A DNA stretch of 64,000 nucleotides from Isurus oxyrinchus (Eukaryota), in the NCBI GenBank assembly GCA_026770705.1, contig JANJGN010000009.1, forward strand, positions 16,430,001 to 16,494,000. The letters run 5' to 3'. Shown piece by piece: positions 1 to 64,000 of the stretch. The first letter of the stretch is position 1. Each line of letters begins with the position of its first letter. A program made the translations under genes and the position numbers. The notes under the pieces are model-generated. The model had not been told where the DNA came from. It did not search any database and saw only the letters and a program-made list of their open reading frames with translations.

Positions 1-298
1 TCCACGTGGCTGAGGACTCTGGTATTTGGTATGTAGCCCACACAAATTCACGCTTACAATGAAATCTGCCACATGACCTGTGATAGAGCAGGTATTTGGC
101 ATGCTGAAACATTGTTTTTGCTACCTGGACCATTCTGGAAGATGCCTATGGTACCCAGCAGAGTGGGTGTCAAGATGTGTCATGGTCTGTTGCATGCTGC
201 CATCTTCGCCATCAGTAGCGAACAGCCCTTACTACCAGCAACATCACACCATTTGTAGCTTTCACTTTATGGCATGGAGCAGAATGAGAGTGAGGTGA
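1..298 (+). pseudogene. Harbinger/PIF transposase C-terminal remnant
   Basis: IEQVFGMLKHCFCYLDHSG..LWYP..VSRCVMVCCML resembles the Harbinger DDE C-terminus (VEQTIGMLKMRFRCLD..GG.LQYS..VSRIIVACCALHN) at ~11570 and ~53990. Confidence 0.75.
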
Positions 299-369
299 GA
301 CTTCAGAAGGGCAAAAGGCAGGAACAATCATCCTGAATGTTCCCAGTGATACTGGATGCAACAGGCTCC

Positions 370-1060
370 ATTACAGCCGGCCCAATGATGGGAAGCACCA
401 TGTCCTCCGCAGCACTAAGGTGACACAGGTGTGTCTGTTCCTCTCCGGTTCTGCTCCTCCTGCTATGGGCCACCTTGACCTGCGAGAGTGAGGGAAGTGT
501 CGGTGATTATGTTGTAATGTGTTTGGGTGATGTGCCTGCCATGGATGGACAACTGGAGGAATGTGAACACAGTGAGAGTCTGGCAGCATTGGCATGTGTG
601 TGATGGCGAGGTGGGGCTGGTGAATGTTAGGCCTGAGTCCTGTTTGCTGGTGGGTGAGTGATGAGGGTGTGGGCAAGATGTTGGTAGAGCAGTGGATAGA
701 AGATATCTTATGAAGATAAGTCCACTGGCATTGGCTACCCATGTGAGGCTGCTGAACTTTTGTGGCACTGCTGCCAGGACCTTGGGGCCAGACTTCAGGA
801 ATTGACCTCTCTGTCCAAGTCCTCCCGTTCACTTCTCAGAGTTTGCCTTGAGGTCCTCCAGGCCACATTACTTCTCTCTTCCTTTGCAGCTCTGTACAAA
901 TGCTTCATGCACTGCATTGGAAAACCTGGGAGCCTCCTCTCCGGTTCTCCTGCTCCATTTGGTGGAATGTTCCTTGTAGCCACTTCCTCCACAGACAGCT
1001 GCAGCTTCTGTATGATGAGAATGACCTTTAAAAGGGGCAGGCTACCTTTAAGACTTATAG
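370..1060 (-). pseudogene. Harbinger Myb/SANT-like second gene remnant, convergent with the transposase
   Basis: Frameshifted 'ERRLP(R)F..' start and 'WTE...VNASG...W' fragments. Same convergent layout as the 52291-56790 element. Confidence 0.45.
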
Positions 1061-1344
1061 GTTAGCTAAAACCCATGCTCGTCACGCATGCAGCTTTTTC
1101 AGTGTGCGTCCAGTCAGCAGCACAGTCAGCGCTGGGTTGCACGCCGCAATCAATGAAATGAGGAGGCAAGGCAAAGTTTCCATCTGCCTGCTTCAACAGA
1201 ACAAAGCACAGACTTGTGATTTGTGATTACCCCCTGCCTAAAAATGGGAGTGTTTGACTTTTTTCACCAGTTGGTCCGCTCTACGCTGTTTTGGTGGAGC
1301 TGTAACGCCATTTACTTCAAATGTACAAATGCTAAAATACTGTA

Positions 1345-1815
1345 GGAGAATAATCGTAGAGCTATTTATGATGCAGAAGGCCATTCAGCCCCTCAAGTTT
1401 ATGCTGGCTCTCTAGAGCAAACCAGTCAGTCCTATTCCCTCACTCTATCCCCATAGCCCTGCAAGTTTATTCCCTTCCACTTTCAAAATCCCTTCCTTTC
1501 AAAATCATTGATCGTCTGCACTTCCACCGCCCTCATAGGCAGTGAATTCCAAGTCATTACTATTCACTGCGTAAAAGAATTATTCTTCTCATTCACTTCC
1601 ACTCCTCTGCCCCTGCACATCTCTTCCCCAAAACCTTAAATCTGTGTCTCCTAGTCCGTGTACCATCAGCTAATGGGAACAGGTTTTCTTTGTCCATCTT
1701 TCCAGACCTGTCATAATCCTGCATACCTCTATCAATCTCTCCTCGATCTTCTTTTGTTCCAAGGAGAACAATCCCAGCTTCTCCAAACTAAAATCGCCTG
1801 TCCCTGCAACTGTTC
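1345..1815 (-). mobile_element. CR1-type LINE 3' fragment
   Basis: Reverse complement resembles the CR1 3' ends at ~4250-4620 and 46816-47203. Confidence 0.6.
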
Positions 1816-1818
1816 AGA

Positions 1819-3250
1819 TGTAATGAGTCCACTATCAACTTTAGAGGTTTTAAAGATTAAATTAAAACATGTATTAACAGAAGACCAAACAAACACACAC
1901 AAGGGGCAGAATTTAGCCCTTGGTGGGCGTGCAGGCCCCACCGGCTCAGCGGCGGGCGGACAGCTGACCCCCGCCACTGAAACGGGGCCTGCCGCCATTT
2001 TGAGTGGGCGGGCCAATTAAGGCCCACCCGGCGGCCTGCCCGACAGGTAGAGCTATGCACCTCCTGTGCGGGGGTGGGGACGGTGTCCGCAGCTGTCAAT
2101 GAGCGCTGAGCCAAATTGTCGTCTCAGGGAGATTACTGACAGGTTAAAAAAAACACCAAAAATAGAAAAAATGAGACATGTGACTAAGAAACACATTAAC
2201 TTTATGAAACTTTTAAAAAACGGACATGAAACCTCATCCCGCCAGTATTATCAGAAGCCCACTGGGGCTCCTGGCCTGCCCGCTAGCCTTAAGGTTAGAC
2301 GGGGAGGTCATTAACAATCTTAATTATCCTTGTCAATGGCTTAAATTGGCCATTGACAGGTTGGCGGGCGGACAGCTGATTTCGCTGTCCACCCGCCTTC
2401 CTGAAAATTTACAGGGACCGGAATGATATCGGGGGTTCCTCCCAATGTCATCCCGCATCATTTTCCCGTCGGTGAGTGGGCCCTGCCCCCAAATCGCCGA
2501 CGGGAAAATCCTGGCCAAGGTTACAGTTCCACAGTTCTGGCAGTTCCTAAAATTGCTATCGATCCACATCCCCTTTAAGAAACAGTGCAAATAGGTTCCA
2601 AATTTATAAAGTCATCCAGCAGTTTTACCACAAGCACCCACTGGACAATGGAGTTCCAAAGGCTTTTGACATAACTTTGGTTACTGGAACAGCAAAGCCC
2701 TGCAGGGCGGCCAGAGGCTTTCCCCCACTGGTCTGGTTCACACAGTCACCTTTCAAGATCTCACACGGCCACCCCTCACACAGCCTTCTTTAAATATATT
2801 TCTCCATTTTTGATCGGTAAATCCCATTGTTTCAATTTGTCTTTAGAAGTTGCTTTTCCCAGAATATAACAATCTTGCATATTATTATGGCCACAATTTT
2901 TGGGAAAAATCAACCTAATGACCTTGCCTTATTTATCTTTCCAGTTATAAACATTTCCCATGTCCCTTCGAAAATCAAGCACCTCTCCCACTTACCTAAA
3001 AATGCAAATTTCATTCGCATCATCTCTGCTGAGACTTCACCCTAGCTTTACTCATTTCCATTTCAAAAGCCTGTTTTACACTTCACTTCTTTGATAATTT
3101 AAGCCTTGCAGTCTAATCATCTCTAGTTAAATTAAATTAGCCACACACAGAGAACCATACACACATGCACACACCTGCACACAAACACGCATAAGCCTGC
3201 TTTAAATTTTTCCACAATAATATTAGGCAAAATATGATAGCTCCTTGATA
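1819..3250 (-). mobile_element. Probable solo LTR interrupted by a Harbinger MITE
   Basis: Starts TGTAAT, is non-coding and AC-rich like the LTR at 28238-30074. Right end and TSD not resolved. Confidence 0.35.
1904..2516. mobile_element. Harbinger-family MITE
   Basis: Terminal inverted repeats GGGCAGAATTT...AAAATCCTGGCC flanked by 3-bp TSD AAG (1901-1903, 2517-2519). Confidence 0.85.
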
Positions 3251-3545
3251 TCCAACCTTTACAAAAGTCTTCCTGCAGGCTGGACTTTCATTCTGGGGAT
3301 GGGGGCCAGGCTGGATTGGGCATCAGGCCCACCATCTCGAACAAGTGCGGAGGCTGCAGGGTGGGGAGGTGCGCTGAGCAGAAGGCTTGTCCCCGCACTT
3401 TGACACCCTGTTGAAATAAATTAACAAAAATAAATTATCCCTCCAGTCCTCACCCCACCCCGCATGCCCACATACTCCCTTTGCCCCATTCATGCCAACC
3501 TATGCAGCCTTATGAACTCCACACACCACCCCCCCCTTGGCACAT

Positions 3546-3746
3546 AAACAAAAAATGCTGGAAAATCTCAGCAGGTCTGACAGCATCTGTGGAGAGAAAG
3601 ACAGAGTTAATATTTCGAGTCCGTATGACTCTTCTTCAGAGCTCTTTCTCTTTCTCTCCACAGATGCTGTCAGACCTGCTGAGGTTTTCCAGCGTTTTTT
3701 GTTTTTGTTTCAGATTTGCATGCAGCTTCTGCAGTATTTGCTTTTG
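3546..3746. mobile_element. Penelope-derived fold-back mini-element with HHR motif on - strand (3605-3643)
   Basis: Two inverted copies of the end module. The - strand reads CTGAAGA-A-GAGTC-ATACG-GACTC-GAAA (canonical HHR core). No TSD seen. Confidence 0.75.
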
Positions 3747-3824
3747 CCCGTATCCATGGCCCCTCATACCCACTATGCCAACCAATGCTCTCTACCCACA
3801 CGCCCGGGGCCCCCGTGGAGCATA

Positions 3825-4625
3825 AATCGGGAAAATACCATATTGCCTATTTTGGCACGAAAAATAAAAAGGAAGCATCTTATCTCAATGGTGAGAGATC
3901 GCAGAGCTCCAAGATTCAGAGGGATCTGGGTGTCTCATGCATGAATTTCAAAAGGTGGCAAGGTGGTACAGCAAATAATTAGGATAGCTAATAGAATCTT
4001 ATTGTTTATTGTGAGGGGAATTGAATACAAAAGTAGGAAGGTTATGCTCCAGTTATACAGGGCCACGTCTGGAATACTGTGTACCGTATGGGTCTACTTA
4101 TTTAAAGAAGGATGTAAATGCATTGGAAGCAATTAAGAAATTACTAGACTAATACCTGGGAGGGGTGGGTTGTCTTATGAGGAAAGGCTGGACAGACTAG
4201 CATGTATCCACTGGAGTTTAGAAGACTAAGAGCTGAAGTAAGAGATGACTTGATTGAAACATATATACCTGAGTGGTGTTGACAGGGTGGATGTGGAAAG
4301 GGTGTTTCCTCTTATGGAAGAATCTAGAACTCTGGGTCATTGTTTAAAAATAAGGCGAAGCCCATTTAAGACAGAGATGTGGAGAACTTTTCTCTTTCAG
4401 AGGGTCAGGAGTCTTTGGAACTCTCTTCCTCAAAAGGCGGTGGAAGCATTTGATCATTTTTAAGGCAAAGGCAGATGGATTCTTGATAAGGGGGTGAAAG
4501 GTTATTGGGGGCAGGCAGGAATGTGGAGCTGAGGTTACAATCAGATCAGCCATGATCTTATTGAAGGGCTGAGCCGAGTGGCCTACTCCTGCTCCTAATT
4601 CATATGTTTATATGTACGTATATTC
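3825..4625 (+). mobile_element. CR1-type LINE 3' part (RT C-terminus and 3' UTR)
   Basis: SGVDRVDVERVFPLMEESRTLGHCLKIR..FKTEMWR..FQRVRSLWNSLPQKAVEA. Ends in a TATG-like tail. Confidence 0.85.
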
Positions 4626-5439
4626 ATATGTGCCACTAATAGCCCCTATGCCAACTTAGTGCCAACTCATGCCAACCCATGTGCTCTTACCCCTCTATGC
4701 CAAATCACCTAGTATCATTTGACAGCTATGACAGTTCTTTGACAGCTGGACAGTTCTTTGAAGCTGAATAGGTCCAACAAATGTGTGCATAAACAGTGGA
4801 TGTTCACTTTTAACAATCACAAAGGTTGCCTTACCTATCCAAAGCTGTATGGGAACCATATCCAAAGGGGTACCCTATCTCTCCAAAGGGATGCCCTGGT
4901 CATCCAAATGAACCTGCCAAGTTCAGACCTCCACTTACCTCATCTAATATACACACTCTGGATTTAACACTCCTGGCCTACCAAAATCCCACTTAAGTGA
5001 AGGCAGCTGGTGATTTAAATGGCCAGCTGCCTCCACAAACTGAACATACGTGCACCCCGCCTGACTCCACTCCTGCCCCAACAAAAATGGAATGTGCCAT
5101 TTTCGGAGGTGGGCTTAGAATTTTCGGCCATTTCTGGGATTTTTGCCATAAGAGAGAGCCTCTCCGTCGTGGTGAAAATCTGGGCCTTTGTATTCAACAC
5201 CTCTATTTATGAAGCCCAAGACGTCAGAAGCATTGCTAACTACTTTCTCAGTGAGTTCTACACCTTCAAAGATCTATGCACATGCACCCCTAGGTTGCTT
5301 TGCTCCTGCACACTCTTTAGAACTGTGCCAGGATGTCTGTATTGCCTCTATCACTTCTGCCAAAATGCCTCACTTTTTAAAGGATAGGATTAAAAAATAA
5401 TATAAATGTAAATTCTATAGTCTAACCTTTAGACAGAGT

Positions 5440-6025
5440 CGACAGTGACACTCATCTCTTGAATCTGAAAGTCATGGGTTCAAGACCCACTACAGCTCTT
5501 GAGCACATTATTTGGCTGACATTTCGGTTGAGTGCTGAGGGGCTACTGCATTGTTACAGATGTTCAATCTTTGATAAAGTGTTACACTAAGACCTAGTCT
5601 ACCTATTCTATTGGCTATGACAGATCCCGTGGCACTCTTCAAGGAGAGGAAGGGGCATCCTAACTAACATTACCTCTAATTTTTCTGTTGTGCATGTTAT
5701 TCATTTAAGTGCATGGTATCTTAAAACTTCTGCGCGGCCAAACACGCTCAGTATCTTAAAGGGAACGACTTGAGCATGGGCTGCATGGTAACTTGTGAGT
5801 TGGTGCAATTGCACGCCGCTTAGAGGGAACATTGATTCTGACTAACATTTGTCCCTGAACCAACTTCACCAAAATAGATCAACTGATCATTACTATTTGT
5901 GAGACCTTATATGCACAATTTGTCAATTGCATTTACATACACTACAACAGTGGTTGCATTTCAAAAGTAATTTGTCTGTTATGAAGTGTCTTGGCGTGTC
6001 ATGAAAATTGCTACATAAAAAAAAT
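5440..6025 (+). mobile_element. tRNA-derived Deu-domain SINE (SacSINE1/AmnSINE1-like), interrupted by a small hAT-like MITE
   Basis: B-box-like GGGTTCAAGACCC, body homologous to 39780-40395 and 44615-44910, L2-like 3' tail. Family name is from recalled consensus, not a search. Confidence 0.65.
5665..5834. mobile_element. hAT-like MITE
   Basis: Right TIR TTAGAGGGAACATTG, degenerate left TIR TAACATTACCTCTAA, imperfect 8-bp TSD ATCCTAAC/ATTCTGAC. Confidence 0.55.
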
Positions 6026-6650
6026 TCTCCAATGCCAGTGGCTTCATGGTCATTTCTTTTCGATTCTGTTCTATTTCTGCCTTAAAGATACATTACATGA
6101 AAAAAACATTCTGACATTAGAATACAGAAGCCTAAAGAGTTTGTCTGAAAGTCCCCTTTGCAGAGATGCGACTCCACTTATTTCCAATAAAAGTGCAAAC
6201 TTCTTTCTAAGCAAAACCTCCTTATGTGTTAGTGACCTCCAATGAGATCTTTGAGAAGGCTTCTGTAGTTAAGGTGTAACATTTAAGGTTATCACAAGAA
6301 GACATTTTTCACCAACAATTCAGATGCACATTGCTTAAAAGCCTCAATGATTCAGAGCTTCAAACTTACTAATGGAAGGGGTGCCGTTCTGAACAGCAGG
6401 TCTGTTCTGGTGTCTACAGTTGAAAGCATTAAATGGATTGTTTGTAAGCAATATAATTCACATGAAAAGCACTGCGGAGATAATGTATTGTGACAAAAAG
6501 CTGCAGACAAAGGGAGTCATTTCGATAAAGCCATATTCCAAGATGTGTTGAATACTTACAGCAATTGCACAGCTACACAGTGAGATGGCGAGAGAACCTC
6601 TGTGCACTAACCCTCTTCGCCCCAGCAAAACAGTAAACACTATTAAACTG

Positions 6651-6765
6651 GAAACACTCAGCAGATCTGGCAGCATTGGCGGAGAAGAAAAGAGTTGACG
6701 TTTCGCGTCCTCATGACCCTTCCACAGAAGTTTTGGATTTCCAGCATCCGCAGTTTTTTGTTTTT
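6651..6765. mobile_element. 115-bp Penelope-derived mini-element with internal inversion and HHR motif on - strand (6693-6730)
   Basis: Perfect 15-bp TSD AACACTATTAAACTG (6636-6650, 6766-6780). First part is the reverse complement of ~10710-10790; second part is the terminal tail in + orientation. Confidence 0.9.
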
Positions 6766-7029
6766 AACACTATTAAACTGTTTCCAGCTTCATCACACAT
6801 TACACCCAGAGGGGAATCGTTCTCTCAGGGTTTTGCAAAATAAAATGTAAATAAGCAATTGTTTTGTCTTAAAACACTGACTCACCAATATGTATACTCA
6901 GCATGGAGGTATTCAAAACCTGTGCTTAACATATTTGTGTAACATGGTGTTTTAACAGAGATTTTATTCCATCAAAGATAAATGGGTTTATACCTGTGAT
7001 AAAATAGGAGGAATACCATTATAAGGTAT

Positions 7030-7845
7030 TTTGTGTTCTCTTGCCATTCACTCCATCTCTTTCCCTGGCAATAGTCGGAAACTAAGCCAGTCTTGTTTGT
7101 AACCTTAATATCACATTTGACCCTAAGATGAGCTTCTAACCTCATATTCATGTAATCAAAAGGACTGCCTATTTCCAGTTCTGCATGATTGTACAACTTT
7201 GCCCTGTCTCAGCTCATCTGCTGCTGATACCCTCATTCATGCCTTCGCTACCTCTAGACTTAACTATTCCAACAAACACCTGGCTGGGCTCCCACTTTCT
7301 ACCTAATTAGTAAACTTATGGTTATTCAAAACTCTGCTGGCTCTGTCTTAACTCATACCAAGTCCTGATCCTTTATCACCCCTGTGCTTGCTGACCTACA
7401 TTGTCTCCTGGTCAAGTAGCATCTTGATTTTAAAATTCTCATCCTGGTTTTCAAGTCCATCCATGGCCTTGTCGCTCCCTATCTCTGTAACTTCCTCCAG
7501 CCCCTACAATCCTCCCTATCTCTGTAATCTCCTCCACCTCTACAATCTTCTGAGATATCTGCACTCCTCTAATTCGGGCCTCTTGTTCACCCCCAATTTT
7601 AATCACTCCACCGTTGATGACTGCACATTCAGTTGTCTCAGCCCAAGCTCTGGAATACCCTCCCTATACCTTTCTGCCTCTCTAACTCACTTTCGACCTT
7701 TAAGACACTCCTTTGACAAAGCTCTTGGTCACCTGTCCTAATATCTCCTTATGTGACTCAGTATCATATTGAATTTTATAATGTTCCTGTGGAGTTTTTT
7801 GGGATGTTTTATTACACTAAAGGCACTATATAAATATAAGTTCTT
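7030..7845 (+). mobile_element. L2-type LINE 3' fragment
   Basis: Degraded RT C-terminus (NL.I.FDP.MSF.PHI; LIHAF.TSRL.YSN..L.GL) and L2-like tail AAAGGCACTATATAAAT. Confidence 0.75.
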
Positions 7846-8238
7846 GTCTTTGTCTGCTAGACTTAGCAAAGGGCTTGTAGCTTTTAAATTCAATGAAGTA
7901 AAAACAATGCATTTTTCTGAAATTCCACTTTGCACTATCTTTTGCAGAAGTGTTATGGTATTTACCTGAAAGGTATTAACACTTCCATTCATGTAAATTA
8001 ATTTTAGAACTATGTGAATAACATTTTTACTCTCATGATGGACCTTCAAGGCAATGGGCACTAAATTTTATAAGCACGCAAGTCCTGACTTATATGGTCC
8101 AGATCTTATATAGACATTTGAGAAAGGCAGCACGGGTATCATCAGCCAAGTCCTCCGCAGGTAGCCCTTCTCCCCAAGGAGCCAACCCTGCAGCCTCTTG
8201 TGGATTCAGGAAGACATCAGGGATCTGAATGAATTTCA

Positions 8239-10347
8239 ATGAACCTCAATGAATTTCGGGCTCGGCATGATACTGAACTCTTCTTCCGCCGTCTTCGTCT
8301 CCGGGCTCACTTCTTTGGGCAGGAGTCCTCTCCCAGTTCAACGGATCCTTTTACCCGCCTCCAATATTCTCCCTCCACCTGGACCCCTCCCTCTGGATTC
8401 TTACCTTCTCTCGATCTTTTCATTGAGAACTGTCGGCGCGACATTAGTCGTCTCAATTTCTCTGCTCCTCTCACCCATTCTAACCTGTCTCTCTCTGAAC
8501 TTACTGCACTCCATTCTCTCAGGTCCAACCCTGACATTGTCATCAAACCCGCTGACAAGGGTGGTGCTGTTGTTGTCTGGCGCACTGATTTCTACCTCGC
8601 GGAGGCTGAGCGTCAACTCGCAGACACTTCCTCCTACCTCTCCCTGGAACATGACCCCACCACTGAACATCAAGCCATTGTTTCCAGGACTGTCACTGAC
8701 CTCATCTCCTCTGGGGATCTCCCTCCCACAGCTTCCAACCTGATAGTCGCCCAACCTCGGGCGGCCAGCTTCTATCTCCTACCCAAAATCCACAAACAGA
8801 ACTGCCCCGGTAGACCGATCGTCTCAGCTTGCTCCTGCCCCACAGAACTCATTTCTCGTTATCTTGACTCCCTTCTCTCTCCCCTTGTCCAGTTCCTTCC
8901 CACCTATATCCATGATTCCTCTGACACCTTACGTCACATCAACAATTTCCAGTTCCCTGGCCCCAACCGCTTCCTCTTCACCATGGACGTCCAATCCCTC
9001 TACACCTCCATCCCCCACCAGGATGGTCTGAGGGCCCTTAGCTTCTTCCTCGAACAGAGGCCCGAACAATCCCCATCCACCACTACTCTCCTCCGTCTGG
9101 CTGAACTTGTTCTCACGCTGAACAATTTCTCCTTCAACTCCTCTCACTTCCTCCAAATAAAAGGTGTGGCTATGGGTACCCGCATGGGCCCCAGCTATGC
9201 CTGTCTCTTTATGGGGTATGTAGAACATTCCTTGTTGCAGTCCTACTCCGGCCCCCTTCCACAACTCTTTCTCCGGTACATCGATAATTACTTCGGTGCC
9301 GCTTCATGCTCTCGTCGGGACTTGGAAAAATTTATTAATTTTGCTTCCAATCTTCACCCCTCCATTATTTTCACGTGGTCCATCTCTGACACTTCCCTTC
9401 CCTTCCTTGACCTCTCTGTCTCAATCTCTGGTGATAGACTGTCCACCAATATCCATTACAAACCCACCGACTCCCACAGCTATCTCGACTACAGCTCCTC
9501 ACACCCCGCTTCCTGTAAGGACTCCATCCCATTCTCTCAGTTCCTTCGGCTCCATCGCATCTGTTCCGATGATGCTACCTTCAAAAACAGTTCCTCTGAC
9601 ATGTCCTCCTTCTTCCTTAACCGAGGTTTTCCACCCACGGTCGTTGACAGGGCCCTCAACCGTGTCCGGCCCATCTCCCGCGCATCCGCCCTCATGCCTT
9701 CTCCTCCCTCCCAGAAACATGATAGGGTCCCCCTTGTCCTCACTTATCACCCCACCAGCCTCCGCATTCAAAGGATCATCCTCCGCCATTTCTGCCAACT
9801 CCAGCATGATGCCACCACCAAACACATCTTCCCTTCACCCCCCTTATCGGCATTCCGTAGGGATCGCTCCCTCTGGGACGCCCTGGTCCACTCCTCCATC
9901 ACCCCCTACTCCTCAACCCCCTCCTATGGCACCACCCCATGCCCATGCAAAAGATGCAACACCTGCCCCTTCACTTCCTCTCTCCTCACCGTCCAAGGAC
10001 CCAAACATTCCTTTCAAGTGAAGCAGCATTTCACTTGCATTTCCCCCAACTTAGTCTACTGCATTCGTTGCTCCCAATGTGGTCTCCTCTACATTGGAGA
10101 GACCAAACATAAACTGGGCAACCGCTTTGCAGAACACCTGCGGTCTGTCCGCAAGAATGACCCAAACCTCCCTGTCGCTTGCCATTTTAACACTCCACCC
10201 TGCTCTCTTGCCCACATGTCTGTCCTTGGCTTGCTGCATTGTTCCAGTGAAGCCCAACGCAAACTGGAGGAACAACACCTCATCTTCCGACTAGGCACTT
10301 TACAGCCTTCTGGACTGAATATTGAATTCAACAACTTTAGGTCGTGA
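8239..10347 (+). CDS. Penelope-like reverse transcriptase with Zn-finger linker and GIY-YIG endonuclease (702 aa, N-truncated, YIDD changed to YIDN)
   Basis: Motifs IVIKPADKGGAVVV, FYLLPKIHK..PGRPIVS, TMDVQSLYTSIP, QIKGVAMGTRMGPSYA, RYIDN, LPFLDL, YKPTDSHSYL..SSHP, CPCKRCNTC, NLVYCIRC..CGLLYIGET....RFAEH, P.GLN. No stops or frameshifts. Confidence 0.92.
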   Translation: MNLNEFRARHDTELFFRRLRLRAHFFGQESSPSSTDPFTRLQYSPSTWTPPSGFLPSLDLFIENCRRDISRLNFSAPLTHSNLSLSELTALHSLRSNPDIVIKPADKGGAVVVWRTDFYLAEAERQLADTSSYLSLEHDPTTEHQAIVSRTVTDLISSGDLPPTASNLIVAQPRAASFYLLPKIHKQNCPGRPIVSACSCPTELISRYLDSLLSPLVQFLPTYIHDSSDTLRHINNFQFPGPNRFLFTMDVQSLYTSIPHQDGLRALSFFLEQRPEQSPSTTTLLRLAELVLTLNNFSFNSSHFLQIKGVAMGTRMGPSYACLFMGYVEHSLLQSYSGPLPQLFLRYIDNYFGAASCSRRDLEKFINFASNLHPSIIFTWSISDTSLPFLDLSVSISGDRLSTNIHYKPTDSHSYLDYSSSHPASCKDSIPFSQFLRLHRICSDDATFKNSSSDMSSFFLNRGFPPTVVDRALNRVRPISRASALMPSPPSQKHDRVPLVLTYHPTSLRIQRIILRHFCQLQHDATTKHIFPSPPLSAFRRDRSLWDALVHSSITPYSSTPSYGTTPCPCKRCNTCPFTSSLLTVQGPKHSFQVKQHFTCISPNLVYCIRCSQCGLLYIGETKHKLGNRFAEHLRSVRKNDPNLPVACHFNTPPCSLAHMSVLGLLHCSSEAQRKLEEQHLIFRLGTLQPSGLNIEFNNFRS

Positions 10348-10708
10348 GCTCCCTCCCCCATCCCCACCCCCTTTCTGTTTCCCCGTTCCTTTTTTTTCCA
10401 ATACATTATAAAGATTTTCCTTTTCCCACCTATTTCCATTATATAAAAAAAAACACCCCCTCTAGAGCTATACCTTGAGTACCCTACCATCCATTCTTAA
10501 TTAGCACATTCGTTTAGATAATATCACCAACTTTAACTTTAACACCTATGTGTTCTATTGTACCATTGTTGTTGACATCTTTTGATGATCTGCTTCTATC
10601 ACTGCTTGATTGTCCATACAACCACCTCTCTCTCTCTCTATCTCTCTGCCCCCCACACACACACCTTAAACCAGCTTATATTTCAACTCTTTCTTGGACT
10701 CGAACTCA

Positions 10709-10747
10709 AGTTCTGTCGAAGGGTCATGAGGACTCGAAACGTCAACT
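10709..10747 (+). ncRNA. Minimal type-I hammerhead ribozyme motif (A6U core variant)
   Basis: AGTT-CTGTCGA-A-GGGTC-ATGAG-GACTC-GAAAC-GTC-AACT: stem I AGTT/AACT, stem II GGGTC/GACTC, GAAA, predicted cleavage after GTC (10743). Minimal HHRs are known from Penelope-like element termini. Confidence 0.7.
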
Positions 10748-12534
10748 CTTTTCTTCTCCGCCGATGCTGCCAGACCTGCCGAGTTTTTCCAGGTAATTCT
10801 GTTTTTGTCAGGGATCTGAAATCTACAGAGAATGTAGGGATCATAGACACCCCATGGGAACCATGCGCAGACCCGCAGGATGCATTTCTGGTGGTCGCAC
10901 ACAGCTGAACATTCAGCGAGTGGAAGCTCTTGCGGTTGACATAGTTGGCTGTTTGATCTGAGCACCACGTGTATGCACTTTGGAAAACCTGGGATCTGGG
11001 CAAATCCCAGCACTCTTGCTTCCTGGCTTTCCTGATTCTGGGTGGATTGCACAAAGTTGTGTGTCTTAGCGAAGGTAGGGTCCGTGACCTCATGGATGTA
11101 CTTGTGCATAGAGGCTTGTGATATCTCACAGAGGTCACCTGTGGAGCCACTGACATAAAAATTGAGTGCCATGGTCACTTTCATGGCCACAGGCAGTGGG
11201 TGCCCTCTATGTCCCCGTGGCACCAAACCCTGAATAATTTGGAAAATGTGACTGACCGGTTCACTGAACAATCAGAGTGTTCGGTGACATTGATTCTCAT
11301 TCATCTACAGGAATAACAAATGCTGCCTATAGACCTTGGGTCTAGCTAGGCGCCGACCAGCAACAATTTGCTGTGGCCATTCAGTGGTGCGTACAGGAGC
11401 CTCAGCCACCCCTTCTTCCTGATGGTACTGCTCCTCCCTCTGCCCAGTCAGGTGCCTCCGTCACTCTCTTCTCCTTCATCTCTGCTCTCTGCAAACCATG
11501 CAGCATATCTCAGAACTATCTCAGCTGAAGCTAAAATGAAGCTCATGCTGAAATTCGTACCTGGGTGGAGCAAACCATCGGAATGTTGAAAATGAGGTTC
11601 CGGTGCCTGGACTGGTCTGGTGGAGCCCTGCAGTACAGTGCATAGAGGGTGTCACGCATCATCGTGGCCTGCTGTGCCCCTCACAACCTGATGCTGCAGT
11701 GGGGAGAGGAGCTGGCTGAGGAGGAGATGGAGGAGCTGCACGTCTCCTCCGATGAGGATAACGTCAACAGGGATAAGGGTGAGGAAGTCCTCGAAGGCAA
11801 GGATGACGGCGATGAGGCTATCGCTTTGGCCAGGTGAGGCAGGCTCGCTCAGGAGGCCCTCATAGCTGCTAGATTTGTGGAGGATGATGATGACATGAAG
11901 TGAGGAAACTCCATAGATCCTCACGTTGCATCTGTAAACATTTGACGCCTGTCTGGCTGATGGCAGTGCACATACCCTCAGTGATAAGACTTCTGTCATG
12001 GAGATGCAGCAGATGCCCATAGTCCCTACATTCCAGGAGGATGATGATGACAAGTAGCAAGGACACTCCACAGATCCTCACAAAGCTTCCATGAATGTCT
12101 GACTCCTATCTGACTGTTGGCAACTCACTTGTGCTCTGTGAACAGGGTCATACCATGGTGATGCAGCAGGGAAACTTTAACACCTCCTGATCCTATGGCA
12201 TCCTTAGTGAACTGAACTACACTGTCACCAGATACAGATGCTAATGAGATGGGGGGCCAGCCACACCTCAAAGGTGCAGAGAGAGAATGATGGAACTCTG
12301 TGCTGCCGGCCCAGGACTTTCTGGTAGCAATGACAAGCCCTATCAAGGTGCAGGCACGACTGATGTGACCAGTGGCAGTGAAGGCGCATGATCAGTGTGC
12401 TAGGAAGGTTACACTAAGCACAGGGAGGAGGCCCTGGACTGAGATGCCTGCCTTATCTTGTGCAGGGACCAAGGTTTCACATATAAGTGACACGAACACT
12501 TCTCATCATAACAAGGAGCCATAGGCAAGGAGAC

Positions 12535-15500
12535 ATACATACAAACATATGTATTAGGGGCAGGAGTAGGCCACTCAGCCCCTTGAACCTGCTCCGCCAT
12601 TTAATAAGATCATGGTTGATCAGATTTTAACCTCAACCCCACATTCCTGCTTACCCCAATGACCTTTCACCCCCTTGTTAGTCACCGCTTTTTAGAGGAA
12701 GAGAATTCCAAAGACTCACTACCCTCTGAGGGAAAAATTTATCCTCATCTCTGTCTTAAATAAGCAGCCCCTGATTTATAAACGGTGACCCCAAGTTCTA
12801 GCTTCTCCCACAAGAGGAAATATCCTCCCCACATCAACCCTGTCAAGGCCCCTCAGGATCTCAAAGCTTTCAATCAAATCACCTCTTACTCTTCTAAATT
12901 CCAGAGGATACAAGCCTAACCTGTCTAACCTTCCCTCAAAAGGCAGCCCACCGATTCCTGGTATTAGTCTAGTAAACCTTCTCTGAACTGTTTCTAATGC
13001 ATTTACATCCTTCTTTAAATAAAGAAACTAGCACTGCACACAATACTCCAGATGTGGTCTCATCAGTGCCCTGTGCAAATGAAGTATAACCTCCCTACTT
13101 TTGTAATCAAGTCACTTCACAATAAATGATAAATGTTTCTATTAGTTTTCCTAATTACTTGCTGTACCTGCATACTAATATTTTGTGATTCATGCACTGG
13201 GACACCCAGATCTCTCTGCATCTCAGAGCTCTATATTTCTCACCATTTAGATAATAAGCTTCTTTTTAAATCTCCCTGATGAAATGGACAATTTCACATT
13301 TGCCCACACTATACCCCATTTGCCAGGTCTTTTCTCACGCACTTAACCTATCTCTGTTACTTTGTAGTCTCTTTACATCCTCTTCACAACTTACTTTCCT
13401 ACCTGTCTTTGTGTCATCAGTAAATTTAGCAACCCTTCCTTCGATCCCTTCCTCCACGCCATTTATATAAATTGTAAAAAGTTGAGACCCCAACATTGAT
13501 TTCTGTGGCACACCACTCACCACATCTTGCCAACTAGAAAAAGACCCATTTATGCCAACTCTTTGCTTCCTGTTAGCTAGCCAATCTTCTATCCATGCCA
13601 ATATTCCACCTCTGAGACCATGAGCTTTTATTTTCCACAATAACCTTTGATGTGACACTTTGTCAAATGCCTTCTGGAAATCTAAGGACTGTACATCCAC
13701 CAATTCCCCTTTATCCACATCATATGTGACTCCTTAAAAGAACTCAAAATCAATTGGTTAAACATGATTTCCCTTTCACAAAACCATGTTGATTCTGCCC
13801 AGTTGCCTGGAATTTTTCTAAGTGCCTTGCCATAACATCTTTAATAATAGCTTCCAACATTTTCCTTAAGACAGATGTTAAGCTAACTGGTCTGTAGTTT
13901 CTTTCTTTCTGTCTCCCTCCCTTGTTGAATAAAGGAGTTACATTTGCTATTTTCCAATCTAGGAACCTTCCCCAAATCTAGGGAATTTTGGAAAATTAAA
14001 ACCAATGTATCAACTATCTCAATAGCCACTTCTTTCAATTCCTTAGGGTAAAGTCCATCTGGACCTGGGGACTTCTCAGCCCACAGCCCCAACAATTTGG
14101 CCTATACTACTTTCCTGGTGATTGTAATTTTCCAGAGTTCCTCCCTCCCTTCCATTTCCTGATTTATAGCTATTTTCAGGATGTTACTCATGTCTTCTGC
14201 AGTGAAGACTGAAGCAAAATATCTGTTTAATCCATCCGCCTTCTCGCTATTTTCCAGCATCAATTCCCCTGACATGCTTTCTATAGGATCAATGTTCACT
14301 TTGTTAACTCTTCTCTTATTTAAATATCTATAGAAACTCTTAGTATCCATCTTTATGTTACTAGCCAGCTTTCTCCCATAGTCTTAATTTTCCCTCCTTT
14401 TTAATCTTTTTGTCATTCTTTGCTGTTCTTTATATTCTTTCCAATCTTCTGACCTGCCACCCATCTTTGTGTAATTATGTGTTTTTTCTTTAAGTTTGAT
14501 ACTGTCTTTAACTTTTTTTAGTTAAGCACGGATGGTGGGCCCTCCCTTTGGAATGTTTCTTTCTCATTGGAACGTATATATTCTGTGTATCCTGAAATAC
14601 CCCTTTAAACGCCTGCCACTGAACCTCTATTGACCTATCCCTTAACCTCATTTGCCAGTTCACTTTAGCTAGCTCCGCTTTCATGCCCTCATAATTGCCC
14701 TTACTTAAGTTCAAAATACGAATCTTGGCCACACCTGTTTCTCCCTCAAAATGAATCTAAAATTCTATCATGCTATGATTGCTGTGACCTAGGGGGTGCC
14801 TTCACTATTAGGTTATCAATTACTCCCATCTCGTTGCTCAATACCTGTTCTCTGATCGGCACCAGAACATGCTGTTCGAGGAAACTATCCCGAAAACATT
14901 CTATGAACTGCTCGCCTACACTACTTTTGCCCATCTGATTTTTCCAGTCTATACGTAGATTAAAACCCTCCATGATTATAGCTGCTACTTTCTGACAAGC
15001 TCTCATTATCTCTTCTTTTACACTCTGTCCTACTACGTAATTACGAGCCTGTGCACCAGTCTCACAAGTGATTTCTTGCCTTTATCATTCCTCATCTCAA
15101 ACCAAACCGCTTCCAAATCCTGGTTTCCTGAGCTTAGGCCATCCCTCTCCAATGTGCTAATAGCATCATTAATTAACAGATGCATCCTCCACCTTTTCCT
15201 AACTTCCTGTCCTTCCTAAATTTAACATGCCCTTCAATATTCAGCTTTTAATCTATGGGCTGAATCTTCCGGTTGGCGTGCAGGGACAGGCCTGAGATGC
15301 TGACACACAAAGTGACATGCAATGACTTCAGGCGTGCATCCTGCGTCATCACGTGCCATCGCGATATTTCGTTCGGCGGGCGTGCGCCAGAATCGGCTGC
15401 ACACCTGCCGAAATGTCAACGGCCTATTAAGGCCATTAAGAAAGTAATTAAACCAGCTAAGAACGCTGCCCGTCCAACCTTAAGGTTGTCAGGCAGTCGA

Positions 15501-17450
15501 AAAGCCCAAGCAGCCTTTACATTTTTCAGAAAACCTCATCCACGGGCGGGATGAGGTTTCCTGAAGCTTTTATTAAACAAATAAAAAATATTTCCCACCT
15601 CAATACAACATGTCCCAACTCGTGTGACACTGTCAGATAGGGGACATGTTTAAATAAATTTTTACCTCATTTATTAACCTGTTTTATTATCCATTCAATC
15701 TCCCCGAGGCATCTCCGTGCCTCAGCGAGATTGAAGCGCTCTTTCCCGTGCATGGCCCTGACTCTGCCTCCTCCCCTCGCCCGCACAGGTAACGCTGAGC
15801 GCTACTGGCCGTGCGTTAATTGGCCCGCTGTGTAAAATGGCGGCGCGGAGCCAATCACAGGCGACGATCGGCTCCCTACCAGCCCCTGCCCATTCCCGCC
15901 CAGCCACAGGAAAATTCCAGGCCTATGTTATATTGTAGCCATGTCACTATAATGGCTTTCAGATCGTACTTATTATTTCTATTTGTGCTATCAGTTCATC
16001 TGTTTTTTGCTGAATGTGACGTGCGTTTAGGTACACAGCCTTAAGTTTTGTCCTTTTATTATTTTTGTAATGTCTAGCCTTATCTGCTGATTTTCTCTTA
16101 GATTTGTATACTTTGTCCCTTCCTGTCCCTGTCTGTTTATCATTTCCCATATTAATACCTCTCTCTCTTGCCTTGTGTCCACTCTTTGGTTTACCACATC
16201 TTCCAAAATTTGGTCCCTTGCCCCCACTATTCAGATTAATACCCTCTCTACCTCCTTAGCTATGTGCCTCATGAGGTCACCAGCCCCAGCACAGTTCGGG
16301 TGTAGACCATCCCAATGGTACAGGTCCCACTTTCCCCAGTACTGGTGCCAGTGCTCCACAAACCAGAACCCACTTCTCCCACACCAGTCTTTGAGTCACA
16401 TGTTCATCTCTCTAGCTTTTTTTCACCTACGCCAATTTGAGCGTCTGCTTTTCAGTTTAGTGTATAGCTCCTCAAACTACCTATACCTCTTTCCTCATTC
16501 TACCTATGCCATTGGTACCTACATGAACCATGACCACTGGATCCTTTCCCTTCTACTGCAGGTTCCTCTCCAGCCATGAGCAGATGTCCCAAACCCTGGC
16601 ACCGGGCAGGCAACACATCCACTTGGATTCTTGCTCTTTGCTACAGAGAATAGCATCAATCCTCCTCACTATACTGTCCCCAACTACAATTATATTCCTT
16701 TTTGCTCCCCCACTTGAATGGCTTCCTGTACCATGGTGCCATGGTCATTTTGCTCATCCACTTTGCAGCCCCATTCTCATCCAAACAAGCTGAGAGAACC
16801 TCAAACCAGTTGGACAATTGCAGAGGCTCATACGCTTGCACTCGTGCCACCTGGGTCCCCTTACCTGTCTCACTTGGAGCCTCAGGCTCTTGTCCCTGAG
16901 CACTGAGCAAATCCAAAGACCCTATCCTAAGTGGTGTGATTGCCCCCTGGTATAAAGCATCTGGGTAACTGTTCCCCCACCACCCCCCCCCCCCCCCCCC
17001 CCACCTCCCCACCCTAATATACCGCAGTGTCTGCAGCTCAGCCTCCAGCTCAATGACTCTGAGCCGAAGTTCCTCGAGCCGCAAACACTTACTGCAGACG
17101 TGTTTGCCCTGGATCACAATGTTATCCAGGAGCTCCCACATGCTGTAGCCTTGACACATCACCTATCCTGCCATCCTTAATGCGTTTTAAATAATTACTT
17201 AATTCTATTAATCACTTATTTATGTTGCTTTCTTATATATTTTATTAACTTTAACCACCAGTTTATGTACTATTTTAAATCTTGGGGATAGAATTAAACT
17301 TCTCACTTACCAGATACTCACCAAACAGCTAGCTCCTTTCCCTGTAACAGAGCAAGGTGAAAAAGATAGAAGAAGGAAATGAGCACTTCCTTCACTGAAA
17401 TCCCCCTCTTACCAAATTCCACGTCTCCACTCAATTAGCTCAGCTACACT
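12535..17450 (-). mobile_element. Near-full-length decayed CR1-type LINE (ORF1 zinc-finger/coiled-coil and esterase; ORF2 APE and RT)
   Basis: ORF1 MCQ..SMWEL...HVCSKCLRLEELRLRVIELEAELQTLR and VVMVHVGTN. APE start LKAVYLNARHI. RT KSPGPDG, LDFQKAFDKVSHQRL, SGVPQKSMLG, KFTDDTK. (TATG)n-like tail near 12535-12555. Many frameshifts. Confidence 0.9.
15257..15923. mobile_element. Harbinger-family MITE inserted in the CR1 endonuclease region
   Basis: TIRs GGGCTGAATCTTCC / GGAAAATTCCAGGCC, TSD TAT. Confidence 0.88.
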
Positions 17451-19949
17451 CCATTTGGGCATTTATTAACAAAGAAAACATTTTGTACAAGTGATTAACA
17501 CCCATGCCCAGGCCATGCAATTATATCTTCTTAATCTTCCTAACCTCACTGCTACGTTTTGGTGCTCCCCCAACATTCACAGCGCAGGTGGAGGCAGCCT
17601 GCTGACTGCTATGTCCTGTCTGTGATGACCTTGACAAGTGTCCTCTGGAGGGCTGAGACCTGGAGGGCTATGGCTTGCTTTTGGTGTCCTGCTGTGTGGC
17701 AGTGGCACCCTCCTCGGTCTGTGGAGCTGGATTTACTGGGGTCACAGGAAGAGGTGATTCAGGTGGGCCAGACACTCCCGGAGTCATCTGGGTGGATGGC
17801 CCCAGGGTGTGCATCTGCTAATCCTCCTCCCTATTGGTGCCCGAGAGCCCTTGGCTGACTTCTTGAGGAGAAGGGAAACTGGAGTGAGATCGAGCTGCCT
17901 GGCACTCCTCTTGCGTTGACACTGTTGGAGGCCAACTATGACGTTAGTGATGGAATTCAGACTGCGCAGCAGTACAAAACTGACGTCCTGGTCCAAGGTC
18001 TCCATGATGGCCATCATCCTACTTCAGTGCATTGGCAAGCCAGCACTATCACCTCAGACTAAAGGCTGACAGACTCCTCCATTGTGCCGTGCAATCTGAG
18101 GAGTGCAGAGGACATTCCTTCCTGATGTTCCTGCGCTTTACTTTGCTGCTCCAGCAACCGCGGTATGACCTAGTCCAGAGACTTGTCATCTGACTCAGAC
18201 TCAGCAGATTTCTGGTCTCCAGCAATCCTCCAAGTGCTGGGGATCTGGGAAGTCCCTGTCACTGCCTGCAGTGGATCAGACAGTGTGATTACTCACCAGA
18301 TTGTGTCCCCGAGGCTACTCTAAAGCTAGGTCCCACCGAGGCGTGTGTCTCTGTGCTGGGGGAAGGTGTGACTGGCCTTCAATGACGGCTACTGCAGATT
18401 CCTCTTCTGAGCTGTTTTTGGGGCTTGAGTCGAGGACCTGGACCATGGACTCCCTCAGCTCCTTCCCAGAGGTGCCTGCGAAAGCAAGGAGATATAATTA
18501 GTGCATGGCAGTGGCCTGTGAAAGAGGACACATCACACAGCATGGCCGTCTGTGGATGTTACACTGCTGGATCCTCAATTGGTAGAGCACTGTCGACCTC
18601 TCTGTCTAGCACAGGAATGGTCAAGATCTTCACCAGCCAGATGAATGGCTCTATTTTTGACGTCGGTGAGGACCTGGATTTCAGGCATTCCTCCCCGAGT
18701 CTGTGACCTCTCCCTCTTGTTGTGTGCTAGCTTGTCCTGCATGATTAGAGTTTGAGAGAGTGTAAGCAGGATGCCTGCCAGATCAGATGGTAAGTATGCC
18801 TGGCATGTGTGGGTGGTAAATTGTCCTATGGATGGGATGAGGACAATGAAGGTGTGTGTGAGAGAGTGAATGGTGATGTCCCTTGAACTGGCAGTGAGTT
18901 GAGATCCCTTGTGGGTGCATGATGAGTTTGTGAGTGCGTGAGTTGAGAGTGATGAAAAGTGTGACTTACCCTGGTGGAACGGAGAGAATCATTCATCTTA
19001 TTTCGGCAGTGGGTGGCTGCCCTCTTTTGCGTTGCCCACCACTGCCACTGCCTCCCATGCTGGATTTGTCACCTTGCTTGCTGGCCTTCGTCCAGAGCAA
19101 GGGTAGAGGACATTGTGGCCAGCCACCACTGTGTCCATTTGGCGCTCAAGTGAGGTGTCTGTAAACCTGGGGGCAGCATGTTTCCTTCCTTTGCCAGCCA
19201 TGACTTTGCAGCAGCTTCCGATCCTTTTGAAGAGTTCTAGTTCCGTGCAGGGACGCCCTTTAAATATGGTGCCCGGTTTAGTGAAGGCCTGATTTGATGG
19301 CGGGACGGGTGAATGAGAGTACACTCTGCCAGTGATGATTAATGAGGCGGGATTGGGACGATATGGCAAGAAAAGCTACCATTGCAGCTGGCGGGTAAAA
19401 GGTCCCTTTTCCCACCCATTACTGCACTTAGTGCAAATCTAGGATGATCCTGCCCATAGCTGATGGCAGTGGGGGTTGGGATGTGGGACATCGGGGTAGG
19501 GAGGCAGCACTTTGGATGACCTGAAAATTATAAAGGTTAAAGGATGAGATAATGGAAATCTGAAAGTAACAAAGGTGAGGATGAGGGTTTCAGAAAGAAA
19601 TGGGCTGATGTAACATCTAAGGTGGTAATGTTATGGAAGTGGAAAGAGGCAGCTAAATAGGATGCTGATGTTGCAAATAGTCTGAGTTAGCTTGAGACAA
19701 TGGCTACAGATGGTCTTGGAATTGGTGGCAAGAGCAAGAAACTTGAGACAGGGACAGAAGTCTGTGGCCCACCAATTCAATGAACCTATGCCAAGCCTGA
19801 CGTGGGTTCTGGCCTTCTCTGCCCGGAGAAGTTGTTGAAAGAGTCCTGAACCCACTGTAACAGGGACCCTACCTAATTCCAGATCATCTGCATGAGCTCC
19901 AGCAGGTCTATACTGGATTGCGCTTCTTGAAGGAGTGGTGTAAGCTGAT

Positions 19950-20297
19950 TCAAGAATAACATTCAAAAGGAAATGGGATCATTTCCTGGGCTATGGGAGA
20001 AAAACAGAGGCTGGGACGTGCTTGATAGCTCTTTCAAAGGGCCAGCACAGGCATAATGGGCCGAATGGACTCATTTTGTTCTCATTATATGCCATCATTG
20101 TAGAATTTCTAAGGGAAGTTCTTTCCTCACATCCTTTAAAAAGTACCTGGATGAGAACTTAGCATGTCATAACATTCAAGGCTATGGGCCAAGTGCTGGT
20201 AAATGGGATTAGTAGGTAGGTCAGGTGTTTCTCATGTGTCAGTGCAGACTCGATGGGCTGAAGGGCCTCTTCTGCACTGTGATTCTGTGATTCTGTG
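19950..20297 (+). mobile_element. Two short CR1-type 3' ends, the second with a (CTGTGATT)n tail
   Basis: GGGCCGAATGG / GGGCTGAAGGGCC 3' motifs and octamer tail repeats at ~20276-20297. Confidence 0.6.
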
Positions 20298-20299
20298 AA

Positions 20300-20965
20300 T
20301 TAAGAAAGCAAATGGTACGTTGGCCTTCATTGCTAGAGGATTTGAGTTCAGATGTAAGGGATGTCTTACTGCAGTTATACAAGGCCTTGGTAAGACCACA
20401 CCTGGAGTATTACGTGCAGTTTTGGTCTCCCTACTTAAGAAAGGATATTCTTGCCATAGAGGGAGTGCAGCGAAGGTTCACTAGGCTGATACCAGGGATG
20501 GCAGAACCATCATATGGGGAGAGATTGGTTAGACTGGGCCTGTAAACACTAGAGCTTAGTAGAATGAGAGAGGATCTGATTTAAATGTATAAAATTCTAA
20601 CAAGGCTAGATAGACTGGATGCAGGGAGGATATATCCCCTGTTGGGGAGTCTCGAACCAGGGCCACAACCTCAGGATACGGGGCAGGCCATTTAGGACTG
20701 AGATTAGGAAAAATTTCTTCACTCAGAGGGTGGTCAACCTGTGGAATTCTCTACCATGGAAGGCTGTGGAAGCCGGGTCACCGAGTATACTCAAGAGAAA
20801 GATTGATACATTTTTGGATATTAGGGGCATCAAGGGGCATGGAGAAAAAATGGGAATAAGGTGTTCAGATAGAGGAACAGGCATTATCATATTGAATGAC
20901 AGAACAGGCTCGAAGAGCTGAATGGCCTTCTCCTGCTCCTAGTTTCCATGTATTCTATGTATCTA
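20300..20965 (+). mobile_element. CR1-type LINE 3' part
   Basis: DVLLQLYKALVRPHLEYYVQFWSPYLRKDILAIEGVQRRFTRLIPGM; FRTEIRKNFFTQRVVNLWNSLP. Confidence 0.9.
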
Positions 20966-22142
20966 CGTCTGCCGTATTCCCTACATTACTCCAACAGAAC
21001 TTCATTGGGTGAATCCTTTAGGGACATCTTGAATTTTGAAAGGTGCTATGCAAATTCAATTTCTTTCTAGAGAAACAGAAAGTAAGTATGAACCTTATTG
21101 TTAACAGACAGGAGGCTGGATATAAGGCTGGAGAAGGTTGCAGAGATAGGGAAGGCGAGCCATGGAGTGATTTGAAGATGAGAATTTTAAATTATTGTGT
21201 TAAGAATATTTGAGGCTTTCTGTACTCGCCATAATGCAATAAATCAAACAGCAAATTATGGCCTTCACACACACACCATTAAGCACAGAAATCAGGAAGT
21301 TGCCGTCCAAGTTGCCTTTTCCTCTGTAACAATGGTGGCCAAACTTTCTGATCCTTAGAAATACATATGATAATTTCCAGACATTCAAGAGCCGCAAGAC
21401 ACAGACAACCTTTACAGGCACATTTTTATTACTACTGCACGCACATATGTGCACCCCCTCCCACTTCCCACTCAGTCTCCAGACACTAAATCATGCTCTC
21501 CCTCCTATCCCCACTCACTCACTCATGCCCTCTCTCTCCATCCATTCAGCCACACTCACTCAACCATTGTACCCACGCCCCCCTCCCCCCTTCCCCCACC
21601 AACATCACCCTCCCTCCTACCTGGATTTCTCTACCTAGCCTGAATGTAGGAGCGCTGGAATGGAGATAAGAAGCTGTCAGGGCCCAGACCCCAGGCCTGA
21701 TTCTCAGTCTCCACACACAACTCCCGCCCCCCCCCAGGCCCCTCCTCCCCCCGGCTCCAATCTCACCCAAGTCCAGTGGCATCGACTCCTGCTGTCGGGA
21801 GCAGGAAGGTGCTCTGCAGGCTGCACCAAAGTGCTGCAGCTAACTGGGGGTGTGGCCTCTGCATCACCGAATCACGGAGCTTGGAGTCGGCTAGTCGGGT
21901 TAGAGTTGGGCCAGTGGGTGTGGTGGCTCTGCACACTCAGCGCAGGGTGCCACACAATTCTTCAGAATGATTCGGATTAATCTCTCCACCTTAACAACCA
22001 GCTCACTTTGTCCATAAAGCTGCACTTTATCTGTGAAAGAGCTACGCATAGCTTAGGAGTCCCAGTTTGGGCACCCCTGCTCTAGAAGCTGCGCTACAAT
22101 GGCAAGCGATGATACATTCATACACATGGAAGAGCGTGAAGT

Positions 22143-22371
22143 TGTTGTACTGTCTCATGAGAAACACACCCTGGGAGCCTTAGTCAAATAAAATGAACTT
22201 TATTTACACAAGAGCTTCAGTGGCTGCATGAATCTAGCCAGCCCCTCATACAGCCATCTTTTCCGAGGAATCCCTTCCCTAGAATTTATGCCCTCGCACT
22301 AGCCGCACATTGTTTGAACAAATCACGTGATCCCTAATCAGCTGAACAGACCTTAAAGTGACAATCATTAC
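22143..22371 (-). mobile_element. Candidate short solo LTR
   Basis: TGT...ACA ends, AATAAA on the - strand, layout like the LTR at 40621-40876. No clean TSD. Confidence 0.4.
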
Positions 22372-23621
22372 AGAGATAACCCACCAAACATCCAGGAAAA
22401 GATAGGATTTGTCTATTAAGTGTACATGAATTTAAACTCTGACCTTGAAAATTAAATGTGGAGCCTCATTCCATCAGATTTTAATACTTGTTGGAGTTTT
22501 TTTTAAATTGAAAGATGGAAAGAACATCAGAAGTGATTATTTTGATAACATTTCAGTGACTTTTCTGAGATGAATGGTCAGTTTCAATGGTACTGATTAA
22601 CAAAAGTATTTGTTTGCGGTAAGCGACTAATTTCCACCTGACCAAAAGTTCTTCACTTGCTAAAGTAAATAAAAACAAACTCCAACATCATTCTGCAGCT
22701 ATACTGTCAAATTGAAAAGTATTTTGTTCCAGGCTAGACCCAATAGTGAGTTCGTCAGAGGGAAATGTGGAAGTATGAATGCAACTACAAAGGCTGAAAT
22801 GTTCGAACAAACACCCTAAATTTGTCAGCTATTTCTCTGTAGCCTCAGTTGATTACACACACGGCAAGTAGTCCCTTCATAATTCATCCATCAATTGCAG
22901 CTCTGTTGCCAGAAAAATGGTGCGGCTCATATTACGAATGGCAGTTCTCGGGTGAAATGATTTCCTGGAAATGATGGATGCCACGAGGGGCAATTATGGA
23001 AACAGTTGCAACAACTTAAATTCTCCCAGTCGTTTTGATTCATTGCAATCGTGCTTCCGCAGGGATTTTCATCGCATGATTCTCTTGCAGCATCGCTCAT
23101 GGATCAATAACAATGCATTGAGGAGATAGATAAAAGAGAAAAGAGATGGGATCCATTCACTGAAGAGGCTGAAAAAGGAGATGACAGTATCCCTTGATGC
23201 TGCAGACTTGGTTTAATGTAGCCAAGCCTTGATTTTCAAATTTTCCTCATTTTCCTGCTCTCTCCTAACCTCTGCTCTCTAACATTCTCGACGTCCTCCA
23301 TCTCTTCGAGCTTCACTTCTGTTTTTAGGAATTTGTCCAATTCGCTTCTCTCTTTGCAACATTTTCCTCATTCGAATTGTGATGGTTACTGGAAATGGAA
23401 AAGCTGCCCCATGGAAATATTTCTTTTTAAATTTTAGACAGTTGAGTTTTATTTGTTGGTTTATTCTGTGAATGCCTTCCTGTGACTAAGTTCACAATAT
23501 TTCCGGCACAGGTAGGGAGCCTTAGAAGGAATTTCATATAGATAGTACCCCCCCCACCCTCCCTCCCCCACCACAACCACCTCCCCATGTTTGGGAATAT
23601 TTGGTATATTCTCAGAGTCAG

Positions 23622-24631
23622 GAGGCTGAATTATACAAGGCACCGGATTCTCAGTCCCTTCCACCAGCTAAAAAGTTATGTTAAAAACAAAAAAACTGCG
23701 GATGCTAGAAATCCAAAACAAAAACAGAATTACCTGGAAAAACTCAGCAGGTCTGGCAGCATCGGCGGAGAAGAAAAGAGTTGACGTTTCGAGTCCTCAT
23801 GACCCTTCGACAGAACTTGAGTGGAAGTTCTGTCAAAGTTCTGTCGAGGGGTCATGAGGACTCGAAACGTCAACTCTTTTCTTCTCCGCCGATGCTGCCA
23901 GACCTGCTGAGTTTTTCCATGGAATTCTGTTTTTGTTTTAAAAAGTTATGTTGCTGGGTGTGATCCTGATGAGAGAGCCAATTGGTCCTTTATAGACTCA
24001 AGTCGGGATTTCTGTCCCTCAGGAAGAGGCTGTCTTACCTCAGAGAGCTGCTGGCCAATCAGAGGCCTGCAGCTCTCCAGCACTTGGGCGTGCGGCGCTG
24101 GTATGTTAGGGATCTTCTTGGGTGCCAAGTTGGCAGGCCCTGTGGAGGGACGGGTGAGGGGTGTCGGGAGTCTGGGTCCATGGCAATGGGACTAGGACAA
24201 CCTGCGGGGAGGTAAAACCTTGGCTGGAGCCTTCCAATGAGCCTGAGGGTCCATTAGGGAGGGAAATCCCCCTCGCCAGCCAGCAGTCCCGGCGGTGGGT
24301 GGGTGGAGGGGTGGGGGGGTGGGGTGGGCAGTGGTGGCGGTGGGGGGTTGCGGAGGGTGGTGGGGTTGCCTGTTGGGCTGGCTGCTTCCAGTGGGCCTCT
24401 CCTGGAGCCAGTTAGATCCCAACAGGTGGTGGTATTAGGTCCTTATGTAGGAATTAATTGCCGACTTAAGGGCCTCAATTGGTCCACTGACAGGCGAGCT
24501 GCCTCATATCATCCAGTATAATTGCTATGGGGACAGGGGCAGTCAGGAAGGCAGGAAGCAGGCTGCCCTTTTGAATTATTGAGCCCACCCTGTCTGCAAA
24601 CCTCCCTACAGGAGAGTGTAAAATCCAGTCC
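23622..24631. mobile_element. Degenerate Harbinger-type non-autonomous element hosting an HHR mini-element
   Basis: TIR-like GGCTGAATTAT and TAAAATCCAGTCC ends. Internal motifs shared with the MITE family. Confidence 0.5.
23683..23938. mobile_element. 256-bp palindromic Penelope-derived mini-element with two back-to-back HHR motifs (23779-23817 on -, 23837-23875 on +)
   Basis: Perfect 14-bp TSD TAAAAAGTTATGTT (23669-23682, 23939-23952). Arms nearly identical to each other and to 10709-10807. Confidence 0.92.
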
Positions 24632-24799
24632 AACATTTTTCATCATTGACAATCCAATCAACACTCCGTCAGGGTTATCATAGGCACCACTACCACCGTT
24701 AGTGAGCCAATCGCTATTTTCATTGGCACAGGGGTCACATAGCATTGTTTGACTAATAGTTCACCTTAATGATAACCTGAGTATAGAAGGCGCTGAGCA

Positions 24800-25420
24800 T
24801 TTGGAGGTATCAGATTACAGAATTTGTAGTGGTGCAGCGTACAGCAGACAATCAATGATGCTCGAGCTGGAGGATATTGCAGAGAGTTCACAGATTAGCC
24901 CAGGTGTCAGAACCTCATCATCAGTAGACACGTGGTCCTCTCGATAGTGGCCCTTGTGGAGACAAGGCTGGCATTATACCTCTCCTCTCCGGGGGTTTGT
25001 TGATGTCTAATGGGCATCATAAGCCACTTCTTCAATGGATATGCCCTATCAGCCATCCAGTGATGCAGGGAGGGTGAGAAACCAAGGCACCGGGAGGGTC
25101 AGAGAATGTAAGCATCATGGCAACTCCCAGGATGCTGCACACATGCTTGTAGAATGTGTTGCCGGTGATCACAGACAAACTGTGCGATCAGCGAATGAAG
25201 CCCTTGATTGGCCTGTGGGCACTATTGATTGCCACATGGGTGCAGTCAATGGCATCTTGTGTCTTTGGGACACAGGATTGAGCTGGAGGATATTGCTGAT
25301 AGTCCACTAACCAGCCCAGGCACCGGAACTTCATCGCCAGTAGACCAATGGTCCTCCCATTAATGGCCCTTGGGGAGGCATGGCTGACATTATATCTCTC
25401 CTGTGCAGCGATTTGTGGAT
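24800..25420 (-). pseudogene. Old Harbinger transposase remnant with a second copy of the C-terminal block
   Basis: The - strand gives DAIDCTHVAI, GFHSL..Q.VCDH, PGSCHDAYIL, AYPLKKWL, RYNAS..TRATIERT. A second RYNVSHA..R....TIGLLAMKFRCL lies at 25280-25400. Confidence 0.75.
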
Positions 25421-25824
25421 GTGTTCACCTGCTCCTGAGCTCAGGTTATCACGGTGATTGCTCCAAAGCCTCTCACTCTCTCCAATTGGCTCTCCTCACC
25501 TGTTGTAAACTTCAACAAGATGTTACCAATAGGGGAGAGAAGCAAACTGAACTTCGTATTTCTCACCATCTGTTCCTCAGCAGATGTGTTTTAATTTTTG
25601 AAATAGCCTGTGCTTCCCCAAACCCTCTGTTTGTGGGGTCAATTTTAAAGTGACTCTTACAGTCACAATTTTAAAGTGGCTCTTTAGGGTTAAGTCAGAA
25701 GTTTTTTTCTTTTTTCATTTAGACGTTCAAACCCTGAGGTGGGGGGGGTGGTGGGGGTGGGGTGGTCGTTGCAACTATGTACGCACACATGCAAGCACAC
25801 AGATAGGACTTTACAACAGTCAAT

Positions 25825-25988
25825 CATTGTTTCATGGTTGCCATCACTGAGGCTAGCTTTCAATTCCAGATTTGCTAATTGAAGTCAAATTCCACCAGCT
25901 GTCGTGGTGGGATTTGAACCCATATGCTCGAAGCATTAACCTGGACCTCTGGATTACTCATTCAATGACATATGCCACCATCTCCCCC
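25825..25988 (-). mobile_element. tRNA-derived SINE-like head
   Basis: The - strand has an A-box-like start and B-box GGGTTCAAATCCC. It does not fold as a complete tRNA. Confidence 0.55.
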
Positions 25989-25989
25989 A

Positions 25990-26230
25990 AATGAAGGAAT
26001 TCAGGAGGAACTTTTTCACACAGAGGGTAGTAGAAATCTAGAATTCTCTTCCCTCAAAAGCTATAGATGCTGAATCAGTTGGAGCTTAGAGAACTCTGGT
26101 TGATAGCTTTTTGCTAGGTAAGGGATATGGAGCAAAGCCAGGTAAGTGAAGTTGAAGTACAAATGATCTAATTGAATAACAGAGCAGGCACGAGGGGAGA
26201 ATAGCCAGTTCTGGTTCCCATGTTCCTAAA
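25990..26230 (+). mobile_element. CR1-type 3' fragment
   Basis: FRRNFFTQRVVEI*NSLP-type sequence followed by the CR1 3' UTR. Confidence 0.7.
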
Positions 26231-27049
26231 TGTATAATGTGCAATATTTCCTTGTATCTTCACTCTAAAAGTGCTGTGAACAGATGCCTATGTCCCTGCC
26301 ATCCAATAATAGGTGGGGGGATTCCTATTATTAGTCGATCACAAGACCCCAATTGCCTCATCAAAAGGCCATGGAATTTCAGGGCTAATGAATTCTGCCC
26401 TCAAGTTTGTAGAAGAGGGAAGTTGTGTTGAACGATGACCAAAATTAATATTAGCACACATTACAGCAGATTCCCCCTCAAAAGTATTTTATTGGTTGTA
26501 AAGTGCTTTGGGACGTCATGAAATTATGAAAGATGCCGTATGAATGTAAGTCCTTTTTATAAATTAGCACTTTAATAAAAACTGTAGTGATTTAACAGAA
26601 ATAATGGATACTTCATATTATTAATTTTAGTATATAAAGCACTTAAGAGAGAAATATTGCCCTAAGTGCCTACAAGTGGATGTTAAAGGTGAAACGTTTC
26701 AGCTGTTTAAAGTTGTTTTCTTTTCATCCAGCCAAGCAAGAACAGTTTGAATGCAAAACTTTGGAAAACTTCACAGACTAATTTGCTGTTCTGAAGCTTT
26801 AATCATTTCTTCACTCACTGTGAAACAGGCCCGAGGTGTGTTGTCATGCCACTTAATCATTGTTTCAAGATTGTGGATAGCTAGAAAAGTATATATAATT
26901 TATTGGCTCCTCTGCACCCAGTGAGAGATGAAAGTTAAGAATGAGATGTCAAACTCAGTCATGAGTTGTTCCATTGCACAAAATCACAGCTTCTGTTCCA
27001 TAGCTCCATGGCGCTTCTGTGCTAAAGCATTCATGTGAAAAAGACATCT

Positions 27050-27309
27050 TTTGGCTATCTCCACCTATCACTGGCCCTCTATCCAGCTCTACCTGTCCCA
27101 CTAACCGCTACCCCCCCGCCCCCACCACCCCCTTAAACCAGCTTATATTTCATCTCTTTTCTATTTTTTCTTAGTTCTGTTGAAGAATCATATGGACCTC
27201 GAATTGTTAACTGTGTTCCTCTCCGCAGATGCTGTCAGACCTGCTGAGTTTTTCCAGGCATTTTTGTTTTTGTTTTGGATTTCCAGCATCTGCAGTTTTT
27301 TGTTTTTAT
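27050..27309 (+). mobile_element. Penelope 3'-end fragment with decayed HHR motif (27173-27212)
   Basis: CCTTAAACCAGCTTATATTTC is shared with 10664-10685 and is followed by the full end module. Confidence 0.8.
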
Positions 27310-28591
27310 CTTAATTGTCAAATCTATTCTATTGATCGAAAAAGCTTCAGTGAATTCACAGAAGGAAATAATTCTTCCCCTGTACATGGTAGAAGTCATC
27401 TTCAGGACAGATCTGACTGGGTCATTCTTCCACATGATAGTTCATTAAATTGAGCATGGAGACATCTTTCTTCATGATACCGTGTAAATCTCCAATTGTG
27501 CAAAGCAATTATTGTTATCTTCATTCCTTTCTTTTAGCCCTCCTACACATTGTTCACATAGGGACTCTACTGGCAGTTTTACCATCAGCCATTATATCTT
27601 GATTACCATCACAAGGTGTCTGCTATTGCTCTACTGAAACCATTAAAACATTTTACAGGTGCAGAAATTCTGCTTTGTTGTCAGCATCAGGTAAACTTTT
27701 TGGTAAGGTCTACTCTTATAATGTTTCTTTCATGCACTAGGATAGATTATGTTGCAAACTAAAGTAGTGGGAAAAAATAAAACTAAAGACCGTGGGTGAG
27801 GGAAATGGCTTTATTAATACTGTAAGGCAGAACCCATTTTAACACTTTCCTAATCTTATCAATATCTCTTTGCAGGCTGAACCTTGATATCCCCTGACAA
27901 TCTCAACACCGCTCCCTCAAGGCCTATATTCAAACAATTGATGCACACAGTGAACACTGGACCTTGGTGAAACACCACTATCCCCTTCCTTAATCACTCT
28001 AAAAAATACCTTAACTCCTTCTCTCTTCTTCCTCTGTTCTGAGCGATTTTTAATCCAGTTTACTGTCCTCTCACTAATTGCAAACCCCTTAATCTTCTCT
28101 AATAATCTTTTTTCATTCTTTCATGGGGTGAGGACATCGATGGCTAGGCCAGCATTTATTGCTCACTCTTAATTGCCCGCGAGATGGTGGTGACAAGCCA
28201 TCTTCTTGAACCGCTGCAGTCCTTGTGGTGTAGGGACTGTCAGGAAGATTAAGTAATTCTCATAATGATATTGGGATTTATTGTAAAATAATGGTATCTG
28301 TGTTTGTATGTGTCTGTTTGTGTGTGAGAGAGACTTATTTGGATTAAAACCAGCTGGTCTGAAGACTTTGATGTAAACATGGTAAACATGGTAGAAGCTT
28401 AGAATGTAAGGCATAAAAGGATATTTGTGTTTCTAAATAAACCAGACTAGATTGTTATCAAAGGAGGAAATGTGTCACCTAACCAGGTTAGGTTTAGAAA
28501 CAGTGTGTTTATCTTTCCCAAAGATTACTGGCAAATCTTAGTGCTATGAGAGATTTTTTATAATCAGAAAGATAAAGTCCAAAGGCACAGC

Positions 28592-29298
28592 AGCCAGAAT
28601 TTTACCTACAGCATACAGATGCATGCCCAACATGCCCGAACATAATATGACATGCGGTGAAGTCGGGCGTGCGTTCTGACATCATCGTGCACTCGCGCGA
28701 TATTTCACTTGGCGGGTGCGAGCCAGAGTCAGTTGCACGCCTGCCGGTAATTGAAAAGCCTATTAAGGCCATTAACTGGGTGATTAACTGGAAATTTAAG
28801 CTGCCCATCCAACCTAACGGTCAGTGGGCAGGCGAAAAGGCCAAGTGGCCTTTATATTTTTTAGGAAACCTCATCCACAAGCGGGATGAGCTTTCCTAGA
28901 ACTCAAGCAAATTAAATAAAAACTTTCCTCTGACATTAAAAACATGCCCCATCTCATGTGACACAGTCACATGAGGGGACACGTTTCGTTAAATTTTAAT
29001 CACCTTTATTCGTTTTTTTAAAAAGCACTTCAATTTCCTGAGGCAGCTCCAAGCCTCGAGTTTGAAACGTTCTTTTACGCGCAAGTGCAAACTGTGTGCA
29101 AGGCCCAGTCCCCAGGGCTGCCGCTCGCGATCCACACAGGGCGGGCCTTAATTGCGCCCCCACCCCCACCCCCGACCATGTGAAATCATGGCACAGAGCC
29201 GATCACGGGTGGTGATCAGCTTCCCAACCCCCCCCACCAGGCCCCCCCTCCTCCCGCCCACTCCCGCCGAGCCCGCCCGACAAGGGAAAAATTCTGGC
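28592..29298. mobile_element. Harbinger-family MITE
   Basis: TIRs GCCAGAATTTT / AAAATTCTGGC. Body homologous to 15257-15923. Confidence 0.85.
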
Positions 29299-29493
29299 CA
29301 GTGAAACAGTGGGAATTTGCATTCAAAAGGGAAAATATGTACAAAGGACCAAAGGCTGTGTAAGGGTGGGCATGTTAAGAACTAACAAGTGTGAAAAACT
29401 TTCAGCCCTTATGCCTCAAGCTGCTGTTTTCAAAGAACTGAAGTTAAAAAGACTCACTTTGATTTCGACTGGTTCAGGGTATCATATTTCTTT

Positions 29494-29754
29494 AAGGTAA
29501 AAGCAAAAAACTGCAGATGCTGGAAATCCAAAACAAAAACAAAAACACCTGGAAAAACTCGACAGGTCTGGCAGCATCTGCAGAGAGGAACACAGTTAAA
29601 GTTCCGAGTCCATATGACTCTTCATCAGAACTAAGGAAAAACAGGCTATTCTGTTCTGTTGAAGGGTCATTCGGATTTGAAACGTTGACTGTGCCCCTCT
29701 CCACAGATGCTGCCAGACCTGCTGAGTTTTTCCAGGTATTTTTGTTTTTGTTTT
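29494..29754. mobile_element. Palindromic Penelope-derived mini-element with two HHR motifs (29594-29632 on -, 29653-29689 on +)
   Basis: TSD GTATCATATTT(C/T)TTT, 14/15 match (29479-29493, 29755-29769), and inverted end modules. Confidence 0.88.
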
Positions 29755-30146
29755 GTATCATATTTTTTTGCTTGAGTCTTTCAAAAATATGTGGCTTACT
29801 GTTGTCTTAACAAAAGTGTAACTAGGAGTCAAGAGTAAGTAGGGGATTTTGATGTTATCATGTTGGTAATTTGTAGATCTATGTATGTGTTTAAAATCAT
29901 TTCTCTTATTAATGCATGTTTAATTTAGTTTTGTAAAAACCTATAAGACTTTGTGTTCTATTACTACTGAATTCAAGGCACACACCTCAAATCTTATACA
30001 AATTACAAAACAATTGTTTCAAGTTTCCCTCTGGGATTTGAGCGACTCAGCACTTACCAATCAAAACCATAACAGTCCACCCACAGTGCTGTTAGGAAGG
30101 GAGTTGCATGATTTTGACCCAGTGCCAGTGAAGGAATGGAGATATA

Positions 30147-30803
30147 GGCCTGAATCTTCTGGTCGGCGTGTTGGGGGTGGGCCCTGCATGCTGACGTGTA
30201 AACTGACACGCGGTGATGTCGGGGGTGCGCCCCCAACGTCACCGGCCATCATTCCGATCTTTAGTCCGGCAGGCACGCACCGGAGTCGGCTGCGCACCCA
30301 CCAAACTGTCAAAGGCCTGTTAAGGCCACTTAACAACCAATTGAAACAATCAACAGGGCTGCCCGTCCAAGCTTAAGGTTGGCGGTCAGACGAAGATCCC
30401 AGGCGGCCTTTGTATTTATCGTGAAATGTCATCCATGGGCGGGATAAAGTTTCATAAAGGCTTTGTACGTCAAATAAAATTTTTAATTAAAATTCATTGA
30501 CATGTCCCAGCTCATGGCTGAATAATCTTCTCTACTTTTTTTTTTTGAAGCTTTCATAATGAAAATGATTTCCCTGAGGCAGCTCCATGTCTCAGGGAGA
30601 TCTCTGTGCTCTATCACCGCGCAGGCCCCGACTCTCCCTCCTCCCTCCGCCCGCACAGGGAGTGCTGAGCGCTTGCAGGTGCGCATCACACTGGGCGGGA
30701 CTTAACTGGCCCGCCCCATGTAAAATGGCGGCATGTAGCCAGTTGCCGGCAGCGATTGGCTGCACTCCCGCCCAGCCCACTTGATGGGGAGAAAATTCTC
30801 CCA
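30147..30803. mobile_element. Harbinger-family MITE
   Basis: TIRs GGCCTGAATCTTCT / AGAAAATTCTCCC. Body homologous to 15257-15923. Confidence 0.85.
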
Positions 30804-31839
30804 AAGTTCCAAGTCAGGATGGTGTGTGGCTTGAACGGAAGGTTGAAGGTGGTGATGTTCCCATGCGTCTGTCATGTGACCCCCCCCCTTGGCAAAGGCT
30901 TCCTAAAGTCTGTACACCACATCCACCACATTCACCATGACTGGTACTGCCTCCAAAATATTCTGTGACTCAAGTCTGTCAAACACAATTCATCCCTTTG
31001 GAAATTGGAGCCGGCCACTTCTAACAATCTTTCCTTTATTTCGATACATGAAGGAGTGAATTAAAAGCAATTTTACACGGTCCATCCACTTTTACGGTTG
31101 GCGGACAGGTCAATCAGCCTGGCGCGCTTCACATTTTTGCCTACAGCCTCGATCCGGGAGGAGGGGGGGGGGATGAAATGTCCGGGGGTGAACTATAATA
31201 AAAAAAAGATGCCTGGTGACTGACGTTTTTTGAGTTTCGCTGTCAGGCGCTTGAATGCGCTGCATAGGCACAGTTTGCTGCATTTCTTTCCTTCTCATTT
31301 AATTTGCACAGGCCACTTGCTTGCGCCCGACACGTAAGCGATAGATTCAGACCAAGGCAATTTCATCCTTAATTGAAGACTAAAATTTTCCTGACTCGAC
31401 TACTGACATTAATTTACCTGACCTGTAAACACACAAATGAGTGCTAAAATCACTTTGAGAAACTGAGTGCTGCATTGGACACTCTCCAGTCCGTTGATGT
31501 ATATATTCACGTTCAATCGGGACTTGAAATATCGGCCCAGGTCTTCTGTTCCTTGGGGGTCATACCTCAGGGGTACGCCAGCAGATGCAATGGGGAACAC
31601 CCCTGCCCCACCGCTGAAGTCCCTGCACAAGCACTGCACAGGAATTGCCCAGGAAATTTCACCTTCTGTTGGGCAATGACACTGCGCTTGGAGCCCTCTG
31701 AAACTCTGATTTAAATCAGGGACTTTGGACGGTTCTGACTGTGTTAGCGGAATAGTTACCCAGGAGAAGTTAGAAGGATCAAAACCATTTCTAACTCCTG
31801 GATAACTATGGCACTGACAAGCTTGACTCCCCACTGGAC

Positions 31840-32185
31840 GTCCCCACCGACGCCTCCATCACCCAACAGCCCCCTCAACTACCCCCCAACCCCAACTGCA
31901 CCCACCACTAACTACCCCTGATCCCCCATGAACCCCGACTACCCCCCACCCAGTGTAATCAGGTGGCCGGGGAGTGGGGGGTAGATAGGGGGCTGGGGGC
32001 ATAATCTGGGAGTTGGGGGTTGGGGTATTGGTTGGGGGGAGGGGGGGTGTGGGTGGGGGGTAGTTGGGGTTCATAGGGGGTCGGGGGAAGTTACTGGTGG
32101 GTGTAGGTGGAGTTGGGGGGTAGTCAAGGGAGTTGTCAGATGATGGAGGGGTCAGTGGTGTAGTTGGGGGGGGGGGGGGGTGTCC
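31840..32185. repeat. C-rich then G-rich low-complexity tracts, partly inverted
   Basis: (CCCC-AACTACCCC)-like units at 31860-31950 are mirrored by (GGGGTAGTT-GGGG)-like units at 31975-32180. Confidence 0.6.
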
Positions 32186-34758
32186 AGTGGGGAGAAAGGC
32201 ATGTCAATGCCATAGATGGCCCCACCCCCTTGACCCACAATCTCCCAACCCTGACTACCCCCACCTGGGTGCTGTGGGAAGAAGGAAAGGGCAAATTGTA
32301 ATGGTGCAAGGAGTGTTGAGTACAGCTAATATAGTTTAGTGCTGAGGTGGGGCTTCTTTGAAGGATTTGAATTGTTGAAGTCGGGGTGTTATTGGAGAAT
32401 ATTAATGAGGTGCTGGGGATTTTATTGAGGAGGTTTAGTGCTAAGGTGTGGGTTTGTATGGGGACTAGGTTAAGAGATGAGGAGGGAAGCAGGCATTGGT
32501 GAGGGCAAGGGTGAGAAGACTGGCTGGAGCTCAGCGCAAGGCCATGCAGCCTTGAGGGACCAGGGTCAAGTGACAAAGCCCACAGTCTTGGGGGCTAATG
32601 ATGTACCCTTGGCCACCAGGGGACTGGCAATGGTGGCAAGCCCTTGGCCCCACAGAGGGGTAAGAGGGAGCAGCTGGAGTGGAGGAGAGGAGGGAGGAGA
32701 GGATGGCATCCAGGGCCTTTCAACTGCAGAAAGGGGCAGGAGGTGGGGAAGGCTCTGGGGAGGGCTGGGGTGAGGAACGGGGGTGGGGGGGTGCTCCTGT
32801 AGGAAGGAGAGGAAGTCCGGGGGGAAGGGTGGAGACTGGGGGAGGGGCCGGCTGCTTGTGAGTAGAAGGCTCCTGCAACACAAACTTGGGAAGGTGAGAG
32901 GGATGTTTTGGGGTGAATCTAGAGCCTAGGAGAGGGGGTACACACAGTGCAAAACTCCGGGGCCCGAGGTCTAGAAGGGGCCTGGGCTGGGTGTTGTAAA
33001 TGCAGTTCTTGTCACCTTGACTGAACAGCCAGAGCTTCAGGGCCTGAAAGACAGCTTCCGAAGTGTCAGCCTGTCAGCTCTGATATTTTTTGTTGAAATT
33101 CAGTCTTTTAGATCAGCTCCACTGACAGTTGCCGCGCTGCAGCTTCCAACCTTTGAGCAGTTTCGCAGTTCTAATCTTTTTGAAAAGCCCATCAGGAAAC
33201 CACAAAACTGCCTGAAGGTCAGCAGCAGCAATCCTCAATTGCAGTAACTATCACGAGAGCGGCTTTGTTAAAAAATATGGTTGAGAAATGGTAAGTGACG
33301 TCCATGGAATCTTTTTAGAGCCAATTGGATGCTGTGAGATGATGCTGGAGGGGATCTTTCAACGTCATTCTGGGTGGGTGAGATGAGCTGGGTCCTTGTC
33401 ATCTGTAATTATCTTGCGAATAGGAGGTGGAATCGTGGCTGGTGTTCATGGCTGTATTATGTCACTAATGCAAGTTTACTGTGAGCAGGTTTTGTGGGGT
33501 GACATTATTAGGAGCCCGAAATGGGCTTCGTAACTTGTTTGGTGCTGCAAATGATTCTCAAGGGTCTTTTCCCTTGGCTTAAGTTGTGTCCTATTTGTCT
33601 ACTTACCTATCATCATACTCTATCTTAGTATGTTTTATGAGTTTTTGAGCTATTGAAATATCATGATAAAGTCGTGTTGGATGGTTGATATTGAAAATAT
33701 ATTGTTGTGAGAAGCAATAACCAGCACAGTCTTCAGACTTGCTGATCAAGAAAACACAAATACAATTGTAAACCATTCTTTGTCCTCTGGCCTCTTAAAA
33801 GTTGTATTGCACAGAGACATTTCTAACTGACATCTGTCATGATGATGTGACTTGTGCATGACTGATATTAATTTTTAATTTCATCGTCTGATCAAGCATA
33901 TATTGAACTATTTACAGAGGAATTTAAAAAAGCAAGCAAGGACACTTACTTAACTTGGCTGCCATAAGTCACCTGACATCAGGTACTACAAGTTGACCAG
34001 TTTTCTGGAATATTCCAATGAGGAATACAATTAAGATATGCACAGACATCTATCTAATGAATTTTACACTTGTTGATGTGAAGAACTACTTCAAGAGATT
34101 TACTGAAACTGTAATGGACCTCACATTTGCATTTCTATAAAACTCTCTCTCAAGTGGAGACAGAAAGTCTACTGAGGTAATAGTTTATTGTAAAGGTGTT
34201 CTCCCTAGCCCATCAAAATGAACAATGGATCATTCAGGAGTTAATGGATGGGACATTGCAGAATCTAATTACCTAGGCTATAAAACTAGAGCCACAGTCT
34301 GTCCAAACATGTGCTAAGAAAATAGATCCTGAAATTATTATGGGGGAGAGTGGCTATCAGACTAGAATTACCATTTTTGAAAGCTCTTTTATTATGCAAG
34401 CTGCTATGGAGTAGTCTGGAAGAAATCTGCAAATGGGGCAGTAAGTCTTATTCATATGACAGTTTGAAATCGAACACAGAGATAGAGAATTATCATAGAA
34501 AAGAACCTCAGGTGCAAAAATCATTGGCTTTTGGAAAAGATGAATTATGTTTTAAAAGGAAATTGATGCCGGCAATGGCAGTTTACATGGACTTCAACTC
34601 CTGGAATTTCAAGACCACAATGGAGAAAAATTTGCCACAGCCAGAGATACCAGCAAAGGACTCATAAACAGTGAACTCTCTATTTTTTACCTTTTAGTGT
34701 TGAATTATAATTTGGCCAAGAAGTAACTTCCTACTGTATATTTGTAATTCCACAAGCT

Positions 34759-34797
34759 TGTGTGTGTGTGTGTGTGTGTGTGCGCGTGTGTGTGTGT
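34759..34797. repeat. (TG)n microsatellite
   Basis: Seen directly. Confidence 0.9.
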
Positions 34798-35520
34798 TTT
34801 GCAAAGATCAGGCATGGACTTAACTTTTTGAATATTTTTATATCTTTACCTAGGTGTGTTTTTAACTCAATAAACACAAATCCCTTTTTGTTTTAAACTC
34901 AAGAAAGCCTGCCAGATTAGTTTCTTTGAAATCAGCATGTAAATGTTTAAGCACAGACATTGAGTAGTAAAGAACATATCGTTTTATTTTTTTGTTGGAC
35001 TGTGGATTGGGCTTGCAATAGCTGCATTTTCAGTGGTATGTCCACTGGAACAGGATGAGAGATATATACAATGCTGCAGTCTTGGAACAGAGTGTGCCGT
35101 GAAAGACAGGATGGTGCCAGAAAGGAGACCTGGACCAAGGGAGCTGCCTGACAACAGCATTTTAACTGGCTCCTGACCAGCTTTATGTGTGGTAGCAATG
35201 CAGCAGAAAGCCCCTGGCCTGCAAAGAGGAAACATCTAAAATCTCTTTTCCTAATACCTCTTTAGCTTGCTCTCTCTCTCTCTCTCTCTTTCTCTGAGGA
35301 AACCCCTTAAAAAGAAAAAATGTGAAAACCACCGTTAGAGACATTGAAAAGCAAGTTTTCAACCAGTGATCTAAATACTGAAAGTGCTGGAAGACCACCT
35401 TGTTTCATCAACAAGGACTGAAAGGAGTTTGGAAGACATTGATCAAAACCAACCCATCGAACCCTGTACGCTGGATTGGTGCTATTGAACTGTTTTATCC
35501 CATCCTTAAAATCCACGAGC

Positions 35521-35528
35521 TGTGTGTC

Positions 35529-35563
<35 letters not shown>
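35521..35563. repeat. (TG)n microsatellite
   Basis: Seen directly. Confidence 0.9.
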
Positions 35564-35564
<1 letters not shown>

Positions 35565-37559
35565 AGGGATTTAAGGAGAGGGTGAAGTTTTAGTTATAGT
35601 GTTAGAAGTTAGTTGTTCATATTTCTTGCTTTTGCCACTGGTTAATGACAGTTTGTTCAATAAACAGTTATTTACTTATTGAGTTTACAAACATGGTGCT
35701 CGTATTCTGTGAAACTGACAGTTCTGATTTCTTTTTTTAAATCCCAAAGGTCTTTCTCGCTCTCAGCAACTGTAAGGTTATTTTCAAACAACATTGACTG
35801 TCAGTTAAGCTGTTAGTTGCTGAGAGTGGGAACTGACATCAGAACAGTGATTGGAGGAGCAGCAGACACGGGAAAGACAGGGCTGTTCCTCCAATCACAA
35901 ATTTTGTCTCTTCCATGCTGGATATATACAAGTTCTTCCTTTTGTTCTTTGATTTTTGCTGATTAACTTGCCATGCTGTCCAGTAGTGTGTTATTGTCTG
36001 TTCCTCTTTCCATCATGCTGATTGGTCTGTAAAGATTGCCTAGCAATGCACTTCACTTTATATATGAAAAAGAAATGAACAAGTTATAATATATGAACAG
36101 ATCCGCAGGTGTGAGGGCTTTCTTTTGAAGTTGTCATGTTATCTTCCCTTGAAATTGCTAAGGCCTGTTAAGTGTAATCTACTGGGAAAACCCATTTAAC
36201 AAAGACAAGACTATATTCAGTGCTCGCCTTAGATGTTTCTCCAGCTCCTACAATCATGGGTTCCCTCCCTTCTGCTCTTGTCACTTCTCCAGAGACAGAA
36301 TCTATATATGGAAGAGCAGCAAAGGCAAGAGAGAGGGAACCTGTGATTGGTGGAACTGGAGCAGTTATTCTGGTCATTCCCACTGGCCACCATGCAGAAG
36401 TCTTCCAGCTGCACTGAATGATTTGTGATGATATATCCTGGAAGCCAAAGGGAAGAAGCAGAAAATGAAAGAGATGGAGGGAGGCTCCACCAATAACAAG
36501 GCCAGAGCAGACGCAGGATACCTCTCACTCAGCCTCACGCCAGGCCAGGCCCAGCTGTCATCCATGTCCGCAGCATGAACCACTCCCAGGGAACTGGAAC
36601 TTTGCTTCTAGTGATCCTGAGTTACCTTGAGCGAGGTGAGTGAGCACTGTGTCAGTGTGTCTGGGGAAAGACGAAGGAACTTAGGCTGCAGCAAGTCAAT
36701 GAAACTGTCCTCTCTCCTCCTTCTCCTCCCCTTACTCATTCCCTTCCTCCCTCTTTCCCTCCTGTACCTCTCCAATAATGAAGAAATGCAAGCTGCAACA
36801 TGGAGATGATCTTTCTTTTCTATACAGAACCGACAGTCAAAATACATAAAACAAAAACTGAAAAGTTTTATTGCAACCTGAATTGCAAGTATTGAATCCT
36901 TCCCACAAATATGAATTTACTGTCACTGTGTACATATGGTGCAATGGGCAGAGCATGTCAATGGGGCAGTCACCGAAATCAGTGTTATGGGCTGCACAGT
37001 GTTATAAATAATAATGGGATATTTTCCTGACAAATTAACACTGTTGCACAATGCCATTAAAATAAAATTGTACTCTCTGATTTTATTAATAGTCACACAC
37101 AAACTAACACTGCATTACATTGTTCCTGCTTTTAATATTAATGACCCATGCTGCATATATATCGGATGATATTTGTAACCAGATGCCAACAATGGGAGTT
37201 ATAATTTTATGAGGATCTTTCTGTCATTGTTTGGTGACTCTTGAAAGGGGATAAAAATAAAATGTATGAGTGAGGAGGGTTAAAGTGGAGAGGTAAATAA
37301 GGGGCCCAGAAACATGGGAAGCATTAGCGTCCCTCCTGAGCCCTGGGTGATTCTGGTTGAGGTGGGAGAGATATGTTGGGCAGGTGAAGATGGGAACATA
37401 AATAACCAGTGTCCCTGCACCATTACAGCTTGTCCCTCCCTACCATCCCCGGCACTCAGGCTTCTCCTCATCCCAAGCCCATGTTGGGGAGTCCCCTCCC
37501 AGCCCTAAACTGGAAACCAGGCCTAGATCTGCCACCAGCCAACCAACGAACTCAATCCC

Positions 37560-39522
37560 CGCCCTGCCCAGTGCAAAAAGGGTCAGCCATGACTCAGCTC
37601 CCCACATCATGACTATCCCCCATTGTAAAAACATCACGCACAGGCATCCTCCATTTATCAAAATGAAATTTGGGACCATTGACATCAGGACCTTCATGGA
37701 CAACCCAACAGTGACAGACCTGAGCATCGCACCACCATCATAGCTTGGGAACTCAAGTGCCTTGACATCAATATTGCCGCCCTAAGTGAGACACGACACA
37801 CAGGAAAAGGCTAACTGAAGGAACAAGGTAGTGGGTACACTTTTTTCTGCAAAGACCTTCTAGAAGGAGAATGTTTCCACCAGTGGCATTCTCAATCAAA
37901 ACTGAGCTTGCCTGGCACCTCAGCGACTCCCCCTGTGGGATACGTGAGTGCCTCATGACTACCCAGCTCACCCTAATGATGACTCAGCATTCCACTGTCA
38001 TCAGCTCATACTCTCTTACACTTGAAGCAACAGATGAGACCAACCTCGAGCAATCCCAAGCCTGAATCCCAGCAGGTGACAAATTGGTCCTCCTCAGAGA
38101 TTTCAACGCCAGAATCAAGAAGGATACAGATCTCTGGAAGGGTGAAATAGGCATGAAAGGGGTAGGGAAAGCAAACTTCAATGGAGTCCTCCACTTGACA
38201 GAATGTCTAGAAAATGTCTTTGTCATAACCAACACTCTGTTCCACCAGCAAGACAAGCACAAGACCTCCTGGGAACACCCATGGTCTAAATACTGGCACC
38301 TGTTAGGGTACAGCATTGTTCGAGCAAGGGATCACAGAGATGTTCATATCACCCACGCCATGGCAGGCACCGATGACAGCTGCACCATCACCACCTTATC
38401 TGATCTACCATCTCTATCAGCCTGTCCACCAAACATCAGAGGCAACAGGGACAATGCCACAAGAAAATTAACAACAAATACTTTAAAGATCCCACCAAGG
38501 CAACCCTTCACAGTCAGTGCCTCACTGCCAACCTCTCAATCTCCCACCACCAGGAGCAACAGTGTGCCCATGGTGCTTGGTTGACCCAAAAGTCCACAAT
38601 AACAGGCACCTGTGGAGATGTTCATCGCCTCTCTACCAGGAAACATCGTGACTTGTTTGGCAAAAGTAACCAAGAAATACAGGACTAAATTGAGTGAAAT
38701 TTCATTGACTGGAAAATTCCCAGCACCTCAAGAGAAAAGCAGCAGCCCTATAAGTATCTGAAGGCAATGGTACAGCATAAAACCCATGACATAAAGAACC
38801 AATAGTGAGTAGAAGGAGCTCAGGAGATCCAACAACTCATGGATTACCAATGACATGCATTGTTTCTTCAGTGAAGATAACTTGCAGAACAGATGGGAAA
38901 CTGATGAACCAACACCTTCAACCCAAAATCAAAATCACTCCAACTATCGAGCTCCAGAATGAAGAAACTGAGCTCCTGGTCATTATTGATTCCTTCTCTG
39001 AAGCACTTGGGGAAATGGGCCTTAGCGCTAAACATTCAGAAAACTAAGGCCCTCTGCCAACAAGCTCCCACAGCATAACATCTTCCCCCTTCGATTAAAA
39101 TGAGGATCGTGGAAAATGTGGATCTTCCTCTTGATGAAGACAGAAATAGACAACAAAATTCATCGTTGACACCGATATACAAGCTCAGCCTCTAAAGAGG
39201 GCAGTGGAAAAGTTTTAGCAATGTCCTCAAGGCATCCCTGAAGAGGGAGACCCTGGCTTGTGACCAACCGAAATGGAGAAGATTACTCAGGAAGGCACCG
39301 AACACATCGAGAGACTTCATCGGGAACTCAGGGAGGTAAGACATCAGAGAGTGTGCACAAACCTCCAAACAACTCATCCAACCGACCCTTCAGGCACGAC
39401 CTGTCCTGCATATGACAGAGTCTACAGATCATGCATTGGGCTTATCAGCCATCTCCAAACCCATCAAACCGGAGCGGAAGCAAGTCATCCTCGATCCTGA
39501 CGGACTGCTGAAGATAAGAAGA
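37560..39522 (+). mobile_element. RTE-clade LINE, internally deleted
   Basis: APE motifs DINIAALSET, GYTFF, LLRDFNAR, GVGKANFNG, ITNTLF, KTSWEHPWSKYWHLL. C-terminal CP..DR..RS.IGLISHLQTH. AAG-rich tail. Confidence 0.85.
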
Positions 39523-39779
39523 CTCACCTTGCCCTCAGTACTTCAGGATTCTACTTCCTCTCTGACATCATTCTCTTCAGTAAAAATGGAAATGAAACAC
39601 TAACAGCTCTACTATTTTTTGATGACAATTTAAAATTCAGCAGCTCTCTCTGCTCAGCTCTCCCACTTGACTTTTAGCAATCACCTTTTTACTGATATCA
39701 TTATAAAATACTTTACTGTTTCTTTTGATATCCACTGAAGTTGTTTCCCAATACACCTTCGACTTTGACTGTTGAATCA

Positions 39780-40395
39780 CTTAATTCCTGAGGCAGACAG
39801 TCATGGCTTCAATCCTCAGCCTAGACATTACAGCACTGTAATTCGATCTGATGGAGTGCTATGTTCGTCAGTTGTGCTGCCTTTCAGATGAGACCTTAAA
39901 CCAAGGGCTCAATCTGCCCTGTTAGATGAACCTAAAGGTTTCCATGGCACCAACTGAAGAAGAGCCAATTAGTTGTCCAGTTCATCAGTTATCTCTGAAC
40001 CAGCAGCATTAAAAATAGATAAAGGCAGGAAAGCAAAATACTGCAGATGCTGGAAATCTGAAATGAAAACAGAACGTGCTGGATAATCTCAGCAGGTCTG
40101 GCAGCCTATCGAGAGAGAAACAGAGTTTACATTTCGAGTCCATATGACTCAGAAGGAATGTTAACTCTGCTTGTCTCTCCACAGATGCTGCCAGACCTGC
40201 TTGAGTTTTTCCAGTATTTTCTATTCTTATTAAAAATAGATAATCTGGTCATTTAACTCATTGCGTTTTTGTCGAGCCTTGCTGTGTGCTCGCTGGCTCC
40301 TCTGGGATAACAACCACACTACAAAAGCATTTCCAAGGCTGTAAAGAGCTTCAGAATATTCTGAGGACATGAAAGGTTTAGTATAAATACCCAAC
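39780..40395 (+). mobile_element. Deu-domain SINE interrupted by a Penelope mini-element
   Basis: Homologous to 5440-6025. Confidence 0.6.
40023..40228. mobile_element. Fold-back Penelope-derived mini-element, HHR core deleted at the inversion point
   Basis: 15-bp TSD ATTAAAAATAGATAA (40008-40022, 40229-40243). Only stem II (GAGTC-ATATG-GACTC) and GAAA remain on -. Confidence 0.85.
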
Positions 40396-40620
40396 CCCCA
40401 GCCACTTTCCTCTTTTATTTTTTCATGTTCTCCTTTAGGGATTTTTAAATCATTATTAATCTTATAGCCCTGGTAGGCCATCTTCACTTTCAATTATTTT
40501 CCAACCTTTTCATTTATCCATGACATTCTGAAACCACTGATAATTTCCTTTCTATAAAATTGACATCTACTTAGACTGGACATTTGAAATCATTTTTTAA
40601 AAAAAACATTCCTTTGTTGC

Positions 40621-43600
40621 TGTCGTAGGGTGGTCGAGTTGTACTTTTAATGATAGAGTTGATCTGCAGACACTTCTTGGGTGGAAACATTAAGTTTATT
40701 TACAAAATATTCAGCAGCAACTACACATGTGCTTTCAACTCCAACTCCATCTCTACATTGTCTGCTGAGGTAGCCCATGCTACTCTCCTATTGGTTACTA
40801 TAGATCATGTGATCTTGCCTAACAGGCATTATTCTCAAAGGTACATTATAGTCCACACAAAACCATAATTACTACATTGACCTCCTTTAACTTGGCTCTA
40901 CATATTATATTTACAAGTACATATTTTTCAAGACACATGGGAAGAATTTTCCCCCCGTTTGGGGGGTGGAAGTGCAGGAGAGGGTCCAATTGGGGCCACG
41001 CTGCCATTTTGTATGGGCGGGTCAATTAAGGCCGGCCCAGCATGATGCCCGCCAGGAAGCACTTTGTGTTCCCTGTGCGGATGGGGGGGATTCCCTAAGC
41101 CGGGAGTGCGCTCTTTTGCGCATTCGCACGAAAGAGTGCACTCATCTCCCTGAGGAGTACCGCCCGACATCATCCCACGACATTTTACGTGTCGGCTAGC
41201 AGGCCCCATCCCCTGCTCACTTACCTCAATATCCTGGCCATAATATTTACACTGGGTAAGGAATTTACAAGTTCGGTCTTTCAGGTGATTTCCTGGTACA
41301 TGTGGAACGTCTCATCTCCACAACTTCAGATTCTTTGTCAGGAACCTCCTTTTTCGGAGTTGCCTGAACATCAGGTGCTTCGATGGGTAGTTGCAGTTCT
41401 GTATCCTCAACTCTTACAAGAACATCAGACATGTCAGTCCTGGGTTGAGTATCCTCAACAGGAAACGCAGACCCAGTCATGATCATTGATGGAACCAAAT
41501 CTTGATGATTGGTCTCTCTCTTCCTTAAATGTTCCACATTTTTATGGATGATCCAGCCTTCCAACTCAATGTGGTAAGATAGAGGTCCAATCACTTATTT
41601 CACCCGGTAACCACTTTGGTCCTTTCTCAAAGTATTTCACGTATACCAACTCTCTAATGGTAAATTTCCTCTCACAGCTATGCCAGTCGTGTCTGGTTTT
41701 CTGGCTTCCCTGACTCCTTTCCACCTTCCCTCTAAATTTAGCATTATTAAGCTCAATCTCGTCCTGAGTCGGCGTTTCAACAATAACTCAGCAGGTGTGA
41801 CACCTGCTGTTGTGTGAGGGATGGTCCTATAATGAAAAGGAAAGCGTGCTAGCTTGGTTGCTAAGGAATCACCAGTTGGATTTTTCAAGCCATCCTTGAA
41901 CGTTTGAACTGCCCTTTCGGCCAGTCGGTTTGAGGAAGGAGGTATGGTGCGGATTTCACATGAGTGATACTGCTGAGGCCGATAAACTGTTGAAACATAG
42001 CATTCATAAATGCCCATGCTGTTATCGGACGTGGCTACTTTTGCTGGTGTGTGAATGGCAAAACTCTGACGTAGTTTCTGAATTGTAGCAGCCGACGTTG
42101 ATGACTTCACCTCATATATGTCCAACCATTTTGAATGGGCATCAACAATGAGCAGAAATATTGTTCCCAGAAAAAGTCCAATGTTGTCAGTGTGTAAGCA
42201 CACCCAGAGTCTACCTGGCCACTCCCACGGTGGACCGAAGCTGCCACTGGCAATTTTTGCACTTGCTGACATTGCACACAGTGTTTTACTAAACTCTCTG
42301 TTTCGCCATCCATCCCAGGTCGACCTAGATAGCTGTGTGCTATGGTGTTCAATCGGGAAACTCCTGGGTGGGCACTGTGTAGTTCAATTAAAAGTGGCTC
42401 CCTTCCCTTTGGAAGAACTATCACTTTTGCTCCCCACAATAAGATGCCATCCTGGCTGGTTACTTCATGTCTTCTGTTAAAGTATGGTTTCATTTAATCA
42501 GATACAGGCTCTTGTGGCCAACCGTGAAGCACTTGTTCTCGTATCTGAGATAGGACTGGGTCCCGACTTGTTCAGTCTCTGATGTTGAGCAAATACCAAC
42601 GAGAAATCTAAGAAATTTAACAATAAGACAAGTTCTTATGGAACTGGAACATGCTCATCATTTTCTTGTAAAGGCATCAGCCTTTGTGATTTGATTGCCA
42701 GGCTTATGTATGAAAGTGTATTCGTATGCTGCCAGGATTAAAGCCCATCATTGTATTCTTGCTGAGGTTATGGGTGGTATAGACTTGTCCTCACTAAGCA
42801 ATCCTAGCAATGGTTTGTGGTCTGAAACGATTAGAAAATGATGGCCATATACATACTGGTGAAATTTCTTGACACCAAAGATGGTGGACAGGCCTTCGTT
42901 TTCTATCTGCGAATAACCCTTTTCCACTGTGGTGAGCTATTAGCCATTCCATGCTGTCGTCCATCTGATCAGAGAACACTGCTCCCACTCCGTAGGGAGA
43001 TGCGTCACATGTCAGTACCAATTCTTTCATCTGGACATAATGCACTAATAGATTGGATGAGTGCAACAATAGATTCAACTTTATGAAAGCTTCTTTCTGG
43101 GGTGCCTCCCAAGACCAATGTTGGGTCTTTTTGAGTAGAGAATGCAGGGGGTGGGGGGGGTGGGGAGGGGTTGCGAGGCAGCACTGTAGACAAATTGGTT
43201 AAGGACTGCCAATAATAGTTGATCATTCCTAGGAATGGTTTGAGCTCTAAGGCGTTCTTTGGCAGAGGTGCCTCCTTTATGGCTCTCGCTTTCTCCTCAA
43301 CTGGCTGGAGGTCCTGTGAATCTACCCGGTGACTCAAATAGATCACCTCCCTCGCTTGGAACATGCACTTCTCCTTTTTTAAATGCACTCCAGCTTGCAA
43401 GAAACATTTTAGGACTTCAAAGTTTGCCAAATGCCCCTTATCAGTGAATCCTGTCACCAATCCATTGTCTAAGTAGATGACAACCTGGGGCAGTTCCTGC
43501 AGTAAACTTTCCATTGTTCTCTGAAAGATGGCACAAGGGGAGGATACACTGAAAGGTAATTGTGTGTATTGGTTCCACCCTTTGTAGGTATTAATTGTGA

Positions 43601-44380
43601 CACCTTCCCAGGGGGCATTATCCAACTCTAGTTGTTAATGACTCATGTCAAGCTTTGTGTACATTGTCCCTCCTGCCAGCTTGATGTACAAGTCTTCGAT
43701 TTTTGGAATGTGGTGCCTACCTAGCTTGGCTACTTTATTGACCATCAGTTTGTAGTCTCCACAATTGTGGACGCATTGGTCGAGTTTAAGGACGGGGTCT
43801 ATGGGTGCTGCCCATTCTGAGAATTGGACAGGCTGTATAACGCCCAGTTTCTCTAGTCTGTTCAGTTCAGTGTCAACTTTTTCTCACAGTGCTTATGGCA
43901 CCAGTCTCGCCTTCATGAACTGAGGGGTGGCTTCCGGACCCACATGAATCTTGGCCTGCAAGCCCTGGATTATCACCAATTTGTTCTTAAAGACAGTGGC
44001 ATAGTTTCTAAGTCACTTTGGTAGTCCACTTGCTCTCCACTGGAACATTTCAGCCCATTTTAAATTTAAATTAATCTCCTTTAACCAATTTCGCCCCAGG
44101 ATGCTTGACCCTTCACTTGCTACCACCATCAAGAGTAACTTCACTGATTGGCTTCCATAATGGGCAATTACTGTGCTTATGCCTTTTACTTGAATGTCTT
44201 CACCCACCACACCCAACCCCCAACCTCCACCCCCCCCACCACCATCCCCCTCACCCCCCCGCCCCCCAACCAGATCTGTTTTTAGTTTGGCATCTGTTTC
44301 TTCTAAATGTAATTGATTTTTACCATTATTCAAATATCCGAAGGTATGTTCCCCAATTACTGTAGTGGAAGCTCTCTGTA
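40621..44380 (-). mobile_element. Decayed Ty3/Gypsy LTR retrotransposon (pol and 3' LTR 40621-40876)
   Basis: Protease (GSSILGRNWL), RT (YTQLPFSVSSPCAIFQRTM, IYLDN), RNase H (LTCDASPYGVGAV), integrase (ELHSAHPG, CVQCQ, IVDAHSKW, LAERAVQTFK). Purine tract next to a TGTAGT...ACGACA LTR. Confidence 0.9.
40939..41238. mobile_element. Short Harbinger-family MITE (internally deleted)
   Basis: TIRs GGGAAGAATTTT / AATATCCTGGC, TSD CAT. Confidence 0.75.
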
Positions 44381-44535
44381 CTCATTGGAGTTTAGAAGAA
44401 TGAGTATCTCATTGAAGTATTCAAGATACTAGGGAGCTTGACAGGCTAGATGCTGAGAAGATGGTTCCCATCCTGGGGGAATCTAGAACTAGGGGACACA
44501 GTTTAAAAGTAAGGGGGTCTCCCATTTAAGACAAG
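44381..44535 (+). mobile_element. CR1 fragment
   Basis: LIEVFKILGSLTG..GESRTRGHSLKVRG-like sequence. Confidence 0.7.
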
Positions 44536-44614
44536 GCTGTGCCACTTCAGCTGGGCAGTCCAGCGTGGCTGCAATAGCAGGTAGACCAGATGCACCCTTG
44601 ATGTCTCCCACTTT

Positions 44615-44910
44615 GGAGCATTCTGCTATCTGGAGTTCAGTAGGTTATGGGTTCAAATCCCATTCCAGAGAGTTGAGCATGTGGGCTTACAGTCCCAGCA
44701 CAGCCTTGGGAGAGTGCTGTGCTTTCTATGGTGCCAGTGTTCAGGTCAGATGTTAATCTGAGACCACATCCACTCTTTTAAATGGATGTAAAAGATCCAA
44801 CATTGCTGTCTATGGGAGCTTGCTGTGCACACATTGGTTGGTCAGCACATTCTCCACATTGTAGTAGTGACCACACTTCAAAATTCAGTGAGGCACTCTG
44901 GGAAAAATGC
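44615..44910 (+). mobile_element. Deu-domain SINE, internally deleted
   Basis: GGGTTCAAATCCC B-box and body homologous to 5440-6025. Confidence 0.6.
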
Positions 44911-45449
44911 TTATTCATTATTCTTTTCTTTCTTAACTGATGTAAGTAGATGAGGGGAACTCCACTGTCCAGCTCTTTCCCCCTTTCCCCCATTACTGCC
45001 ACAAAGTGTAGTTGGATCAGTGGCAGATGCTGGGCACGACCTGTAGATTTTCCGGGCATATTTCAGAGCTACTATAGACAAATACATTAAGTAAGTGAAG
45101 GTTTTAGTCAGGATCAGTTCACAGCCGAAAAGCCGCAGTATTAACACCAAATTTGTTTCCATGTTGTAGGACCTATCTGCTTTTCCATTGGAAGTTTCAT
45201 TGAAGTTACCAAAGTCATGGGGGAAAGCATTTGACCCGGTACCCGACTTCTTCCTACCACCACCCACATTGTCAGGGCTACCGGAAGACGCGTTTCATGC
45301 TGGGCATGCCTTAATTGACACTGAGTGTGAAATCGTGTTGATTCTACATCCGCTTCCTGGTCAGTTGACTTCACGTGCACGCAGGCGTGAAATTCAGGTG
45401 CGGGACACTCCAGGCCATGGGAAGTAATACCCTAACTGACCAGTAGAGT

Positions 45450-48030
45450 GGCGATGCTAGCGCTGTGGAGAACAGGTGAGATCAAAGTCCTGCAATTTCA
45501 GCCAATGCTACCACAAAACACCTATATGGAGCAGGAGACATAAAGCTCCCAGTGAAAGATGCCCTGAGGTACAAGAATAAAAGAATCCGAGAGATTGTGT
45601 TCATCGTCCACAACCAGGACTGTTGACTATTAAGCCATAAAGCCTGTGTCAGACTAAACATTCTACAAAATATTGACAAGGTCTACCAACAAGGGCCTGG
45701 CTCCTAGTATAAAAGGGAGCTCCTGAAGCTCTTTACAGGACTGGGGGCGACTGAAGAACAAGATCACACTGAGGGAGAATGCTAAACCCCTGTGCCTATT
45801 CACGCCACAAAAGATTCCTCATTCAGTCATGAATCAAGTCCAGCAGCAGCATGTGTCCTAGAATGGTCCCAGTCCCAAAACCAAATGGGTCCATCCATAC
45901 TTGAGTCAACCTGACACAATTCAATAAAGTCAGAGAAACACATCCCATGTCAATGTCCTCAGTGGAAAAAGCCCGATTAAACTCTTGAAGAGCACAGTGT
46001 TTCAAAGCTGAACTCCAATGGTGACTTTTTGGCAACTTCCCCTTGATAAAGAGTCCAGGCTGCCGACCACATTCATTCCCCATTCGGCAGATTCTGCTTC
46101 GAACGTCTGCCATTTGGAATCGCTTCAGTGCCAAAAATATTTCAATGTACCATGTCAGCCATTTTGCAGGGTCCTGCTGGCCTTACTTTCCACATGGACA
46201 GTGTTTTGTTTCACAGTACAAAGGTGGAGGAACATGACAAGAGACTCACAGCTCTCTTCCAGCGCCTGCAGGAAGTAGGTCTGACGCTGAATGTGAAATG
46301 TGAATTCTCCAGAATATCAGCTGGGTTTCTGGGCCACGTGGTCAGTAATAAAAGCACCATGGTAGACCCATAGGAAACTATTAGCGAGTTCCCAACCCCA
46401 TCCTCGAGTCCAGACCTCCAGAGACTCCTAGGATTGGCGAACCAGCTGGCAGAAATGTTAGCAAGTTTTCAGCAAAGGCCACAGAACCTTAGAGGTATCT
46501 GCTTAAGAAAGACCAGGCGTGGTACTGGGACTCACATCAAGAGCAAGAATTCACTCACATCAAGGCGATCCTGATCTCCACAGACGTTCCGGCACACTAT
46601 GACACATCCCTGCCCAACACCATAGCCACGGATGCCTCGTCCACAGGCCTTAGAGTGGTCCTGTTCCAGGAGCAACTGGATGGAAGTCACCGGCTGGTGC
46701 ACAATGCTTCCAGAAGGCTGTCGGACACGGTGATGAGATAGCAAAGGAAGCCCTAGCAGTCACGTGGGCATGCAATAAGTTTTCAGGCTATATCATCAGC
46801 CTCAAGGCCACAATTAAGACCATAAGACCTTAAGACATAGGAGCAAAAATTAGGCCATTCAGCCCATCAAGTCTGCTCCGCCATTCAATCATGGCTGATA
46901 AGTTTCTCAACCCCATTCTCCCGCCTTCTCCCCATAACCTTTGATCCCCTTACCAATCAAGAACCTATCCATCTCGGTCTTAAATACACTCAATGACCTG
47001 GCCTCCACAGCCTTCTGTGGCAATGAATTCCATAGATTCAACATTCTCTGGCTAAAGAAGTTTCTCCTCATCTCTGTTCTAAAAGATCTTCCCTTTACTC
47101 TGAGGCTGTGCCCTCGGGTCCTAGTCTCTCCTACTAATGGAAACATCTTCCCCACATCCACTCTATCCAGGCCTTTCAGTATTCTGTACGTTTCAATCAG
47201 ATCCAATTGAAACAGACCATAAGCCACTAGTCTCATTAATGGGTGAGAAGGAGCGAGCAAAGATGCCTCCCAGAATCCTGAGGTTCTGCCTACACCTAAT
47301 GAGGTTCTCCTCCAAGACGGTATATGTCAAGGTAAAAGCCAGCCAATGGAGACACACTTCCCAGGACCACAGTAGGCCTCTAACACAACAGGAGTTCAAT
47401 CTCATTGAAGATCTGAAATCATACTCCAAATTGACAAGGAGATACCTGCCAGTGACCACAAGTTAACGCCAACAGATTCACCAGGAAGAAATGTGTGATG
47501 AGGAGTGTGCCTGCATCCACTGTTATTGCCAGCAAAGGTGGCCACAAGAGGGTGTACCATGAAAGCGTGGTTTAAACAACAAAAACCCTTTACAGTCATA
47601 GATGAGCTCCTGGTCTACAATGAGCAGCTGGTCATTGCTCAAAGGTACCGCACCAGACACCTGCTACAACTATGAAAGGATGAAAAGGTCTGGATTAAAG
47701 ACCTCAAGAGAGAGGGTACTACCAGCGTGGAACAACGTTGGTCCTACCAAGTTAGCACCCCAGGAGGCTACAGTCAGGAGAAACAGGAGAAGTCGCCCCT
47801 TCATCCCTAGACAGTGCATTGGAGAGACATCGAGGAAGATACCCAGATGCCAGAGCAGCCTCCACACAGTGATGTAAAAGAACACATGACCCACCTCTAG
47901 CAATCAGTCTTGTGTTGGACAGAGCCGTGTGCACAAGCAAGCATGGAGACAGCTCTTAACTTGAACCCTTTACTGTAGATATGTACATAGTTCTTGTAGT
48001 TAGTAATTACATACAGTTAACCTACTTAAG
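45450..48030 (+). mobile_element. Decayed Ty3/Gypsy pol remnant (second family)
   Basis: LLSHKAC, LFTGLG, FWQLPLDKESRLPTTFI, FGIAS.PKIFQCTM, HMDS, GFLGHVVS, DASSTGL.VVLFQ, IETDHKPLVSL. Many deletions. Confidence 0.85.
46816..47203 (-). mobile_element. Young CR1 3' fragment inserted in Gypsy RNase H
   Basis: Open frame LIETYRILKGLDRVDVGKMFPLVGETRTRGHSL..WNSLPQKAVEA, a (TATGGTCT)n tail, and CAATT duplicated at both ends. Confidence 0.9.
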
Positions 48031-48044
48031 ACTAGCAAGACTTC

Positions 48045-49660
48045 ATTGAGACCTACCGAATGATAACCGACATCCTATAACAGTTTCCATGGCTGAAGCC
48101 TGACCTTGCTAGTGGTCAGTGTCACAGTCAGTGTTGTGATATCTACGAGTGACAAGGACACTGTGGAGGCTATTGCATCTGCCGGTGTTGCTGAGATCTA
48201 GCTGATGCCAGTGGCGTGATCTTGAATGAATGTTACCAGCACACGTGTGGTTTGGGTCATTTTGGAACTAACTGGCCATCACACAGACTCCATAGTAACA
48301 GCATAGCTCCAGCATCCTTTGTCCACTTTCATTCATCTCACCAATTCCCTGGTGCCCTATGCATGTTGGCCAAGCTGTGTAGATGGTACCCACCTTTGTG
48401 TTAAGGTACTCTGGAAGGTACAATCCCTTGGTGCTGGGAATTCTGCTGAGGGCAGCGTCAAGTGCCTCATAGGATTGCTCCTTGACATCTGAGATGAAGG
48501 TGAGTGCTGGGCATAGATGCACATGAGGTTAACTGGGCCTGTGCTTGTTGACAAGCGAAGTGTAAGAAGTCTCTCTGAGACATCGTGGGGGATTCTACAT
48601 CACGAGTAGGTTGCTTTTCACTGTGAAACCCACTCCATGCTCACATGTTGTGACTGACTGACTGGGACTGGAGTAATGAGGGAGAGAGAGAGAACTGACT
48701 GACTGACTGGTAGAACGTGTAGTTTTTCTCTTTAAGGGATCCACTTTGAGCGAGCCTAGTTTCTTGCAGTGCGGCAATGTCCACATTGTTCTTTGCTGAT
48801 CACAGCTGTCTTGCGTGCATGATCAACCTGCAGAAGGTCATCGGTAAGGCCAGGACGCATGGTCCTTTCATTCCAGATTGTCAGGTGAAAGACTGATATC
48901 TTGTTTGTTTAGTTTGTCCTGCCTGGTGCATAGATTAACAACTTGCCTGTTGAGAGATAATTCTCTAAGCTCCAAGCACCAACTGAAGCAATCAGGCCAC
49001 AGCAGGACAGCACCAAACTGATTGGGGGCTGCCAAATTGAGGCGGACAGTAGCTATCCACGGTCAGAAGTAACGCCTGACACTCTTGCTCTATGTCAGTC
49101 GAGTGAAAGGTTATAACTGGTAACTGTCTCTTCCCTGTTGTAAACCACAAAGCTGGAGTGTTCTCTCCAGGACACAGGCCTGGGCAAATGGCATGGAGAC
49201 CCTAGAGTTGCCCAAGTATCCGGACCCCCTCTCAGCATTGCTAGTATTGTCCAAAGGAAAGGATGAAACCAGCACTGTTTAGTACCGGCTCTGCTGTAGG
49301 AGTTGCCAGATAGACCATGGATTACAACCGACAGGACTCCACTGCAGATTTTCTATCGGATCCTTCTTCTCTCCCAAAACATCCACAAGGCAGTAGGGCA
49401 ATTTACCTGTAGCTGGGGCTCTGGTACATGGGCACCAGGGCACAACCACATTTCGGTGGGCCTGCATGCCATGTCCAAGGGCCAGGAGTCCTCTGAGGCT
49501 CCCATAGTTTACCCTGGGTCTGCGAGGTAGCCAGTTTACGTATGTCACCAGGGGGAGGCACTACATAAGACTTGCTGATGAAGTGGTTATGCACTGGCGG
49601 AAGAAGATTATGAACTCGGCTCTCCTTCCACAATAGTTATATCGCTAGCCAGCGGTGAGA
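48045..49660 (-). mobile_element. RTE-clade LINE 5' part (5' UTR and APE)
   Basis: EHGVGF.VK..LL, CIYA, CIGH.GIGEMNESGQRMLELC, WHQLDL, DTDH. 5' boundary uncertain. Confidence 0.75.
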
Positions 49661-51382
49661 GCTGACAGCAAGAGGTGACAAGCAGGCTGTGTTAATGTTG
49701 TACATGCTGAATTGAGTGCGTGCTATAGTTGAGATTAAGAGCAGCTGATACTAATTGGGGGAAGGTTTCCATTTCTATGTCAATCGAGTGAAAGGTTATA
49801 ACTGGAGAACTGGTAACTGTCTCTTCCCATGTTGTGTCATTGAATCAAAGGAACTTGTTTCCACCTGCTGTCAGAGGAACTATGTGCAAGGGAAAAGCAG
49901 TCTGCACTTATTTATACTGAGTTTTGTGAATAAGCCCATGTTGAAGACAGACTGGCCCCAGCTTCTTCCTTTGCCACTTGGATGTTCACCGGATTTATGG
50001 ACTGGCCACCTTGCACCACCCACTACACTAACACACTCAATGCATCACATCAACTGGAGACAAGTTAAGGAAATATTGTTTAGGATTGCAGTTATTCAAC
50101 AGATATTGGTCTCATCTATAGAGTATAATGCTCAGTGGAAAGAATGCTAGCTCAGGGCTATGTTTGCTCTGTTGATTGCAGTCTGCAATGACTGGATATC
50201 ATCAATGTTGAATTTATTGCTTCCAGTCTCTTCCAGTGCGTCCTTAAGCTAGTTGCATGCTATTCATTAAGAATGTGTCCCATATTTTTCTCCCCATTTC
50301 AGTCAACTATATGGAATTTCACCCCAGTGTAATCTATGTGCTTAATATTTCTTTTCTTTTAAACCTTCTTCCCTATTTCCTCCTGTTCTTTAATTTTTAT
50401 CACTTTGAACTTGTCAATTTTTAAATTCTATTTAATATACACTATTGTATCCTATAACAGAAAAAAAATTAAAACCCTAATATCTAGTGTGTCCCCCCAG
50501 ATCTTTGTGCAATATCAATTCTTCTATAATGATAAAAATTCCATAGTTTAATATAACATATTTTTTAAAACTTTGGAGACGTTATGTCAGTTTCTAATGT
50601 ATATGTCCCAATTTTGACTTTGGTCTCTAAAATTTATAAAAAGTGAAGGATAATCATGTTGATTATCCAAACATGTTGATTATCAACCTGTAAATCCTTC
50701 CAATATGCCTGATGGCAGGCGGTAAGAGCAGGGGAGTCCTGTGTATTTGATGCAGAATGGGGCTCCTCTAGTTATCCCAAGTGATGACCTGTTACAGCAA
50801 AAACTAGCTACTGGAGCAGACAAAAGGATGTGCGAGGTCATTTCATGTGTCATTAGATGCGGGAAGCATCTAAGTCTAATGCTGAAAAGTTTAGAAACAC
50901 TGTTCACACAGTCACTTAATTTCTCCCCTTCTTACGTGCAATTTCTCTCAATCACAACCAGGGATCAAGAACTTATCCCATCCTTTCAGAAACGTAATTG
51001 AATTTGCGTCACCACTGTCATAAGATCTTATATCTCTATAACATGACTCTATCATCCTAACAAGAGGAGGTAACAGATCAGACTTGGTGACATGATCTGT
51101 GCTCACTGGGAAAATTACCTTCCTTTTGTGAACCATATTAGGATGATTAATATAATCCTTTAATTTGGAGACATGATCATTGAACTTGCAAGTGATTATG
51201 CATGAATAATTTAATAAATTGTAAAACCAGCCATGATTATTTGGATTGTACTTGTTAAACAAAGAAGATAATATAACAATGGCACTTCTGGTGCTGAGTT
51301 AATATGAATTTTTTTTGATTAAATACATTCAATATATTACAAAGAACGGGAGCTTCAGTTAATTCTTACTTGAAAGAGAACC

Positions 51383-51419
<37 letters not shown>

Positions 51420-51422
51420 ATA
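51383..51422. repeat. (TA)n microsatellite
   Basis: Seen directly. Confidence 0.9.
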
Positions 51423-53264
51423 CTTCAACTGCTTTTGAGAAAATTAATTAATTAAAATCAAAACATTAGTAGCAATAGGACAGGATCTGTGACTTTGTAC
51501 GATGGAAGTGAGGGAAAATATTGATTAAAAGGGACAGGAGGGTAACAGCTTAATGAAACTGTCACTGTGCAGCTTAATAGAATTAATAATAAGAGAAATG
51601 CAGGCATTAGAAATTGGGATAAAACTATGTTTAAACATTTTTTGTGTAATAGTAGAGGCTCAGAATAAAAATGTCAGTTAAAAAGTATAAAAACAAATTG
51701 GTAAGATGCATTTAGAAAGATGTATGAAGTCTGTGCATATATTTAAAGAATTTATTTCATGCAAAGCATAAAAGATAATGGAAATAATTTTGCCATTATC
51801 CACTGTGGAACCCGTCAGATGTCCATCTCATTGCAATTAATGAGATAATAATAAGATAGCTTCCAGGATGAATGTATGACCTGTGCTGCTAGTTCAACAT
51901 GTGAGTGCTGAAGAAGAAAAAGAATCCCAATGTGTTTGTCATGTATATAGTATGTGAATCGTATATTTATTCAAAAATTTATCCACTTTGTGTCAGTTTG
52001 ATGAGCTTCCAAACACATATCAGCATCATCACTAAGGTCACACATTTCCACTTTCGTAACATGCCCAACTCATCCCCGACTCAGCTCATCTGTTGCTGAA
52101 GCCCTCGTTAAAGCCTTTGTTCACAGTAGGTTTCATTATTCCAATGCAATCCTGGTTGGCTTCCCCCTTCCACCCTCTATAAACTAGAAGTTGTGCAAAG
52201 CTCTGCTGCCCGTGTCCTTCCTCGTGCCAAGTTCAATGTAGCCATCCCCCCCTTGTGGTCATAGAACTACATTCTCTCCCTTTACGCAATGGCCGGAATT
52301 TTCCATGCCCACTGGTGTCACATGTGCTCAGCAGCGTGAGCTGACAATATGGTGGGACGGCCAGAAATCAGTTTCACGATGTCGTGAAACCCGCTTGCGA
52401 TCAGCCGCTCAACCCATCGGTGGCAGGCCACGTTCCCCGCCGCTGGACATCGGGAACCTCATTGACCAGCCCGCCAGAATCATCCCCCACTGCTGGATCA
52501 TCCGCCCACATTGGTGTGATTGCACACTGAGTGTTTCACAACAGCATGGATAAGGTGTGCACATGGCGGGCTGCACTCTGAGGAGAACTTGGAGGTGAGA
52601 GCACAGCAACATTGTGCAGTGCTCGCGAGGGTCGCCTGTTGGACTTCAAGGTCGAGGCGCGTTGCGGGGTGCAGGAGTTGCACTGCGGTTGAAGGTCGTG
52701 CACAAGCACGTGCAGGGATAGGGGGGAAGGAAGTGGCCATTCATTAGAGAAACTTTGTATAAAGTGACCATTCGGCTGCAACTGAGACAGCTCAGACTCA
52801 GCCACATTGACGTGCATGGAGTGGGGTCTCTAGCTCATCTGCCCAATCAAGCAATGCAGAGGCATGAAAGTGCCACCAAGTACTCCAGAGCTTTTCACCT
52901 CTTGGGCACAGACTGCAAATTAATGAGCGCTTTAGTGGACTACAGAGCAGTTGGACAACTGGGCACGTTGTACAATCTCCTTGGTAAAACTGGCCATGGA
53001 ACAGTCACTGGTGGAAGCACTCACAGCCCCTTGCAGTGTCATCATTCAGGTTTGGACCAGACCCCCTCATGGTTCAACTAACACTGCAGCCTTGCAGTGT
53101 GGGTTAGGGGAATGGCTGTGCCTGAGCTGACAGCACAACATGCAGTCCAATGGACAAAGTTGCTGCCAATCTGTCAGGTGGTATGGAGTGGAGGTGGGTG
53201 GGGCTTCAGGCAGTAATGCAGCGCAATAAACTCTGGCTGCAGCGAGGGTGATGCTGGTCAACAT

Positions 53265-54291
53265 CTAGCTAGACCCAGGGTAGATAGACACCACCTTTCC
53301 TTCCTGCAGATCACCGAGAACCAGTGTCGCTGAAGACTGCGCATGTCAAGGGAACTGGTTAGTCACATCTGCCGGCTACCGCAAGATTTGGCACCATTGG
53401 AACATGGAGGACATCCACTGCCAGGGGCTGTGAAAGTGACTGCGACACACAATTTTTACGCCTGTGGCTCCTTTCAGGATTGAAGAGGTGACATCTGTGG
53501 GATTTCACAAGCCTCCAACCACAAATGCATCCAAGAGGTCACAGATGCCATCTTCACGAGGGCACACAATTTTGTGTATTTCACCCGGGACCAGGAGAGC
53601 CAGCATACAAGATGATTGGATTTACCCAGATCTTGGGTTTCCCACGGGTGCAGGGTGCGATTGACTGTACTCATGTGGCACTCATGTGGCACTCAGGTCA
53701 CCGGCGCAACAAGCAGTCAACTACGCCAACCGCAAGGGCTTCCATTGCTGAATGTGCAGCTGGTGTGCAACCACCACAAACACACCCTGCAGGTCTGCAC
53801 ACGGTTCCCAGGGAGTGTCCACGACCCCTACATTCTTAGTCGGTCACAGATCCCTGACATCTTCCAGAGTCCACAGAGGCTGCAGGGATGGCTTTTCGGG
53901 GACAGAGGCTGTAACTGATGTCACCCATGGGCCAGCCTCAGACTGCAGCAGAGCGAAGGTAAATCGAGGCTCACGCTGCAACTCGCCACTTGGTGGAGCA
54001 GACCATTGCGATGCTGAAAATGAGGTTCTGGTGCCAGGACCAGTGGAGCCCTCATTATAGTCCACGCAGGGTGTCACGCATCATTGTCGCCTGCTGTGCC
54101 CTTTACAACCTGGCACTGCAATGGGGAGAGGAGCTGGCTGAAGAGGAGTTGGAGGAGCTGGAGGTCTCCTCCAATGAGGAGGACGTTGACAGTGATGATG
54201 GTGATGAGGCCATTGCACTGGCCAGGTGAGGCAGGCGGGCTCAGGAGGCCCTCATAGCTGCTAGATATGTGGAGGATGATGACATGCAGTG
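53265..54291 (+). pseudogene. Harbinger DDE transposase (HARBI1-like family), frameshifted
   Basis: GFPRVQGAIDCTHVAL, LNVQLVCNH, FPGSVHDPYIL, GWLFGDRG, VEQTIAMLKMRF, VSRIIVACCALYNLA. An 11-bp duplication follows DCTHV. Confidence 0.9.
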
Positions 54292-55009
54292 AGGAGACAC
54301 CATAGATCCTCACATTGCATCTGTGAATGTTTGACTCCAGTCCGGCTTATGGCAGCACACATTATCCTCTGTGATAATGCTGCTGTCGTGACAACACATT
54401 GAAGGCCCTAATAGTCACTTGATTGCAGGGGGATGATCATGACATGCAGTGAGGACACTGCATAGATCTTCATATAGCCCCTGAGAATGTTTGACTCCTG
54501 TCTGGCCAAGGGCAGCTCGCTTGCGCTCTGTGATCAGAGTCATATCATGGAGATGCAGCCATGAAACTTTAAAAGTACCTGGTCCTTTGTCCGCCTTCAG
54601 CCCCTGATCCCTTCAGGAGCACAGCGTCATTGGTCAGTGATGCTGAAGAGGTGGGGGCCAACCCCATCTTAAAGGTGCTGAGAGCACACAGAGAGAATGA
54701 CAGAACTCTGTGACACCTGCCCACGACATTCTGGCAGCAATGACCAGCAACATCGAGGTGCAGACATCATTAATGTGTACAGGGAGTGTGAGGCCTGACC
54801 ATCACTTTGGTCTAAAGGCTGCAGAAAGCACAGGGAGGAGGCCCTGGACTGAGACACCTGCCTTTATCTTGTGCAGAAAGGATTCACATCTGAATGACAC
54901 AAACACTGCTCATCAGAACAAAGAGACATAGGCAGGGAGATATTCTTAGGAGTTTATTGGCAATAGTGAACGTTATGTACACGTGATTAACACCCATGCC
55001 CAGGCTGTG

Positions 55010-56630
55010 GAACTACATCTTCTTAACATTGCTAACCCTAATGCTACACCTTGGTGCTCCCCCAACATCCACAGTGGAGGTGTATCCATGCCCTGTCTGT
55101 GATGACCTCGCCAGGCGTTCAATGGAGTGCCGAGATCCGAAGGCCCCCAGACTGTTTTTGGGGTCCTGCTGTGTGGCAGTGGCACCCTCCTCGGCTTGTG
55201 GAGCTGGAGCTGCTGAGGTCACAGGAAGAGGGGAATTTGATGAGCTGGATCCTCCTAGAGTCACCTGGGTGGATGTCGCCAGGGTGTGCACCTGCTGATC
55301 CTCCTCCCTATGGGATGCTCAAGAACTGGCTGACTCCTTGAGGAGAAGGGGGAGCTGGAGTGAGATCGAGTTGCCCCCTACCCCTCTTGCGTGCACTCTG
55401 TCAGAGACCAACTATGGCAACAGTGATGGAATTCAGCCTGTGCAAGCAGTGCAGGAGCGACATCCTGGACCAATGTCTCCATTGCAGTTACCATCCTACC
55501 AGTGTTGACCTCGGTGCTTCGGCATGCTGGCGCTATCACCTCAGCCTGAAAGGGGACAGAGTCCTCCATCATGCCTTGCAATCTGAGCAGGCCAGCCCTT
55601 CCTGATGTTCCCGAGCTTGCCTTTGCAGCTCCAGTAACTGTGACATGGCCGAGTGCAGAGACTCGTCAACTGACTGGGACTCAGCTGCCTCCAGCAGTAC
55701 TCTGAATGCCGGGCACCAGGAAAATCCCTGCTGCCACCTGCTGTGGATCAGACAATGTGATGTGCTCGCAAAATTGTGATCCTGAGGCTTTTCTAATGCT
55801 AGGTCTCACTGAGGTGTGTAGCTCGGCGCTGGTGGAGGGTGTGGGTGAGCGTTGTGATGGGACTTCAAGGAGGATGCCTCCAGATTCCTGTTCAGGGATT
55901 TCTTCAGGGCTTGATTGAAGACCCTGTTGGCTGTTTCCCTGATGTGCCTGCAAAAGAACGGAGAGATAATCAGTGCATGGCAGTGGCCTGTAAAAGAGGA
56001 CATATCACTCACGGCATGGTTGGCTGATGGATGTTGCACTGCTGGTTAGAGCAGCGCCTACCTCATCATCGGCACAGGAATGGCCCAGATCCTAGCTGAC
56101 CAGCTGGATGACTCTGTTTTCTAAGTCCGTGAGGACCTTGATTTCAGGCATTGCTACACCTGTCTGCAACCTCTCCCTCTTGTTGTGTGTCAGCTTGTCC
56201 TGCATGAATAGAGATGGAGGGCTGTAAGCAGGATGCCTGCCAGGCCAGGTGATAAGTAAGCCTGGTATGTGTGGTTGGTGAGTGGTCCCATGGATGGGAT
56301 GAGGACAATGAAGGCATGTGTGAGAGAGTAAATAGTGATGTCCTTTGAACTGGCAATGAGTGAGAGCCCTATGGATGTGTGATGGGTTTGTGAGTGTGTG
56401 AGTTGAGAGTGATGAGAAAAGTGACTTACCCTGGTGGAACAGAGGGGATCATTCATCCTCTTGTGGCACTGGGTGGCTGTCCTCTTTAGCAGGGCATTGG
56501 CACTGACCACCGCTGCCACCGGCTGCCAGGGTGGATTGGTGCTGTTGCTGCCCATCCTGCAGCCAGAGCAGGGGTAGAGCAAAGCACGGTGAGACTCCAC
56601 TGTATCCAAGGAATGTGTCATTGAATCTGA
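55010..56630 (-). pseudogene. Harbinger Myb/SANT-like DNA-binding gene, probably spliced
   Basis: LDTVE..RALLYP..W..VAAVVSANA..KRTATQCHKRMND, followed by donor GTAAGT near 56425. Downstream exon-like blocks are shared with 17530-19000. Confidence 0.75.
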
Positions 56631-57960
56631 ACCAGCCCGCCATCGAAACAGTGTGTTTCCTGGGAATGCATAATTAACGTGGTGGGTTTGGGATGATATG
56701 GTGTGAAAAGCCGCCATTGCAGCCAGCGGTTAAAACGACATTTTTCCCACTCACCACCGCACTTAGTGCAAAGCTGGGACGATTCAGCCCAATGCCTCAA
56801 TTTTAAATCTCTCGTCCTTGTATTCAAATTCCTCCATGCCCTCACCCCGTCCCTATCTCTACAACCCTTCCAGCCCCAAAATCCTCCAAGTCATCTGCAC
56901 TCATCTAACTCTGGCTCTTCAACATTCCCAAATTTTATTGCACCACAATTGGCCTTCAGCTACCTAGGCCATATGCTCTGGAACTCCCTTCATAAACCTT
57001 TCCTTCTCTCTATCTCTCTTTCCTCTTTTACGATGGTCTTTAAAATCTACTACATTGACCAAGCTTTTGGCCGTCCATCCTAATATTCCCCTCTGTGGCT
57101 CAGTATCACATTTTGCTTTCTAACACTCTCATGGAGTGTTTTAGAGTGTTTTATTACATCACATACAAGGGGCTTTATAAATACAAGTTACTGCTATTGT
57201 TGGTTCTTTGCTGATCTGCATGTGGTCTGAATTTGGACATGTGACACTTGAAGGGAGGCAGGTAGGTCAGAAGGCTGGAGTTGTAGGGAGGCATTAAACA
57301 TCCATTGAGGAAATAGGAGGAAGCAGTCAGACTGCATATAGGCTGGCGTTAGTGAGTGGAAAAGTTGCTGTGAGGGTAGGAAAATGCTTTGAAAATTATC
57401 ATAAGGATAGTTAGGGATACAGGAGAATGCGAAGTGAACGGACACAAAAATCACAGGCTGTGAGTACATTGCTTCATGATATGTGCAAGGAATGCGACTG
57501 AGAAAGGGAAAAAAAAAACACTGGCAGTGGAACTATTTGAGACACAAATACTGGGAATAGCACCAAATGAGGCCATTGCAGATTGTGGAGAGATGTATAA
57601 CGGGTGGTGGATTCCTGTTTCCCCATTTTGCAGCATCAACCAAAAGCCAAAGTTGTTACCAGGGAGTCAAAACCAATTGTACCCATCAGTAATTTGGAGG
57701 GTCTATGACACGCCCTCATTTACAGCTGGGTAGCGGTGAGATGAATGGGAAACGGAGGGATGTACATTGGCTGGCACTGGCCTGCACTATAGCTGTATCT
57801 CCTGACTCCAAGGCAGGTAAAAATACCTAAAATATCACTTAAAATATTCCCAGCCTCTGCAGTGCTTTGTTTTTGCCTAAAGTATCATGTGTTTGTTTTG
57901 GGCCCTTTAAGGGCCTCGGAAAAACCAAAAAGGTGAGTGTGGCATACCCCATGTTACCAA

Positions 57961-58405
57961 GGCCTGAATTTTACCTTTGGAGGGCGCATGCGATTGGCAG
58001 GCCCGGGAGCCGCCGGGAAAGGGACCGCTGACTGTGATCAGCTTCTGACCGCGATTTCATGCTGGCTGACCAGTTAAAGGGGCAGCCAGCACGAGACCCG
58101 TGCTGAAAAGCTCAGCGCTGCTGGGGTGGGGGCAGAAAAGGGCGGGCGATAACGTCTCCGTGGGAGCGGGGGTGAGCGCTTCGAGCGAGCTCCCTAAAGG
58201 CAGACAGCTGCCTCAGGGAGCTGCAGGCCTCCAAATGATTTAATAAAGGTTTAAAAAGCTGCAACAAAAAAAAAATGTCCAGGCATGAAAATATATCTCT
58301 TAAAAATGCTGTCTGCAGATATCCCATCCTTGGATGAGGTTTGATGGAAAATGTAAAGGCTAATTTGCCCATCCAAGTTGGATGGGCCGTGAAAAATCAG
58401 AGACA
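57961..58405. mobile_element. Truncated Harbinger-family MITE
   Basis: Left TIR GGCCTGAATTTTACC. Body is the reverse complement of the MITE family. Confidence 0.7.
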
Positions 58406-59599
58406 ATTGCACCTTTAAATTCCAGAGCATGACCATGAAAGAGGGTCATCTCATTAGTATACGTAAGGTGACTCAATCCTCACTCAGGTGGTCACCAGAA
58501 CCAGGGATGGCTAAGTATTGCATGACCCCATATTTTGAGTGTAGAACATAAACTAGCAATATTGGTTCTGTTTGGCCCCTTTATTCCACGCCTAGAAGAT
58601 GGACATGGCAGGGTCCAATTTCTCCCCACCCCCATTCCATTATCAGTGTAGTTGTAGGAATTTATTCTGGCCAGAAGTTGGCACAAAAGTGTGAGAACTG
58701 GAGTTAAGATTTTGCCGCCAGGAAATGCGCATGTATAATGAAGATAATGTTCATTGGCAACTGTATGCATAGTGATCTTACTCGGTTTAGACAACTGCTT
58801 AGAAGGAGAACATTCCACTTCTCATAAATTAAACATGGAGACAAGATTGATGTTCTCTTCATCAAAGTGTAAGTAATTCATTTTAAGGTGTTAATGAACA
58901 ATATTTTTAAAAGTATATAATATAATAAAAACAGAAGAGGTGATGCATTGAACTTACTATACTGTAGATAACAATAAAACATCAATTAATTTTTAATAAT
59001 GGCACCAAGGAACACAAATTAGCAGTTTTATTGGGATAATCTTGATAAAAGAGCATTGAAAATTGGTCCAGACATCAGACAGGGATATCAAGTAATCAGC
59101 CATTTCTCTTGCTTCAATTTATAGTCTTCTCATCTGTAATTATTGGCTTCTTTAAATGAAATATTTTATTTAAAAAGGTAAGATATGGACAGGAAGGAGA
59201 AAGAACATGAGATTCTGAAATTTTCAGGCCCTGGTTTTAGTGGGCACTTAATATCCTTCGAAAAGTAATGCTTTTAGCAGCAAAAGCATTGTATTAGGAT
59301 TGGCTATTTATTCACTAGACTTTAATGAGGTTGTAAATTAATATCATAAGCTAGCAAGCAATAGTGATTGAGCTATTTAATAGGATCATTCCCTTTAGTT
59401 AGTCTGCAATTTTCTAATAAAACCCTTCTAACAATAGCATGGTGAAATATATTAGTCAGGATTTATTACTGGCCACAGATTCCCAATGCAATATTGAAAT
59501 TGAAGACCAAATAGGTAGCTGAAACTGAAACTTGATAGCCCATCATGTAGCAATATAAATAGGCTGCAGTATCGCTCCTACACCCTTAGCCCCTTTCCT

Positions 59600-60270
59600 G
59601 AAGACCTGGACAACATGCAGGCTTGGGCTGATAGATGGTCAGTTACAAGAGAGAATCCAACCATCACCCCTTGATGTTCAATGGTATTACCATCACTGAA
59701 TCCCCAAGTATCAACATCCTGAGGGTTACCATTGACCAGAAACTAAACTGGATGAACCATATAAATACTGTTGCTACAAGAGAAGGTCAGGGGCTAGGAA
59801 TCCTGCGACGAGTAACTCACCTCCTGACTCCCCAAAGCCTGTCCAGCATCTACAAGGCACACGTCAGGAGTGTGATGGAATACTCCCCACTTGTCTGGAT
59901 GAGTGCAGCTCCTACAACACTCAAGAAGCTTGACATCTTCCAGGACAAAGCAGCCCGCTTGGTTGGCACCATGTCCACAAACATTCACTCCCTCCACCAC
60001 CGACACACAGTAGCAACAGTGAATACCATCAACAAAATGCACTGCAGGAATTCACCAAGGCTCCTTAGACATCACCTTCCAAACCCACGACGCCTACTAT
60101 CTAGAAGGACAAGGGCAGCAGATAGATGGGAATACCATCAACTGGAATTTCCCCTCCAATCACTCACCATCCTGACTATATTGCCATTCCTTCACTGTTA
60201 CTGGATCAAAATCCTGGAACTCCCTTCCTAACGGCACTGTGGGTGTACATACACTACATCGACTGTAGCA
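59600..60270 (+). mobile_element. Non-LTR retrotransposon (CR1/L2 group) RT C-terminal fragment
   Basis: NILRVTIDQKLNW..HI, LGILRR, IYKAHVRSVMEYSPLVW, LDIFQDKAARL. Confidence 0.85.
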
Positions 60271-60289
60271 ATCCATGTGGTATAGGTAC

Positions 60290-62797
60290 ACTGTCACACC
60301 ATCCGAAGTGTTTGTCAAGATTCAAATTATCTTGCTAAGAAAGTTATCAACTATTTGTTATTGGCCAAGATTGACACAGGGGCAAGTGCCAACATAATAC
60401 TTCTGTGAATTCTAAAAGACATGTACCCATAGGTATGGAAGACCATAGCAAAACACACTACTGCACTACTTTCAGCATACTCTGGTTCACTAATTCCATG
60501 TCTCTCTTGCAAGTCTTCCCATCCTATCTATTCCCTTGTGTGAGTAGTGAAGTTGTTGAAGAATATCAGGTCGCAAAAACTCCAGCATGATGACCTGCCT
60601 GCCTTTAAAAATTATTCCCTGAAACATGCCTGGCTCATTGTGATGAGGCCAAAATTGTTTTATGTGTTTGTGGACATGCTGAATTGAATCAGGCCATCTG
60701 TTAATGATGGTTTTCCACAGTTTCTGTAGTGTGGAATCTTGCACCATTTCTCTTTGTAGCTGCTGGCATTTATGTGGCACAAGATGTGCCAGATCAATGG
60801 ATGAACTTGCATTCTCCTGCAAGTGTAACATTGCAGCTGCCTTAAAACTGCCAATTTTGTCAAAATACTCTGAATATTCAATGTTAGGTCCTGAAATGAG
60901 GTGTGAGGGGCATTTTCTGAGGTTGATTTACCTTGTGATGTCTGACTAATTCCATAGAATGTCACTGGTGCAAGGTCACAGTATGACAGTAGACCTATAA
61001 TCGCTGGATGTTTAGTCTTCATGATGTAGAAAATTTGTGACACTCAGGAGGATGGATTGTACTTGCATTCCAGGACTATGAATCCTGCACATGGAATTGG
61101 TGAACCAGAGTATGCTGAAAGTAGTGCAGTAGTTTGTTTTGCTATGGTCTTCCATACCTATGGGTACATGTCTTTTAAAATTCACAGAAGTATTATGTTG
61201 GCACTTGCCCCTGTGTCAATCTTGGCCAATAACGAATAGTTGACAACTTTCTTAGCATAGATAATTTGAATCTTGACAAACACTTCAGACGGTGTGACAG
61301 TATCAATGATTTCCATGATTGACGGTGTGAAACCTGTATTCACAGATCTTCGTCTTGTTGTGCACATCAGCATCATTTTCTGGTTTGTCAATCACCTCAC
61401 GTATATGTTCCTGACAGGATGCCGGATGGTACTCATTGTGTACCATCAGTGCACAGTTCTTTGTAGCTGCAGCAGCCTTTGCTCTAGTACACTGCTGCTG
61501 CTACTGGCTTTTTTCTGCCACATGCTTTGCAGAATTGCTGGAAAGCTGAGCATTTCCTTGGTGTATGCAGAAGGCCACATCCTCCACATGTCTTGCTAGG
61601 TTTGGGTGATCTAATGAATACAACAAGTGGTGTGATACCTAGGACCTGAAAGCTTTGTCGACATGCAAGGATCGCCTCATACTTGCACCCATTCATGAGT
61701 AGCTTTTTGATGCTATACATGTTGGGTTTGTCTAGCAGATCTTGCTGGAATGCTTCCATGGGAGTGGATACGATCACAAACTCAACAATTCTGTCTGCTA
61801 GCTCTGTGTCTGAAAAATCACAGTACCTACCCTTTTCTCTGCATCTTCTGATGAAGTGGTCTAAGGATTCTGTGGGCTGTTGGCACAATTACATGAACTC
61901 TAGTCGATGAATACGAAAGTTTGACCCGATTCTGAGCCAGTATTCCAATGTGGTCCATATCATTTGGGGATCCTTTAACTCTTCTGCTCAGCCTTCATAG
62001 ACCTTCATTTCCAAAAGCTAGGTGAGTTTTTACGGCTTGTCTGTCTGGTTCAGACACACCTGGATCAAGAAACCATGGCTCTGTACACTGTTTAACTATT
62101 TTGAAATCAGATAGTTGGTCAGCTGCATCTCAATTCAAACTGGAGAATTTTGTGGACATTTTGACAATATCCCTTTGACTTTCCTTCTCCTACAGTACCT
62201 GGAATGAATGTCGTTGTAGCCACTTTTGCACTTTCCCAAAGCTCTGCCTGTTGTAATAGCATCCTTCTCTGGCTGATTTTTGATATTTTTTGGGGTTTTT
62301 TTGTTGTGTTGGAATTTCCCTCGCTCGCTATCGATCCTGATCACTTTGCCTTTCCCGACTGAGCTAACCCGATGCTGGTCCTCTCGATGCACTGTCCCAC
62401 TCACTGAGCTGACAGGCCACATGCTGCAATCTCATCACAAGGGACCTGTCTGGCTTTTTACTTGGCTCTGAAATTGAGCACTGTCCTGGCATCATGTCTA
62501 CAAAGCTTTTCTGTGCACTCACCACACTATGGTTTTGATACTCTCTGACGCTGTGACTCCATTGCAATCTGACCATGTAGCACAAACTAAGGCTGTTCAC
62601 CATGTCATACCTGTATTTAATCTTGCTGCCACACTATTTGACCATTGCTGAACACCACATCACAATGATATAAATGCACCAATCACTCATAAGGAGTTTT
62701 GTAAACAGGCCAAAGTGAAACTGAGACTGGATCATATGACACACTTCCCCCCACAGTGATAGTATGCTGCTTTATCCCTTAAAGGCAAATTACGATA
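60290..62797 (-). mobile_element. Deleted Ty3/Gypsy element: 5' LTR (~62603-62797), PBS-like TGG, gag, protease, integrase N-terminus
   Basis: Gag QQPTESLDHFIRRCR..CDF and CGGCG..H..C...CKACGRK. Protease KIDTGASANII. IIFKGRQVI..LRPDILQQLHYSH.GI...RLARE. ...GACA|TGG junction at 62603/62602. Confidence 0.8.
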
Positions 62798-64000
62798 ACC
62801 ACCTAGAAAGACCGGGGCAGCAGATGCATAGGAACACCAGCACCTGCAAGTCCCCTTCCAAACCATGCACCATCCTGACTTGGAACCATATCACCATTCT
62901 GTCTCTGTCATTGGATCAAAATCCTGGAATTCACTCCCTGACAACACTGTGGTGTAGAAACACCACCAGGTGCAGAATATACTCTGGGTGGGGGACTTCA
63001 ATGTTCATCACCAAGAGTGCCTCAGTAGCACCACTACTGATCGAGCTGGCCAAGTCCTAAAGGACATAGCTGCTAGACTGGGTCTGCAGCAGGTGATGAG
63101 GGAACCAACAAGGGGAAAAAACATACTTGACCTCATCCTCACCAACCTGCCTGCCGCGGATGCATCTGTCCATGACAGTATCGGTAAGAGTAACCACCGC
63201 GCAGTCGTTGTGAAGATCAAGTCCCACCTTCACATTGAGGATACCCTCCATCGTGTTGTGTAGCACTATCACTATACTAAATGGAATAGATTTCAAACAA
63301 TCTATCAACTCAAGACTGGGCATCCATGAGGCGATGTGGACCATCAGCAGCAGCAGAATTGTACTTGAATACAATCTGTAACCTCATAGCCCGGTATATC
63401 CCCCACCCTACCATTACCATTAAACCAGGGAATCAACCCTGGTTCAATGAAGAGTGCAGGAGGACATGCTATGAGCCGCACCAGGCATACCTAAAAGTGG
63501 GGTGTCAACCTGGTGAAGCTATAACACAGGACTACTTGCATGCCAAAAAGCAAAAGCAGCAAGTGATAGACAGAGCTAAGTGATCCCACAACCAACATTT
63601 CAGATCTAAGCCCTGTCGCATCCAGTCGTGAATGATGGTGGCCAATTAAACAACTCACTGGAGGAGGAAGAGGCTCCGCAAACATCCCCTCCTCAATGGT
63701 GGGGGAGCCTAGCACATCGGCGCAAAAAAAAGGCTGAAGCATTTGCTACAATCTTCAGCCAGAAGAGCCAAGTGGATGATCCATCTCAGCCACCTCTGGA
63801 GGTCCCCAGCTTCACAGGTGCCAGTCTTCAGTCTTCAGCCAATTCGATTCACTCCATGTGATATCAAGAAACAGCTGAAGGCACTGGATCCTGCAAAGGC
63901 AATGGACCCTGACAATATTCTCGCATTAAAGACTTGTGCTCCAGAACTTTCCACGCCCCGAGCCAAGCTGTTCCAGTACAGCTATTGGCATCTACCCGGC
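62798..64000 (+). mobile_element. Non-LTR retrotransposon: 3'-end piece (62798-62958) joined to an APE/linker region running off the window
   Basis: WVGDFNVHH, QQVMREPTRGKNILDLILTN, IGKSNH, PWFNEEC, KAMDPDNI. Confidence 0.85.

Follow-up and report, generated by a model that had tools for sequence, protein, structure and literature searches.

Short insertions in Isurus oxyrinchus that pair two ends of a Penelope-like element head to head, probably formed by two-strand priming

The window, that is the whole stretch of 64,000 nt of Isurus oxyrinchus DNA analysed here, contains a long copy of a Penelope-like element (PLE) together with short insertions derived from its 3' end (Table 1). The stop-to-stop open reading frame of the long copy (8233-10347, 704 aa; full-length relatives mostly have ~800-950 aa) matches RVT_1 (E=1.9e-6) and GIY-YIG (E=5.5e-4), with each match slightly below its Pfam cut-off. 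Its predicted domain order is that of EN+ PLEs, with reverse transcriptase (RT) and, at the C-terminus, a GIY-YIG endonuclease in a single ORF. The motif CPCKRCNTC (aa 570-578), positioned between RT and endonuclease, agrees with the CX2-5CxxC sequence used to define Neptune/Nematis-type PLEs (PMC8557442), and by this linker the copy is classified as a putative member of that type. Upstream of the end module, a block of 22 nt is identical in the long copy and in the copy at 27050, and the spacer downstream of it diverges; the block may be a promoter or branch-point region. The Inr consensus is absent at 10709 of the long copy, and Inr-like words occur at 10.7 per kb.

Table 1. Positions in the window of the long PLE copy, its hammerhead-like motif and the short copies of its 3' module, with target site duplications (TSD).
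Feature	Position (strand)	Description	TSD
PLE long copy	8230-10807 (+)	5'-truncated, single orientation, without tail, Neptune-type linker	8217-8229 / 10808-10820; 13/13
Conserved block	10665-10686 (+)	Upstream of module; weak TATA-like word at a distance of 29-31 nt from stem I	
Hammerhead-like motif, minimal type I	10709-10747 (+)	Stem I 10709-12/10744-47, stem II 10721-25/10731-35; core C3 at 10713, U at position 6; predicted cut 10743/10744	
Fold-back 3546	3542-3745	Left arm 3542-3643 (-), whole motif, without tail; right arm 3644-3745 (+), begins just past stem I, with tail	None found
Inversion 6651	6651-6765	Module 6648-6730 (-) and tail-only piece 6731-6765 (+), not overlapping	6636-6650 / 6766-6780; 15/15
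Fold-back 23683, young	23683-23938	Left arm 23683-23822 (-), with tail; right arm 23836-23938 (+), without tail; 13-nt filler including 10-nt restart of right arm	23669-23682 / 23939-23952; 14/14
Plain copy 27050, older subfamily	27043-27307 (+)	One-direction, not inverted, 5'-truncated; includes 3' UTR and tail	None found
Fold-back 29494, older	29494-29755	Left arm 29494-29644 (-), with tail; right arm 29653-29755 (+), without tail; 8-nt filler	29480-29493 / 29756-29769; 13/14 (14/15 with a shared G)
Fold-back 40023, older	40023-40228	Left arm (-), with tail, stops at or just beyond stem II; right arm (+), without tail, begins at GAAA box	40008-40022 / 40229-40243; 15/15

A sequence-only reading of this DNA had named the places where the module recurs, and a profile search of the window returned 12 pieces (E<=1.1e-5) in exactly those seven loci, the long copy included; the next-best match reached only E=0.09. 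As had also been stated, five of the seven loci consist of two oppositely oriented pieces, while the copy at 27050 runs in one direction. These fold-backs measure 115-262 bp, have no ORF between the arms and occur about once per 13 kb in the window. Their 3' ends point outward, a PLE tail of ~31-37 nt is carried by exactly one arm in all five, and the five junctions are mutually different. The description as palindromes fails for 6651, where the pieces do not overlap. The arms of 23683 agree at 101/104 positions with each other, and its left arm at 104/105 with the long copy (97-99% identity for the two arms). At 29494 the arms differ in 16/99 columns, and the left arm is 88% like the copy at 27050 and 82% like its partner, a comparison of few sites (82). 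The 40023 arms have diverged widely from each other.

TSDs flank four of the five fold-backs and mark these as inverted insertions; among 1500 random position pairs none gave 13 or more matches. Their length of 14-15 bp is close to that of the long copy, as had been claimed, but the duplication of the long copy is not AT-rich (46% GC). The likeness in TSD length and the near-identity of the 23683 arms to the long copy bear out the proposed origin from a PLE end inserted by the PLE machinery.

The hammerhead-like motif was found with a descriptor scan and by stem pairing in an alignment of nine arms, in agreement with the earlier assignment to the minimal type I. Stems I and II, the bulge after position 9, G10.1-C11.1 and the palindromic 15.2-16.2 are present, and 90% of the stem cells are paired in register as compared to 22-52% when the alignment is slid; two-sided compensatory changes number zero among these nine near-kin sequences. 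The core is mostly non-canonical. Position 6 is U in six of the nine arms, including all four of the young subfamily, and A in two; the full consensus core (CUGANGA ... GAAA ... UH) occurs in one. Changes at position 6 reduce hammerhead activity (A6C; PMC3088659). Only two of the five fold-backs carry two motifs. None of the 17 Rfam matches at E<=1 belongs to a hammerhead family; miRNA matches, all below the gathering score, were set aside as hairpin artefacts. Folded as a monomer, the motif did not adopt the hammerhead fold, which is expected of minimal motifs and is neutral as evidence. The fold-back hairpin has a computed energy of -199 kcal/mol and would hide the motif. According to this folding model, read-through transcription from either direction would make the antisense arm first and bury the motif in a hairpin of ~100 bp.

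The inner end of the longer arm lies at ~10697-10711 in four loci, and in 40023 at ~10721 or, if a 6-nt deletion is assumed, at ~10711. The partner arms start at 10708, 10710, ~10736, ~10748 and ~10807 (tail only). In the sequence-only reading, every inversion fell at the hammerhead or immediately upstream of it; this holds for the longer arm but not for the partner, which ranges from 10708 to ~10807. Clustering of five of the seven ends in the window within 15 nt has a probability of ~2e-5 to 6e-3, depending on the assumed truncation curve, and of 8e-4 to 0.06 when 40023 is left out (four of seven ends). Together with contig data, this clustering agrees with the claim that breakpoints are non-random relative to the hammerhead.

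For the contig data, sequencing contigs of the young subfamily from a run of the host (X1) and from a related species (X11) were aligned to 10105-10824 at 90% likeness. Loose contig ends just before 10709 number at least 114 in X1, which was saturated, and 111 in X11, with a flank agreement of 0.39 and 0.37 and a median loose length of 42 and 186, respectively; in this they resemble the true 3' end at 10808 (182/180; 0.41). In X11, 9-17 contigs end at each of the other four places listed. The C-run at 10649 in X1 also has at least 122 loose ends, and contig counts alone are therefore not specific. Position 10744, next to the predicted cut, is absent among the loose ends listed, with another 1372 lying beyond the listing; no shared molecule ends were recorded, which contigs are unable to show. 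The subfamilies diverge in the 13-20 nt immediately upstream of 10709 (X11 has a loose end at 10698), and in both species the last few letters of the loose-end consensus coincide; some share of the signal is therefore subfamily variation. The sole unusual feature of the insertions is the sharp 5' boundary at 10709, where stem I begins, and this divergence partly confounds it.

Summed contig depth across 10705 rises 2.3-3.7-fold in X1 and 1.6-2.5-fold in X11, which is not a copy number. Module depth is only 2.2-2.8 times the ORF depth, and long copies are abundant. Five of the 15 joints listed, beyond which there were another 85, have an end at 10706-10711. The only opposite-strand joint listed, 10709/10774, has depths of 130 and 25; single long contigs have depths of 13-45 as against ~130 for this best inverted joint listed, which is thus only a few copies deep. 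Joints of 10593-10605 to 10706-10711 were considered as splice junctions and were not accepted because their ends are not GT-AG.

MITEs are short and have inverted ends and a TSD. The fold-backs differ from them in their unequal-length retroelement arms, their 14-15 bp TSDs and the lack of a uniform family; a shared junction and length, as in a family copied as a unit, was not seen in the five junctions or among the young-subfamily joints listed. In the twin priming that produces 5' inversions of L1, a second target strand also uses the RNA as a template, which yields an inverted piece. The 6651 insertion resembles such a product. In most of the fold-backs, unlike in L1, both primings start at the 3' module, and therefore the arms overlap and form palindromes.

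The closest known structures are 5'-truncated PLE insertions that are inverted head to head and have a tail of 30-40 bp on one side (PMC3846280, PMC8557442, PMC2377424). These share with the fold-backs the inverted terminal copy, the optional tail at one end, the TSD, the head-to-head polarity and the small palindromes at the junction, whereas the insertions described here have no ORF between the arms, are only 115-262 bp long and have a longer arm that stops at stem I; no boundary at stem I was found in the text consulted from those papers. In architecture the fold-backs are the shortest form of the inverted PLE insertion already published. Opposite-strand dual hammerheads ~100-700 bp apart were reported by Cervera and De la Pena (2014, PMC4209133), who found most PLE motifs solo and read them as truncated PLEs. 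Their motifs are likewise minimal type I, with a bulge after A9, G10.1-C11.1, palindromic 15.2-16.2 and opposite-strand pairs; here the young subfamily has U at position 6, and two motifs lie within ~20-25 nt. Animal non-LTR retrozymes are also non-coding, pLTR-derived, equipped with a type-I hammerhead and present in a chondrichthyan (PMC7229834; bioRxiv 10.64898/2026.07.22.740005). They form head-to-tail tandems with same-sense ribozymes, whereas all five units here are single and head-to-head, and the predicted cut does not coincide with the ends of the long arms, which lie ~35 nt further upstream, with the hotspot at 10709; in these two traits the fold-backs do not match the retrozymes. 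Searches of mostly open-access literature yielded no shark PLE palindromes and no 5' boundary at stem I.

We propose that each fold-back is a short head-to-head insertion of the PLE end module, made once by priming on both target strands and joining of the cDNAs (probability about 0.62). The element's endonuclease would cut the two strands 13-15 nt apart, in keeping with the TSDs observed, and from each nicked 3' end reverse transcription of ordinary element RNA would begin at one of two PLE start sites. One arm would have the tail and the other lack it because each 3' end primes at a different start site, by analogy with the anole element, whose tail is delimited by two internal RT start sites and for which both strands are nicked and extended in vitro (Frangieh 2024, PMC11167929). 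Copying would pass through the uncut hammerhead and often stop at its first base, probably because the transcript has its 5' end there or is spliced within the pLTR copy upstream; PLE transcripts begin in the upstream pLTR (PMC6765202, PMC2377424), and the RNA 5' end in our model is deduced from contigs. The two same-sense cDNAs may then be joined where short stretches pair, with stem I (3546) or stem II (40023) as a possible source of the complementarity, or through short templated filler (23683, 29494); the junction sequences are observed and suggest such a repair route. The second priming event suggested earlier is supported. The anole enzyme prefers AT-rich targets, needs RNA downstream of the start sites and dispenses with hammerhead cleavage (PMC11167929). 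Two RT start sites, cutting and extension of both strands, AT-rich targets and an uncut hammerhead RNA as template would be common to both systems. The anole Poseidon element belongs to another clade than the Neptune-type element described here, and fold-back products are not discussed in the accessible part of that report (PMC11167929).

An unlikely alternative is self-priming, in which one cDNA, having been extended through the hammerhead, folds back by way of the motif stems or a small hairpin and serves as its own template, after which the endonuclease resolves the far end and leaves the one-sided tail. Self-priming from palindromes at inverted junctions was proposed by Arkhipova (2013, PMC3846280), and Craig (2021, PMC8557442) ascribed the tail to endonuclease resolution. 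The junction of 3546, where the motif folds as a loop closed by stem I, and that of 40023 coincide with the stem I and stem II hairpins, and 23683, with its small hairpin and 10-nt restart, is explained equally well by snap-back. The 6651 arms, however, do not overlap, and at 3546 the short arm has the tail that the long arm lacks; in both insertions the tailed arm has sequence missing from the other arm and is therefore not a self-copy of it. The arms of 29494 (16/99 columns) and 40023 have also diverged, while the TSDs differ at 1/30 positions (p 0.01-0.18, a value biased by the choice of TSDs for their matching).

The sharp edge at 10709 in two species could also reflect a dedicated non-coding transcript of ~135 nt that spans stem I to the tail, or an RNA of the fold-back, acting as non-autonomous partner of the element, which we regard as very unlikely. 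PLE-derived non-autonomous retrozymes do exist (bioRxiv 10.64898/2026.07.22.740005; PMC7229834), and in contigs of two RNA-labelled runs, one of them probably DNA, the step in module depth is larger (3.9-16x), although depth cannot rank the parts. Against such an RNA, the ends mismatch the cut site, the U6 core of six arms would be expected to have lowered activity (PMC3088659), and the copies, since they end at RT start sites, do not include the downstream RNA required by the anole enzyme (PMC11167929). Two proposals of the sequence-only reading are not supported: bounding of the RNA by ribozyme cleavage, as the long arms continue ~35 nt beyond the predicted cut and keep the motif, and copying of the fold-backs as non-autonomous units, because the junctions differ, the best inverted joint listed is shallow and the motif would be buried in the hairpin. 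In a related form, a discrete RNA of ~135 nt with its own start site, from the first hammerhead base to the tail, would be copied by the Penelope enzyme from both cut strands; this is unlikely, and if true it would be a SINE-like PLE partner, with the ribozyme fold as boundary and joining device instead of cutter. Ordinary 5' truncation that favours no boundary, the 10709 edge being an alignment artefact of subfamily divergence and a steep length distribution, appears highly improbable. The upstream spacers of the subfamilies do diverge exactly at 10709, and the clustering in the window falls to p=0.06 without 40023 and with a short mean length. Yet the other fold-back arm begins within 0-13 nt, which makes the boundary independent of the reference, and in the second species the contigs have long, varied loose flanks at 10709.

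The fold-backs are thus real insertions, most likely one-off by-products as opposed to a self-spreading family, and probably dead on arrival. Inverted 5'-truncated PLE copies, one-sided tails and opposite-strand hammerhead pairs are already published, and a new class of mini-retroelement does not stand; the insertions are of a known kind and of modest mechanistic value. If two-strand priming is correct, these abundant stubs would be a genomic record of the PLE transposition cycle in vivo, in which the one-sided tail would match the two start sites and the two-strand priming seen in vitro, and the sharp inner edge would map a splice junction or the RNA 5' end. From young arm pairs it could be learned whether a single RNA molecule serves as template or two. 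Mislabelling as DNA transposons, of which the earlier reading warned, is plausible; the palindromes could be taken for MITEs, and they score as miRNA-like hairpins in Rfam. Pattern scans gave no loci in viral contigs and none in metagenome contigs, and a single match in a prokaryote genome, in bacterial coding-like DNA, looks like chance. A protein scan of metagenomes returned 10 distant loci with 27-35% identity.

A profile search of the window with the terminal module of the Penelope-like element (PLE) gave 12 significant pieces, which lie exactly at the seven loci named in the sequence-only reading. Five of these (3546, 6651, 23683, 29494 and 40023, named by their start) are head-to-head pairs with 3' ends pointing outward, while 27050 is a plain truncated copy in a single direction. 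Target site duplications (TSDs) of 14-15 bp, as claimed, were found for four of the five pairs, with none among 1500 random position pairs showing at least 13 matches, and the TSD of the long PLE copy was confirmed as well. The pairs are real insertion products. The 3' end of the module occurs in two versions, ~31-37 nt apart, the longer being the PLE 'tail', and the tail is present on exactly one arm in all five pairs; this one-sided tail, absent from the sequence-only reading, is their most telling feature. An inversion point at or just upstream of the hammerhead in every unit had been proposed. This holds for the longer arm, whose inner end falls at ~10697-10711 in four of the pairs and, in 40023, at ~10711 or ~10721, but the junction is not uniform, the partner arm starting at 10708, 10710, ~10736, ~10748 or ~10807 across the five pairs. 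Similarly, the two-piece inverted organization stands for all five, but the description as MITE-looking palindromes does not apply to 6651, an inversion with non-overlapping arms. Two hammerhead motifs occur in 23683 and 29494 only.

Arkhipova 2013 (PMC3846280) and Craig 2021 (PMC8557442) describe inverted truncated PLE copies and, with them, a tail on one side, TSDs and palindromes at the junction. Hammerhead pairs on opposite strands were reported by Cervera and De la Pena 2014 (PMC4209133). On the features tested, the pairs belong neither to the retrozymes nor to MITE-like unit families; they belong to a known type of PLE insertion. Neither a boundary at stem I nor stem-guided junctions were found in the literature searched, which comprised the main texts of mostly open-access papers. 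The pairs are a possible in vivo footprint of PLE priming.

The frame of the long copy gave reverse transcriptase (RT) and GIY-YIG matches, each slightly under the Pfam cut-off, and contains the CX2-5CxxC linker motif, which Craig 2021 (PMC8557442) assigns to Neptune and Nematis. Among named relatives, proteins of sharks and rays come closest (64-72% identity), which makes a cartilaginous fish the probable host. Since full-length relatives are mostly ~800-950 aa, ~185 N-terminal residues are missing. The fillers at its 5' junction and at the centre of 23683 suggest repeated priming or templated end joining.

Features in the window (window coordinates)
Feature	Position	TSD	Remarks
PLE, 5'-truncated	8230-10807	13 bp	704-codon frame
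Filler, 5' junction of the PLE	8230-8245		short, repeats adjoining element sequence
Filler, centre of 23683	23823-23835		short, repeats adjoining element sequence
Other repeat, its edge adjoining the PLE	10806-12454; 53249-54864 (~53-55 kb)		recurs in both orientations at ~53-55 kb; ~157-nt internal tandem units
GC-rich repeat family	15357-15587; 28696-28922; 30250-30480		three copies
Inverted pair	31829-32173		124 nt, 80%
Inverted arms	60333-60501 / 61089-61257		169 nt each, complementary at 97%, separated by 587 nt; no relation to module

In its layout, the motif matches the minimal type-I hammerheads described by Cervera and De la Pena 2014 (PMC4209133): stem I has 4 bp and stem II 5 bp, position 9 is followed by a bulge, and there is a palindromic CG. 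In the aligned arms, pairing occurs in 90% of cells versus 22-52% when slid, and no compensatory stem change was seen; the Rfam search returned no hammerhead family among 17 matches. The full core is present in one of nine aligned arms, the left arm of 3546, and core position 6 is U in six of nine. At 10716 and its equivalents, U replaces the conserved A6 in 4/4 arms of the young subfamily, with the stems kept; there the fold may matter more than cutting. An A6C change is described as slow in PMC3088659. The proposal of an RNA bounded by ribozyme cleavage was not borne out: with the predicted cut at 10743/10744, arms copied from a cleaved template would begin there, without the core, whereas the long arms retain the motif, which means that an uncut template was used. 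In line with this, cleavage mutants insert normally in Frangieh 2024 (PMC11167929). In read-through transcripts of either direction the antisense arm comes first, and for 23683 a hairpin of ~100 bp (-199 kcal/mol) is predicted, which would hide the motif.

In Frangieh 2024 (PMC11167929), the PLE protein of the anole cuts the two strands of its target and extends each of them; it prefers AT-rich targets, uses two internal start sites that define the tail, and requires RNA downstream of these sites. By analogy, priming of one start site per target strand would yield two same-sense cDNAs, one of them tailed, whose joining would require self-complementary sequence. The junction lies on stem I in 3546 and on stem II in 40023, and fillers of 13 nt (23683) and 8 nt (29494) repeat neighbouring sequence. 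Self-copying of a single arm cannot account for 3546 and 6651, because their tailed arms hold sequence absent from the partner. The edge at 10709 could be an RNA start site or a splice acceptor. As PLE transcription starts in the upstream terminal-module copy, the pLTR (PMC6765202 and PMC2377424), priming in the first module copy would need to cover no more than 100-140 nt to reach the RNA 5' end. Two subfamilies have a weak TATA-like word 29-31 nt upstream; the two older copies, unlike the long copy, also have an Inr-like word at +1. The spot is also an AG that follows a pyrimidine tract, and helix I is where the intron ends in Drosophila virilis (Cervera and De la Pena 2014, PMC4209133). A dedicated short partner RNA of ~135 nt is improbable. 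Stubs would be dead ends, since they stop at the start sites without downstream binding sequence.

Logan contigs of four runs (host DNA, possibly from the source sample, X1; a related species, X11; two more host runs whose RNA label is a guess, X21 and X24) were aligned to 10105-10824 at 90% likeness, which includes only near-kin of the young subfamily; X1 was saturated, and contig depth does not equal copy number. Just before 10709, where stem I begins, 114 (X1), 111 (X11) and 10 (X21) contigs have a loose end; at the true 3' end, 10808, the numbers are 182, 180 and 20. The loose ends before 10709 resemble those of the true 3' end, since agreement among them is low (0.39, 0.37) and their loose parts are long. 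Variants with high agreement and low-complexity runs make up the other places listed, and one of these has 122 contigs in X1. Of the 15 listed joints, five have one end at 10706-10711. The 10709 boundary recurs widely in two species, although part of the signal is variation rather than truncation, as subfamilies differ directly upstream. In the window alone, clustering of inner ends gave p values of 2e-5 to 0.06, by null and reading of 40023. Module depth is 2.2-2.8 times ORF depth, and long copies are still common.

These contigs argue against fold-backs as units copied by the PLE RT: among the joints listed, no amplified inverted junction was found in either species, and the single opposite-strand joint, 10709/10774, reaches a depth of 130 in X1, where the eight long contigs listed have depths of 13.5-44.5; it therefore corresponds to a few copies.

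The deepest joint listed connects 10808 to 10591 (depth 1771 + 389 in the host run, X1), with further joints to 10594, 10538 and 10532. If head-to-tail, it would represent a ~220-bp tandem unit with one motif each; such a family, retrozyme-like or partial-tandem, would number some tens of copies. Break positions cluster a second time at ~10591-10605 (joints from 10593-10605 to 10706-10743 and from 10600 to 10662-10665). In X24, the consensus of a loose end behind 10808 (23 contigs, agreement 0.68) tracks the tail and then parts from the last T-rich stretch of the DNA tail, a faint hint that there may be a splice donor here or that the sequence runs on into the 5' region of the element. Elsewhere in the window, the inverted arms beyond 60 kb look like a young non-autonomous DNA transposon.
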